A stretch of DNA of 41,998 bases, from NCBI RefSeq assembly GCF_036280135.1, contig NZ_DASURI010000399.1, forward strand, positions 1 to 41,998. Reading direction: 5' to 3'. This document shows positions 1-41,998 of the stretch, piece after piece (within the stretch, counting starts at the first letter, position 1; each line of letters starts with the position of its first letter). The stretch is from Longimicrobium sp. (GTDB lineage: Bacteria > Gemmatimonadota > Gemmatimonadetes > Longimicrobiales > Longimicrobiaceae). Below the pieces are notes generated by a model. It was not told where the DNA came from. It made no database searches and worked only from the letters and a program-made list of their open reading frames with translations. A program made the position numbers and the translations under genes.

Positions 1-1
1 G

Positions 2-325
2 GGCAGCGACGCCAAGCAGAAGCAGGCGACCATCGATCGAGTCAAGCAGGTGATCGGCAAGGCGCTGGAAGAGGGCGTGCTCCGCAAGGAAGACGAGGAG
101 AAGTACAAGAAGATCTTGCCCACGATCGGAGATCCCCCGGACGTGGCGAAGGCCAAGATGGACGGCTTGTGGGATGCGATCCAGAGGCGCCGGCAGACGC
201 AGCTCGACGCGCTCTCTGATGCGGGCTACGACACCGCGCGCTTCCGCGAGCGAGCCCCGCGCGAGCGTACCGCCCCGACCTCGCCCGGCCAGCCGACGGG
301 CGCCAGGAAGAATCCGTTCCGATGA
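2..325 (+). CDS. C-terminal part of a putative DNA ejection (internal virion) protein, continuing from 41021..41998
   Basis: Frame is open from base 2 (GSDAKQKQATIDRVKQVIGKALEEG...) and in frame with the right-end ORF via the GGGC overlap. Confidence 0.7.
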   Translation, partial: GSDAKQKQATIDRVKQVIGKALEEGVLRKEDEEKYKKILPTIGDPPDVAKAKMDGLWDAIQRRRQTQLDALSDAGYDTARFRERAPRERTAPTSPGQPTGARKNPFR

Positions 326-1416
326 GCCCCGACCTCGAGGCCGTCCTGCGCCGTAGCCCGCTGACGAACCAGCAGCGGGCGGAGCTGTGGGACGCCTTCG
401 AGGGCTCGGCCGACCAGGACGAGCTGGCGGGCCGGCTGGAGGGGCTCCAGATCCCGAAGCAGGTCAAGGCCGACCTGTGGGACATGAAGGGCGCCGGTTC
501 GGCCCCGGCTCCCGCCCCGGCCCCGAGCGCGGGCCAGCGCGTGGCCGGCGCTGTCGATCGCGTGCTCGACGCGAACGAGGACTTCGGCATCGGCATTGCC
601 AAGGGGGTCGGCTCGTCCGTGGTCGAGGGGATCCAGGGCGTCAACGCGCTCCCGTTCGCGATCAACCGCGCGCTGGGGATGCAGGACCCGTTGGAGCCGA
701 TGCTGGAGCGGGCCCGGCCAATCGTGGAACCGAAGGGCGCGGTCCAGAACGTGGGATTCGGGGTTGAGAAGGCTGGCGAGCTGGCGGTCCCGATGGGCGG
801 GGCTCCGGTGCGCGGGGCCGTGCGCGCGGCGAAGGCGGCGCCGGGCGCGGCTCGCGCGGTGGCGCGCGGCGTCGGGAAGGTGGCCGGTTCCGAGCTGGCG
901 GCCGAGCTGGCCGGGATCGCGTTCCCGCGCGCGGCGCACGCGGCGAAGGTGAGCAAGTCGCTCCTGGCCCGGCTCAATCATGCGCTGGGACGGGGTGCAC
1001 GCGAGGTGACGGAGCAGGCCGTGCCGAAGGTGTCCCAGGCCACGGCCGAGGCCATGGAGGCCGCGGTGCGGCGTGGGGCTGTCCCGCTGGGCCCGCGCCC
1101 GCTGCCGCCGACCGGCGTGATGCCGGCCCTCCCGGCCGAGGTGGGCCCGGCAGCGCCGCAGATCCCGCAGGCGTTCGCGGACGCCACGGCCGCCTCGGCC
1201 AAGGCGCGGAACCTGCCCATGGACGCCGCGGGCGAGCTGGCGCAGAAGGTGGCTTCGCTCAAGGCGAGCGGGCTCTCGCGTGGGCAGATCGCGGCGTCGG
1301 TGCGGGACATCTTCGGCAAGCAGTTCGAGGGCATGACGCCGTCGAGCGCGCGGAAGATGGTGGACATGATCCTTGGCCCGGCGGCGAAGCGCGCGCCGAA
1401 GGCCGCAGCGAGGTAG
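322..1416 (+). CDS. Putative DNA ejection / internal virion protein
   Basis: 364 aa, Ala-rich and helical. ATGA overlap with the previous gene. Lies between ejection genes and the tail fibre. Confidence 0.55.
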   Translation: MSPDLEAVLRRSPLTNQQRAELWDAFEGSADQDELAGRLEGLQIPKQVKADLWDMKGAGSAPAPAPAPSAGQRVAGAVDRVLDANEDFGIGIAKGVGSSVVEGIQGVNALPFAINRALGMQDPLEPMLERARPIVEPKGAVQNVGFGVEKAGELAVPMGGAPVRGAVRAAKAAPGAARAVARGVGKVAGSELAAELAGIAFPRAAHAAKVSKSLLARLNHALGRGAREVTEQAVPKVSQATAEAMEAAVRRGAVPLGPRPLPPTGVMPALPAEVGPAAPQIPQAFADATAASAKARNLPMDAAGELAQKVASLKASGLSRGQIAASVRDIFGKQFEGMTPSSARKMVDMILGPAAKRAPKAAAR

Positions 1417-1422
1417 GAGAGC

Positions 1423-3075
1423 ATGGCCGGCACGCCGATGCCTTACGTCCTCCAGCAGTGGTTCACGAACGCGGGCGCCCCGCTCAACGGGGGCCTGCTC
1501 TTCGTGTACCTGGCCGGCACGAGCACCAAGACGGACAGCTACACCACGGCGGCCCTGAGCACGCCGAATGCTAACCCCGTGGTCATGAACAGCGCGGGCC
1601 GGCCCACGTCGGGCGGGATCTTCCTTGCGCCGGGCGTGAACTACAAGTTCGTGATGGCGCTCTCGACCGACACGGACCCGCCCGCCTCACCGATCTGGAC
1701 CGTGGACAACGTCCAGGCCGTGCCGGCGGCCGCGTCTGACGTGGACGTCGAGGTCACCTTCGGTACGACGGTGGCGGCCGAGGAGTGGGTGTACCTGAGC
1801 GCGGGCGACGGCGGCAACACCACGGGCCGCTGGTATCTCACCGACGCCGATCTCAGCTATGCGTCGGTGTCGGCTCCGATGCTGGGGATCGCGCTGACCG
1901 GCGGCGACGCTGGAGACACCGGCACCGTGCGCGTGGTGGGGCGCATGACCGGCTTGTCCGGGCTCGTGGCCGGAACGGTCTACTACCTCAGCGCGACCGC
2001 AGGTGCCGTCACGTCCACGGCGCCGACCTCGACCGGGAACGTGCGGCGCGTGCTCATGGCCGACGGGACCACTAGCGGCCTCATCCTGGATCAGTCGTGG
2101 GCGAGCGACGTGCAGACGTTCGCCGCGAGCGGGACCTACTACAAGCCGAACACCGCCACTTTCGTCCGGGTGGTGGCCTACGGTGCGGGCGGTGGCGGAG
2201 GCGGTGGTGCCGGTGGTGAGGCGGCCGGCCAGGTAGCCCAGGAAGGGGCCGGCGGCGGTGGCGGCGCCCGGGTCGAGCGTACCTTCCTGGCTTCGGACAT
2301 CTCCGCATCGGTGGCCGTCACCATCGGGGCCGGTGGGGATGGCGGTGCGGGCGGGGCCGGTGGTTCGCCATCGAATGGCACTATCGGCTCGGCTGGTGGG
2401 AATACGACCTTCGGGGCTTACCTCACCGCATTCGGTGGTGGCGGTGGTGCGCCTGGACTGGCTACGCCTGCGGCGTCGGGTGGCGGCGGCGGCGGTGGTG
2501 GTGGCGCCGTCGGTGGCAATGGGGCCAGCGGAGTGAACACGGTGGGGGGTGGGCCTGGATCGGACAGCCTTGGCGGTGACGCCACGTCGGATAGCGGTGG
2601 TGGCGGGTCCGCAACCAGTTCCAACGGGGGTGGAGGCTTCAACGGCGGTGGTGGCGGCGGCGCAAATGAGAGTGCCGGAAACGTCACGATCGCCGGCGGG
2701 ACGTCCCTGTTCGGTGGAGGTGGGGGCGGCGCTGGCGGTGGAGTTGCTGCCGCGAACACCAACACCAACGGCGGCGCTGGTGGCGATACCGGCGGAGACC
2801 TGACCTTCGGCGGGACTGGTGGCGGCGGAACTGGCGGAACCGGCGGCGCGGCGTTCAACACGAACCAGAACGGTGCTGCCGGAGACAGCACGAAGGGCGG
2901 CCAGGGCGGCGGCGGTGGTGGTGGGCGGCGAGACGGGACCACCGCCGCAGCGGGTGGTGCCGGTGGCGTGCCTGGCGGTGGTGGTGGCGGGGGTGGGGCT
3001 GGTCAGGCCAGCAGCACCGCCGGAGGCGCAGGCGGTGCTGGTGGCGCTGGTGCGTGCTACGTGTTCAGCTTCTAG
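1423..3075 (+). CDS. Tail fibre/spike with podovirus head-binding-type N-terminus and glycine-rich C-terminus
   Basis: N-terminal QWFTNAGAPLNGGLLFVYLAGT..NANPVVMNSAGR motif typical of P22-like tailspike anchors. GGGGG-rich C-terminal half. RBS AGGAG. Confidence 0.8.
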   Translation: MAGTPMPYVLQQWFTNAGAPLNGGLLFVYLAGTSTKTDSYTTAALSTPNANPVVMNSAGRPTSGGIFLAPGVNYKFVMALSTDTDPPASPIWTVDNVQAVPAAASDVDVEVTFGTTVAAEEWVYLSAGDGGNTTGRWYLTDADLSYASVSAPMLGIALTGGDAGDTGTVRVVGRMTGLSGLVAGTVYYLSATAGAVTSTAPTSTGNVRRVLMADGTTSGLILDQSWASDVQTFAASGTYYKPNTATFVRVVAYGAGGGGGGGAGGEAAGQVAQEGAGGGGGARVERTFLASDISASVAVTIGAGGDGGAGGAGGSPSNGTIGSAGGNTTFGAYLTAFGGGGGAPGLATPAASGGGGGGGGGAVGGNGASGVNTVGGGPGSDSLGGDATSDSGGGGSATSSNGGGGFNGGGGGGANESAGNVTIAGGTSLFGGGGGGAGGGVAAANTNTNGGAGGDTGGDLTFGGTGGGGTGGTGGAAFNTNQNGAAGDSTKGGQGGGGGGGRRDGTTAAAGGAGGVPGGGGGGGGAGQASSTAGGAGGAGGAGACYVFSF

Positions 3076-3548
3076 CGGCTGTAGGCGATCGGGCGGGCCC
3101 GGCTGTACACCGTCAGGCTCGCTGCCTTCGCGAACGACGGCGCCGGGCACGCCGTGAAGCTGGCGTAACCACCGTTGAACCGCACGCACGTGGAGCCGTA
3201 CAGCAGCACGGGCTCGGCCCATCCCTGCTGTCCGATCAGGCTGAACTCGTGGACGCCGTCCTCGATGGTGCCGGGCGTGAAGACGGCCCGGAAGCCGCTG
3301 GGGTAATCCTCGAAGTAGCTCACCGCGGCGGGCGCGCCCCACGTCGGCGGGATCGCGTCCGGGCACATGGTCGGGCTCAGGGCCGCGTTGTCGCTCTTGG
3401 CCCGGTACACGGCCGTCAGGCGCACGGAGCCGTCCGCGAGGTTCGCCAGGTTGAAGCTCAGGCTCTTGGCTCGGCAGTCGTGCGACTGCGCGTAGACCTG
3501 GGATCCCGCCAGCAAGACCAGCACGGCGACGGCGATTCGCTTCGTCAT
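3072..3548 (-). CDS. Exported hypothetical protein (Sec signal peptide), Cys-containing
   Basis: MTKRIAVAVLVLLAGSQVYA|Q signal peptide. GGAGGA RBS upstream. The ORF-track start at 3854 is probably too long. Confidence 0.65.
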   Translation of the reverse strand: MTKRIAVAVLVLLAGSQVYAQSHDCRAKSLSFNLANLADGSVRLTAVYRAKSDNAALSPTMCPDAIPPTWGAPAAVSYFEDYPSGFRAVFTPGTIEDGVHEFSLIGQQGWAEPVLLYGSTCVRFNGGYASFTACPAPSFAKAASLTVYSRARPIAYSR

Positions 3549-3553
3549 GACCT

Positions 3554-3922
3554 TCACTCCTCCTCGTGCGCGCGGAAGTACGTTCCGGCCGTCGCGGCCT
3601 GGCCGGGCTGACTCGAGACCACGAACACGGTGGCGTAGTACAGCCAGCCGGGCTCGGGCGCGACCCATTGCGTATGCCAGTAGTCCTCGTCCACGACAAC
3701 CTCGGTCGTGGAGCCGTCCTTGCGGATCACCCGCCAGACCTGCTCTTCGAGGAGCGGATCGCATCCGGCGGGGGCAAACGGGGAGACCTCCCAGGTGAGG
3801 TACACGGTGCCGGGCTGCTCGGCGTCGGGCGAGGCCACGGCCACGACCGGGCACGTCCCGGCCTGGGCCAGCGACCCCGCCAGGAGCAGCGCCACGGCTA
3901 CGGCACAGCTACGGAACTTCAC
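3554..3922 (-). CDS. Exported hypothetical protein (Sec signal peptide), beta-rich
   Basis: MKFRSCAVAVALLLAGSLAQA|G signal peptide. GAGGTGG RBS before the GTG start. Confidence 0.7.
   Translation of the reverse strand: MKFRSCAVAVALLLAGSLAQAGTCPVVAVASPDAEQPGTVYLTWEVSPFAPAGCDPLLEEQVWRVIRKDGSTTEVVVDEDYWHTQWVAPEPGWLYYATVFVVSSQPGQAATAGTYFRAHEEE
3892..3914 (+). repeat. Putative integrase arm-type site, left arm
   Basis: CCACGGCTACG-GCACAGCTACG tandem 11-mers, nearly identical to 4115-4136 on the other side of the att core. Confidence 0.55.
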
Positions 3923-3961
3923 GCGACCACCTCATGCGCCCGCAAGTGACTGAATCTCCGC

Positions 3962-4006
3962 TGGTGACCCGCCATGGACTCGAACCATGAACCCAGAGAT
4001 TAAGAG
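3962..4006 (-). other. attP: attP core: 3' half of tRNA-Lys(CTT)
   Basis: Minus strand reads CTCTTAA (anticodon loop) TCTCTGGGTT CATGG-TTCGAGT-CCATG GCGGGTC A CCA. No 5' half is present. Adjacent to the integrase. Confidence 0.9.
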
Positions 4007-4114
4007 GCTCAGCGACGGGCATGCACTGGCCTCCACATCCGACTATACGCGAGCGAATCCGCCGGTGTTCCGTGCGGTTTGGCACAGTCTGTATCGGTGT
4101 GCTACCGTGCCACT

Positions 4115-4136
4115 CCACAGCTACGGCACGGCTATG
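4115..4136 (+). repeat. Putative integrase arm-type site, right arm, overlapping the int start codon
   Basis: CCACAGCTACG-GCACGGCTATG. Confidence 0.55.
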
Positions 4137-5408
4137 CGAGTCAAGATCGGCGCTCGGACGGTGGCGGCTCTGGAGTCGGGGCAAACCGTCTGGGATACGG
4201 AGATCACGGGCTTCCACGTCCGGCTCCAGCGTGCGAACGGCCGCGCGTCGTACCTGCTCCAGTACAGCCTGCTCGGACGCTTGCGGGTGCTTACGCTCGG
4301 GCGCGCAGGCAAGATCACGGTGCATCAGGCCCGGCTCCTCGCGCAGCAGAGGCTCGGGGAGCTGGCGTCCGGGCAAGACCCCGCCGCGGCCAGGGACCGG
4401 GCGAAGGGGGTGCCGACGGTCGAGGAGTTCAGCAAGCGCTACCTCGCGGAGGTGAGCGACACCAAGAAGCGGCCTGCCTCCGCAGCGAACGACCGTAGGT
4501 ATCTTCGCACCTACGTCAATCCGGCCCTTGGGCGGGACCGGCTGGACGCGCTCGACGTGCCGCGCGTGGCCGGCTTCCATCACGGCATGCGGAAGACGCC
4601 GGCGACCGCCAACAGGTGCCTCGCGCTGCTCTCGCACATGCTCAGCACGGCCGAGCGGTGGCACCTACGGCCGCAGGGGAGCAACCCGTGCAAGCTCGTG
4701 GAGCGGTTCCGCGAGCGGCCGCGCGAGCGCTACCTGACCGGCGAGGAGCTGGCGACGGTCGGCGCCGCGCTGGCTGCGGCCGAGGCCGAGGCGCCGTACA
4801 TGACCGCCGGGGTGCTGCTGCTGGCGTATACCGGCGCGCGCCCGTCCGAGGTGGCGGGCCTGCGCTGGTCGTGGCTCGACCTCGAGCGAGGGCGCGCGCA
4901 GCTCCCGGACAGCAAGACCGGGCGGCGGGTGCTGCGCCTGACCGGGCCCGCGCTGTCGGTGCTGCGGACCCTGCCGCGCCTGGCGCGCAACCCTTACGTC
5001 CTGCCCGGGCACAAGCGCGGGACGCACGTCCGGCCCGGGAGCCTCGGTCACTTCTGGCTGCGCGTCGCGCGCGGGGCCGGGTTGCGTGGCGTGCGGCTCT
5101 ACGACCTGCGACACACGTTCGCGAGCGTCGGAGCGACCTCGGGCAAGGGCCTGCCCACGATAGGCGGGATCCTGGGACACCGCCGGGCGGAGACCACGGA
5201 ACGCTACGTGCACCTGGCCGCGGATCCGCTCGCGGCGGCCGCCGATGAGATCGGGCGGGAGATCGCGGCGGCTATGCGCGGCGGGGCCGGAACAGGTGCC
5301 GGTACGTCTGGCGAGCCAGAAGGGCCGCGCGCCGCTCGGCGCCGCCCGCGGTCGCGAACGTCTCCTCGACGTGCCGCCACTCGTCGGCCTCGGAGTGCCG
5401 ATAGCTGA
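4134..5408 (+). CDS. int: Tyrosine integrase with N-terminal arm-DNA-binding domain
   Basis: VWDTEITGFHVR arm domain. Catalytic motifs YTGARPSE, SKTG, YDLRHTFAS, ILGH, TTERY. Start moved to ATG 4134 because the longer ORF runs through attP. Confidence 0.95.
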   Translation: MRVKIGARTVAALESGQTVWDTEITGFHVRLQRANGRASYLLQYSLLGRLRVLTLGRAGKITVHQARLLAQQRLGELASGQDPAAARDRAKGVPTVEEFSKRYLAEVSDTKKRPASAANDRRYLRTYVNPALGRDRLDALDVPRVAGFHHGMRKTPATANRCLALLSHMLSTAERWHLRPQGSNPCKLVERFRERPRERYLTGEELATVGAALAAAEAEAPYMTAGVLLLAYTGARPSEVAGLRWSWLDLERGRAQLPDSKTGRRVLRLTGPALSVLRTLPRLARNPYVLPGHKRGTHVRPGSLGHFWLRVARGAGLRGVRLYDLRHTFASVGATSGKGLPTIGGILGHRRAETTERYVHLAADPLAAAADEIGREIAAAMRGGAGTGAGTSGEPEGPRAARRRPRSRTSPRRAATRRPRSADS

Positions 5409-5517
5409 GGCGCCAGCGGTCCGCGAGCTGGACGGCGCGGTACAGCGGGTGCTCGTGGCCGGGGATCCGGAACAGGATCACGGCCGGCGAGATGTCGGTG
5501 CGCGTCAGGCGGGACAA
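5272..5517 (-). CDS. Small hypothetical protein overlapping the integrase 3' tail
   Basis: Only the distal ~80 codons of the 5272..5706 ORF look protein-like. Start uncertain. Confidence 0.35.
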   Translation of the reverse strand: MSRLTRTDISPAVILFRIPGHEHPLYRAVQLADRWRLSYRHSEADEWRHVEETFATAGGAERRAALLARQTYRHLFRPRRA

Positions 5518-5622
5518 CGCCGGCCCGCAGGAGATTGCCCGGGATCTAGGTGGGTCGCCCTTAGCCCTGGCACGCAAGCGGGCCGGCGAGGCGCAGGATA
5601 ACACGGCTGGCGCGCAAGCGTG

Positions 5623-5651
5623 TTGCCGGTTGCCAACAAATGTGATATAAA
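5623..5651 (+). promoter_or_regulatory. Sigma70-type promoter pointing toward the repressor 3' end
   Basis: TTGCCG-N17-TATAAA with TGn extension, in an AT-rich island. Confidence 0.55.
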
Positions 5652-5851
5652 TGTGCCGAAGTATCCAAAACGCGCCAGGCCACAATGGCCGTCCCTCCGG
5701 CCGCAATCCTTGGGGGCCTTGAATGCAATGCGGACTCTCCGCCGCCGTACAGTCGCGTAGGCTGGCCTCGTGACAGCGGAGGCCCTGCGGGACGCGCTAC
5801 TGAAGATCGCGGACGCGCAGCGCAAGCTAGCGTGGCTCGTGGCCGACATCG

Positions 5852-6190
5852 CTACTTCTTCAGGCCGGCCAGCTCGCGCGCGGCGCGCAGGTCGTCCTCG
5901 ATCGACTCCAGCCGCTTCGCCAGCCGTAGCGCTTCGTGCGAGGGCAGCGCGGCGGGGGCGAGGGCGGGCGTGACGCCAGCGTGTCCGTGCGGATCGCTGA
6001 CCAGGCCGAGCAGGTAATCGACCGAGACCCCTGTAATTTGATGGATACGGACGAGCTCGTCCATCTTGGCCTCGGTGATGCCGTTTACCCACCGCGAGAT
6101 CGCCCCCTCCGTGCGACCCATCCGGGCCGCAAAGGCCCGCTGAGACAGTCCCGTCCGGCGTAGAGCCTCACGGAGCCTGACCGCAAACAC
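5852..6190 (-). CDS. XRE-family HTH repressor (CI-like)
   Basis: RLREALRRTGLSQRAFAARMGRTEGAISRWVNG..VSVDYLLG. Divergent from the Xis/Cro-like gene. Start is GTG 6190 or TTG 6232. Confidence 0.85.
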   Translation of the reverse strand: MFAVRLREALRRTGLSQRAFAARMGRTEGAISRWVNGITEAKMDELVRIHQITGVSVDYLLGLVSDPHGHAGVTPALAPAALPSHEALRLAKRLESIEDDLRAARELAGLKK

Positions 6191-6249
6191 TTGAGAGCCT
6201 AGCGGTTGCGTAATCTCTCCAAATCTTAACAAGTAGTACCATTTTCCGC

Positions 6250-6278
6250 TTGACTGCGGGTCTAGTCGGGCCTATATT
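6250..6278 (+). promoter_or_regulatory. Early rightward sigma70 promoter
   Basis: TTGACT-N17-TATATT, with ATG 6 nt downstream. Confidence 0.8.
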
Positions 6279-6284
6279 GCTTGC

Positions 6285-6602
6285 ATGCGAAGCAAGTCGG
6301 CCCTCAACGGTTCCGCTCCCTCCCCCGTCGCGGTCCTGGACCGCGAGAACGGGGCGGCGGAAGATACCCGGAACGCAACGGGCGTTGTCCAGCCTCCGAA
6401 CACTTCCGCCGACTGTCACACGTACCTGACGACTGTCGAGGCCGCGTCGTACCTGCGGCTCCGGCCTCGGACTCTCCAGCTCTGGCGCATGCAGGGCAAG
6501 GGTCCGGACTACCGCAAGCACGGGAAGCTCCGGGTTTACACGGTCGCAGACCTCGACCGCTGGGCCGACGCTCAGCGGGTGGCCGTTCACGCCGAGAAGT
6601 AG
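6285..6602 (+). CDS. Excisionase/Cox-like HTH DNA-binding protein
   Basis: YLTTVEAASYLRLRPRTLQLWRMQGKGPDYRKHG..VY...DLDRW, an HTH_17-type pattern. Confidence 0.85.
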   Translation: MRSKSALNGSAPSPVAVLDRENGAAEDTRNATGVVQPPNTSADCHTYLTTVEAASYLRLRPRTLQLWRMQGKGPDYRKHGKLRVYTVADLDRWADAQRVAVHAEK

Positions 6603-6614
6603 GGGGGAAACGCA

Positions 6615-6902
6615 ATGACCAGCGTCGCCGTGACGAATCCGCTCCGTGGGATCTGCGCGCACTGCGGGTACACGTACCGCGGCGGCGCCGAGCCGGCCTC
6701 TCACGGGATCTGCAAGTTCTGCCTGCCGATCATCAAGGAGTTAGGCATGACCGGCGCGGCGATCGAGGCGTGCCGACGCCACGCCGAGACCCAGGTGGGC
6801 CGGCTGGAGCGCCAGATCATGGAGGGCCTGGCGCTGCGGCCGGCCCGGAAGGATCTGACCGAGGCCGAGGTGTTCGCGGGCCTGATGGAGCAGGGCCAGT
6901 GA
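6615..6902 (+). CDS. Hypothetical protein with Zn-ribbon
   Basis: CAHC...SHGICKFC motif. Confidence 0.7.
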   Translation: MTSVAVTNPLRGICAHCGYTYRGGAEPASHGICKFCLPIIKELGMTGAAIEACRRHAETQVGRLERQIMEGLALRPARKDLTEAEVFAGLMEQGQ

Positions 6903-7168
6903 GCGCCTCCCACGTCGGTTGGGAGCACGTGGCTCTGGAGCAGCGGCAGGCGCGCATCGTGCGCGTCATGGAGGTTGCCGCCTCGGGTCTGACGGAACGC
7001 GCGGCGGATCTGCGCGGCGCCGAGCCGGACGATCGCGAAGAGATCCGGATCAAGGTCGAGTCCGCGATCGAGGAGCTGCGGCTGGTGATCCAGGAGCTAC
7101 GCGACGCTGCCGATCTGCGCTCGGCCACGTCCGAGGTGCGCGCGTTCCTGCGCGGAGGTGTGCGGTGA
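6899..7168 (+). CDS. Hypothetical helical protein
   Basis: GTGA-coupled to the previous gene. Distal part of ORF 6281..7168. Confidence 0.6.
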   Translation: MSASHVGWEHVALEQRQARIVRVMEVAASGLTERAADLRGAEPDDREEIRIKVESAIEELRLVIQELRDAADLRSATSEVRAFLRGGVR

Positions 7169-7596
7169 GAAAGACCGACGCGGTGCTGCTGGCGTGCGTG
7201 CCGTGGACGGCCCTGGCGGCTCTCGGCTGGGCGGTGCTGACTCGTCCCGCCCCGGTGACCGCCAGGGCGCAGCAGGTCAAGGTGGTGACGCTCACGACGG
7301 CGCAGGCCGACGAGCTGGCGCAGCTCCAAAGCTACATCTCTGGCTTCGGGCACTACCTGGCCGCAAAGAACGGCGACCCGCAGAAAGGCATCAGGCCCAG
7401 CGTGTCCCGGGCGACGGCCATCGCCGGGATCATCGGCACCTCCTGCCGTTACCGCTCGCTCCTGACGGCCGCGACCCTGGAGACGGACGGCCTCCTCGCC
7501 ATCGAGCGGAACGACGTGACCACGGAGGACATGGAAGACACCGCGTTCGAGGCGGCCCGGTGCATCGAGCGCCGCCGGCTGCGGGCGGGCCTGTGA
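7165..7596 (+). CDS. Hypothetical membrane-anchored protein
   Basis: GGAGG RBS, GTGA coupling, N-terminal hydrophobic segment. Confidence 0.6.
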   Translation: MRKTDAVLLACVPWTALAALGWAVLTRPAPVTARAQQVKVVTLTTAQADELAQLQSYISGFGHYLAAKNGDPQKGIRPSVSRATAIAGIIGTSCRYRSLLTAATLETDGLLAIERNDVTTEDMEDTAFEAARCIERRRLRAGL

Positions 7597-7814
7597 GCGT
7601 GCTCGTCAAGCTCGCGATCGTGGCCGCCGCCGGGACCGCGGTGTACTGGCTCGCACGCCTGATGCACCGCGGCGAGGACCGTGTGTCGGCCTCGACCCTG
7701 CGCGGCCTGGACAGGACACACGAGGCCGAGGAGCCGCGGCGGTGGCTGCGCGGCAGGACGGTGTCGGAGCGCGGGCCGGTCCGGCGTGACCGGTACTCGC
7801 GGGCGATCCATTGA
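7593..7814 (+). CDS. Small membrane-anchored protein
   Basis: VSVLVKLAIVAAAGTAVYWL. GTGA coupling. Confidence 0.5.
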   Translation: MSVLVKLAIVAAAGTAVYWLARLMHRGEDRVSASTLRGLDRTHEAEEPRRWLRGRTVSERGPVRRDRYSRAIH

Positions 7815-7919
7815 GCGGGCGCTGGCAGTGCCCTTCATGTCGGCAGTGGCGGCGCGGTCCCGTGTGCGGGACGTGTCGCGTACCAAGGCCGCGGTAAGCG
7901 GCAGAAAGGCAGAGGCGTA

Positions 7920-8339
7920 ATGAAGATCGGAAGTGCGTTCCCGAGCAACTACCTGAAGCACGAGGACCTGGGCGGCCGCAACGTGCTCGTGACGATCGAG
8001 AGCGTGCGCGTCGAGGAGATCCGCGGCGAGGGCGGGAAGGAAAACAAGCCCGTCCTGTACTTCGTCGGCAAGGAAAAGGGTCTGGTCCTGAACAAGACCA
8101 ACGCGGAGACCCTCACGGAGATCCTCGGCACGGACGAAACCGACGACTGGCACGGCTGTCAGGTGGTGCTGTACCACGACCGCAACGTGAGCTTCGGCGG
8201 GAAGCGCGTGGGCGGCATCCGGATCGCGCCGGCACCGAAGCCGGCCAACGGCAAGCGGCCGCAGGCTCCGCCGCCGCCCGTGACGGAGGACGTCCCCCCG
8301 GCCGAGTTCCAGGCCACCGACGACGACATCCTTTTCTAG
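7920..8339 (+). CDS. Putative single-stranded DNA-binding protein
   Basis: Beta-rich core, Pro-rich linker and acidic C-terminal tip DDDILF. Confidence 0.6.
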   Translation: MKIGSAFPSNYLKHEDLGGRNVLVTIESVRVEEIRGEGGKENKPVLYFVGKEKGLVLNKTNAETLTEILGTDETDDWHGCQVVLYHDRNVSFGGKRVGGIRIAPAPKPANGKRPQAPPPPVTEDVPPAEFQATDDDILF

Positions 8340-8349
8340 GCGCCCGGCC

Positions 8350-9165
8350 ATGAAGATCGGGCGTTACTTCGACGCAGCGCCGGGGCCCAGGCCGGCCCCG
8401 GCCGTTCCCCGCACCCGTCCGCAGTCACCCGAGACCCTGCGCGAGTTCGGGCCTCGGTCGGAGACGGCGGTGGACCTGCTGGACCCGACGACGTACCGCA
8501 TGGTCGAGGCCCTCGCGGCAGACGTGCGGGAGATCGCGCGGCGCGCTACGGGCCAGCCCCTCAAGTCTGCCGAGGAGGCGCACCAGCTCACGGAGCTGCT
8601 GGCCCGCGCGGCCTCGGCCGGCAAAGACCTGGACCGCTACCGGCGCCAGGCAGTGGACCCGCTCAACGCGCAGGTGAAGACGATCAACGCCACGTTCAAG
8701 CCCCTGACGACGGCGATCGAGAACATCCAGGAGCGGGGCAAGCGCTCGCTCGAAGCCTGGTTGCAGCAGGAGCGGGCCCGGGTCGAGCGGGAGCGGCGCG
8801 AGGCGGAGCGGCTGGCCGAGGAGGCCGCCGCGCGCGAGGGCCAGGCCCTGCTCGAGGCCGACGCCGCGCAGACGCCGGAGCAGCGCCAGGACGCACTGGC
8901 CCGGGCCGAGGCCGCGAGCGCGGACCAAGCGGCCGCCGTCGTGGCGGCTCCGCTCCCGGCCCCGCGCGTGCTCAAGGGCGAGTACGGCACCGCGGGCCTG
9001 CGGAAGCGCTGGACCTTCGAAGTCGTGAAGCCGGAGGACGTGCCGCGGCAGTACCTGACGGTGGACGAGAAGGCGATCCGTGCGGCTGTCGCGGGCGGTG
9101 TGCGGCAGATCCCGGGCGTGTCCATCACCGAAACCGAAGAGATCGCCGTCCGGGCGGGAGGGTAA
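8350..9165 (+). CDS. Coiled-coil phage protein (Gp157/Gam-like C-terminus)
   Basis: Long helix ending in WTFEV..VPRQYL.VDEKAIR..V..GVRQIPGV. Confidence 0.55.
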   Translation: MKIGRYFDAAPGPRPAPAVPRTRPQSPETLREFGPRSETAVDLLDPTTYRMVEALAADVREIARRATGQPLKSAEEAHQLTELLARAASAGKDLDRYRRQAVDPLNAQVKTINATFKPLTTAIENIQERGKRSLEAWLQQERARVERERREAERLAEEAAAREGQALLEADAAQTPEQRQDALARAEAASADQAAAVVAAPLPAPRVLKGEYGTAGLRKRWTFEVVKPEDVPRQYLTVDEKAIRAAVAGGVRQIPGVSITETEEIAVRAGG

Positions 9166-9170
9166 CGGAC

Positions 9171-9362
9171 ATGGCCTTGCGGTTCCGTCGGTCCAATCTC
9201 AAGTACGGCGAGGACGCGCCGTCGAGCTACCAGTGCATGCGTATCCGGATGCGCGCGGAGCGGCTGGTGCTGGCGGCTCGCAAGCTCCAGACGGAGGCTC
9301 AGCGGCAGCGCAGCGAGCGCGACTCGCTCACCTGGGAAGAGCACCTGTCGAGGGCGTTATGA
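9171..9362 (+). CDS. Hypothetical protein
   Basis: GGAGG RBS. Coupled to the next gene. Confidence 0.5.
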   Translation: MALRFRRSNLKYGEDAPSSYQCMRIRMRAERLVLAARKLQTEAQRQRSERDSLTWEEHLSRAL

Positions 9363-9709
9363 AGACTGCCAAGACGTATCGCCATCAGATGCTCAGTGAG
9401 CTGCCGAAGCCGGCAAAGCTGGATCCGGTGCTGGCCGAGCCGTTGCCGGAGCCGGCCGCCGTGGTGTGGGAAGACCCGCCGCCGGCAAAGGGGCTGGGCC
9501 GCGGGAGGTCGAAGTATCCGGCGTTGTTTGCGTTGCTGCGGCAGCATCAGGGGCGCTGGGCGCTGCTCTACACCATCGGCGGCAAGACCAACAACGGCAG
9601 CATGGGCACCTACCTCCGGAAGATTGCTCTCGCGGCCGGCGGCGGCTTCGAGATCGTCCAGCGCGGGCTCAAGGTCTACGGCCGCTACGTCGGCACCAAG
9701 GCGGAGTAG
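9359..9709 (+). CDS. Hypothetical protein, possibly nucleic-acid binding
   Basis: ATGA-coupled start. Basic compact domain GRGRSKY...VYGRYVG. Confidence 0.65.
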   Translation: MKTAKTYRHQMLSELPKPAKLDPVLAEPLPEPAAVVWEDPPPAKGLGRGRSKYPALFALLRQHQGRWALLYTIGGKTNNGSMGTYLRKIALAAGGGFEIVQRGLKVYGRYVGTKAE

Positions 9710-9729
9710 GGGCCTGTGATCGTGATGAT

Positions 9730-10114
9730 GCGAGGGGGCGCGGTGTCTGGCGTACCCCTCGCCGTGACCGGCAGTCAGCAGAAGCCCGCGGAGCGGTTCC
9801 CCTCGCGTGAGCGGCCCCGCCCCGCTCGCGTCACCGTTCCGCGGGCTTTTCCTGGCGGCCGTTCAGATCACCCGCGCGTGCAGGAGGGTACGTCCGGGTG
9901 CAGCCGCTACCACGAGCGCCGGTACGCCCAAGGGCCGGCGAGACACCGCGCAGGACGGCCGCCAGGAACCTCTAGAGAGCCGGCGTCGGATCCACGCTGG
10001 AAGGCGATGGGGTGGGGCTCATTCCCCCTACATGACGCGCACGCCAGGGGCGTAGGAGCAGGAGAGCGCCCCTATCCCGGTGGCCGCGTTGCCTGACGCC
10101 GGCTCTCTAGAGGT
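9730..10114 (+). ncRNA. Multi-domain structured RNA locus (candidate antisense/regulatory RNAs)
   Basis: Stems 9730-37/9755-62, 9782-97/9833-48, 9849-64/9953-68 and 9968-89/10093-114. Stem mismatches are G.U on the + strand. Confidence 0.75.
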
Positions 10115-10121
10115 GCGGTGA

Positions 10122-10871
10122 ATGGCTGAGACATCGATTGCGTGGACGCACTACACGTTCAATCCCTGGTGGGGCTGCACGCGCGTTTCGCCGGGCTGCG
10201 AGCACTGCTACGCGGAGGCTTTCTCCCACCGCATGGGGCACGAGATATGGGGGCCGACTGCCGACCGCCGCTTCTTCGGTGACACCCACTGGAACGAGCC
10301 GCTGAAGTGGCACCGCAAGCGCCAGCAGGGCGGACCCAAGCATCTCGTCTTCTGCGCGTCAATGGCCGACGTGTTCGAGGATCGGCGCGACCTCGACGCA
10401 CCACGCGAGCGGCTCTGGTCCCTGATCGAGTCCACTCCGCTGTTGACCTGGCAGCTCCTCACCAAGCGGCCGGAGAACGCGCTCCGGCTCAGTCCGTGGG
10501 GCCAGGACAGGGGGCGCCAGTGGCCCGTCAACGTGTGGCTGGGATTCACGGCAGAGAGCCAGGAGTGGCTTGACAGGCGTTGGCCGGCCGCGCGCGCCGC
10601 GGCGTCCTGGGTGTCGCAGTTCTTCATCTCTGCCGAGCCGCTGGTCGGACCCATAACGCTCGGCCGTCGCGCCGCCTCCGTGAATTGGGTAATCACTGGC
10701 GCCGAGAGCGGGCACGGTGCCCGTCCTATGTCGCTCGATTGGGTCCGCTCGCTGCGCGACGAGTGCCAAGCCAACGGCATCGCCTTCTTCCACAAGCAGG
10801 AGATACGCGCCGGACGGAAGGTCGAGACTCCAGAGCTGGATGGCCGGCGATGGACGGAATTTCCGGAGTGA
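10122..10871 (+). CDS. Phage Gp37/Gp68 family (DUF5131) protein
   Basis: TSIAWTHYTFNPWWGCTRVSPGCEHCYA, VFCASMADVF, LLTKRPEN, WVITGAESG motifs. Confidence 0.9.
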   Translation: MAETSIAWTHYTFNPWWGCTRVSPGCEHCYAEAFSHRMGHEIWGPTADRRFFGDTHWNEPLKWHRKRQQGGPKHLVFCASMADVFEDRRDLDAPRERLWSLIESTPLLTWQLLTKRPENALRLSPWGQDRGRQWPVNVWLGFTAESQEWLDRRWPAARAAASWVSQFFISAEPLVGPITLGRRAASVNWVITGAESGHGARPMSLDWVRSLRDECQANGIAFFHKQEIRAGRKVETPELDGRRWTEFPE

Positions 10872-10878
10872 GGTGAGC

Positions 10879-11067
10879 ATGAAAGACCTGGACATCCGTT
10901 TGCTGGACCGCCAGGCCGCGCGTGAGTCCGTGATCAGGACGATCGAGGGCCTTGCGCGGGAGGCCCGCCGGGTAGTGAAGATTCATCCGTGTGGCACCGG
11001 ATCGGCCTACCGCCGCGAGCGTGCGCGATTGTTCCGGGCGGCCCTGCGCGCCGTCATGGGCGCGTAG
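10879..11067 (+). CDS. Hypothetical protein
   Basis: GAGGTG RBS then ATG. Confidence 0.55.
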   Translation: MKDLDIRLLDRQAARESVIRTIEGLAREARRVVKIHPCGTGSAYRRERARLFRAALRAVMGA

Positions 11068-11508
11068 ATGGCCTCGCCCGGCCCCTACCCCGACCGTGCC
11101 GACGATCGCGCCCCGGCGACGCGTTCCCACGCGTGCACGGGCCAATCCTGCGAAGCCCCCGGCTGCCGGAATCCGCTCCGGCCCGCCCAGGTCGCGAAGG
11201 GCGGCCGGTACTGTTCCCCGAAGTGCCGCCGCGCCGGCTGGGAAGCGCAGCACCCGCGGGCTAACCGGCCTCGGCCCGGCGTGGGCGAGGGCCGGGCGGT
11301 CGATCGCGTGCTCGGGATCATGGCCGACGGCAAGTGGCGCACCGTGCCAGAGCTGGCGGTCCTGGCCGGCTGCACCGAGGCCGGCGCCTCGGCCCGCCTG
11401 CGTGACCTGCGCAAGCCCAAGTTCGGCCGGTTCACCGTGGAGCGGCGCCCGATCGCTCCCGTGTGGACGCCGAGGCTGTACGAGTACCGCGTGATTCTCA
11501 GGGGGTGA
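11068..11508 (+). CDS. Zn-finger plus winged-HTH DNA-binding protein
   Basis: CEAPGC..YCSPKC, then MADGKWRTVPELA...ASARLRDLRK...YEYR. Confidence 0.7.
   Translation: MASPGPYPDRADDRAPATRSHACTGQSCEAPGCRNPLRPAQVAKGGRYCSPKCRRAGWEAQHPRANRPRPGVGEGRAVDRVLGIMADGKWRTVPELAVLAGCTEAGASARLRDLRKPKFGRFTVERRPIAPVWTPRLYEYRVILRG
11103..11150 (+). repeat. Dispersed ~45-bp element, copy 1
   Basis: Core ACGCGTTCCCACGCGT at 11119-11134. Confidence 0.85.
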
Positions 11509-11511
11509 TGG

Positions 11512-12348
11512 GTGGCCGGGCACTTCGTCAAGCTCTACGGTTCGATCCTGAATAGCAGCGTCTGGTGTTCCACGCCGGAGGTCAAGCTGGTGTGGATCAC
11601 CATGTTGCTACTCGGGGACGGCGACGGAAACGTCTACGGTGCTGTCCCGGGCATCGCTCGTCAGGCCGGCGTGCCAGTCGAGGCGTGTCGGGAAGCGATC
11701 AAGTACCTGAGCGGCCCCGACCCGGACTCGCGCACGCCCGACCACGAGGGCCGCCGGATCCTGCCGATAGACGGCGGCTGGAAGATCGTCAACTCCAGGA
11801 AATACCGCGAGATGCGAACTGAAAGGCAGCGGCAGTCGGCCGACCGTGCGCAGCGATACCGGGAGAGAAAGGCGGCCGGCCAGACTCGGCGTCCGCGTGA
11901 CGCGTCACGCAAATCACGCGCAGAGGTAGAGGTAGAGACAGACACTACGGATATTCCTCCGGAAGGGGCGGCTACCGCCGCACCCGCCGCGAAGAAACCG
12001 AGAGCGCCGTCAGTCCAGGCGGAAGCCGTGCAGGACTACGAGCAGCGTTTCGGCGCCGGCTCTGCCCCGGGCGGGCGGATCGCGGGCGTCATGACCCGGC
12101 TGGTGGAGCACCAGGCCGCGGCGCGTTCCGAGGAGCCGTACCCCTGCTGGTCGGGCTGGGTGCGGCCGGCGTGGCGGCGCTACCTCGCGGAGACCACGCA
12201 TCCGGCGCCGAACGTGAACGACTTCGCGCAGCATTTCGCGGACTGGGCGGGCGTGACGGCCTTGGCGCGAGCGCCGGCGCGCGGCGGCGGTGGGGCCGAG
12301 GCGCGATCCGATGCGGCCGTGGCGCGGTTCATTCAGCGCGGGAGGTGA
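11512..12348 (+). CDS. Putative replication initiator (replisome organizer)
   Basis: FVKLYGSILNSSVW wHTH-type N-terminus, R-rich helix, EVEVETDT linker, internal palindrome. Confidence 0.7.
   Translation: MAGHFVKLYGSILNSSVWCSTPEVKLVWITMLLLGDGDGNVYGAVPGIARQAGVPVEACREAIKYLSGPDPDSRTPDHEGRRILPIDGGWKIVNSRKYREMRTERQRQSADRAQRYRERKAAGQTRRPRDASRKSRAEVEVETDTTDIPPEGAATAAPAAKKPRAPSVQAEAVQDYEQRFGAGSAPGGRIAGVMTRLVEHQAAARSEEPYPCWSGWVRPAWRRYLAETTHPAPNVNDFAQHFADWAGVTALARAPARGGGGAEARSDAAVARFIQRGR
11895..11946. other. Candidate replication origin inside the initiator gene
   Basis: Perfect 16-bp palindrome GCGTGACGCGTCACGC, an extra TCACGC, then AGAGGT/AGAGAC hexamer repeats. Confidence 0.45.
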
Positions 12349-12352
12349 GAGG

Positions 12353-12700
12353 GTGACATGTCACTTTGTCGAAGGCGCAGTGCTGTGCACTGGCACTGGC
12401 GGATGGCGCGTGAGCCCCGCTTTGGAGTGCGGGTGGTGCCTGGAAAAGCGTCGCTGCATCGAGACGCCCATCTTCAGCGGCTACTGCGGATACGACGTGA
12501 TCTGCGGCACCTGCGGCTCGGAGTGGAACACCGACGATGGACGGTTCCGCAAGATCGACAACGACGAGCGCGACGCCAACATTGCGCGCGTAGCCGCGAT
12601 GCCGGATCCGAAGTGCTGGGAATGCCACGATACCGGCGACACCGGCGAGCCGATGGACGAACCAGGTACTCACCCGTGCAAGTGCGGAGCGGGCCGGTGA
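12353..12700 (+). CDS. Cys-rich hypothetical protein
   Basis: Several CxxC motifs. GGAGGTG RBS. Confidence 0.6.
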   Translation: MTCHFVEGAVLCTGTGGWRVSPALECGWCLEKRRCIETPIFSGYCGYDVICGTCGSEWNTDDGRFRKIDNDERDANIARVAAMPDPKCWECHDTGDTGEPMDEPGTHPCKCGAGR

Positions 12701-13035
12701 TCGTCCAGCTCTCGACGGGCCGCGAGCGTGTCGGCCGCGAGGTGTTCGGGGTGGGCCTCCGGGCCATCGCGGCGGCGTACTGGCGCGAGCTGTCTGACGC
12801 GACGCTGGAGACGTTCTACGCCGTGCTGGGCGGGGCCATGACCGACCTGGAGTGGCACCGGTTGGTCGAGGAGGCGATCGGGCCCGGCTCGAGGGATCGG
12901 ACGTTCCCGCCGACGCCGGGCGAGCTGCTGGCGATTCTGGACGCGCAGCGGCAGGCCGAGCGGCCGGGCGTGGATCTGCTGGAAGAGGCCGAGGCCGACG
13001 AGCTGGCGCTGCGGGTGGCCCGGGAGCGTGCGTGA
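12697..13035 (+). CDS. Possible helicase loader/inhibitor (G39P-like)
   Basis: FPPTPGELL motif, helical, downstream of the initiator. Confidence 0.5.
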   Translation: MIVQLSTGRERVGREVFGVGLRAIAAAYWRELSDATLETFYAVLGGAMTDLEWHRLVEEAIGPGSRDRTFPPTPGELLAILDAQRQAERPGVDLLEEAEADELALRVARERA

Positions 13036-13211
13036 CCGGCTGGTACTACATGCGAGGGCTGTTCTGGTTCCGGCTGTTCGGATGGGGCCTCCGAGTGGCC
13101 GATCGCAGGATTCATCCGGCGCTGTTCTCGGAGCGGACTGGCCGGATATGGGTCCTGAGGGTTGGTCCGTGGAGCATCGCCGGCCTGAGGCCCTGGTCGT
13201 CGCGTGACTGA
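13032..13211 (+). CDS. Small Trp/Arg-rich hypothetical protein
   Basis: Overlaps both neighbours (GTGA start). Confidence 0.45.
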   Translation: MTGWYYMRGLFWFRLFGWGLRVADRRIHPALFSERTGRIWVLRVGPWSIAGLRPWSSRD

Positions 13212-13617
13212 CCACGGCGCAACGTTCACGGCCGACGTGACAGCGGACGGCAAGCTGCGGCCGCTGAACCGAGCCGGCTGGGACGTGGTGTTGAACGGCT
13301 GGGCGGGCAAGCGCGTAACGGTCCAGATTGAGCCGGAGCGCAGGACCCGGACGAATCCCCAGCTCCGCCGGTATTTCGGCTGCATCGTGCCGGTGGTGCG
13401 CGAGCTGCTGAGCCAGGGCCGGGTGGTACCGCTGAGCAAGCTCCAGGTGCACCGGTTGCTGTGCGGCGCCTTCCTCGGGCACGAGTCCACGCCGATCGGT
13501 GACGTGCCGATCGAGAGCAAGACGCTAGACCCGGGCCAGTTCGCCGCGTTCTGCGACCAGGTCGAGGCGCACTTTCGGGTGGAGTTCGGGGCCGAGTTCC
13601 CGTTGGAGGCCGAGTGA
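13204..13617 (+). CDS. NinB-like protein
   Basis: RTNPQLRRYFGCIV...SKTLDPGQFAAFCDQVE. Confidence 0.6.
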   Translation: MTDHGATFTADVTADGKLRPLNRAGWDVVLNGWAGKRVTVQIEPERRTRTNPQLRRYFGCIVPVVRELLSQGRVVPLSKLQVHRLLCGAFLGHESTPIGDVPIESKTLDPGQFAAFCDQVEAHFRVEFGAEFPLEAE

Positions 13618-14093
13618 CCTGGATCTCTCGGCGAGTCCCGCTGAAGCGCAGCTCGAAGCCGATCGCGCGGCGCGCGCGGCCCCGAAGCCGGATTCCGAAG
13701 GCGCTGGGCACTCACCGCGAGCGGGTGAAGTACGCGAACGACCTGTGGCGGCGGCTGATCTACGCGAAGGAGCCGAGCGGGATCTGCCCGCGGTGCCGCG
13801 CGCGGAAGTGGCACGACGCCGCGCACTGCTTCGCGAAAGGCCCGTATCCGGCGCTGCGCTTCGAGCTGGAGAACGGCGCGCCGCTTTGCCGCCCGTGCCA
13901 TACGCGCGTGGACTCGGACCACCACGCCAAGGTCGAGTTCTTTACGCGCTACATCGGGGCCGTCGAGTACGAGCGGCTGCGGCTGCGGGCGCTGTCTCGG
14001 GCCAAGTCCGACCTGGCGTTGACGATCCTGTACCTGGAGCGTGCGTCACGTTCGGGGGCGGCGGTAGTATCTCGCCCGGTGGGGCCGACCTGA
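13614..14093 (+). CDS. NinG/Rap-like HNH-type endonuclease
   Basis: CPRC..DAAH...LRFELENG..LCRPCH. Confidence 0.75.
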   Translation: MTWISRRVPLKRSSKPIARRARPRSRIPKALGTHRERVKYANDLWRRLIYAKEPSGICPRCRARKWHDAAHCFAKGPYPALRFELENGAPLCRPCHTRVDSDHHAKVEFFTRYIGAVEYERLRLRALSRAKSDLALTILYLERASRSGAAVVSRPVGPT

Positions 14094-14103
14094 AGCGTGA
14101 CGC

Positions 14104-14132
14104 TTGACAAACGATAGGCACTCTGCTATATT
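14104..14132 (+). promoter_or_regulatory. Strong sigma70 promoter
   Basis: TTGACA-N17-TATATT with TGn extension. ATG 6 nt downstream. Confidence 0.85.
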
Positions 14133-14138
14133 GGTCGC

Positions 14139-14363
14139 ATGACACCAAAGACCAAGCGGGGAACGTGCCGGTGCTGCGGCGGGGTCGTGGTGCTGGTGGA
14201 TGGCGCGTGGGTGCGCGACGCGAGAATGGCGCGCGGGATCAAGCTGGCGCACGTGGCTAGCCGCCTGGGCGTTTCGAGCTCTTACGTGTCGCAACTCGAG
14301 GCCGGGCTGCGGCCGTTCTCGCTCAAGCTGTGGACCCGTTACCGCAAGGCGCTGGAGGGGTGA
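14139..14363 (+). CDS. Small XRE-type HTH protein
   Basis: RMARGIKLAHVASRLGVSSSYVSQLEAG. Confidence 0.8.
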   Translation: MTPKTKRGTCRCCGGVVVLVDGAWVRDARMARGIKLAHVASRLGVSSSYVSQLEAGLRPFSLKLWTRYRKALEG

Positions 14364-14365
14364 CC

Positions 14366-14677
14366 ATGCTAACCGGGCGGATCGAACACGACTCCAGCGG
14401 CCTGAGGATCATGACCACGGACATGGACTGGAACGAGCCCCGCATCGTGACGACGATTTGGCGTGTGGTCGTGATCGATGGCCCGGCGCCGCAGGACGGG
14501 ACACTGGCGGTTCTTCGTCCGACTGGCGTGTGGGACTGCGGTAGCGCTCAGTGCAGCGTGGCTCAGCAGGCCGAGTCGATCGAGTTGACGCCGATCAAGC
14601 CGCCTCGCGGGAAGCGTGGGCGAGTCGAGTGGCGCGACGGGGAGTGGAAGCCGAAGCGCAAGGCTCTGGAGGGGTGA
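14366..14677 (+). CDS. Accessory hypothetical protein
   Basis: GGAGG RBS. Flanked by a 21-bp direct repeat. Confidence 0.6.
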   Translation: MLTGRIEHDSSGLRIMTTDMDWNEPRIVTTIWRVVVIDGPAPQDGTLAVLRPTGVWDCGSAQCSVAQQAESIELTPIKPPRGKRGRVEWRDGEWKPKRKALEG

Positions 14678-14910
14678 TGTCGAATCAGGGGCGGATGGAC
14701 GCGGAGGCAGACGCGGCGCAGCTCAGAATCGCGTGGCGTGACACCTGGGGCACCGAAGGGCGCATCTTCGATGCCACTTACGCGATGGATTGGCCGCAGG
14801 GGCCGGACTGCCGAGCCGCAAAGCACCACGCAACCATCAGCGCGCGGGCCGTGTTCATCGCCGTCCCCGGCCTGCGAGACGACGAGCCGGGGGAGCGCGA
14901 GGGGGAGTGA
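14677..14910 (+). CDS. Accessory hypothetical protein
   Basis: TGATG coupling. Confidence 0.55.
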   Translation: MSNQGRMDAEADAAQLRIAWRDTWGTEGRIFDATYAMDWPQGPDCRAAKHHATISARAVFIAVPGLRDDEPGEREGE

Positions 14911-14912
14911 GC

Positions 14913-15089
14913 ATGCCTGAAACAGAACTGCGGTGCGTTGACTGCGGGGCCGAGAAAGACTCCGAGGGGTGGTGCCCGAATTATTGCATGACCGGCGAGT
15001 GCGGCTGCTGGTATCACGCCGAGGAAGGCATACCGTGTCCGCACGATCTCGCCAAGGCGAAGCCGGAGCGCGAGGGCAGGGAGGGGTGA
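14913..15089 (+). CDS. Small Cys-rich accessory protein
   Basis: GGAG RBS, CxxC motif. Confidence 0.55.
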   Translation: MPETELRCVDCGAEKDSEGWCPNYCMTGECGCWYHAEEGIPCPHDLAKAKPEREGREG

Positions 15090-15250
15090 TGGCGAAGGAG
15101 ACGGCGTTCGCGGTGCTGAAGGACGTAGACGAGGTTGTCCGCACCTATCACGAGAGCATGGACTGTACGTTCTGCCCAGCCGACCCAATCGCCAACTGTC
15201 CTCTGATCGAGAGAATCGAAGCAGTGCTGACCAAGGCCGAGGCCCGCTGA
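15089..15250 (+). CDS. Accessory hypothetical protein
   Basis: TGATG coupling. Confidence 0.55.
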   Translation: MAKETAFAVLKDVDEVVRTYHESMDCTFCPADPIANCPLIERIEAVLTKAEAR

Positions 15251-15498
15251 TGCCTCGCGCCGAGAAGTCCGAGTCCGAACGTCGGCTGGTGTTCTGTTAC
15301 TGGCTGTGGCAGCCGCTCGGAGACTGCCGGGAGCATCAGAGGAACGAGTGCTTCTTCCTGCCGGCGACGGTCGTGCGGAGGTACTGGCGCGCGCGAGACG
15401 GCGCCGACGACCTCGAACGGTGTGACGTGGTGTTCGACGCCTTCCCCGACTACGTCTCGAAGGGGCACTTCTACACCAACACGCTGGAGGGGCGGTGA
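15250..15498 (+). CDS. Accessory hypothetical protein
   Basis: TGATG coupling. Confidence 0.55.
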   Translation: MPRAEKSESERRLVFCYWLWQPLGDCREHQRNECFFLPATVVRRYWRARDGADDLERCDVVFDAFPDYVSKGHFYTNTLEGR

Positions 15499-15860
15499 TG
15501 TCCGATCTGCGGGAGAGGGCGGAGAGATGGTATCGGCAGCGTTACGGTTACGCGCCCGAAGTGGACCTGTCTGGCAGCCAGGACGTAGACGAATTCGTCA
15601 CCTTCGCCTCCGAGCTGCTGCGCGAGCGCGACGCGGAGATCGCCCGGCTCAAGGGGGAGGTGGAGAAGCGCGACGCCGAGATCGAGCAGTCGGACGTGCG
15701 CTACCTCCATCTCCGTCGCCAGGTGGAGGCGGGGCGGGCCTATCGTGATGACCACACGCGCCACTGCCTGGTCGGGACTGGCCCGGGCGGTGAGGTGATC
15801 GATGAGCGCTGCGCCGATTGTCGCGCCTGGGACGCGGCCGAGAAGGGGGAGGGACGCTGA
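15498..15860 (+). CDS. Accessory protein, coiled coil plus Cys motif
   Basis: TGATG coupling. RDAEIARLK coiled coil. Confidence 0.6.
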   Translation: MSDLRERAERWYRQRYGYAPEVDLSGSQDVDEFVTFASELLRERDAEIARLKGEVEKRDAEIEQSDVRYLHLRRQVEAGRAYRDDHTRHCLVGTGPGGEVIDERCADCRAWDAAEKGEGR

Positions 15861-16129
15861 TGCTGCCGAAGGGACCGTGGGGATACGAGAGATCGATCAG
15901 CGGCGACTACTGCGTCGGCTGTCTGACTGGATACCACGGAGGACCCAAGCACAGCCGGGGCTGCCTCACGGCCGTGGTCGAATCCGTCTTCACGGAGGTG
16001 GTGGGGGCGCTGCAAGGCGAGCTATCGCCGGGGCGGTCAGACTGCAACGACCGCAAGTGCGGAGCATGCTCGCGGTGTCGGTCCTTGGCCGCCCTCGCCT
16101 CGGTCGAGAAGCTGAAGGAGGGGCGGTGA
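15860..16129 (+). CDS. Cys-rich accessory protein
   Basis: TGATG coupling. Confidence 0.55.
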   Translation: MLPKGPWGYERSISGDYCVGCLTGYHGGPKHSRGCLTAVVESVFTEVVGALQGELSPGRSDCNDRKCGACSRCRSLAALASVEKLKEGR

Positions 16130-16320
16130 GACGCCTGTTCCGTGAGACCTGTCCGAATTGCGTGAGTGCGTGTCATCTTGGACGCTACCTGGAAACTTGC
16201 ATCGTTTGTTCGCCCGGACTCAATGCGCCGGCTCGGGGCTGGGTGTGGCGGCCCGTGTGGTTGCATCGGCTACTGGTGTCGCGCTGGAACTTCGCGGCCC
16301 TGGAGAAGGGCTCCCGATGA
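16126..16320 (+). CDS. Cys-rich accessory protein
   Basis: GTGA coupling. Confidence 0.5.
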   Translation: MRRLFRETCPNCVSACHLGRYLETCIVCSPGLNAPARGWVWRPVWLHRLLVSRWNFAALEKGSR

Positions 16321-16601
16321 GCGACCCGAGCGAGGAGGCGAGGAAGCTGGCGGATCTGTCTCCCGGGCACCATCTGGCGAGATTGGTTATTGCTAGGCAG
16401 ATCGAGTCCGCCCTCCGCTCGGCCCGCGAGGAGGGGAGGAGGGCGGGGCTGAGGGAAGCGGCGGACCTGCACGAGAGCATGGACGTTGCTTGCGATCACG
16501 AGAGGTTGACGGGCGATCCTGGAGCGGGGGCGATGGCCGCCGTGATTCAGTACCGAGACGCAATCCGCGCCCTGGCCGACGCGCCGCGGGGGGAGGGGTA
16601 G
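16317..16601 (+). CDS. Accessory hypothetical protein
   Basis: ATGA coupling. AGLREAA...DAIRAL pattern common in phage accessory ORFs. Confidence 0.6.
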   Translation: MSDPSEEARKLADLSPGHHLARLVIARQIESALRSAREEGRRAGLREAADLHESMDVACDHERLTGDPGAGAMAAVIQYRDAIRALADAPRGEG

Positions 16602-16832
16602 ATGCTGCCAGGTGAGACGATCGGGAGCGGGGCTCCGAACAAGTGCGACTGCGGCAAGAAGTTTCGGATCCGAGTGTTGCAATCGGGTGGCGGCTACTAC
16701 ATCGGCACGGCCTGTGAGAACAGGGACTGCTCAGAGTACGGTATGCCGTATTCGCGTGAGTCGCTGCGGTACTGGCAAACACGCGAGGAGGCCGAGAGGG
16801 CCCTGGCTGGACGTTTCTGGATTCCCCGATGA
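16602..16832 (+). CDS. Small Cys-containing phage protein
   Basis: VLQSGGGYYIGT.C...PYSRES.RYW.TREEAE.AL. Confidence 0.65.
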   Translation: MLPGETIGSGAPNKCDCGKKFRIRVLQSGGGYYIGTACENRDCSEYGMPYSRESLRYWQTREEAERALAGRFWIPR

Positions 16833-16978
16833 CCACCCCAGCCGAGGTGCGGAAGAAGCCGAAGCCGCGCTGCCCAAAGTGCGGCTACAAGATTTCGTGG
16901 GCCTTCGAAGAGGAGGCTGGATTCGGGATTGTCTGGTGCCTCAGATACCGCGCGTGCGGGTGGGAGCAGGTGAGCTGA
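16829..16978 (+). CDS. 49-aa Zn-ribbon protein (not in ORF track)
   Basis: MTTPAEVRKKPKPRCPKCGY...WC...CGW. Coupled at both ends. Confidence 0.5.
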   Translation: MTTPAEVRKKPKPRCPKCGYKISWAFEEEAGFGIVWCLRYRACGWEQVS

Positions 16979-17211
16979 TGCCGACTAACCCCCGGCGCCG
17001 GATCGAGGAGGCGGCGAGGGAGATCGAGCAGCCGTTCGGCTACACGATCGTCTACGGGCATCATCTCAAGATCGTGGCTGTCCTGGAGCGCCTGATCCGG
17101 GAGGCCGCGGAGGTGGTAACGCGCCCGTGCTACGACGACACTGACCCCGACTTGGCGATCCTCTCCCACTTCGGCCTGGGCGAGGAGGAGGGGAGGGAGC
17201 GGAATGGCTGA
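16978..17211 (+). CDS. Accessory hypothetical protein
   Basis: TGATG coupling. Confidence 0.55.
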   Translation: MPTNPRRRIEEAAREIEQPFGYTIVYGHHLKIVAVLERLIREAAEVVTRPCYDDTDPDLAILSHFGLGEEEGRERNG

Positions 17212-17410
17212 GAAGACTAAGCCGGAGCCGTGCCCGTTCTGTGCCGACGATCGCGTATCGGTCGAAGGTGCTGCTGGCCTGTGGTGGGTGTTCTGTGGGA
17301 ACCCGTTCTGCGGCGCTAGCGGGCCTGATCGCCGGACTCGACGGGACGCCATCGAGCGGTGGAATGACGCGCCGAGAGATCGGTCTCTGGTGTCCTCCGA
17401 TGCCCGCTGA
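17204..17410 (+). CDS. Lar-family (restriction alleviation-like) protein
   Basis: PCPFC...VFC...CGASGP...AIERWN. Confidence 0.75.
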   Translation: MAEKTKPEPCPFCADDRVSVEGAAGLWWVFCGNPFCGASGPDRRTRRDAIERWNDAPRDRSLVSSDAR

Positions 17411-17594
17411 GCTGACGGTGTGGGCGGTGGTGTGCGCGGATGAGCAGATTCATGGGGTGGACTCCGAGGATCCGTGGGTCCAATTCAGAAAGCGTCCTGA
17501 CCCGGAAGTTGTGGCGGGCCTGGACAGAATTGCCCCAGGATTCGCTGCCTGCGGCCCCCACCGGGTCGCGGAGATGAGGGAGGTGGGGAGGTGA
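17400..17594 (+). CDS. Accessory hypothetical protein
   Basis: Fills the gap. Ends at a GGAGGTGA junction. Confidence 0.45.
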   Translation: MPAELTVWAVVCADEQIHGVDSEDPWVQFRKRPDPEVVAGLDRIAPGFAACGPHRVAEMREVGR

Positions 17595-17782
17595 AGGACC
17601 GCCGCGTGCCGAAGAAGGGCGAGCCACTGAGACGTTGGGTTGACTGCGAGGAGTGCGGGAACCCGTGTACGGCTTGGGCGAAGCAGTGCGGGTCGTGCGG
17701 TATTCTCGGGCCGATCTGCTTTTCCTGTCTCAGCCGCAAACACACGTTCTGCGACCCGGAGGCCGCCGATGTCCGACGCTGA
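17591..17782 (+). CDS. Small Cys-rich accessory protein
   Basis: GTGA coupling, three CxxC motifs. Confidence 0.5.
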   Translation: MKDRRVPKKGEPLRRWVDCEECGNPCTAWAKQCGSCGILGPICFSCLSRKHTFCDPEAADVRR

Positions 17783-19328
17783 GTTTTTGGCCTGGAAGAT
17801 CGAGTCTCTGCTGACCGACCGCTGGGAGATCGGGACGTCTGAAGACGGCAGCGACAGCTCGTGGAGTCCGGTCGGGCCAGGAGAGATCACCGCGGCTGTG
17901 CTTCCGCTGCTCGCCCCCCTCCTGGAGGAGCAGGGGCGGCTGCGGAGGGTGCTCGACAACGTTCAGTTCCAGGTCACCTACATGTGCGAAGAGATCGGCG
18001 TCGTGCTCGGACTCGGTACTCAGAGTCCTGCCGATACGGTGTCGTCGGTCAGGGATCTGATGCAGGGGGCTGAGTCCTCGAAGGAGCGCGCCGAAGCGGC
18101 CGAGGCCGAGGCCGCCAAGTTTCGGAGCCCCCATCGCCGCGTCCGCTGTGACCACGATGACTATATGTGTGATGTCTGTAAGGTGCAGTGGCCGTGCGAC
18201 GTGGCCCGAGGCGCTACGTTCGGCGGCCTTGGCGGGTCCACCACTGGGAGCCTGTGTCCAAAGCATGGCGTTCCAATGGTGCAAACGATCACCGAGCATG
18301 TGCTGTGCGCGGTGTGTGAGCAAGCCGAGGCCGCCAAGCTGCGGGAGGAGCGAGACGAGTTGCTGGTCCGTGATCACGCTTACGCCGAGCGTGAGAATGC
18401 CCTGAACGACGGCTGCCTGAAGCTGGAGGCCAAGGTCGCCGACCTGGAGGCGCGCAAGCTTGGCTACCGCAACGCGGCCGTCATCCTGAAGAACCACGTC
18501 GCTAGTAGGGCTCGTCTTCTCCGCAAGGTCTTCGACCGACTGAAGGACGCCCGCAACGCGCTCGCCTCCGCCCAGCAGAGGGCGGGGAGGATGGAGGGGG
18601 CGCTGCGGGAGATGCTGGATTTGGCAGAGCGTCGGTTGGACGGTATCTGGCGGGGACACTTGGAGCCCGGCGTCAGAGCAGCCCGCGCAGCCCTGTCCCC
18701 CGCCCCGGAGCCGGCGCCGTGGAAGTGCGCGGCGCGAAACAGCGCGTGCGACCCACCGCAAGACTGCGACTGGCCCAACTGCGGATGCGACCCGAAGGCG
18801 AGCGAGGTCATGTCGGCGCTGGTCGAGCAGGGATGGAGGCCGCCCGCCCCGGCGCAGGAGGGGGCGCCGAAGCCGGCCCACCTGTTCTGTCCGAAGTGCA
18901 ACGAGCGCCACGTAGACCGCGGCGAGTGGGAGACGCGCCCTCACCACAAGCACCTGTGCGAATTCTGCGGACACGTCTGGAGAGTGGAACCGTACACCTA
19001 CGGGATTGCGGCCCCGGAGCCTGCCCCGGTGAGCCGAGAGGGGGAGCCGCTTGCCAAGGCACTAGAGATCATCGAAGCCGCTGCGGAGAACGAGTGCGGG
19101 GCCTGCGCCGACGGGGAGTCTCTCTGGCGCGGCGAGGACCAGCCGGAGCTGTATCTGCACGGCTTCGATGACGAGATGGGCGAGTGCGAGAGTCAGACGA
19201 TGCAGGCCGCGGTGGACGCAGGATTGCTGCCGATCACGATCCTGCCGAAGTGCAAGGCCGGCCATGCGTGGTACGGCGGCGGCTGCCCGAATTGCGCCCG
19301 GCGCGCCGCGGGGGAGGGGGAGCCCTAA
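17769..19328 (+). CDS. Mosaic multi-module protein (coiled coils plus several Cys/His clusters)
   Basis: ~519 aa. Modules are separated by repeated AEAAK and APEPAP linkers. Confidence 0.65.
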   Translation: MSDAEFLAWKIESLLTDRWEIGTSEDGSDSSWSPVGPGEITAAVLPLLAPLLEEQGRLRRVLDNVQFQVTYMCEEIGVVLGLGTQSPADTVSSVRDLMQGAESSKERAEAAEAEAAKFRSPHRRVRCDHDDYMCDVCKVQWPCDVARGATFGGLGGSTTGSLCPKHGVPMVQTITEHVLCAVCEQAEAAKLREERDELLVRDHAYAERENALNDGCLKLEAKVADLEARKLGYRNAAVILKNHVASRARLLRKVFDRLKDARNALASAQQRAGRMEGALREMLDLAERRLDGIWRGHLEPGVRAARAALSPAPEPAPWKCAARNSACDPPQDCDWPNCGCDPKASEVMSALVEQGWRPPAPAQEGAPKPAHLFCPKCNERHVDRGEWETRPHHKHLCEFCGHVWRVEPYTYGIAAPEPAPVSREGEPLAKALEIIEAAAENECGACADGESLWRGEDQPELYLHGFDDEMGECESQTMQAAVDAGLLPITILPKCKAGHAWYGGGCPNCARRAAGEGEP

Positions 19329-19337
19329 AGATTCCTC

Positions 19338-19366
19338 TTGACATCCGCTCGTCCGCGAGCTATATT
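19338..19366 (+). promoter_or_regulatory. Strong sigma70 promoter of a moron-like module
   Basis: TTGACA-N17-TATATT followed by an AGGAGG RBS. Confidence 0.85.
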
Positions 19367-19381
19367 TGGTGTCAGGAGGGG

Positions 19382-19603
19382 ATGATGAAGAGCAAGTGGC
19401 AGTACAAGGTGGTGAAGACGCAGCGTGGACAGCAGGGCCAGTGGTTCCGCCACCGGGCGGCCTACACCAGCGTGGACGAGGCGTCGGCGGTCCAGTACGC
19501 CGAGGGGTTCGCTGCCGAGCAGCAGGCTGCTGGCGTGACGGGTACGCGGGTCCTGGTGCTGGCGCGCAAGGGCGACCGCGTGGTCCGCGAGTTCGGCTGG
19601 TAG
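19382..19603 (+). CDS. Moron-like hypothetical protein
   Basis: Has its own promoter and an AGGAGG RBS. Confidence 0.7.
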   Translation: MMKSKWQYKVVKTQRGQQGQWFRHRAAYTSVDEASAVQYAEGFAAEQQAAGVTGTRVLVLARKGDRVVREFGW

Positions 19604-19610
19604 CGCCGGT

Positions 19611-19642
19611 CTTGGGGAGGCGCCCACGGGCGCTCTCCCAGG
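19611..19642 (+). terminator. GC-rich hairpin after the moron gene (possible terminator or processing site)
   Basis: CTTGGGGAGGCGCCC..GGGCGCTCTCCCAGG. No good U-tract. Confidence 0.4.
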
Positions 19643-19651
19643 GCTTACGCG

Positions 19652-19903
19652 ATGAATCCCAAGAACGCGCCGATCCGCGAGACCTTCGCCCCGATCTACC
19701 TCTGCCACTGCCTCCGCTGTGGACACGAGTGGGCCGCCCGGTGCGAGTGCCCTCCCGGCCTGGAGCACCACCTAGCCGAGTGCGATCCTCCCGAGATGTG
19801 CGCCGGCTGCCGTGCTCGTCGCTGGTGGTTACCGGCTGGTCCTGTCGGATGGCCTCGGGGGAGATCGCGCAAGGTGGCGGGGGAGGGGGAGCCGAGGGGA
19901 TGA
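19652..19903 (+). CDS. Zn-ribbon protein
   Basis: CLRCGHEW...CAGCRARRW. Confidence 0.6.
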   Translation: MNPKNAPIRETFAPIYLCHCLRCGHEWAARCECPPGLEHHLAECDPPEMCAGCRARRWWLPAGPVGWPRGRSRKVAGEGEPRG

Positions 19904-20265
19904 TAACCGAAAACGAGGACGGGACGTTCAGTGGCGTCCCGGGAGGCTGCACGATCCGCAGGGCCAAGAGACGCGAGACGACTTACGGCGGATTCCACGG
20001 GGGAGATCCGCGAGACTTCAAGCCCGATCCTGAATGCTCGACTCAAGAGGAGCGCGCCGCTCATCGGGCCGCGTGCGAGGCGTGGGACAGAGGCGAGCGC
20101 CCTGAGAGCGAGACTGGCCGCATGGGCAAGTTCGAGCAGTTGCCAGACGGTCGGACCCTGAAGCATCCATGTACCTATGGAGCATTCGGGCTCGGCACCG
20201 GTTCCGTCGAACTAGACGTGCTCGAAGTTGTTCATCCGGACGGGCGAGTCGAGGTCTACTACTAA
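19900..20265 (+). CDS. Accessory hypothetical protein
   Basis: ATGA coupling. Flanked by a 16-bp direct repeat. Confidence 0.6.
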   Translation: MITENEDGTFSGVPGGCTIRRAKRRETTYGGFHGGDPRDFKPDPECSTQEERAAHRAACEAWDRGERPESETGRMGKFEQLPDGRTLKHPCTYGAFGLGTGSVELDVLEVVHPDGRVEVYY

Positions 20266-20282
20266 CCGATGGAGCCGAGGGG

Positions 20283-20552
20283 ATGAGCGACTGGAAGCCG
20301 ATCGAGAGCGCGCCGAGGGATGGGACGCATCTGCTGCTGTACTCGGCGGAGTGGACAAGGCATGCCGTTAACACTGACGCGAGGTCGTTCGCTGGCGGTC
20401 GCGAGCCGGCGCCAGCGTTTGCCAGGATCAGGGGAGTCTACGAAGGGCGCTGGTCGGACGTTGGGGCCTGCTGGTATTCGGTCACTCGCCACAAGTTCCT
20501 TTCGCCGCCGACCCACTGGATGCCGCTGCCAGATCCGCCGGAGGGGGAATGA
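20283..20552 (+). CDS. DUF551-like phage protein
   Basis: WKPIESAPRDGT...PTHWMPLPDPP. Confidence 0.8.
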   Translation: MSDWKPIESAPRDGTHLLLYSAEWTRHAVNTDARSFAGGREPAPAFARIRGVYEGRWSDVGACWYSVTRHKFLSPPTHWMPLPDPPEGE

Positions 20553-21913
20553 GCGACACCCCGCAGGTGCCGGCCAACCTCGAGGCCGAGCGCTGGGTGC
20601 TGGGCGGGATCATGACGGCCGGGCTGCGCGAGAAGGGGCTCGACCGCGTCGCGCCGATCCTGTCCGCGGGAGACTTCTACCCGTTCAAGCACCAGACGAT
20701 CTACGCGGCCATGCTCGAGCTGGCGCGGCAGGGGGAGGACCCGGACCTGATCACGCTGGTGAACCAGCTACGCCGGGGCCAGCAGATCGAGGGTGTCGGG
20801 GGCGAGAAGTACGTGGCGGGCCTGGTGGACGGCGTGCCGCGCGTGACGGGCATCGAGGGCTGGGCGCGGATCGTGCGGCGGCACAGCCTGCGTCGGCAGG
20901 TGGCAGCGGCCGCAGAGGGGATCGCGCTGGCGGCGATGATGGACGATCGCGACCCCGAGGAGGTGATCGAGGCCGGCCTGGGCGAGCTGGTACGGCTGTC
21001 GAAGGCGGCTACGGACCGGGCCTTCCCGGACAACGCCGACCTGGTCAAGCGAGTGATCGCGGACGCCGAGGCGCGGGAGCTGGAGCCCGACGGCATCCTC
21101 GGATGGCGTAGCGGCATTGTCGGCCTCGACCGTGCGTTGCAGGGTATCCAGGGCGGGGAGCTGGGCCTGGTGTGCGGCGGGCGTGGCGAGGGCAAAAGCG
21201 CGATGGTGTTGCAGATCGCGCAGAACGTGGTCGCTACCGCGCCGGGCCGGGTCGTGTACTTCACGCTGGAGATGAAACCGGAGATCCTGACCGAGCGCCG
21301 CCTGTCGGGCGAGGCCGGGGTGTCGGTGCGTTCGCTGTGGAAGTACCGCTACTCACCTGACGAGCGCGCGCAGCGTTGGGCCCGGATCGCCAAGGCCGAG
21401 CCGGTGATCGCGCGGCCCGAGCTGGTGACGTGCTCCAGCGCGCGCACGGTCGGCCACATGCGGGCCCGGGCGCGGCAGATCCAGGCCGAGCACGGCCTGT
21501 CCCTCGTGGTGGTGGACTACCTCCAGCTCGTGCGTCCGGCGCAGGCCAAGCAGCGGCGTAACGAGGAGGTCGCGGAGGTGGCGCGCGACCTGAAAGACCT
21601 GGCGATGGACCTGAACGTGCCCGTTGTGGCGGCGTGCCAGCTCAACCGCGGCCCGGCTTCGCGCAAGGATGGCAGGCCGGCCATGACCGACATCGCGGAC
21701 AGCGACGAGCCGGGCAAGGCATGCGATTGGGCGGTGCTGATTCACCGGCTGGACCTGACGCAGCCGACGCCGGAGCGGCGCGAGGAGATGAAGGGGCAGG
21801 TGGACTTGATCATCGGGAAGCACAGGAACGGCTGGGCCTCGGACGTGCGCGTGCGGTTCCTGGGCGCGGTGACGCAGTACATCGATGCGCCGGAGGTTGA
21901 GATCACGACTTGA
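20549..21913 (+). CDS. dnaB: Replicative DNA helicase
   Basis: NLEAERWVLG N-domain, Walker A GGRGEGKS, FTLEM, VVVDYLQL, QLNR, IIGKHRNG. Confidence 0.92.
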   Translation: MSDTPQVPANLEAERWVLGGIMTAGLREKGLDRVAPILSAGDFYPFKHQTIYAAMLELARQGEDPDLITLVNQLRRGQQIEGVGGEKYVAGLVDGVPRVTGIEGWARIVRRHSLRRQVAAAAEGIALAAMMDDRDPEEVIEAGLGELVRLSKAATDRAFPDNADLVKRVIADAEARELEPDGILGWRSGIVGLDRALQGIQGGELGLVCGGRGEGKSAMVLQIAQNVVATAPGRVVYFTLEMKPEILTERRLSGEAGVSVRSLWKYRYSPDERAQRWARIAKAEPVIARPELVTCSSARTVGHMRARARQIQAEHGLSLVVVDYLQLVRPAQAKQRRNEEVAEVARDLKDLAMDLNVPVVAACQLNRGPASRKDGRPAMTDIADSDEPGKACDWAVLIHRLDLTQPTPERREEMKGQVDLIIGKHRNGWASDVRVRFLGAVTQYIDAPEVEITT

Positions 21914-21933
21914 TCGTTCGGTAACCTTTCCGC

Positions 21934-21963
21934 TTGAAACACTACAGGCTGTAGTCGTACCAT
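21934..21963 (+). promoter_or_regulatory. Candidate late promoter with a palindromic operator in the spacer
   Basis: TTGAAA-N18-TACCAT. ACTACAG-G-CTGTAGT at 21941-21955. Confidence 0.55.
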
Positions 21964-22071
21964 TCGGCGTAACAACCTGCCGCGCCCTGGACGGCTTGGG
22001 ATGGCCGCCCGGTGATGCCCGCGGATCAACCGCGGGAGGTCTCCGGCGCGGCCTTCGCTGTTTAGGGGGCC

Positions 22072-22503
22072 ATGCGGTTGCTGTCGAAGGGGCCGAGTCC
22101 TCACCTGAGCTGGGCCGAGCTGGCCTGTCACGACGGTACGCCGTACCCGGTGGAGTGGCGCCTGAATCGCGCTGTCCGGCTCGCGGTCGAGTTCGAGCTG
22201 GTGCGGAAGCGCGTGGGCGGGCCCATTCGGATCCTGTCGGCGTACCGCACTGCGGAGCGTAACCGCCTGGTGGGCGGGGCGCGCAACTCCGAGCACGTTC
22301 AGGGCCGGGCGCTGGACATGGAGCCGCCGCCGGGCATGACGGTGGCGCGGCTGCACGAGCTGGTGCTGGCCGAGGCCGCGGAGCCGGACTCGCGCATCCG
22401 TGGCGTGGGCCTGTACCCGTGGGGCGTGCACATGGACGTGCGGCCGGCGGAGCGGCTGGCGCGGTGGGTCCACGGCCGGCCCGCGGCGGATGAGGTCGCA
22501 TGA
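22072..22503 (+). CDS. Endolysin, peptidase M15A family
   Basis: ILSAYR...N..VGGARNSEHVQGRALD...GVGLY..GVHMDVR. Confidence 0.88.
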   Translation: MRLLSKGPSPHLSWAELACHDGTPYPVEWRLNRAVRLAVEFELVRKRVGGPIRILSAYRTAERNRLVGGARNSEHVQGRALDMEPPPGMTVARLHELVLAEAAEPDSRIRGVGLYPWGVHMDVRPAERLARWVHGRPAADEVA

Positions 22504-23753
22504 CGCGCCGCCGCTGGATCAGGGCATTCGTTGCGGTGTTCGCGGTCTGGCTCGCGATGGAGCTGTGGTCCTCGTTCGACAAGGATCCGGACACGGTCCC
22601 GTTCACCTGGATCCTGGTGGATCACGTGAGCTGGGAACTGTTGCTGTTCGTGTTCGGCGCGCTGGCGCTTTGGCTGCCGCCCCACTTCTACATCCGGTAC
22701 AGGCGGCGGGCGCGCGAGAGGGCGCGGAGCACTTCGGCGCGGGCCGGGATCTACTGGGTGTTGCTGCTGGCGTTTGCGGTCGCAGGTTGCGACTACATTC
22801 GTCGGCTGCCGGACCTGATCCCTGGGCCGCCGAGTCCACCGCCCACCACGCTCGCGCCGGCGCCGAGTCCCAGCCCGGAGCCGTCAACGGCGCCGCCGAC
22901 GCCCGCCCCGGAGCCGTCGAGCGCGCCGCCGAGCCCCGCTCCGTCTCCGGTCCCGTGCACCGCGCCTCAGGGCGGCGGCGAGTGGGTGCCCGACGCGCGC
23001 TTCGAGGACGCGCCGCCTGAAGACTGGATCTGCGACGAGGTCAACGCGGCCCTGCTCACGCTCTCGGGCTGTCCGGGTCCGAACACGTCCTGCCCGCTGG
23101 ACCCGCCGGAGCGGCAGCGCTTCTTCCGCGAGCGCCTGATCCCGGAGCTACAGCGGAGGGGCTTCTGCGCCGGGCAGCACCTCGACGGCCAGACCGACGA
23201 GGTGAGCATCACGACGCCCGAGGAGTACCCGGCGGGGCCGTGGCGCAACTTCCATGCGTTCGGCAACGGGAAGGCCGTCTGGTGCCGGCCCGGGATGCCG
23301 AACCGGGAGGGCGTGCCCGGGCGCGGGAGCTGGCGCGGTCGCTGGCGGTTCGTGCCGGACGGCAGCCCGATCCCGGAGCCCGAGCCTCCCGCGAGCCCCG
23401 AGCCGGACCCGGAGCCGCCGCCGACGCCCAGGCCGAAGCCCCGGATCGCGGACCGCGCCTACGTGTCCGGCGTGACCACGCTCAAGCCGGGGCAGAGCGC
23501 TGGCCTCGAATGCATGTTCTGGCTCAACGGCGAGCGCGTGAGCCCGCCCATCAAGGACTTCTCGGTCGGGGCGATGCTCGGTGGGCCGATCCGCGCGTGG
23601 CACTTCACGGTGACGCAGCCCGGCCAGTACCGCCGGGTCCTGACGCTGAAGCCGGACTGCCCGGCGGGCACGTTCAAGGTGTACTGCAACACGGTCAACC
23701 CGGACGGCTCGTACACCACGAGCCCGAACCTGACGATCGAGGTGCGCCCGTGA
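22500..23753 (+). CDS. Membrane protein / lipoprotein with Pro-rich linkers
   Basis: Two N-terminal TM segments, internal lipobox LLLAFAVAG-C, Pro-rich linkers, Cys-containing domains. Confidence 0.65.
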   Translation: MTRRRWIRAFVAVFAVWLAMELWSSFDKDPDTVPFTWILVDHVSWELLLFVFGALALWLPPHFYIRYRRRARERARSTSARAGIYWVLLLAFAVAGCDYIRRLPDLIPGPPSPPPTTLAPAPSPSPEPSTAPPTPAPEPSSAPPSPAPSPVPCTAPQGGGEWVPDARFEDAPPEDWICDEVNAALLTLSGCPGPNTSCPLDPPERQRFFRERLIPELQRRGFCAGQHLDGQTDEVSITTPEEYPAGPWRNFHAFGNGKAVWCRPGMPNREGVPGRGSWRGRWRFVPDGSPIPEPEPPASPEPDPEPPPTPRPKPRIADRAYVSGVTTLKPGQSAGLECMFWLNGERVSPPIKDFSVGAMLGGPIRAWHFTVTQPGQYRRVLTLKPDCPAGTFKVYCNTVNPDGSYTTSPNLTIEVRP

Positions 23754-23841
23754 CGCGCACGCTGCTCATCCTCGCCTGCGGCCTCACGCTGGGCTACCTC
23801 GCCGGGAAGGGGCGCCCGGCCAGGATCGGGAGGATTCGATC

Positions 23842-24072
23842 GTGAGCAGGAGCAGAAAGGACCAGCGGGGCGGGCACCGACCGCGCGGGCCGCAGTGCGG
23901 TGAATTCCATACGAGAACCGCTCCGAAGATCGATGGTGCCTTTGCCGTCGGCAGCCGACAGAAGCCGAAGCGGCTGGCGAACAGGTACGCGCGGCGCAAG
24001 GCGAGAAGCGTGGCCCTGGTGACTCGCGAGGACTGTGCGGACGGGACCACGCGATGGGTGTACGTGCTGTGA
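23842..24072 (+). CDS. Small basic hypothetical protein
   Basis: GGAGG RBS. Confidence 0.5.
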   Translation: MSRSRKDQRGGHRPRGPQCGEFHTRTAPKIDGAFAVGSRQKPKRLANRYARRKARSVALVTREDCADGTTRWVYVL

Positions 24073-24190
24073 GGGGGCCCGGGCATCGCGTTGAGGTGGA
24101 CGGGGTGTCAGCCGGCGCGGCGCTGCTCGTGCTGTGGCTGGCGCTCATGGCGCTGGAGGGATCGTGCGTACCGAACACGCTGGGGGGTAT

Positions 24191-24472
24191 GTGGTGAGCG
24201 AGACACTGCCGGTCAAGTTGCAAGAGCGGCTGTGGTCCACGTCACCGCTGCGGTTCACGAGTCCGAAGATCCAGGAGGCCGTGGACGCTGCTGTCGCGGC
24301 GGCGCCGCCGGATCACTCCCGGCTGTTGCTGCGGGTGGACCTGGACGGCGCGTACCTCGTCGGTGTGAAGAGGCTCGGGGCCGGGCTGTCGCTGCGCGCG
24401 ATTGGCGGCCTCGATTGGGAGAGCCGGAAGCTCGAGGGCGCTGTCGAGCTGGTCGGGAGCTGGGAGGACTGA
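24191..24472 (+). CDS. Hypothetical protein
   Basis: Distal part of ORF 24134..24472 with amphipathic beta-strands. Confidence 0.5.
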   Translation: MVSETLPVKLQERLWSTSPLRFTSPKIQEAVDAAVAAAPPDHSRLLLRVDLDGAYLVGVKRLGAGLSLRAIGGLDWESRKLEGAVELVGSWED

Positions 24473-24477
24473 AGGCC

Positions 24478-24711
24478 ATGAGCTGGAAGAGAGCGGCCGA
24501 AGCCGCGGCGTTTGCGGCGGCCATGGTGCTGCTGCCGGAGATCCCGGCGTGGCTTTCCAACTGTGACGCCGACTGGTGCACGAAGTACGGCCCCACGATC
24601 GCACGCGTGAGCATCTTGCTCGTGGCGTGGCTGCGGCAGAACCGTCCCGAGTGGGACGGGGCCGACCGTAGGGGCAAGCAGCAGCAGGCGCCGCAGTCAC
24701 CCGGGGCCTGA
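24478..24711 (+). CDS. Putative holin
   Basis: GGAGG RBS, two hydrophobic segments, charged C-terminal tail, near the endolysin. Confidence 0.45.
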   Translation: MSWKRAAEAAAFAAAMVLLPEIPAWLSNCDADWCTKYGPTIARVSILLVAWLRQNRPEWDGADRRGKQQQAPQSPGA

Positions 24712-24715
24712 TGGC

Positions 24716-25150
24716 GTGGAGCGGATCCCGAGCGAGGTGTGGACGGGGCTTGCCGGCTTGCTGGCCGGGGTCGGTGCATACTTCGCCGGCAAAAAGCGGC
24801 GCACACCTCAGCAGACTGTCACTTCCCCCCGCGCGTTTGATCGGTCCTGGGCTCAAGGTATCGAGTCTCAGATGCGCAAGCTCCTCGGCCTCGCTCACGA
24901 GGTGGCGGAGATCGCGCGAAGGATCGATCGAATGGAGCAATGGCAGGACGGCCACGAGGCCGAGGACCGCAAGGCTCACGAGCGGCTGGTGATCGTGGAG
25001 CAGCAGTACAAGGCCGTGCGTGAGTCTCAGGGGCGCTCGGAAGGCATGCTCAAGCGCGTGCTGGACCTGCTGGAGACCGACCTGAAGGAAACGAAGCGGC
25101 GCTTGCTGGACCTGGAGCGGCAACTCCAGGACCGCGGGAGGTTGGCTTGA
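24716..25150 (+). CDS. Single-TM coiled-coil protein (lysis-associated?)
   Basis: N-terminal TM segment followed by heptad repeats. Confidence 0.55.
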   Translation: MERIPSEVWTGLAGLLAGVGAYFAGKKRRTPQQTVTSPRAFDRSWAQGIESQMRKLLGLAHEVAEIARRIDRMEQWQDGHEAEDRKAHERLVIVEQQYKAVRESQGRSEGMLKRVLDLLETDLKETKRRLLDLERQLQDRGRLA

Positions 25151-25380
25151 CCGAGTGCTGGCTGTGCCATACGACCGAGGTCGAGAGCGGGCGGCCGCTG
25201 CTGGGCGACGGAGCGCACGCCGAGTGTCCGCGTCCCGAGCCCCGCCCGAGCCGGTACGTCCCTCTCCCGCCGGCGGTGGAGCGCCGGCTGTTCCGATACG
25301 ACCTGCCGCACAAGCTGCCGCGCACGATGCGCCGCCGCGGCGGCCGGCCCAGGCTCTATTCCGAGGAGGCAGCACTGTGA
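25147..25380 (+). CDS. Hypothetical protein
   Basis: GGAGG RBS, TTG start coupled to the upstream stop. Confidence 0.45.
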   Translation: MTECWLCHTTEVESGRPLLGDGAHAECPRPEPRPSRYVPLPPAVERRLFRYDLPHKLPRTMRRRGGRPRLYSEEAAL

Positions 25381-25955
25381 AGACCGTCACCTGTTTTGAT
25401 TGCGGCAAGTCGGTGCGTGACAAGCCGCTGCTCGGTACTCTGCACCTCTGCTTGAATGAGAGGGCGGCCGCCATGCGTCGGTTGGAGATCGAGCGGCAGC
25501 GGCGAGCACGGAGGCTGTCCAGCGCTGGCGTCGGCCTCAGCCGCTACAACCCGAGTCGTTATGCGGGTCTGGCCTTGGCGGTGCTCCTGCCGTTGCTATT
25601 CGCGGCTCCGGCCCACGCCCAGGTGAGCACGTGTCCGGGCATGACGATCCCGCTCTCGCCCCTGCCCGGCCTGAGCCAGCAGATCACGGTGAGCACGAGC
25701 TCCATCGGCTTCACGGCGGGGAACATCACCAGCGCGAACCAGGGCAACGCCGTGCTCGCGGTGGTGTCTGTCCAGAGCGCGGCCATCCGCTACCGGGACG
25801 ACGGCTTGGCGCCTACATCCTCGGTCGGGCACCCCGTGGCGGCGGATACGGTGATCGTGGTGTGCGGCCGGGCGGCGGTGCTGGGCTTCCGGGCGATCCG
25901 CTCGGGCGGGTCGGACGCGACGCTCGACGTGAGCTACTACAGGTTCGCGCAGTGA
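25377..25955 (+). CDS. Protein with signal-peptide-like segment and virion-type beta domain
   Basis: LALAVLLPLLFAAPAHA|Q followed by IRYRDDGLAPTSSVGHP. Confidence 0.6.
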   Translation: MKTVTCFDCGKSVRDKPLLGTLHLCLNERAAAMRRLEIERQRRARRLSSAGVGLSRYNPSRYAGLALAVLLPLLFAAPAHAQVSTCPGMTIPLSPLPGLSQQITVSTSSIGFTAGNITSANQGNAVLAVVSVQSAAIRYRDDGLAPTSSVGHPVAADTVIVVCGRAAVLGFRAIRSGGSDATLDVSYYRFAQ

Positions 25956-26548
25956 CGGCCCCCAGGATGCCCCGTCTACGCGTGGGAACGCGTGCGCGGG
26001 ACGCGATGTTTCTGTGCCTGGCCGTCGGCCTTGCCCTGACGCTGATCGTGTCCAGGGCGGCCCTGTACGCTCAGACGGTCCCGCTGAGCCAGGGTGGCGC
26101 CGGCGCCGGCCCGGTGGTGGGGAACATCCTCACGGCTCGAGCCTCGGCCACGCTGTCCAAGACGGACAACACCCTCACGGACGTTGCCGGGATGTCCGTG
26201 ACCTTGGAGGCGGCGACCACGTACACGTTCCGGGTGGAGCTGTTCTGCACGGCCACGGACGGGGGCCTGCGCTCGCTGATCAACGGCACGGCGACGGCCT
26301 CGGCCTACGTGGCGGAGGGCGTGACGATCTACGACGGTGCCACGGCCAACTCGCGCACGACCACGTTCGGCAACGGCGTGTCCACGGTGGCGACGGTGGT
26401 GGCGCCGACGGTGCACATCACGATCACCGGAATGATCACCACGACGGACGCGGGCACGTTCAAGGTGCAGTTCAGCCAGGTCAGCACGAACGCGGCGGCG
26501 TCTACGGCCCTGGTCAACTCGTACATGTGGGTCATGGAGACCGAGTGA
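25952..26548 (+). CDS. Protein with signal-peptide-like segment and tail-fibre-tip-like beta domain (alternative start 26006)
   Basis: MFLCLAVGLALTLIVSRAALYA|Q followed by LTDVAGMSVTLEAATTY...AGTFKVQFSQ. Confidence 0.6.
   Translation: MTAPRMPRLRVGTRARDAMFLCLAVGLALTLIVSRAALYAQTVPLSQGGAGAGPVVGNILTARASATLSKTDNTLTDVAGMSVTLEAATTYTFRVELFCTATDGGLRSLINGTATASAYVAEGVTIYDGATANSRTTTFGNGVSTVATVVAPTVHITITGMITTTDAGTFKVQFSQVSTNAAASTALVNSYMWVMETE
25963..26009 (-). repeat. Dispersed ~45-bp element, copy 2 (inverted)
   Basis: ACGCGTGGGAACGCGT at 25978-25993. Confidence 0.85.
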
Positions 26549-26703
26549 TGGCGAACGTGTACTGCCGTTCCTGCGGCGTACCGCTGGAGACCAAGGCCGA
26601 CCAGGGCCTCGGCTGCTGCGCGCGCTGCTACCGGCCGCACGCTGGCCCGGCGTGCCAGGCTGGGCACTGCTCCCACGGCCCCCGGCCGCGCCGGACTGCA
26701 TAA
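26548..26703 (+). CDS. Small Cys-rich protein
   Basis: TGATG coupling, CxxC motifs. Confidence 0.45.
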   Translation: MANVYCRSCGVPLETKADQGLGCCARCYRPHAGPACQAGHCSHGPRPRRTA

Positions 26704-26723
26704 CGGGAGCTGAATTCAATCAA

Positions 26724-27143
26724 ATGGCGCGCGGTGGACGCCGGCCCGGGGCAGGACGCAAGCCGGGCAACAACGGAGCCGAGAAGGAAGAGCTTCGCCG
26801 GCTGCTGCGCGAGCGTGTCGCGGTCCAGTGGGGGCCGATGATCGACGCGCAGATCGAGAACGCGAAGGGCATCAAGTACCTGGTGGTCAGGGAGAAGAAG
26901 ACGGGCAAGTTTGTGCGTGTGACGGAGGCGATGGCCCGGGCCAAGGCCAAGCTGGGCGACGGCGAGGAAGAGATCGAGGTGTGGGAGAAGGACCCGAGCG
27001 TGCAGGCGTTCACGGACCTGGCGAACCGCACGATCGACCGGCCGGCGGAGCAGCCGCTGGACGTGAACGTGACGGGGGAGGTCAACCTGGTGGCGCGGCT
27101 GGTGGCGGGGCGTAAGCGCGTGGCCGAGGCCAAGCATGGCTAG
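26724..27143 (+). CDS. terS: Terminase small subunit (putative)
   Basis: MARGGRRPGAGRKPG N-terminus. Directly upstream of TerL. Confidence 0.75.
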   Translation: MARGGRRPGAGRKPGNNGAEKEELRRLLRERVAVQWGPMIDAQIENAKGIKYLVVREKKTGKFVRVTEAMARAKAKLGDGEEEIEVWEKDPSVQAFTDLANRTIDRPAEQPLDVNVTGEVNLVARLVAGRKRVAEAKHG

Positions 27144-28629
27144 CCCGGCCCGGGTCGAGCTGGAGCTGGCCGACGAGGTCGCCAAGTTCTACGCCGACCC
27201 GCTGGGCTACGTGCTCTTCGCCTATCCGTGGCGGGAGCCGGGCACGCCGCTGGCCGACCACGACGGGCCCGACAAGTGGCAGGCGAAGGCGCTCAAGAGC
27301 CTGGGCGAGCAGGTCAAGGCGCGGCGCTTCGATGGCCTGCACCCGGTGGCTCCGATCCGGGCCGCGTACAGCTCCGGTCACGGGATCGGCAAGACCACGT
27401 TCGTTGCCTGGGTGGTGAACTGGATCATGTCCACGCGCCCGCACGCGCACGGCACGATCACGGCCAACACCTACGTGCAGCTCGAAACCAAGACCTGGGC
27501 GGCCATAAAGCGCTGGACGGGCCTGTGCATCACCTCGCACTGGTTCCAGGTGGGCGACCATCGCATGTACCACGTGGACCATAAGGACTCCTGGTTCTGC
27601 GCGCCTCAGAGCCCGAAAGAGGAGAACAGCGAGGCTTTCGCGGGCCAGCACGCCGCGGACTCGACCAGCTTCTATGTGTTCGATGAGGACAGCGCCATTC
27701 CGGACAAGATCCACGAGGTGGCCGAGGGCGGGCTCACGGACGGCGAGCCCATGATCTTCCTGTTCGGCAACCCGACCAGGAACAGCGGGCACTTTCACCG
27801 GGCGTGTTTCGGTGCGGAGCGGAACCGCTGGAACCCGACCGTGATCGACAGCCGCACGTCCAGGTTCACGAACAAGGCGCAGATCCAAGAGTGGATCGAC
27901 GTGTACGGCGAGGACAGCGACTTCGTGCGCGTGCGCGTCAAGGGCCTGCCGCCCCGGGCCTCGGAGCTTCAGTTCATTGACCAGGGCCGGGTGTTCGAGG
28001 CTCAGAAGCGGCCCACGCCGGCCATGTTCGGAGACGAGCCGCTCGTGTGCGGGGTGGACGTGTCCGACGGCGGCTCGGCCTGGAACGTGATCAGGTTCAG
28101 GCGCGGCGCGGACGCGCGCAGCATCCCTCCGGTGCGGGTCCCGGGCGAGAAGGTGCGCGGTGATCGTTCCGCGTTCCTGGCAGTGCTGGCCGAGGTGCTG
28201 AACGGGGAGTATGGCGGCCAGCGCGTGCAGGCGATGTTCGTGGACAGCGCGTTCGGGGCGCCCTACGTGGAGCGGCTCCAGGCCATGGGCTTCAAGCAGG
28301 TGCAGGAGGTGAGGTTCGGCGCGGAGAGCCCGGACCACCACCAGGCCAACCTGCGCGCGTACATGTGGCACAGCCTGAAGGAATGGCTCTTGCGCGGGGC
28401 GATCGACCCGAAGGACGTGAAGCTGGAGACGGACCTGACCGCGCCGGGCTACCACATCAACAAGCAGGACAAGCTCGTGATCGAGAGCAAGGAAGACATG
28501 GCGAAGCGCGGCGTGGACTCGCCTGACGACGGAGACGCGCTGGCACTGACGTTTGCTGCGCAGGTGGGGCGCGTGTCCCGTCCGAAGCGGCCCGGGCCCG
28601 GCCAGCCGGCGGCTTGGACGTGGGCATGA
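27136..28629 (+). CDS. terL: Terminase large subunit
   Basis: SGHGIGKT Walker A, YVFDE Walker B, FGNPT, GVDVS and SPDDGDALAL nuclease motifs. Confidence 0.95.
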   Translation: MASPARVELELADEVAKFYADPLGYVLFAYPWREPGTPLADHDGPDKWQAKALKSLGEQVKARRFDGLHPVAPIRAAYSSGHGIGKTTFVAWVVNWIMSTRPHAHGTITANTYVQLETKTWAAIKRWTGLCITSHWFQVGDHRMYHVDHKDSWFCAPQSPKEENSEAFAGQHAADSTSFYVFDEDSAIPDKIHEVAEGGLTDGEPMIFLFGNPTRNSGHFHRACFGAERNRWNPTVIDSRTSRFTNKAQIQEWIDVYGEDSDFVRVRVKGLPPRASELQFIDQGRVFEAQKRPTPAMFGDEPLVCGVDVSDGGSAWNVIRFRRGADARSIPPVRVPGEKVRGDRSAFLAVLAEVLNGEYGGQRVQAMFVDSAFGAPYVERLQAMGFKQVQEVRFGAESPDHHQANLRAYMWHSLKEWLLRGAIDPKDVKLETDLTAPGYHINKQDKLVIESKEDMAKRGVDSPDDGDALALTFAAQVGRVSRPKRPGPGQPAAWTWA

Positions 28630-28832
28630 TCGCGGTCCGGCGCGGCGACGCTTTCTTGCTGCCCATCGCGGGCCTGTTCGGCTTCGGCGTGGTCCTGGTC
28701 GTGGACGAGCGGGACGGCTGCGCCCAGGTAGCGATGCAGAGCCAGTCTGTGGGCCTGCTGTCCCTGGAGACTGTGGAGGCCGGAGCGGCGCTGCTGCGCG
28801 AGCGGGCCGAGGAGATCAGCACCGATGCCTGA
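28626..28832 (+). CDS. Hypothetical protein
   Basis: ATGA-coupled, between terL and portal. Confidence 0.5.
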   Translation: MIAVRRGDAFLLPIAGLFGFGVVLVVDERDGCAQVAMQSQSVGLLSLETVEAGAALLRERAEEISTDA

Positions 28833-31029
28833 GACGAACGCAGCCGGCTACAGCTCCGGCGCCAAGAAGGGCCAGACCCACGCGCAGATCCTCGAGGCCG
28901 CGCGCAAGCGGTTCAAGCTCGCGGTGGGCGCGGAGAAGAAGCAGCGCGACCGGGAGAAGGAAGACCTCCAGTTCCAGGTGCCCGAGCTTCAGTGGGACGA
29001 GGCCGCGCGGGCCGAGCGCATGGGCAAGCCAGGCATCCCGGCCCGGCCCACGCTGAGCATCTCCAAGATCGACCAGCCGATCGCGCAGGTGGAGAACGCG
29101 ATGCGGCAGGCGCACCTCGGGGTCGAGGTGCACCCGCTCAGCCCGGACAGCGACGACGACACGGCCGAGGTGATCCGGGGCTTGTACCGCAAGATCGAGC
29201 AGGACAGCCGGGCCAGCTTGGCTCGTTCCTGGGCCTTCGCGCGCGCGATCCGGGCCGGGCGCGGCTACTACCGCGTGAACACGAAGTATGACGAGGCCGG
29301 CGGCAACCCGTTCGATCAGGTCATCACGATCGAGCGCATCCTGCACCAGGAAAGCGTGTACGTGGACCCGACGGCGGTTGAGCCGGACTACTGCGACGCC
29401 AAGTTCGCGTTCGTCGCGGTGTGGCTCACGCCGGAGCAGTTCGAGGCCGAGTACCCCAAGGCCAAGAATCCGGCCTCGGACGATCAGTCCTGGGACCAGG
29501 CCGGCGAGGACCAGCCGGAGTGGGTCCGGACCGAGGGCGGGCAGCGCGCCATCCGGGTCGTGGAGTACTGGACCCGGAACGTCGAGAAGATCAAGCTCTG
29601 CCTGTACGAGAACGGGGAAGTGGTCGAGAAGGGCCCGGGCGAGGAGCCGGACACGAAGGGCAAGGGCGCGCTCGTTGCGGAGCGCGAGTCCGAGCGTACC
29701 AGCGTGAAGGTGTGCAAGCTTACCGGCTTCGAGGTGCTGGACGAGGCCGACTGGAACGGGCGTTACATCCCGCTCGTGCCTGTGATCGGGCGGGAGTTGC
29801 AGCCGATCGAGGGTGAGCGGCGGTGGGAGGGGATCATCCGCAAGGCCAGGGACGCTCAGAAGCTGTTTAACTTCGCGGCGAGCAACGCCGTGGAGCGGGC
29901 GGCGCTGGAGCCCAAGGCCCCGTTCGTGCTCGACCCGAAGCAGATCGATGGTTATGAGCACCTGTGGGACCAGGCCAACACGCGGAGCTTCCCTTACCTG
30001 CCTGTGAACATGTTCGTCGGCGCGCAGCAGTACCCGCCGCCGCAGCGCACGCAGGTGGACAACCAGGCCATGAGCCCCAGCCTGATGTTGCTCCAGAACG
30101 CTACCGACTGGCTCCAGAGCACGACGGCGACGTATGACCCGAGCCTGGGTCGGCAGAATCCGCGCGAGCGCAGCGGCCGGGCCATCGTGGCGTTGCAGGA
30201 TCAGGCCACGCTCACGTCGAGCGACTTCCTGCAGAACCTGGCGGAGATCAGCCTGACGTGCGAGGCCAAGATCGTGCTGGACCTGCTGCCGACGATCTAC
30301 GACCGGCCGGGCCGGATCGCGCAGACGCTGGACCTTGAGGGCGAGACCGAGACGGTGATGCTCAACGCCTCGTTCACGGCCGACCAGAACGGGCGGCCGC
30401 GGGCGGCGGGCGAGGGCATGCCCGGGGCCAAGACCTACGATCTGCGCAAGGGCGTGTACTCCGTGGCGGTGTCGATCGGCCGGAGCCGGCAGACGTTGCA
30501 GCAGGAGGCCGTGGACGAGATCGGCGGCATCTTGCAGGCCATGCCCGCGCTGCTGCCGATCATCGGCCCGACGTGGTTCCGGTATCGAGACTTCCCGGGC
30601 TCGAAGGAAATCGCGGACATGCTGGGTAAGATGCGGGACCAGCAGTACCCGTTCCTGAAGGACGGCGCGGCGCCCGACGACCCGGCGGCGCTGAAGGCTC
30701 AGCTCCAGCAGCAGGGCCAGCAAATGCAGGCCATGGGCGCGCAGCTCCAGGAGGCGATGAACAAGCTCCAGACGGACCAGGTGAAGGCCGAGGCCGACAT
30801 CCGCAAGGCGGAGATCGACTCGCAGACCCGGCTGGAGACGGAGCGGCTCAAGGCCGAGGCTCAGATCGAGGTGGAGCGGATCAGGGCTGCGCAGAAGGAC
30901 CTGACGCAGACGAAGCAGATGGTGGCCGACCAGCGCGAGGCTGCGATGGACCGTAGCCACGAGGCGGCGCAGGCCACGCGGGCAGAGACGGCCGCAATCA
31001 TGCGGGACGGGCAGGGGGACAGGGCGTGA
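28825..31029 (+). CDS. Portal protein, P22-like
   Basis: 734 aa. QWD...RPTLSISKI, YIPLVPVIG, ARDAQKLFN, SGRAI, Gln-rich barrel helix. Confidence 0.92.
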   Translation: MPETNAAGYSSGAKKGQTHAQILEAARKRFKLAVGAEKKQRDREKEDLQFQVPELQWDEAARAERMGKPGIPARPTLSISKIDQPIAQVENAMRQAHLGVEVHPLSPDSDDDTAEVIRGLYRKIEQDSRASLARSWAFARAIRAGRGYYRVNTKYDEAGGNPFDQVITIERILHQESVYVDPTAVEPDYCDAKFAFVAVWLTPEQFEAEYPKAKNPASDDQSWDQAGEDQPEWVRTEGGQRAIRVVEYWTRNVEKIKLCLYENGEVVEKGPGEEPDTKGKGALVAERESERTSVKVCKLTGFEVLDEADWNGRYIPLVPVIGRELQPIEGERRWEGIIRKARDAQKLFNFAASNAVERAALEPKAPFVLDPKQIDGYEHLWDQANTRSFPYLPVNMFVGAQQYPPPQRTQVDNQAMSPSLMLLQNATDWLQSTTATYDPSLGRQNPRERSGRAIVALQDQATLTSSDFLQNLAEISLTCEAKIVLDLLPTIYDRPGRIAQTLDLEGETETVMLNASFTADQNGRPRAAGEGMPGAKTYDLRKGVYSVAVSIGRSRQTLQQEAVDEIGGILQAMPALLPIIGPTWFRYRDFPGSKEIADMLGKMRDQQYPFLKDGAAPDDPAALKAQLQQQGQQMQAMGAQLQEAMNKLQTDQVKAEADIRKAEIDSQTRLETERLKAEAQIEVERIRAAQKDLTQTKQMVADQREAAMDRSHEAAQATRAETAAIMRDGQGDRA

Positions 31030-31274
31030 ACGGCAAGCAGGCGAGGGTGGCGAGGAAGGCGGCGCACGAGACAGCGCTGGGCATGGCGGCTCAGCTCCGG
31101 GACCCGATCGGGGCCGCGCTGAGCAACGAGCAGGTGACGCGCGGGCGGGTGGACTCGCTGGAGCGGCGGGCGGATGCCATGGTGCGCGACCACGACGCGT
31201 TGCAGGTGCTGGTGGCCGATCACGTGAACCTGGGGCTGCTGGGCAGGCTGCGCTGGCTTTTGCGCGGCCGGTAG
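31026..31274 (+). CDS. Hypothetical protein
   Basis: GTGA coupling. Confidence 0.6.
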   Translation: MNGKQARVARKAAHETALGMAAQLRDPIGAALSNEQVTRGRVDSLERRADAMVRDHDALQVLVADHVNLGLLGRLRWLLRGR

Positions 31275-31294
31275 CTTGCTCGGCACGAAAGGCG

Positions 31295-31323
31295 TTGACT
31301 TCCGGGTGCTGAAAACTGTAAGT
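31295..31323 (+). promoter_or_regulatory. Possible promoter for scaffold and coat genes
   Basis: TTGACT in an AT-richer intergenic gap. The -10 is weak. Confidence 0.3.
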
Positions 31324-31335
31324 GGAAAGTAGGGC

Positions 31336-32484
31336 ATGAGCAGCACGGTACAGGTTGACGGCTACGACGTGACGAGCACGCACGAGACCGCGGATGCGAT
31401 GGTCGAGGCGCTGACTCCGGAGAAGCCGGAGGGGTCGGGCCCGCGCGTGCTGCGGGACCAGGGCAAGGCTGTACCGCAGCAGGACCCGGACGAGGCCAAG
31501 GTCAGCGAGGCCGCGTCGGAGCTGGGCAAGCGCGGGGGCCAGGCCGCGGCCGAGGCGCGGAAGAAGGCGGCCAAGGCCAAGCCCGCCGCGGAGCCGGAGC
31601 AGCCCGAGGCCGAGGCCAAGCCCGAGGAGAACGAGCAGGAGGCCGAGCGTGAGCAGGCCGAGCCCCGCAAGGGCAACCCGCGGCACGACCCGACGGCGCG
31701 CGTCGCGCAGGCCACGCGAGAGGCGGCCGAGGCCCGGCGAGAAGCCGCAGAGCTGAAGCGGCGCCTGGCCGAGCTGGAGGCGCGCGTCAGCCGTCCGGCC
31801 GACCCGACGCCGGCTCAGCCCGCGCAGCCGCAGCGCCAGGCCGCGCCCGCTCCCGACGAGGACCAGGAGCCCAAGGAAGACGACTTCGAGAACTACGCCG
31901 ACTATGTGAAGGCCGCCGGCGCACACGCGGCCCGGCGCGAGTTCCGACAGCTCCAGGAGCGGCAGCAGCGCGAGGCCCGGGCCGCCGAGTTCCAGGCGTC
32001 CGTGCGCGGCTACGTGACCAAGTTCAGTGAGCGGCTCGCGGCGGCCGGCCAGGGCGAGACCCCCGAGGAGCGCCACGCCGAGTTCATGTCCCGGCTGTCT
32101 CCCGAGGTGCAGAACCTTCGCCCGTCCCTGTCGCTGGAGCACCCGAGCATGGCCGGGCCGCTCAATGTCCTGGCCGACCAGATCGTGGCCTCGGAGCACT
32201 CCGCGGGCCTGCTGGTGTTCCTGTCCGAGAATCCCGACGCACTTCAGCGGTTCGCCACGCTGCGATCCCCGCACGACGTTGTGCGTGAGGTGGCGAAGAT
32301 CGAGTACCGGCTCGAAGCTGCAACCGCAGGCGCCAGCGCGAAGCCGGCAGTATCCCAGGCGAAGCCCCCGTTCCGGCCTGTGAACGGCACGCCTAGTACC
32401 GCAGACGCCGCGCCAGGTGACGACGCCTCGTTTGACGAGCACGTCGCTTACCACAACGCAAGGGAGCGGCGCGCGAAGCGGTAG
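31336..32484 (+). CDS. Capsid scaffolding protein (putative)
   Basis: Acidic and coiled-coil, EPKEDDFENYADYVKA motif, between portal and coat. Confidence 0.8.
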   Translation: MSSTVQVDGYDVTSTHETADAMVEALTPEKPEGSGPRVLRDQGKAVPQQDPDEAKVSEAASELGKRGGQAAAEARKKAAKAKPAAEPEQPEAEAKPEENEQEAEREQAEPRKGNPRHDPTARVAQATREAAEARREAAELKRRLAELEARVSRPADPTPAQPAQPQRQAAPAPDEDQEPKEDDFENYADYVKAAGAHAARREFRQLQERQQREARAAEFQASVRGYVTKFSERLAAAGQGETPEERHAEFMSRLSPEVQNLRPSLSLEHPSMAGPLNVLADQIVASEHSAGLLVFLSENPDALQRFATLRSPHDVVREVAKIEYRLEAATAGASAKPAVSQAKPPFRPVNGTPSTADAAPGDDASFDEHVAYHNARERRAKR

Positions 32485-32520
32485 GGACGCGGGCGGCCTC
32501 GCCCGCGCTGGTATCGCCTT

Positions 32521-33753
32521 ATGGCGAATACGCTGGTCACCCCTTCCTGGACCCTCAAGGAGGTCGGGCGGGGTTTCGAGAACAACCTTCGGTTCGTGAA
32601 CAACATCGAGCGCAAGTACAGCGACGAGTTCGTGCAGGCCGGGGCCAAGGTCGGCAACACGATCAACTACCGGCTGCCCCAGCGCTTCACCGTCTCGGAC
32701 GGGCAGGCGCTCGACATCCAGAACCTGCTCGACCAGACCGTGCCCATCAGCTTGACCAACCAGAAGCACGTGGACATGAGCTGGAGCGCCTGGCAGGAGA
32801 CGACCGAGGTCGAGGACGTGCGGCGCCGGTACATCGACAAGGCCGCATCGGCCCTCGCGTCGGTGATCGACAACCTCGCGTTCGAGACGGTCTACAAGGA
32901 CGTGTACAACAGCGTCGGCACGCCCGGCACCACGCCGAGCACCAACCTGACCTACTTGCAGGCCGGGCGGAAGCTGGACGACCTGGCGACGCCGACGGAC
33001 AAGCGCGTCGCGGTGCTCGACTCCGAGCAGATGATCGTCCTCGTCAACGCCAACCTCTCGAGCTTCAACCCGTCCGCGGTGATCTCCGAGGGCTTCCGCA
33101 AGGGGATGTTCGGCCGGAACGTGCTGAACATCGATGAGTGGTACTCCTCGCAGAGCCGGGCCACGTTCACGACCGGGAGCAGCACCACGAGCACCCCGCT
33201 CGTGGACGGCGCGGGCCAGACCGGCAGCACGATCAACATCAACGGCTGGGGCTCCGGCGCCACGTCGCTGAAGAAGGGCGACATCATCACCATCGCGGGC
33301 GTGTTCAGCGTCAACCCGGAGAACTACCAGAGCACGGGCCGGCTCCAGCAGTTCGTGATCACTGCGGACACCTCGGATTCGAGTGGTGCCACGGCCACGC
33401 TGCCGATCAGCCCGTCGATCATCACGTCCGGCTCGCTCCAGACCGTGAGCGCCTCGCCGGCGAACGATGCCGTCGTGACCTACTGGTCCATGGCGGCCGG
33501 CGGCTCGCAGTCCGCGACCGCGTCGCCCACGGGCCTGATCTTCCACCCCGAGGCGTTCGCGGGTGTCACCGCCGACCTGGCTCTGCCCAACGGCGGCGCC
33601 AAGGCCACGCGGATCAGCTCGAAGCTGCGCGGGATCGCCCTGCGCATGGCCGAGCAGTGGGACGTCCAGACCGACCAGAACATCACCAGGATCGACACCA
33701 TCGTCGGCTTCGCGACCACGCGCGCGTCGTTTGCGTGCCGGGCCCAGGGGTAA
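32521..33753 (+). CDS. Major capsid protein, P22 gp5-like
   Basis: MANTLVTPSW...GAKVGNTINYRLPQRF...KGDIITIAGVFSVNP...TRID. Confidence 0.92.
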   Translation: MANTLVTPSWTLKEVGRGFENNLRFVNNIERKYSDEFVQAGAKVGNTINYRLPQRFTVSDGQALDIQNLLDQTVPISLTNQKHVDMSWSAWQETTEVEDVRRRYIDKAASALASVIDNLAFETVYKDVYNSVGTPGTTPSTNLTYLQAGRKLDDLATPTDKRVAVLDSEQMIVLVNANLSSFNPSAVISEGFRKGMFGRNVLNIDEWYSSQSRATFTTGSSTTSTPLVDGAGQTGSTININGWGSGATSLKKGDIITIAGVFSVNPENYQSTGRLQQFVITADTSDSSGATATLPISPSIITSGSLQTVSASPANDAVVTYWSMAAGGSQSATASPTGLIFHPEAFAGVTADLALPNGGAKATRISSKLRGIALRMAEQWDVQTDQNITRIDTIVGFATTRASFACRAQG

Positions 33754-33757
33754 CGCC

Positions 33758-34399
33758 ATGGCACTGACTCGGACGACCCTGTCGAGCGCGGTGGTGGTGG
33801 CGGATACCTCCATCGTGGTTGCTTCCGCGACCGGCTTCGCGGCCGACCGCATCGTGCGGATCGACCAGGAGTTCATGGTCGTGCAGAAGAGCTATTCCAG
33901 CGGCACCACCATCCCGGTGCGTCGCGGGCAGCTCGGGACGAAGAACGTGGCTCACGTGGCCTCGGCCGGCGTCGTGGTCGGGACCGCTGCGGACGATTGG
34001 GACGCGCCCGGCGTCGCGGCGGTGGTGAACAACCCGACCGCGGGACGGCCGCGGATCATCGAGTCGATCACGGCCGACAACTCCACGGTGACGCATTCGG
34101 CCGCCGGCACCGACCACGTCGTGATCCTCAACGGGACCAGCGTGATCAATCTGACCGTGCCCGTTCCGACCACGGACATGGACGGGGACGAGCTGAACAT
34201 CTTGGCGAACGGGACCGCGGCTCACGTGATCACGTTCACGGGCGGCATCGGTGGCGAGGGCTCCTCGTACGACGTGATCACGAGCAACGCCAACGGTCCG
34301 GTGGCGTACAAGTTCGTGGCCTGCAACGCCGTGTGGCTCGCGTACTGCCAGCCTGCCATGACCGGCACTGTGACCAACCTCGTCGGCGGAATCGCGTAA
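33758..34399 (+). CDS. Virion structural protein (decoration-like)
   Basis: Follows the coat gene. Thr/Val-rich beta protein. Confidence 0.65.
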   Translation: MALTRTTLSSAVVVADTSIVVASATGFAADRIVRIDQEFMVVQKSYSSGTTIPVRRGQLGTKNVAHVASAGVVVGTAADDWDAPGVAAVVNNPTAGRPRIIESITADNSTVTHSAAGTDHVVILNGTSVINLTVPVPTTDMDGDELNILANGTAAHVITFTGGIGGEGSSYDVITSNANGPVAYKFVACNAVWLAYCQPAMTGTVTNLVGGIA

Positions 34400-34411
34400 G
34401 GGGGACAGATC

Positions 34412-35128
34412 ATGGCTGTTCAGAGGAACGTCCCGACCCCGACCGCCGATTCGACCACCGAGACTCTGCCCAGCCGTACCGGGCCCGGCCTGGAGTCCTA
34501 CGTGCTCCCGATCGGGGCCGGCTACACCTGGAGCGGTGACGAGGGCAGCTTCTTCCACGCCTGCAACGCGACGGTGGGGACCGGGATCGCCGGTCACGCC
34601 GCGCCGGTCGTGGCCGACACCGACACCAAGGCGCTGTTGCACGTCTACAACGGCGGCACCAAGACGATCATCCCGGTCTATCTCAACCTGGAGTTCACGG
34701 CCATCGGTGCCGGCGGCACGCTGTCGTACAACGTGGTCTACATCGACGACAAAAACGCGACCGCTCGCAGTTCGGGCGGGACCGCGATCACGCCGGTGTG
34801 CACCAACTCCGAGGGCTCGAACACCACGGGCGCCACGATCCACTTCGGGGCGGTTGTCACCGCCATGACCTCGAGCCGCAAGGTGTTCTCCCAGGCGTGC
34901 CGCGAGGTGATCCCGGTCGTGGAGGACCAGATCACGGTTTTCTTCGGCTCGCCCAACGGCGGGATGTTGTCCGGCCTGACCACGGCCGGCACCGCCACGG
35001 CGAACATCGTGCAGTATGCGCCGCCGATCGCGATCCGCCCGGGCGGCAACTTCAACTTCGCGCGCATCCGCGCCTCGCAGTCGGGCGCGGACTCGTACAG
35101 CTTCTCGTTCGGGTACATCGAGCGCTAG
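34412..35128 (+). CDS. Virion structural protein
   Basis: Beta-rich, in the head operon. Confidence 0.6.
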   Translation: MAVQRNVPTPTADSTTETLPSRTGPGLESYVLPIGAGYTWSGDEGSFFHACNATVGTGIAGHAAPVVADTDTKALLHVYNGGTKTIIPVYLNLEFTAIGAGGTLSYNVVYIDDKNATARSSGGTAITPVCTNSEGSNTTGATIHFGAVVTAMTSSRKVFSQACREVIPVVEDQITVFFGSPNGGMLSGLTTAGTATANIVQYAPPIAIRPGGNFNFARIRASQSGADSYSFSFGYIER

Positions 35129-35132
35129 CCCG

Positions 35133-35582
35133 ATGCCCGCTACCGTGACGCTCAGCACGACGGAGCTTGTCGAGGCCGTCGGACCGTCTGACGGTGCGGT
35201 GAAGCTGGCGTCCACTTCGGGGCTGTTCGCCGGCTATCGGCTGTTCCTGGAGGGGGAGTCGATGGAGGTGATCAGCCTCGGAGTGGATTCGTGGGTGAAC
35301 GTGCGCCGGGGCGTGGACGGCACGAAGGGAGTGCCCCACGCCTCGGGCGGCACGATCTACATCGGCCAGCCGCATCAGTTCTACAGCCAGGACCCGACCG
35401 GCCGGCCGCCGGCCGTGATCCCGGTCTCGCCGTACATCAACGTCGTGAATGGGTCCCTGTGGTTCGCTCAGGGGGATGCGTTGCCCACGGCCACGCGGTG
35501 GTGGCAGCGTCAGACCACGACGCACGGGGTCGGCGCCCTGGGCGTGCGCACCACGACCCTCGATCCCACGTCGAGCACGTAA
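35133..35582 (+). CDS. Virion structural protein, paralogous to the N-domain of 33758..34399
   Basis: Shared TT.L..AV...AS.TG...E.M.V...VRRG..GT..V.H pattern. Confidence 0.6.
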   Translation: MPATVTLSTTELVEAVGPSDGAVKLASTSGLFAGYRLFLEGESMEVISLGVDSWVNVRRGVDGTKGVPHASGGTIYIGQPHQFYSQDPTGRPPAVIPVSPYINVVNGSLWFAQGDALPTATRWWQRQTTTHGVGALGVRTTTLDPTSST

Positions 35583-35591
35583 AGGAGTCTC

Positions 35592-36041
35592 ATGGCAGCG
35601 TTCAAGTCCAATTACGAGAAGGAAGTCGAGCGGTGGAACACGCCGCGGAGCCAGGGCGGGATGCGCCCGGACACGTTCCAGGCGTTCCCGGTCATGGTGT
35701 ACCGCGCGCGGCGGCCGGAGCGTGGCGGGCCCTATCTGGTGATCGACCCTCGCGAGGAGGCGTGGAGCATGGGCAACTGCGCCACGGCCAGGAACGAGGA
35801 GGAGCTGGACCGGTATCTCCGCCAGGGGTGGCAGCGCACGCCGGGTGAGGCGATCGAGCACGCCAACCGCGAGGACGAGCGGATTGCGAACGAGGCCGCG
35901 GCTCGGGCGCACTCGGACCGGCGCCTGAGCGAGAAGGCCAAGGGCGAGGCCGCCGAGGCCGACGCCGAGACCGCGGATCACCTGCCGGAGATCCCCGAGA
36001 AGCCCGTGGTGCGTCGAGGGCGGAAGCCCGCCGCGGCGTAA
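35592..36041 (+). CDS. Hypothetical head-region protein
   Basis: AAGGAG RBS. Ends in RRGRKP. Confidence 0.7.
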   Translation: MAAFKSNYEKEVERWNTPRSQGGMRPDTFQAFPVMVYRARRPERGGPYLVIDPREEAWSMGNCATARNEEELDRYLRQGWQRTPGEAIEHANREDERIANEAAARAHSDRRLSEKAKGEAAEADAETADHLPEIPEKPVVRRGRKPAAA

Positions 36042-36047
36042 GGCGCG

Positions 36048-36767
36048 ATGGCGACCCTCTCCGAGCTGGCGGAAGGCGCGCTCCGGCGGCTGGGAGTTCT
36101 GGCCGCCGGGGAGGTCATGTCCGCGGAGGACAGCGCGATTGCGCTCGCCGCGGTCAACAGCCTTCTGGACCAGTGGGCGGGGGAGAGGCTGGTCATCTAC
36201 TCGCCGTCGGTGCGCACCACCTGGACGATCAGCGCGAACTACGGCGAGTACAGCGTCGGCTCCGGCTCGGACATCAACGTCGCGCGCCCGGTGTACATCA
36301 ACGACGTGCGCCTGATCCAGACCACGCCCAATCCCGACCTCGAGACTTCGCTGGTGCGGCTCACCGATCAGGGTTACGCGGACATCGCGGAGAAGGCGGC
36401 CACGGCCACGCTGCCCACGTCCTGGTACTACAACCCCACGTACCCGACCGGGACGCTCAAGCTCTGGCCGGTGCCGACGTCGAGCGCGTTGCAGGGGGCG
36501 CTGTACGCGCCGGGTGCCGTGGCGGAGTTCTCGGCCATGTCCGAGTCGGTGAGCCTGCCGCCGGGCTACCGGCGCATGATCGAGACCAACCTGGCTGTGG
36601 AGCTGGGGCCGATGTTCACCCGGCAGATCCCGGGTGAACTGGCGATGGCCGCGCGCGAGTCGAAGGACACCGTGAAGCGGGCGAACTATCGCATGTCGGA
36701 TCTGTCCTTCGAGGCCGGCGCGCTCGTGGGCGGGGCTCGCTACTTCGACATCAGGACGGGCGAATGA
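36048..36767 (+). CDS. Head-tail adaptor (P22 gp4-like)
   Basis: ALRRLGVLAAGE...NSLLDQW...LPPGY...NLAVEL. Confidence 0.75.
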   Translation: MATLSELAEGALRRLGVLAAGEVMSAEDSAIALAAVNSLLDQWAGERLVIYSPSVRTTWTISANYGEYSVGSGSDINVARPVYINDVRLIQTTPNPDLETSLVRLTDQGYADIAEKAATATLPTSWYYNPTYPTGTLKLWPVPTSSALQGALYAPGAVAEFSAMSESVSLPPGYRRMIETNLAVELGPMFTRQIPGELAMAARESKDTVKRANYRMSDLSFEAGALVGGARYFDIRTGE

Positions 36768-38218
36768 GGCTCCCCGGCTTCGTGGGCCCGTCCTACGTGG
36801 ACCGCAGCTTGACCGCGGACCAAGAGGACACGATCAACCTGTACGTAGAGAAGCTCCAGAGCGAGGGCGCCACGCACAAGTTCGCGCTGCTGCCGTTCGG
36901 CGGCGTAGAGTCCCTGGCGACGCTGGACACGTCCGGGGCGGGCCGGGCGCACTGGTTCGAGGACTCGGAGCAGCGCGAGTTCGCGGTGATCGGGTCTTCC
37001 CTGGTGGAGATCGACCGATTCGGCGCGCTCACGTCGCGCGGCACGGTCGCGGTGGACGCCAACCCGGCCACGATCTGCTCGAACGGGGCCGTCGGTGGGC
37101 AGTTGTTCATCACGAGCGGCGGGAACGGCTACTGCTACGACCTGGGCACGAACACGTTGACGCAGGTCACGGCCTTGGACGGCAAGGCCACTCAGGGCGA
37201 GTTCCTGGACGACTGGTTTTTCGCGCTCGACGCGAACACGGGCACGCTCTACCGATCGGACCTGCTCGACGGCCTGACCTGGACCACGGGAACCAACTTC
37301 GTGCAGCGCTCTCTGGCGCCGGACCCGTGGATCGCCATGAAGAGGCTGAACCGGCTCATGTACCTGTTCGGGGCCGTGACGAGCGAGGTCTGGTACGACG
37401 CTGGGACTACGCCGTTCCCGTTGGCGCCGCACCCGTCCGGCCTGATGTCGCTCGGCGTCGCGGCCCCGTTCAGCGTGGCGCGGTCGAACGATGAGCTGCT
37501 GTGGGTGGGGGCCTCGGACCTGGGCGCGGGGTCGGTGCAGCGCGCGAGCGGATTCCAGCCGCAGCCGGTGGCGACGTACCCGATCGAGATGGCGATTGGG
37601 GGCTACGCCACGATCAGCGACGCGGTCGCGGACACGTACACGGACCAGGGGCACCGGTTCGTCCAGTTCACGTTCCCGAGTGCGGGCGTGACGTGGGTCT
37701 ACAACGCCACCTCGGACACGTGGACGAAGCGCGGAACGTGGATCAGCGAGGACGGCGCCTTTACGCACTGGCGCCCGCGGTGGCACGTGTACGCCTATGG
37801 CGAGCACCGCTGGCTCGACGGGGAGACTCCGGTCGTGTACCGGGCGACGCCCGACCTGACGCTCGACGTGGACAGCCGGCCGATCCGGTACGTGCGGCGC
37901 GCGCCGGCCCTGACGAACGAGAACGAGCGCGTGTTCTATAGCTCCGTCGAGGCCGAGCTGGAGCGTGGCGTCGGCACGACCACGGGCCAGGGCGAGAATC
38001 CGCAGGTGATGCTGCGGATTTCGAACGACGGCGGGAAGACGTGGGGGCCCGAGATGTGGCGCTCGGCGGGCAAGATCGGTGAGTACGGTAAGCGCGTGCG
38101 GTGGAACCGGATGGGCGCCGCGCGGCGGCGCGTGTACGAGCTGGTCCTGACGGACCCGGTCGGGCTCAAGCTGATGGACCTGTACGTCGAGATGGCGCAG
38201 CAACCGAGGGCGGCATGA
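36764..38218 (+). CDS. Tail hub / DNA stabilization protein (P22 gp10-like)
   Basis: VMLRISNDGGKTWG...GKIGEYGKRVRWNRMG..R.RVYE. Confidence 0.85.
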   Translation: MRLPGFVGPSYVDRSLTADQEDTINLYVEKLQSEGATHKFALLPFGGVESLATLDTSGAGRAHWFEDSEQREFAVIGSSLVEIDRFGALTSRGTVAVDANPATICSNGAVGGQLFITSGGNGYCYDLGTNTLTQVTALDGKATQGEFLDDWFFALDANTGTLYRSDLLDGLTWTTGTNFVQRSLAPDPWIAMKRLNRLMYLFGAVTSEVWYDAGTTPFPLAPHPSGLMSLGVAAPFSVARSNDELLWVGASDLGAGSVQRASGFQPQPVATYPIEMAIGGYATISDAVADTYTDQGHRFVQFTFPSAGVTWVYNATSDTWTKRGTWISEDGAFTHWRPRWHVYAYGEHRWLDGETPVVYRATPDLTLDVDSRPIRYVRRAPALTNENERVFYSSVEAELERGVGTTTGQGENPQVMLRISNDGGKTWGPEMWRSAGKIGEYGKRVRWNRMGAARRRVYELVLTDPVGLKLMDLYVEMAQQPRAA

Positions 38219-38685
38219 ATCAAGCCGGTCTTCCGAAGGACAGAATCGCCGACAGCGGCGGGGCGCTGACGCAGCCGTGGAACCTGTACCTGTCCGACCA
38301 GGCCGAGCAGTTGCTCGCGGCGCCGTCGCTCGTGAAGCTGTACCAGAACACGGGCTTGACGTCCTCGCTCGCGGCGGAGGACCTGGCGAGCGGGGGTGTC
38401 TCGCAGGGCGTGTACATGATCGCCTACGAGGCCCGGATCACAACGGCGGCCGGGGTGTCCAGCTCGCTCCAGCTCTCGTTCTCGTGGACGCGGAACGGAC
38501 AGACTATCACTCAGGCCACTACGGCGTATACGGGGAACAGCACGGGCACGCTCGCCGCGACTGGTTCGCTGATGCCGTTCGTGGACGATTCGACGCCGGT
38601 GACGGTCGCGACGACGTTGAGCACGTCCGGGTCTCCGGCGGCGGTGTACGAGATGGCGGTCGCTCTGATCCGGGTGAGCGCATGA
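38215..38685 (+). CDS. Tail-associated protein
   Basis: ATGA coupling after the gp10-like gene. LTQPWNLYL N-terminus. Confidence 0.6.
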   Translation: MNQAGLPKDRIADSGGALTQPWNLYLSDQAEQLLAAPSLVKLYQNTGLTSSLAAEDLASGGVSQGVYMIAYEARITTAAGVSSSLQLSFSWTRNGQTITQATTAYTGNSTGTLAATGSLMPFVDDSTPVTVATTLSTSGSPAAVYEMAVALIRVSA

Positions 38686-39053
38686 CGACGCGATTGCTGC
38701 CGGCGACGGAATGGGCCCGCCTGGACGGGTGCGGCCTCCAGATCGCTCCGCTCGTGCCGCCGGGCGACGCCGAGGTGGTCGTGGTCGAGGACGGCGGCCG
38801 GATCGTGGGGTGCTTCACCGTGGTCCGGGTGACCTATCTCGAGTCCGTGTGGATCGCGCCCGAGCTGCGCGGCAACGCGGGGATCGTGCGGTCGCTGTAC
38901 CAGCGCGCGTTCAAGCTCGCGGCGAAGTGGGGCCGCTGGGCGCTGGGCGGGGCCGAGGACAGCAATCCGGCCATGGGCGACTACCTGGAGCGGCTGGGCG
39001 CGAAGCCGATCCCGGCGAAGTTCTACGCGGTTCCGTTGGAGGGAGGGCACTAA
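38682..39053 (+). CDS. GNAT-fold protein in the tail module
   Basis: VVVEDGGRIVG...VWIAPELRGNAG...YLERLG. Confidence 0.7.
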   Translation: MTTRLLPATEWARLDGCGLQIAPLVPPGDAEVVVVEDGGRIVGCFTVVRVTYLESVWIAPELRGNAGIVRSLYQRAFKLAAKWGRWALGGAEDSNPAMGDYLERLGAKPIPAKFYAVPLEGGH

Positions 39054-39529
39054 TGCCGGCAGCGGCAGTCATTCCGGCGGTGGCCGGGCTTGCGGGCCAG
39101 GCCATCGGCCTGCACGGGCAGAACAAGGCCGCGAAGCACGCCGCGCGCAGCGAGGCACAGGCGCTCGCGGTCGCGGAGCGGCAGGAGGCCGAGCGGAAGG
39201 CCGAGCGCGCGCAGCGCATGGAGATGTTCCAGCAGGCCATGGCCGACTACCGGAACCGCTCCGGGGCGCTCCAGGGCATGACCCTGGGCATGCTTGGCGG
39301 GGCCGGGTTTGGCATGGGCGGCCGCTTCTCCACCCCGGCCGACGTGGGCCGCGCTCCGGTGCCGATGCCGCCGATGGACGCGCCCGCGCCGGGTGGGATG
39401 CCTGGCGGGATGCCGGGCGGGATGGGCGGGGCTGGCGTGCCGGAGGTGCCGTCGGCTGGCATGGGCGGGCCCGGGATGATGGCCGGCGACACGCTCGCCA
39501 CGCTGGGACGCCGCAGGGGCCGCTACTAG
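39053..39529 (+). CDS. Putative ejection protein (gp7-like N-terminus)
   Basis: Hydrophobic Ala/Gly start, KAAK.AA..Q, Met/Gly/Pro-rich tail. Confidence 0.6.
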   Translation: MPAAAVIPAVAGLAGQAIGLHGQNKAAKHAARSEAQALAVAERQEAERKAERAQRMEMFQQAMADYRNRSGALQGMTLGMLGGAGFGMGGRFSTPADVGRAPVPMPPMDAPAPGGMPGGMPGGMGGAGVPEVPSAGMGGPGMMAGDTLATLGRRRGRY

Positions 39530-39561
39530 GAGCCGGGCAAGGTGAGGGTCCAGGCGATCCG

Positions 39562-39608
39562 CGATCGGGCCTGCGCCACGCGTTCCCACGCGTGCGTGGG
39601 GCCGTCTG
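39562..39608 (+). repeat. Dispersed ~45-bp element, copy 3 (intergenic)
   Basis: Core ACGCGTTCCCACGCGT at 39578-39593. Confidence 0.85.
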
Positions 39609-39625
39609 CGGGGAGGATCTGAGGC

Positions 39626-41011
39626 ATGGCCGGGATCCCGTCGTGGGAGGTGTGGGTCAAGGAGAACTATCCCGACATCGACCCGACCGAGCCGGGGATC
39701 GCCGGAGCCGCGCATCGCGACCCGGCCCGGCCGCCCGAGGTCGAGGGCTGGGAGGACACGCCCGAGGGGCAGGTCTACAAGGCCGCGCACCGGAAGCGTC
39801 AGGCGTGGTTCGCGGCGCACAACCAATGGCTGGACCTGTTCACGAAGAGCGGCCAGCGGCCCAGCGAGCAGGGGATCTTCGACAAGAAGGAGCACGGGCA
39901 GTCGATCTTCCGCGGCTGGGATCAGAACTGGGACAGCGTCCAGAACGATCCGCTGGCGAAGGCGTTCCAGGCCGACCCCAACTTTCAGGGCTTCGTCAAC
40001 GCGTATGAGCACCCGTGGGTCGCGTTCGACAACTGGAAGCGGCTGCGGCAGCAGCAGAAGCAGTTCAACCCGCAGTCGAGCAGCGACCTTCAGCGGCTCC
40101 CGGGCGGCGGCTTCTTCGACACGGTCGGCGGTGGCGAGAATCGGAAGCCGGTCTTCTTCGACCAGTTCGGGCGCGAGACCAGCCTCGGCGGCTTGGCTGC
40201 GCCGGGTGGCGGGGGGTCGTACACGTTCGGCGGCGGGCAGTTCCCGCGGCAGAGTCAGGGCGGCGTAGGTTCCGGCGGCGTCTTCCGGGACGACACGACG
40301 GCGCCGGTTACCGGAGGTGGAGGGATGGCGAGCAACACGGCCGGATTCGATCCGTTTGACGAGGAGCGCAGGCGCCGGCGTGGCCTGCCTGGGCCGCAGG
40401 GCTTCAGCGGCGAGAGTGGTGGTGTGCCTGGGGCGCCGGCTCCGCAGCCGGGCCCGCGGCCCTCCGCTCCGGCCCCGGGCGCCATGGGCGGGATCACGCC
40501 GTACTACCAGCCGACCGGCTTCTCCATCCCGGGCTTCGGCGGGGCCATGTCTCCGAGCTTCAACTTCGACGCGATCCCGACGTTCGACGCGCCGGACTAC
40601 GAGGCGCCGACCGCCGTCACGATGCAGAACGACCCGGGCTTCCAGTTCCGGCTCCAGCAGGGGCGGGACGCGCTCGAGGCCAGCGCGGCGGCGCGCGGCG
40701 TCCTGCGCAGCGGCGGGACGCTCCAGGACATCGTGAAGTACGGACAGGACCTGGCGTCACAGGAATTCCAGAACGTGAACGACCGGTACAACCAGGGCTT
40801 CGACCGGCGCCTCGCCGCGGCGCGCGCCGAGTTCGATCCCAAGTTCGCCGGCTGGCAGACGCTCACGAACGCGGAGCTTCAGCGAGGCATGGGGGCTTTC
40901 AACCGCGAGTTCGACGTGTACCAGCTCATGCAGCAGCTCTACCCGCAGTGGTTCCAAATCATCAACGGACAGGCGGGTGAAGCGCCGCGGCCGAGCGACT
41001 TCGGGCTGTAG
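39626..41011 (+). CDS. DNA ejection/transfer protein
   Basis: DPGFQFRLQQG..ALEASAAARG.LRSG.TL....YGQ.LASQEF motif of podovirus DNA-transfer proteins. Confidence 0.75.
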   Translation: MAGIPSWEVWVKENYPDIDPTEPGIAGAAHRDPARPPEVEGWEDTPEGQVYKAAHRKRQAWFAAHNQWLDLFTKSGQRPSEQGIFDKKEHGQSIFRGWDQNWDSVQNDPLAKAFQADPNFQGFVNAYEHPWVAFDNWKRLRQQQKQFNPQSSSDLQRLPGGGFFDTVGGGENRKPVFFDQFGRETSLGGLAAPGGGGSYTFGGGQFPRQSQGGVGSGGVFRDDTTAPVTGGGGMASNTAGFDPFDEERRRRRGLPGPQGFSGESGGVPGAPAPQPGPRPSAPAPGAMGGITPYYQPTGFSIPGFGGAMSPSFNFDAIPTFDAPDYEAPTAVTMQNDPGFQFRLQQGRDALEASAAARGVLRSGGTLQDIVKYGQDLASQEFQNVNDRYNQGFDRRLAAARAEFDPKFAGWQTLTNAELQRGMGAFNREFDVYQLMQQLYPQWFQIINGQAGEAPRPSDFGL

Positions 41012-41020
41012 GAGGGCGTC

Positions 41021-41998
41021 GTGTACGAGGATGGCGGCTTTCGAATCGCGGACCTGATCATGCGGCAGGGTGCGTCCCGGGCCGAGGCCGCGGCGCGCAA
41101 GTTCGCCATGATCGGGCAGGGCGTCGCGGACCTGGGGCAGAACGTGGGCGGGATCCTTCAGGCCCGGGACGAGCAGCGGGCCACGTCGAAGCGCGCGGCG
41201 GCGACCGCGGCGCTGTTCTCTGGCGAGGGCCCGCCGGACCCGAAGCGGGTGCTCGCTGTCCTCGGTCCGGAGCACGGCGCGAAGGTCATCGATGCGATGG
41301 GCTCGTTCCAGAAGATCCAGCAGGCCCAGGCGCAGCAGGTCCAGCTCGACGAGAAGCAGGCGACCGAGGAATTCGGCAAGCTGGCGCACGGCTTCTCCAG
41401 CCTGCCGCCCGAGGTGCAGGCGCAGCTCTATCCTGCTGTGAGCGGTCTGGCGCGGCGCAGCGGCAAGTTCCCGGAGATGCCCGAGGAGTTCACGCCCGAG
41501 GTGGCCTCGCAGATCGGGGCCTTCGGCCAGGCGTGGTCGGCCGGCTCTCAGAAGCCCGAGGGCTTCACGCTCGCGCCCGGGCAGGTGCGGTTCGGGCCGG
41601 ACGGGCAGCAGATCGCGGCGGCGCCCGCGGCTCCGGAGAAGCCGGCCGGACCGCGCGTGGTCGGGCGCTCGCTCGTGGACGAGAGCGGCAAGGTGATCTA
41701 CCGCGACCCGGAGGCACCGCAGCGCGCGGACGCGGAGCCGCTCGTGGCGATCATGGGCGAGGACGGCTCGCCGGTGCTTGTGCCGCGGTCTCAGGCAGCC
41801 GGGAAGCGCCCGGCCAGCAACCGCGAGCAGGGCCGCGCGGTGACCTCGGGTGACGCGAACCGGCTCGCGGATCTGGATACGTCTCTGGACGACATCATCG
41901 CGCTCGAATCCGCCCTGTCCGGATCGCGCGCGACCGGCGCGACGGCCCGGGCCGGGGCCATGCTGCCGGATTTCGTCACGGAGCTGACCGGGCTGGGC
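41021..41998 (+). CDS. N-terminal part of a putative ejection protein (not in ORF track; runs off the end)
   Basis: GGAGG RBS then GTG 41021. 326 open codons including FTLAPGQVRFGPDGQQIA. Continues at base 5. Confidence 0.75.
   Translation, partial: MYEDGGFRIADLIMRQGASRAEAAARKFAMIGQGVADLGQNVGGILQARDEQRATSKRAAATAALFSGEGPPDPKRVLAVLGPEHGAKVIDAMGSFQKIQQAQAQQVQLDEKQATEEFGKLAHGFSSLPPEVQAQLYPAVSGLARRSGKFPEMPEEFTPEVASQIGAFGQAWSAGSQKPEGFTLAPGQVRFGPDGQQIAAAPAAPEKPAGPRVVGRSLVDESGKVIYRDPEAPQRADAEPLVAIMGEDGSPVLVPRSQAAGKRPASNREQGRAVTSGDANRLADLDTSLDDIIALESALSGSRATGATARAGAMLPDFVTELTGLG

Follow-up and report, generated by a model that had tools for sequence, protein, structure and literature searches.

Three abutting stem-closed domains form an uncatalogued structured RNA locus in a podophage early operon

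Three long-stemmed domains (A, B and C), preceded by a short leader and stacked end to end at positions 9710-10121 within an early operon, constitute a real, uncatalogued structured RNA locus and a new form of phage early-operon regulatory RNA, the function of which is unproven. The cassette lies between a 116-aa gene and a DUF5131 gene (Table 1) on contig NZ_DASURI010000399.1, which was analysed as a whole (41,998 nucleotides, hereafter the window) and belongs to a 7.3-Mb soil-metagenome bin. The window encodes an integrase, an excisionase-like protein, a repressor on the - strand, recombination genes and DnaB, together with terminase, portal, capsid, head-closure and ejection proteins, and by this gene content the contig is a temperate P22-like podophage. 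The early-operon promoter, ~3.5 kb upstream, likely transcribes the cassette. No description of this arrangement was found in the titles and abstract openings surveyed; six supplementary files of PMC10690425 contained no match, though the motif may be among the candidates of that study.

Table 1 Features of the cassette and its surroundings (window coordinates).
Feature	Position	Strand	Remark
Sigma70-like early-operon promoter	6250..6278	+	Sole promoter-like site in 5400-12000 (promoter scan)
116-aa gene, unnamed small-protein family	9359..9709	+	Upstream neighbour; no Pfam or PHROG match
126-codon open frame across the cassette	9716..10096	+	Non-coding by codon use, first 30 codons possibly excepted
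Bipartite leader stretch, contiguous 19 nt	9730..9748	+	Predicted complements in A and B
Leader hairpin, 12 bp, weak	9730..9762	+	Predicted fold
Linker; in an alternative fold, can pair with the 5' arm of B and so lengthen stem A	9765..9781	+	Folding intermediates
Domain A: 16-bp stem, 7-nt C-rich bulge, 10-bp stem, C-rich 7-nt loop	9782..9848	+	Predicted fold
Domain B: 15-16-bp stem around hairpins 9869-9900 (loop AGGAGG) and 9917-9940	9849..9968	+	Predicted fold
Domain C: 22-bp stem; arms are tetraloop hairpin 9995-10006, bulged hairpin 10009-10031 and arm 10034-10090	9968..10114	+	Predicted fold
Shine-Dalgarno-like GAGGTG of the DUF5131 gene	10110..10115	+	5/6 bases paired in the C stem
DUF5131 gene	10122..10871	+	PF07505, E 8e-64
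DnaB ribosome-binding site and start	20542..20562	+	19/21 bases complementary to C 10009-10029; candidate target

All of the stems named in the initial annotation were found at their positions, and the predicted fold of the whole region (MFE -242.8 kcal/mol, z -5.10) was matched by none of 100 shuffled controls. Each domain also stood out separately on the + strand, with z-scores of -7.0 for A, -4.0 for B and -6.5 for C (0/200 shuffles each), and the - strand gave weaker values (-4.7, -2.6 and -5.75, respectively). Several details had to be revised. The leader hairpin is present, but its stability is at chance level (z -0.9, 33/200), and domain C, described as enclosing probably two hairpins, is predicted to carry three arms instead. 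The domains do abut without single-stranded linkers, but A is extendable to 9780-9850, which creates a 2-nt overlap with B, and A9968 is common to B and C. Four U residues (9847-9850) lie at the 3' end of domain A. In a sliding z-scan, noisy at eight shuffles per window, the top windows were G.U-rich coding stretches. As a side observation, the 5' arm of B has an alternative partner at 9903-09, followed by CCA, which gives an acceptor-like stem (window 9853-9912) in a predicted folding intermediate and may be due to chance.

The stacking itself is rare. Among the 14 uninterrupted + strand helices of at least 13 bp in the window, the longest are those of C (22 bp), A (18 bp when extended) and B (16 bp), followed by one of 14 bp. 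The whole bin, searched on both strands, contains 1941 helices of at least 15 bp that enclose at least 25 nt; four pairs of them abut, two of which are A-B and B-C, and A-B-C is the sole chain of three in the 7.3 Mb. The surroundings of ssb relatives (120 loci, 1.26 Mb) contained no chain of three either. A further assembly, from run X1, may stem from the source sample and is therefore not independent; it is identical over the stretch on two contigs that overlap by only 19 nt (9961-9979), neither of which bridges the B/C joint by 31 letters.

The view that this structure belongs to the RNA of the + strand was supported by three features: the stronger + strand z-scores, the type of stem defects and the lack of coding character. 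Among defects flanked by Watson-Crick pairs, five are G.U on the + strand and none is A.C (5:0, p about 0.03), as the initial annotation had noted for the mismatches; the further defects comprise one C.C, three terminal or C.C-adjacent G.U and one A.C just inside the end of the C stem. The open frame 9716-10096, whose stop lies inside the 3' arm of C, had a codon score of -0.25 and a GC3 of 0.73, compared with scores of 0.08-0.42 and GC3 of 0.82-0.97 in the 15 training genes, and all six frames across the gap scored as non-coding; the first 30 codons scored 0.06. Nine of 11 held-out neighbour genes scored 0.07-0.30, and the two negative ones are probably wrong frames. The exact protein is absent from a 15-billion protein collection in which seven other proteins of the window are present, and together with the codon score this speaks against conservation of the frame as a protein.

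A related phage, L095 (terminase 70%, ssb 55%, capsid 52%; record 96% complete; top-ranked of 80 viral ssb loci), carries a 164-nt domain in the gap before its ssb gene (L095:1923-2086, z -7.3) that we consider, with good though not full confidence, a homolog of C. The domain was chosen by eye from 19 folded candidates drawn from 59 helices, plus several tandem pairs. It shares the core of the closing arm of C at a score reached by 4/1069 host arms and 73/5000 shuffles. Both domains have a tetraloop hairpin followed by a bulged (pentaloop) hairpin, and 19/26 bases of the latter are identical, a match reached by 18/1384 host interiors and 13/3000 random pieces; none of 1384 controls reached both the arm-core and the interior score. 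All seven pairs of the bulged hairpin are kept (four unchanged, two with a one-sided and one with a two-sided change), although a shuffle test of the pair count on just two sequences is uninformative (276/500). Neither A nor B was found beside the L095 domain, and the occurrence of this likely homolog on its own agrees with the claim that the domains are separable modules. Upstream of it, L095:1730-1925 contains a promoter-like sequence and ~170 nt of further predicted hairpins. Other single domains with closing stems of 16-24 bp were noticed near ssb-family genes of related phages (L111/L113:7317-7422, L188:5856-5959, L175:2439-2639, L100:5829-5917 and L194:2923-3084), none of which matched Rfam; their intergenic position was judged by eye only.

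Further relatives were sought by several routes. A DNA search of 60 relatives and 400 genomes of the class returned nothing but short matches, which either lay outside the cassette or spanned no more than 42 bases, and INPHARED yielded four chance 27-mers for the cassette and none for the L095 domain; the unpublished genome G056 contributes to these negative counts alone. The B pattern gave 16 matches in a viral collection, none with the fold, and both matches of the metagenome pattern proved to be antisense of an ABC-transporter ATPase gene. No match was obtained with the C-loop pattern in a genome scan or with the A pattern in a viral scan. Single-sequence covariance models detected A in its own genome only, B in 0/150 and C in 0/70, with nothing below E 0.2 in 100 of 120 ssb loci and nothing for B in 38 other loci; such models are insensitive, since the C model missed L095. 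A C-family pattern matched 1/70, against three control matches, and the match was not stem-closed. A third member was not found. Upstream of DUF5131 genes, 33/34 of the loci checked lacked such a cassette; in the capsid relative G062 (97% complete), ssb and NinB are 550 nt apart and long stems are absent there; and a DnaB scan returned one distant locus. No alignment was obtained between B and C.

The leader may connect A and B. Its first half (9730-37) is complementary over 8 bp to the bulge and the first bases of the upper stem of A (9799-9806), and its second half (9738-48) could form 11 perfect bp with the junction of B (9941-51), the longest complementarity outside the core stems. The 11 bp were equalled in 3/600 shuffles of the free bases, or in 6/300 when one G.U was allowed, by a test devised after the match had been seen, and 9738-48 is the genome-best complement of the B junction. 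Both partners lie 16 bp from the A/B joint, an arrangement that would suit a leader bracing the A and B helices side by side. The bulge of A has three genome matches of at least 9 nt, namely the leader, a site at 14897 behind a second promoter, and one on the - strand. The 7-10 bp between the loop of A and C are within the shuffle range. Folding simulations also predict intermediates in which the linker captures the 5' arm of B. At the 3' end of the cassette, the DUF5131 ribosome-binding site is predicted to be buried, with an unpaired probability of at most 0.04 at 10110-14, and deleting the 5' arm of C in the model freed it only in part.

No att or CRISPR spacer match connects the phage to the bin, and the link is by binning alone; the repeat families of the bin suggest a Longimicrobium-like host, and one ssb homolog carries the label Longimicrobiaceae. 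By domain search, RNase III was not found in the bin itself (0/1) or in any genome of its genus (0/37: the bin and 36 others; 17/37 at least 90% complete; 8/14 controls positive), whereas RNase P, RNase E/G, CsrA and Ro60 are encoded in the bin. Long intergenic helices surrounding a domain or masking a ribosome-binding site are typical of RNase III processing stems, as in rRNA operons and T7 early mRNA. The cassette is like these in helix size (~20 bp or more; C 22 bp, A 16 + 10 bp), but differs in that its binned host belongs to a genus in which RNase III was not detected. The part of PMC3071783 that was available is silent on the absence of RNase III. Hundreds of long palindromic repeats, belonging to several families, also occur in the bin, with 557 helices of 18 bp or more.

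As the best explanation, though only a tentative one, we propose that the cassette is a cis-acting post-transcriptional RNA checkpoint on the downstream early genes, assembled from portable modules. The three abutting inverted repeats would fold on the early-operon transcript into self-closing domains, each clamped by its long stem, so that it could fold independently and phages could acquire or drop it as a unit, as seems to have happened with C. The leader at 9730-48, just behind a cluster of possible start codons, would alternate between forming its weak hairpin and cross-bracing the bulge of A and the junction of B. This toggle, or a ribosome on the upstream frame reaching the stop in the 3' arm of C, would set read-through past the U4 of A and would likewise decide whether the buried DUF5131 ribosome-binding site opens. 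The RNA would remain a single piece, with neither RNase III nor RNase P dividing it into three.

The checkpoint is suggested by the 11 perfect leader-B pairs directly beside the 8-bp leader-A complement, by the alternative linker-B helix among the predicted intermediates, and by the pairing of the DUF5131 site within the stem of C. The abutment of the domains without a single-stranded linker and the 0/37 count for RNase III point the same way, as does the likely C homolog, which likewise occupies an early intergenic gap and ends next to a ribosome-binding site. Other results weaken the proposal. The searches yielded no homolog of the leader, A or B, leaving the cross-pairings without covariation, and the pairing tests were devised post hoc. 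In L095, the strong stem stops 2 nt short of the site and overlaps it very little, and the retained inner hairpins point to a binding function instead. The site is only partly freed without the 5' arm of C, the U4 is a poor terminator tail for which a terminator scan gave no call, the upstream frame scores as non-coding overall, and the nuclease argument depends on a host link by binning.

A binding function is central to the next explanation, which we regard as unlikely but as a serious competitor: the domains would be a stack of independent, stable small RNAs, each clamped by its stem and surviving the trimming of the flanking mRNA, that act in trans as decoys or scaffolds by binding a protein or complex through conserved inner hairpins. 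The likely homolog of C occurs by itself and retains both the tetraloop and the bulged pentaloop hairpin, and other relatives have single stem-closed domains close to ssb. The bin also encodes RNase E/G, CsrA and Ro60, and GGA is present in three predicted loops. GGA is, however, not enriched (eight by eye versus ~8 expected from a composition estimate), no partner was identified, linkers for an endonuclease are absent, and independent RNAs would leave the leader complementarities unexplained.

The initial annotation had interpreted A as CI-shaped and B and C as C4-shaped, which corresponds to processed antisense immunity RNAs, here directed against the leader and the start of the phage DnaB gene; we judge this improbable. 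According to the accessible text of the sources, C4 is about 77 nt long and is processed by RNase P, which cuts at a GG(W) start on the closing stem (PMC5320573), whereas CI pairs with targets upstream (seqA) and downstream (seqC) and blocks replication genes through these flanking targets (PMC4825925). The match between C and the DnaB start, with a predicted duplex of -42.9 kcal/mol, is suggestive: scored against 64 start regions, it was equalled in 5/2000 dinucleotide shuffles, 1/600 trinucleotide shuffles and 3/1500 host windows, a restriction made post hoc, and RNase P is encoded in the bin. Genome-wide, however, the same match is ordinary, being equalled in 57/300 shuffles and 34/99 other windows. 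Nor is it kept in L095, where the hairpin loop differs, the DnaB match is absent and no antisense complement over 10 nt exists in the record. The second hairpin of B is complementary to 20/22 bases of the integrase gene (window 4521-4542), which is at chance level genome-wide.

Membership in either family was not borne out. Rfam gave no match at gathering score and, up to E 10, two unrelated matches (E 4-6), with C4 not among them. B does have the C4-like form of a closing helix around two hairpins, but C has three arms. For the C4 trait of two loops pairing with adjoining sites at a target ribosome-binding site, the one candidate counterpart is the DnaB start match of C, which reached significance in the post hoc restricted test alone. 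At 120 nt and 147 nt, B and C exceed the ~77 nt of C4, both lack a single-stranded 5' leader, and the stems of the three domains start with AAG, UUC and ACC, none with GG(W). Like the P1/P7 system (PMC5320573, PMC12197685, as far as these texts were available), the cassette also has, in C, a C-rich strand that could pair with a ribosome-binding site; unlike it, no antirepressor was recognised among the proteins scanned. As for CI, a processed stable RNA that brings about premature termination, a likeness holds in that the single-stranded parts of A and B are predicted to match an upstream, seqA-like target, the leader at 9730-48, but a second, seqC-like target downstream in the same transcript was not found. 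P4 is likewise a temperate phage with a structured RNA in its early transcript whose single-stranded parts match sequence just upstream (PMC4825925, in part), and the logic of the cassette resembles the CI-seqA pairing by analogy, albeit intramolecularly. It differs in having no sequence or model match, in addressing one leader target with two domains, in its 3.5-kb distance from the promoter and in the additional presence of a protein repressor in the phage. Because RNase III is found in 0/37 genomes, there is, if the binned host is right, no obvious enzyme to release three RNAs.

A wider version of modular assembly, for which we see slightly less reason still, would make the cassette one product of a podophage toolkit, in which stem-clamped modules are stacked in early operons and wired by new cross-pairings, with A and B as a leader-braced, side-by-side tertiary switch and C, a portable domain, re-aimed at the helicase start of the phage itself. 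If true, this would represent an RNA-only, nuclease-independent layer of the lysis-lysogeny decision, suited to a host lineage without RNase III.

It is more doubtful again that the domains are stacked DNA-level inverted repeats of the REP or MITE type without RNA function. The richness of the bin in long palindromic families and the ability of the stems to fold on the - strand would accord with such an origin. The cassette, however, is single-copy and matches none of the repeat families of the bin, several similar host copies were not found, and the 5:0 G.U bias, the ordered inner hairpins and the pair-preserving changes in L095 also speak against this origin.

A nascent-RNA antiterminator acting on RNA polymerase, like put of phage HK022, with the long stems as a scaffold, appears very unlikely. 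In its favour, no N- or Q-like antiterminator was present among 57 proteins (PHROGs scan), the likely L095 homolog lies ~170 nt behind a promoter-like sequence recognised by eye, and putR is located ~270 nt behind its start according to the available part of PMC9378689. That system, as described in the parts of PMC9974457 and PMC9378689 consulted, shares with the cassette the adjacent stem-loops on an early phage transcript; it is nevertheless ~70 nt long, with two stem-loops near the promoter, whereas the cassette is five times larger and ~3.5 kb into the operon, and no similarity was found.

Least probable are tRNA-like or Y-RNA-like decoys against host RNA repair or Ro60: 17 nt of C equal the anticodon arm of a phage tRNA-Met (sole match in the viral collection), which by itself entails complementarity to a start codon, the last hairpin of the L095 domain and a T-arm-like stretch next to the host Ro60 gene have 13 nt in common, and sub-threshold YrlA-like RNAs lie next to that gene, but ARAGORN and Rfam detected no tRNA or tmRNA cloverleaf in the window, YrlA matches and the GNCGAA(N)G and T-loop motifs are absent from cassette and L095 alike, and the anticodon-like loop is not kept in L095. 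YrlA RNAs, which are known from phages, resemble the cassette in their long 5'-3' closing stem and multi-hairpin domain, and the bin has Ro60, but the cassette lacks the Ro-binding motif and the T-arm, and no Ro60 gene was recognised in the phage (PMC4201824, in part). On the sequence features tested, the cassette is not a member of the C4, CI, put or YrlA families; self-cleaving ribozymes and riboswitches gave no Rfam match.

Other features of the phage and the bin were recorded along the way. The family of the 116-aa gene product, with the signature W-x-D-P-P ... Y-x-R-Y-V-G, has 92 representatives at 50% identity, and one close relative is known (P0002, 87%, encoded on a 36-kb contig). A 16-bp palindrome, ACGCGT-N4-ACGCGT, occurs at window positions 11119, 25978 and 39578, two of them just 5' of late genes, with no copy in the remainder of the bin or in G487, and is likely an operator or activator site. 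At 14104-14132, a near-consensus sigma70 promoter (TTGACA, 17 nt, TATATT) was recognised by eye, from which a second early operon, made up of small genes with DnaB last, is likely transcribed. In the bin, the Ro60 gene (L220:2716-3288, G000:C25) is preceded by a tRNA and three tandem YrlA-like matches (25-33 bits versus a threshold of 69), which are possibly divergent Y RNAs.

Known regulatory RNAs from phages of uncultured soil bacteria are few, and the cassette combines two named cross-pairings and a buried ribosome-binding site in a compact, directly testable construct of 400 nt. The apparent absence of RNase III from the genus of the bin could explain how unbroken helices of 16-22 bp are tolerated. 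If our reading holds, C and its counterpart in L095 would be the two members of a new RNA family, and the locus would show that phages can build larger riboregulators by stacking self-folding modules.

Follow-up and report, generated by a model that had tools for sequence, protein, structure and literature searches.

An uncatalogued structured element with a C4-like core in the early operon of a Longimicrobium phage, and its possible pairing with phage gene starts

The locus and its fold

The window analysed here is the whole stretch of 41,998 nt of a contig assigned to Longimicrobium sp. This 42-kb contig represents a temperate, uncultured phage with genes for a P22-like portal and coat and for an integrase, together with a divergent HTH repressor-like gene and NinG-, DnaB- and DUF5131-like genes, and its link to the host assembly rests on binning. 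Within the early operon, on the + strand as are all features below, the element occupies a structured gene-free interval (9710..10121) flanked upstream by a gene of 116 aa and downstream by the DUF5131 gene (10122..10871; Pfam PF07505, E 8e-64). Gene starts were those of our own simple caller, and the 16S tail was not found in the host assembly.

The nearest promoter found upstream of the element is a sigma-70-type promoter-like site (6250..6278), detected by scanning beside the divergent repressor-like gene and 3.4 kb ahead of the element. A consensus scan, of a kind that would miss weak signals, revealed none between 6278 and 14104. Two further promoter-like sites, each matching at 11/12 positions, head a block of small genes (14104..14132) and a block ending in dnaB (19338..19366). 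The three sites have TTGAC-N18-TATATT in common (window positions 6250-6285, 14104-14139 and 19338-19385) and, for those at 6250 and 14104, the ATG of an HTH gene lies 6-7 nt downstream, such that the messages would be leaderless. No terminator was detected within the element by a scan that would miss Rho-dependent signals, and the phage genes scanned gave no match to an antirepressor, Ash or Bro family.

An open frame of 126 codons (9716..10096) crosses the element and ends in the 3' arm of a long stem described below, stem C. It lacks a Pfam match and a coding signature, and a homolog was obtained neither from 1.84 billion protein representatives and other protein collections nor from viral, metagenome or genome contigs. 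The crossing ORFs have a flat GC content over the codon positions (0.67-0.76), whereas GC3 amounts to 0.82-0.97 in the 11 real genes tested. The interval is predicted to fold into long-stemmed hairpin domains A, B and C that abut one another, with fold z values of -6.9 on the + strand and -4.9 on the - strand. Its 412 nt hold four perfect Watson-Crick stems of at least 11 bp, as many as are present in 26 of 5000 host windows, and the share of G.U pairs (17/141 on the + strand against 11/135 on the - strand) barely favours the + strand.

The good folding of the - strand would suit a locus without any RNA function, at which inverted repeats act as DNA, constitute a relic of an inversion or small mobile element, or belong to a mini-gene on the - strand with a ribosome site that looks like an antisense loop. 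Consistent with this, an 8-bp palindrome occurs in both arms of stem C, and the - strand of hairpin C2 (see below) reads as a ribosome site and ATG, opening a frame of 16 codons. Nevertheless, we consider such an origin very unlikely, given that the element is single copy in its own 7.3-Mb assembly, that target-site duplications are absent by eye, that the ribosome site of DUF5131 belongs to the stem, and that several G.U-containing helices favour the + strand and the open loops have partners.

Relatives were sought widely. DNA searches of 60 relatives, 70 genomes of the family and 400 of the order gave matches of 29-45 nt only and no homolog, and a one-sequence covariance model of domain B found nothing in the 70 family genomes; such a model lacks a positive control, so that its blanks carry little weight. 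No homolog of the element was present in phage and plasmid records or, by model or DNA, in whole virus records (36 + 3). DNA patterns gave 6, 39 and 71 loci in viral contigs, with the structure in none, and no loci in genome contigs. The upstream gene has an 87% identical relative, P0002, encoded on a 36-kb contig. A set of contigs (X1) matches the element exactly but with an overlap of only 19 nt (9961-79), and therefore the junction of domains B and C is bridged by no listed contig. A sequencing run (X2) contains pieces of the flanks at 88-100% and does not cover 9710-10134, which makes it uninformative either way. Isolated matches to parts of domain C, of 28/29 and 28/30 nt, occur in two genomes of the order (L194:1501-1529 and L070:1501-1530), where the surroundings fold differently and, in L194, precede a tRNA-like gene.

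The element has no match in Rfam. A tRNA or tmRNA was considered and dropped. HDV, hammerhead and T-box RNAs, which were checked by motif, were set aside for want of an Rfam match. A retron-like or group II intron RNA, likewise checked by motif, was dropped, there being no reverse transcriptase among the scanned proteins of the contig and one on another contig. In our judgement, this is a real structured element, uncatalogued and with a C4-like core.

Domain B, its upstream target and the DUF5131 start

Domain B (9849..9968) is predicted to form a three-way junction with a closing stem and two hairpins, and the likeness to C4 RNA that had originally been proposed for it holds in this fold. An a'-type antisense block lies in the loop of the second hairpin (9921-36) and a b'-type block lies beside it in the 3' junction (9941-51), both single-stranded. 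A tRNA-like cut would be expected to yield an RNA of 108 nt, from GG at 9857 to GCCA at 9964, a frame which was spotted by eye only. The loop of the first hairpin is a perfect AGGAGG, 10 nt before a GTG (window positions 9882-9975), and that GTG opens a frame of 25 codons (9898-9975) ending in the anti-SD arm of stem C.

All strings and coordinates quoted in the original prediction were recovered in the sequence, including its upstream target for domain B. Positions 9738-48 pair with 9941-51 by 11 Watson-Crick pairs, and 9749-56 with 9921-28 by eight, giving 19 bp in two blocks. An asymmetric, long-range pairing of this size was produced by none of 2000 dinucleotide shuffles (maximum 18), by 21 of 3000 random genome windows and by two of 194 contig windows, both within the element. 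With accessibility taken into account, the upstream site scores -15.2 kcal/mol and no site this strong occurs in 137,998 nt of control sequence, drawn as 14 segments of which two host draws look overlapping. An accessibility-weighted scan covering 6.2-17.2 kb yielded 898 helices, among which the 11-bp block comes first. The upstream match to domain B is beyond chance. Domain B also has a perfect 14-bp complement, to its positions 9925-38, inside the integrase gene (4521-34), about 0.5 being expected on a rough estimate.

The segment 9730-37 is, as claimed, complementary to 9799-9806 at the bulge of domain A. Its usual partner is the first CCCCTCGC (9755-62), and thus the upstream target is held in a hairpin of its own, H0 (9730..9762), of which only the loop 9742-49 is free. 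H0 contains the target (9738-56), an SD-like GAGGGG (9732-37) and a GTG at 9743 that lies in the long open frame. Seven bases of its loop can kiss the open junction 9941-47 (-9.7 kcal/mol, opening cost only 0.2-0.3 or about 0.5 kcal/mol), and this contact is predicted to be compatible with every stem. The full 19 bp lie 5-10 kcal/mol above the minimum-energy fold over ten transcript lengths and require melting of H0 and of part of domain B. The mutually exclusive folds that had been postulated are therefore exclusive only in part: the full pairing competes with the stems, whereas strict exclusivity fails because the 7-bp kiss coexists with all of them. Two-strand cofolding gave no binding at any site, which is attributable to the inability of nested folding to form loop-junction kisses, and was not used as evidence.

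Domain C (9968..10114) comprises a 20-bp perfect stem (9968-87 with 10095-114) around three hairpins. The ribosome site of DUF5131 (GAGGT, 10110-14), reported earlier to be buried, is indeed so: it closes the stem as its last 5 bp, with a probability of 0-0.05 of being unpaired. Opening the DUF5131 start would cost 19.8 kcal/mol, the second highest value among 29 starts, with three others within 1.3 kcal/mol. A frame of 13 codons (window positions 10080-10124) has its TGA directly against the DUF5131 ATG, which may allow translational coupling.

The second site claimed for domain B, over this start (10113..10128), is weak. Its two blocks (10113-20 with 9944-51, and 10123-28 with 9901-06) are present with one G.U each, although the pairing is at chance level: 54 control sites are as good as its -8.4 kcal/mol, corresponding to 0.16 per 400 nt, and the blocks rank 55 and 151 among the 898 helices. 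The 8-mer GTGCGGTG of this site recurs at the start of gene 7165, so that the match is in part a Shine-Dalgarno/start word. The site is identical to the upstream site at 12/15 positions in register, for which 0.045 would be expected per 400 nt.

In the original prediction, domain B alone would be a C4/CI-type immunity RNA that toggles between the upstream and downstream sites and gates DUF5131. The C4-like topology, the significant upstream target and the in-register identity over the ATG all accord with this, as does the pairing of P4 CI with seqA upstream and seqC downstream that is described in passages of PMC4825925. We regard it, however, as quite unlikely, since the downstream pairing is no better than chance and shares its word with start 7165, the ribosome site to be gated is already buried, and neither a promoter (6278-14104), nor a terminator in the element, nor an antirepressor family among the scanned genes was found. 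The extension whereby replication genes would be gated by polarity in lysogens is improbable to a similar degree. In the absence of an internal promoter, a terminator and an antirepressor, the accompanying suggestion of a second immunity layer is unsupported.

The element does not appear to be a general DUF5131 leader: upstream folds were computed for at least 113 DUF5131 loci (eight shuffles each) and, among the 12 of lowest z, which were read by eye, none is alike. At one locus (L141) two near-identical 30-nt palindromes lie 200-300 nt upstream of the DUF5131 gene and are unrelated to the element. A literature search, with subscription journals mostly outside its reach, yielded no paper linking DUF5131 with phages.

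Complementarity to distant gene starts

A stronger signal lies in a further set of complementarities that the original prediction had missed, those of hairpin C2 and domain A to distant gene starts, including that of dnaB; these, and the match at 16071 considered below, were found after looking and not predicted beforehand. Hairpin C2 (10010..10031) carries at 10017-29 the complement of an SD sequence and start codon, and its 8-nt loop (10018-25) is open. Its strongest predicted target is the ribosome site and ATG (20542..20554) of the DnaB-like helicase gene (20549-21913), with 13 Watson-Crick pairs and a net energy of -11.2 kcal/mol. A second predicted target, the ribosome site and GTG (14900..14912) of ORF 14907-15089, offers 13 pairs with one G.U (net -7.8) and overlaps a 12-bp match of domain A (14895-906). 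A weaker match of 10 bp (20279..20288; net -6.0) falls on start 20283 of the gene before dnaB, a start that was chosen by eye, and shorter matches are also found at starts 322 and 6615.

Within the contig, five of ten long C2 matches fall on gene starts against 10/262 for other segments, the helix set being 278 in all with 6 outside the named segments. A search of 14,451,952 nt of host sequence gave no copy of the C2-matching 13-mer, and matches of 13 pairs occur at 2/68 phage starts and at none of 2750 predicted host starts, 22 of which show at least 10 pairs. Whichever of the two lists of starts is used, C2 outranks every other window of the RNA. With 68 hand-corrected starts the score gives a probability of 0.001-0.002 and the count one of 0.007-0.05; eight starts were added to this list and four dropped from it after the GAGGGG pattern (see below) had been seen. 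The 64 automatic starts do not include 14907 or 20283, and with them the signal is marginal (0.03-0.08 by score and 0.24-0.38 by count); start 14907 was picked by a second automatic caller. When no gene-start condition was imposed, 52 of 400 shuffled RNAs held some doubly matched 13-mer, and single matches of 13-14 bp also occur within genes, as at 4521-34 in the integrase gene.

The marginal C2 signal with automatic starts leaves room for another reading, that of a structured leader acting solely in cis, for which the stems are processing or attenuation signals, the H0-B contact is an intramolecular tertiary kiss and the distant matches are due to chance. An RNase III-type cut, or a ribosome on the 126- or 25-codon frame, would then open the DUF5131 site. 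In accordance with such a leader, hardly any linker separates one stem from the next and the group is closed over the DUF5131 start by a weak helix, the kiss fits alongside all stems, and the two frames stop in the 3' arm (9716-10096) and the 5' arm (9898-9975) of stem C. There is also a precedent in P4, for which PMC10111431 includes an account of eta translation across the immunity RNA preventing termination. On the other hand, neither frame bears a coding signature, the 126-codon frame lacks homologs, and two 13-pair matches to gene starts from one open loop are left unexplained. We judge a leader confined to cis to be unlikely, while giving it appreciable weight.

Domain A (9780..9850) consists of an 18-bp plus 10-bp hairpin with an open bulge (9798-9804; opening cost 0.02 kcal/mol) that complements GAGGGG. 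This ribosome-site word precedes 7 of the 15 predicted starts in 14.1-21 kb, a block that was delimited after the data had been seen, and none of 50 other phage starts; compared with its occurrence at 50/2750 host starts, the Fisher probability for the block is 6e-9. Further GAGGGG starts in the block are visible by eye. The complement CCCCTC occurs five times on the + strand of the contig, with two of the copies in the RNA, and the bulge can also pair with the GAGGGG of H0. Among nine other phage records, three of them near-identical, GAGGGG is present at 16/504 starts, including 6/71 in G435, and none has a comparable cluster of stems; the word can thus be common in the absence of such an RNA. 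The GAGGGG block further includes, in a small gene (window positions 17204-17410), a match to a Lar-like restriction-alleviation protein (PHROG 599). An ORF of 519 aa (window positions 17769-19328) contains numerous Cys/His clusters and matched no family.

A second two-block match to domain B (16071..16088; 9 + 9 bp with one G.U) lies in coding sequence, inside ORF 15860-16129 and about 40 nt before a GTG at 16126. Its 18 bp equal the upstream site in strength in the accessibility-weighted scan. For the 9-mer of its first block, 0.43 copies are expected in the contig, and 2 of 147 host copies have a second block as long. The site is also predicted to form the 5' arm of a hairpin (window positions 16074-16135) in which the GTG and the ribosome site of ORF 16126 are buried. 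Behind it comes the same 8-mer as for the upstream site, an arrangement seen in none of the 147 host cases.

Open loops could alternatively serve a protein, such that GGA loops sequester a host CsrA/RsmA regulator. With the CsrB repeat consensus taken as the reference, CAGGA occurs four times (0.63 expected), GGA is present in three of seven hairpin loops and CsrA is encoded in the assembly. Nonetheless, GGA is not enriched in total (8 against 10 expected), two of the four CAGGA copies lie mostly in stem, no Rfam match was obtained and the complementarities would remain unexplained, all of which renders this reading highly improbable.

Comparison with phage RNAs and a possible mode of action

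In C4 RNA, three stems are accompanied by loops a' and b', through which ribosome sites are bound (PMC5320573), and RNase P cuts the precursor (PMC5320573; PMC12197685). Domain B agrees with C4 of P1 and P7 (RF01695; PMC2864571) in its closing stem and two hairpins, with one antisense block in a loop and another in the junction next to it. A bipartite target likewise lies upstream, the loops are directed at ribosome sites and a processed form starting with GG is possible, as in PMC5320573 and PMC12197685. Unlike C4, which measures about 77 nt, domain B extends over 108-120 nt; the downstream target is poor, icd and ant are lacking and there is no promoter of its own. The next gene is that for DUF5131 in place of an antirepressor (icd-ant) operon, and two further antisense-bearing domains aim at operons 4-11 kb away. 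The C4 model (RF01695) gave no match at the gathering score in the window, and none with E up to 10 in the region. It gave none either in the host assembly, where the search alone says little since 14 control genomes were equally blank.

With P4 seqA-CI-seqC (eta/kil) and Gifsy-1 IsrK-orf45-anrP, as outlined in passages of PMC4825925 and PMC10111431, the element shares the position of a structured cassette in an early operon before replication genes, an antisense domain preceded by a hairpin domain, and a frame that crosses the cassette. It differs from both in that its crossing frame shows neither a coding signature nor any homolog or Ash/Bro match, and in that scans gave neither a terminator nor an internal promoter; Rfam searches with the isrK model gave no match in the window or region. 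Lacking a model match, an antirepressor and an internal promoter, the element is not a member of the C4, P4 CI or IsrK families. The RNA of the N15 secondary-immunity locus immA is CA RNA. What the present proposal has in common with immA (PMC4488713) is the notion of a second control locus beside a CI-type switch, but no gene here matches icd, antA or antB. It resembles PreS of lambda and VpdS of VP882 in being an early-region phage RNA that may tune replication by base pairing; according to passages of PMC12197685, those RNAs are short and depend on Hfq, with host dnaN as the target of PreS, whereas the element, a heavily structured stretch of about 400 nt, has the phage's own helicase as predicted target.

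The stems, the predicted open loops and their complementarities are established from the sequence and by computation, and the correspondence of these loops with start signals of the phage's own genes, including that of its DNA helicase, makes the element a likely many-armed antisense regulator. The reading that we prefer, though evenly divided over it, is that 9710-10121 acts as an antisense RNA of C4/CI-like kind with several arms, its open loops pairing with gene starts of the phage itself. Its + strand would be transcribed within an early transcript from the promoter at 6250, and host nucleases could release the domains, the stems of 16-22 bp being of a size suited to RNase III and domain B possibly being freed through its tRNA-like GG...GCCA frame by an RNase P-type cut. 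The C2 loop might seed on the start codon of dnaB or ORF 14907, after which the weak C2 stem would unzip onto the ribosome site and initiation would be blocked. The domain A bulge may compete for GAGGGG ribosome sites in the 14-21 kb block. Domain B would form its kiss with the H0 loop, whether in cis or in trans, and might also bind at 16071; translation of DUF5131 would be prevented by stem C for as long as that stem is neither cut nor melted.

The block with the predicted targets of C2 and domains A and B carries near-consensus promoters of its own (14104 and 19338). A stronger version of the proposal, which we hold only tentatively and are inclined to doubt, is that a 400-nt precursor bears three independent antisense arms on separate long stems, and that its cleavage gives three RNAs which jointly silence the helicase gene and a block of a dozen accessory genes. 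It is similarly doubtful, if conceivable, that the arms reach targets 4-11 kb away under strong host-type promoters, with the regulon replacing a protein repressor in a manner matching no catalogued family. The antisense regulator would likely serve to time or dampen the operons for replication and accessory functions, immunity being unproven.

C4, CI and IsrK act, according to the passages describing them, on targets beside the RNA, and aiming several arms at a distance would extend this logic. If the regulator operates as proposed, a single cassette with several arms on distant operons, including that of the replicative helicase, could set the timing of phage replication genome-wide, and the unusual ribosome-site word common to one gene block would be explained. 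With support from a single sequence, it is at present a good lead as distinct from a described system. No paper on a multi-armed phage antisense RNA directed against the phage's own helicase was found in a literature search for which subscription journals mostly lay outside. Directly 3' of the 13 nt of the dnaB target, the sequence 20555-20564 is identical to the domain B junction at 9/10 positions and consequently complementary to the H0 loop; this may be chance arising from a common N-terminus, or H0 and C2 could bind dnaB in tandem.

Follow-up and report, generated by a model that had tools for sequence, protein, structure and literature searches.

The phage genome and its gene blocks

The window, the whole stretch of 41,998 nucleotides that we analyzed, is the genome of a circular P22-like temperate phage, uncultured and from soil. 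Joining the end to the start across a 4-nt overlap gives a circle of 41,994 bp and keeps one reading frame open, and a Logan contig that is identical to 25545-41998 continues for 22 further letters. These results confirm the circular genome assumed in the earlier note. Nearly all phage genes point one way. The closest relative, on a contig of 43,650 nt, has 87% coat identity, the group of close relatives spans 77 to 88% in the coat, and the relatives that we compared as near-whole genomes have 49 to 70% coat or terminase identity. The features around the repeated element are collected in Table 1.

Table 1. Coordinates of the three element copies and of neighboring genes and sites
Feature	Position	Strand	Remarks
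Likely attP core	3962..4006	-	Resembles 3' half of tRNA-Lys(CTT); read from the sequence and compared with tRNAs
CI-like HTH_3 repressor	5852..6232	-	Divergent control gap 6233-6284
Gene holding copy 1	11068..11508	+	146 aa; Cys-rich segment and conserved C-terminal domain common in phages
Element copy 1 (~48 bp)	11103..11150	+	Core 11119-11134; within codons 12-28 of gene 11068-11508
Likely replication initiator	11512..12348	+	Predicted from position and internal iteron-like stretch 11894-11921
Element copy 2	25962..26009	-	Core 25978-25993; in 50-bp gap between genes 25377-25955 and 26006-26548
Gene with ribosome-binding region and start codon adjoining copy 2	26006..26548	+	No family match
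Terminase large subunit	27136..28629	+	Opens packaging/head block
Portal	28825-31029		Packaging/head block
Scaffold	31336-32484		Packaging/head block
Coat	32521-33753		Packaging/head block
Element copy 3	39562..39609	+	Core 39578-39593; in 96-bp gap between genes 39053-39529 and 39626-41011
DNA ejection protein gene	39626..41011	+	phrog_598; directly 3' of copy 3

The product of the gene that holds copy 1 appears to have an HTH fold, for which Pfam support is weak, and all ESM Atlas matches for this wHTH protein were under 0.9. The likely initiator had no Pfam or PHROG match. The likely attP lies directly before a tyrosine integrase gene (3987-5408) and would set the point at which the prophage opens; its tRNA half had no Rfam match.

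The phage was probably binned with the wrong host, because four comparisons disagree with the bin. The phage avoids many 6-bp palindromes, an avoidance that the bin does not share, and the two tRNA-Lys(CTT) genes of the bin differ from the likely attP. The likely attP sequence was found in 0 of 300 genomes of the bin's phylum, and a related coat gene was found in 0 of 300 genomes of its class. A coat homologue with 82% identity carries the label Vicinamibacterales (Acidobacteriota).

A three-copy element with an invariant core

The 16-mer ACGCGT-TCCC-ACGCGT occurs exactly at 11119 (+), 25978 (-) and 39578 (+), the positions and strands that the earlier note had given. It is the only 16-mer that occurs three times within the window, and three-copy 16-mers arose in none of 100 order-2 and none of 100 order-5 Markov simulations. 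In the core, an invariable TCCC separates two ACGCGT half-sites at a 10-bp offset; the half-sites form a perfect dyad, and each is also a palindrome by itself. The arms are invariant in all three copies, as are the asymmetric central 8 bp. The genome has 10 ACGCGT sites versus 14.9 expected, and 6 of these 10 are inside the elements.

The flank sequences reported with the core agree with the DNA, and their alignment is beyond chance (p ~1e-4). Of the 32 flanking columns (2 x 16), the three copies agree in 11 (p = 1.6e-4); compared in pairs, the flanks match at 53 of 96 positions (55%; p = 2.5e-5), versus 48 of 48 (100%) in the core. The 46-bp alignment of copies 1 and 2 contains 7 mismatches and one gap. 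A search with a 48-bp profile found no fourth copy, the next-best score being 7.0 versus 54.8 to 59.0 for the copies. Since identity is 100% in the core and 55% in the flanks, we infer that selection maintains the core. An independent assembly reproduces the copies: Logan contigs from a single run, possibly the one from which this assembly was made, span copy 1 (9961-11459) and copies 2 and 3 with zero differences, so mis-assembly does not explain them.

One copy is in a gene and two are between genes, with two on the plus strand and one on the minus strand. Copy 1 precedes the replication genes, copy 2 precedes the packaging/head genes by ~0.7 kb, and copy 3 precedes the ejection genes. By the gene map, copies 1 and 2 are at block boundaries, whereas copy 3 is within the tail/ejection block and not at its start. 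The contexts are unrelated, as had been claimed, but the placement of copy 2 in the 5' end of a gene did not hold: its core is in the 50-bp gap 25956-26005, from which just the end of its flank extends into the start codon at 26006. The description of the element as an orientation-independent cis site at the DNA level is supported by copies that face both ways, by their unrelated contexts, by invariant third codon positions and by two of three copies folding no better than shuffled sequences. Within its gene, copy 1 coincides with four rare codons and with the windows of lowest codon adaptation, which is weak evidence since 5' ends are often low.

Three other explanations of the element were discarded. 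A shared peptide (the HAWERV frame) was rejected because the copies share no start and do not vary at third positions. ECF promoters have a spacer of 16 to 17 bp; an ECF-type promoter (GGAAC, 14 bp, CGAT) would have too short a spacer, two copies would be antisense, and one would overlap a start codon. A link to the structured region 9710-10125 gave alignment scores of 17 to 19, under those of many other windows.

Occurrence outside the phage and candidate binders

The element is known from one genome. It was absent from the four near-whole distant relatives, which have no repeated dyad of their own either, and was not found in 93 plus 77 (170) partial related loci. The bin outside the phage contig has no copy at one mismatch or fewer, and its 12 two-mismatch matches are within the range of five control words (4 to 22). 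The element was found in 0 of 36 genomes of the same genus, and a single exact copy was found in one of 400 other genomes from the bin's phylum.

No multi-copy element was found in the viral and GTDB scans. The exact pattern of core plus GGG gave 13 single matches in 13 different GTDB records. In viral_contigs, there were 13 single matches to the 16-mer, at least 120 matches to the 14-mer on 120 different contigs (27 of 64 parts scanned) and 8 matches to the spacer-free pattern, with unrelated spacers and flanks. Metagenomes gave ~590 matches in 13 of 64 parts; among the 120 matches listed, 21 of the 110 distinct ones fall in one reverse-transcriptase gene, which we take to be of the group II intron type. 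Flank scores of 370 outside matches reached at most 3.7, versus 9.0 to 17.9 for true copies that had been left out. No RNA record was listed for the element, which has no bearing on its expression. INPHARED and PLSDB had no match covering >80% of the query, and at the level of abstracts, we did not find the core word described in the literature.

The earlier note favored the Zn-finger/wHTH protein encoded around copy 1 as the binder. This proposal was not supported: the word is at background level in 80 homologue loci, and the closest homologue does not have the encoded peptide. With looser matching, 93 loci had 2 two-mismatch and 10 three-mismatch matches, versus 20 for the control. The element is absent from the CI control gap. 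The initiator is a weak candidate binder, its iteron-like TCACGC having just CACGC in common with the core. The candidate DNA-binding genes are 5852-6232, 6285-6602, 9359-9709, 11068-11508, 11512-12348, 14139-14363 and 26652-27143, together with the ejection genes. We found no ParB-like or similar families among 62 plus 24 ORFs (Pfam) and 62 ORFs (PHROGs) and no Y1 transposase among the ORFs scanned with Pfam.

Possible roles of the element

We propose, with a probability of about 45%, that the three copies are double-stranded docking sites for one two-fold symmetric protein, which would serve as a roadblock or operator where gene blocks begin. The predicted docking protein is probably made by the phage. 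A dimer would read both half-sites from one face of the helix, and the bound protein would check read-through transcription along the mostly one-way genome. The region 25000-41998 has no sigma-70-type promoter versus 0.8 expected by chance, which is weak as counter-evidence. Simple operators seldom have an asymmetric spacer that is invariant, which also counts against this reading. Inverted-repeat operators of temperate phages, some far from the repressor gene, are known from Streptomyces phage phiC31 (conserved inverted repeats) and from lambda-type CI/Cro systems; here, in contrast, there are three copies only, none is in the CI control gap, and the spacer is invariant. The CI gap without the word, the position of copy 3 inside its block and the absence from the four relatives and the 93 and 77 loci count against docking sites.

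The earlier note knew of no described equivalent, but Cluster O mycobacteriophages carry dispersed dyad repeats whose function is unknown (PMC4351075). In these phages (Corndog), 34 copies of 17-bp dyad repeats with a variable 3-bp spacer are in and between genes, have no clear orientation and are predicted to bind dimeric proteins; the same paper doubts a role in transcription initiation (PMC4351075). Both elements are short inverted repeats with invariant arms, in and between genes, in mixed orientation and with a predicted dimeric binder. The differences are 34 copies versus 3 here, a variable 3-bp versus a fixed 4-bp spacer, another sequence, a higher density at one genome end versus an even distribution here, and the lack of an integrase in Cluster O phages. 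Here, in addition, the half-sites are themselves palindromic, and ~46 bp are common to copies. In the proposed reading, the element works like these unexplained repeats, but with three copies and a fixed spacer.

The stoperators of Cluster A mycobacteriophages are described as asymmetric, oriented with transcription and proposed to halt transcription when protein bound (PMC4351075). They are likewise dispersed sites in a temperate phage, but here the core is a dyad, and one of three copies is reversed. Counting for docking sites are the repeat above chance, the contrast between core and flanks, the dyad, the mixed orientation, the poor folding of copies 1 and 2, the share of ACGCGT sites, the rare codons at copy 1, the block-boundary positions of copies 1 and 2 and the Cluster O precedent (PMC4351075).

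Alternatively, a protein could load or nucleate at the sites and then spread along the DNA or loop it for silencing, protection or compaction, the sites being placed such that no base is more than ~7.4 kb away. We consider this reading unlikely. The core-to-core gaps are 14,859, 13,600 and 13,535 bp on the circle, as the earlier note had it. For three random points, this evenness has a P of 0.0023 (CV), 0.0038 (largest gap) or 0.0011 (smallest gap) in single tests, and the null fits other triples of the window: equally even 9-, 10-, 11- and 12-mer triples number 6, 4, 0 and 0 versus 4.3, 2.1, 0.6 and 0.1 expected. In a prophage opened at the likely attP, the sites are at 0.170, 0.524 and 0.848, close to the ideal 0.167, 0.5 and 0.833 (joint p 2.4e-4, post hoc). 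However, these are three points in one genome, and they were picked out of a very large scan. By itself, the attP position has a p of 0.053, with several landmarks possible, and the D5 codon-type repeat family of the same window is almost as even (CV 0.048 versus 0.044). The ORF scans produced no ParB-like or similar family, and the element word is unlike the parS consensus.

A genome-wide 14-kb periodicity was not seen. Trisection by the three sites may be functional or chance; chance is plausible because there are only three points and the choice was post hoc. The evenness probably owes something to block sizes and may owe something to chance. It is unlikely that a phage protein loads at 1/6, 1/2 and 5/6 of the prophage, equally spaced on the circle, and spreads or loops as a minimal three-point genome-covering system. 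If it did, no base would be more than 7.4 kb from a site, a virion genome would bring in a site within 15 kb of entry however it was circularly permuted, and the purpose of such evenly spaced palindromes would be testable with three mutations.

A small palindromic mobile or host repeat, inserted three times without a phage function, is improbable. REP/RAYT elements are short imperfect palindromes, extragenic and in both orientations, and the element resembles them in being a short imperfect palindrome that is extragenic in two of three copies and faces both ways. The copies share ~46 bp across unrelated contexts, and copy 3 fills a gap where the matching genes of the relative L018 overlap each other. 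However, the invariant core and 55% flanks are unlike even decay, and the copies have no target duplication in common. The exact-pattern GTDB scan and the 400 phylum genomes gave single matches and no multi-copy host, and there was no Y1 transposase among the scanned phage ORFs and no robust long stem.

Quite improbable is an RNA-level signal. It would be a 6-bp hairpin whose loop reads UCCC or GGGA, or else the transcripts of copies 1 and 3 would pair antisense with that of copy 2 over the start of gene 26006. Across 40 nt that cover this start, copies 1 and 2 show 83% complementarity between their sense RNAs, but only one of the seven mismatches between these copies allows a G-U pair. Folding gave no support to a conserved hairpin: copy 3 folds well on the plus strand (z -3.2 as DNA, -2.4 as RNA), whereas copies 1 and 2, as DNA or RNA and on either strand, fold no better than shuffles (z -1.3 to +0.7). 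The stem has no compensatory change because it never varies, the opposite strands would give different loops, and Rfam had 0 matches over the window at the gathering score.

Site-specific recombination sites for inversion or resolution, with imperfect 13-bp arms around an 8-bp asymmetric spacer, are very unlikely. Lox-type sites have inverted arms around an asymmetric spacer, and the copies match lox/dif-type tyrosine recombinase sites in their identical asymmetric center and loose CCC/GGG arms. They differ in the 13-bp arms, in which invariance is limited to the inner 4 bp and the outer positions vary. The sole recombinase found has its own likely tRNA attP, and recombination would flip or delete 13 to 15 kb of co-oriented essential genes. 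No joint at any copy was seen among the contig matches listed, although contigs drop rare forms. A chance repeat, despite the 16-mer occurring singly at background level in large collections, has a negligible probability given 0 of 200 simulations and independently significant flanks.

The value of the element as an example is limited, because the phage is uncultured and the element is known from one genome. Dispersed dyad repeats without a known job have been reported in phages (PMC4351075). Since the copies number just three, the spacer is fixed and the candidate DNA-binding genes are few, this phage would offer an unusually small test case of what binds such sites and whether their spacing matters.

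The repeated element and its settings

The exact 16-mer ACGCGT-TCCC-ACGCGT, the core of the element, is the only 16-mer present three times in the window, and none of 200 simulations produced one. The flanks are alike in their own right (11 of 32 columns identical across all copies; p = 1.6e-4), and the similarity of copies 1 and 2 extends over 46 bp. The element is therefore real and nonrandom, and the three exact copies with similar flanks described in the earlier note were confirmed in coordinates and strands. A profile scan found no fourth copy. A second, independent assembly, which probably comes from the same sample, has contigs that span all copies unchanged, with no joints at the copies listed among them.

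The core is made of two hexamers, each palindromic in itself, that lie 10 bp apart on either side of a fixed TCCC; it is thus at once a direct and an inverted repeat, and its centre is polar. Identity among the copies is complete in the core and 55% in the flanks. ACGCGT occurs at 10 sites in the genome against 14.9 expected, with 6 of the 10 within elements. In the relative L018, the genes matching the neighbours of copy 3 overlap.

Features of the window
Position	Strand	Feature	Remarks
3962-4006	-	Likely attP	Directly before integrase gene; resembles 3' half of tRNA-Lys(CTT)
6233-6284		Control gap beside CI-like repressor gene	
9710-10125		~410-nt gap upstream of DUF5131 gene	Several long RNA stems predicted (z -5.5, 0/100 shuffles)
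9968-9987, 10095-10114		Perfect 20-bp inverted repeat	Within 9710-10125
11068-11508		Gene of the putative Zn-finger/wHTH protein	
11119	+	Copy 1 (core)	Codons 12-28 of a gene; overlaps four rare codons
11894-11921		Iteron-like stretch in likely initiator gene	Perfect 12-bp palindrome with ACGCGT; two TCACGC copies
14139-14363		HTH gene	Candidate binder
14333, 14647, 15059		D10 repeat family, three similar 38-nt stretches	Each ends with ribosome-binding site and start codon
17204-17410		Lar-like restriction alleviation gene	
25978	-	Copy 2 (core)	In 50-bp gap; packaging block downstream
27136-27215, 21360-21430, 35205-35290, 36065-36115		Long predicted RNA hairpins, G-U-rich, in coding regions	Rough z -5 to -7 (15 shuffles); strongest covers terminase gene start
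39578	+	Copy 3 (core)	In 96-bp gap; ejection genes downstream

The phage genome and its host

The window is one entire contig within the 7.27-Mb bin G000. A 4-nt overlap joins its end to its start, with one frame staying open, to give a 41,994-bp circle. Its genes include those for a tyrosine integrase, DnaB, an endolysin, a terminase, a P22-like portal, a scaffold, a coat and a head closure protein, one DNA ejection protein and, on the minus strand, a CI-like repressor. The phage is probably misbinned, because the stretch resembling a tRNA-Lys(CTT) half in the likely attP matches neither of the bin's two such genes, because a coat homologue at 82% identity is labelled Vicinamibacterales, and because 6-bp palindromes are strongly avoided across the window and not in the bin. 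AGGCCT, CAGCTG, TGGCCA and GTCGAC are absent (21.7, 19.9, 15.8 and 15.3 expected), and GGTACC, CGTACG, CTGCAG and AGATCT occur once each against 8 to 11 expected. The window also carries the Lar-like restriction alleviation gene. The tRNA half was also absent from 300 genomes examined of the bin's phylum, and it offers a handle toward the true host.

The gap at 9710-10125, which gave no Rfam match at the gathering score and no homologue among the comparison loci, is possibly a new phage RNA or mobile element.

Occurrence of the core elsewhere

Outside the window the core is at background level. We found 13 single matches to the 16-mer in viral contigs, 13 single matches to the core plus GGG in GTDB contigs, and the core in one genome among 400 others from the bin's phylum; a 14-mer occurred in at least 120 different contigs in the scanned part of the viral collection. 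None of 370 outside matches carried the phage flanks. Four near-whole relatives (49 to 70% coat or terminase identity) lacked both the core and any repeated dyad of their own, and the core was absent from 93 and 77 partial related loci. Much closer relatives are known here as proteins (77 to 88% coat identity), one encoded on a 43,650-nt contig. Across the collections and loci compared, the element is confined to this phage. Other dispersed three-copy 16-mers occurred in 3 of the 93 partial loci, along with one tandem gene repeat, so repeats this strong are not rare in phages.

In one bacterial genome (L151, 1501-1576; G038:C38), a space between divergent genes holds an exact core and, 60 bp from it, a second copy with two mismatches and the same flanks. 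By the phage profile these flanks are different, and the pair may be a site of an unrelated regulator. Five low-GC metagenome contigs (L026, L027, L038, L067 and L071) carry a different palindromic element, which looks like a REP-type family; it overlaps the 16-mer, and a shared CTACACCCCTG motif comes after it.

Possible roles of the element

The element is most likely a protein docking site. The fixed dyad occurs both ways and structure is not conserved, which upholds the earlier proposal of an orientation-independent, DNA-level cis site; selection on such a dyad would best fit a duplex-binding dimer. Because almost all genes of the phage point one way and the sites lie ahead of those for replication, packaging and ejection, we tentatively favor a roadblock or operator at gene blocks (probability about 0.45). 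An ordinary immunity operator was ruled out, since the control gap beside the CI-like repressor gene lacks the core. The earlier note also proposed the 11068-11508 protein as binder. Its C-terminal domain is widespread in phages (195 relatives), but the loci of the best 80 of these 195 homologues lack the core and the closest homologue differs at its N terminus, so that position is its sole tie to the element. The HTH protein, the likely initiator and the small terminase are further candidates, as are proteins of the host.

A loading site for which spacing matters is the main, though unlikely, rival. The earlier spacing of about 14 kb held on the circle (14,859, 13,600 and 13,535 bp; single-test p 0.001 to 0.004), the uniform null agreeing with other short triples of the window. 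Taking the likely attP as the ends of a linear prophage map puts the sites at 0.170, 0.524 and 0.848 of its length (joint p 2.4e-4, post hoc). However, the attP position by itself gives p 0.053, the even spacing was singled out from a very large scan, and D5, a codon-type repeat family, is almost equally even. Trisection of the genome is suggestive, though chance is a plausible source of it.

Three further readings are less well supported than these two. A mobile or host repeat is slightly less probable than a loading site; of the REP traits, neither a cognate transposase among the scanned genes nor a shared target duplication was seen. An RNA signal is improbable: of the core hairpin in the earlier note, copy 3 folds better than shuffles and copies 1 and 2 do not, and the window gave no Rfam match at the gathering score. 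Recombination sites are the least probable of the three.

The element also fell outside stoperators, CI operators and parS. A literature search of open-access titles and abstract openings returned no published report of the core. The earlier view that no equivalent is described is not supported, since a report on Cluster O mycobacteriophages describes comparable 17-bp dyad repeats (PMC4351075), from which the element differs in copy number, sequence and spacer. Dispersed dyad repeats of phages are already known, though unexplained, and the element adds a low-copy form.
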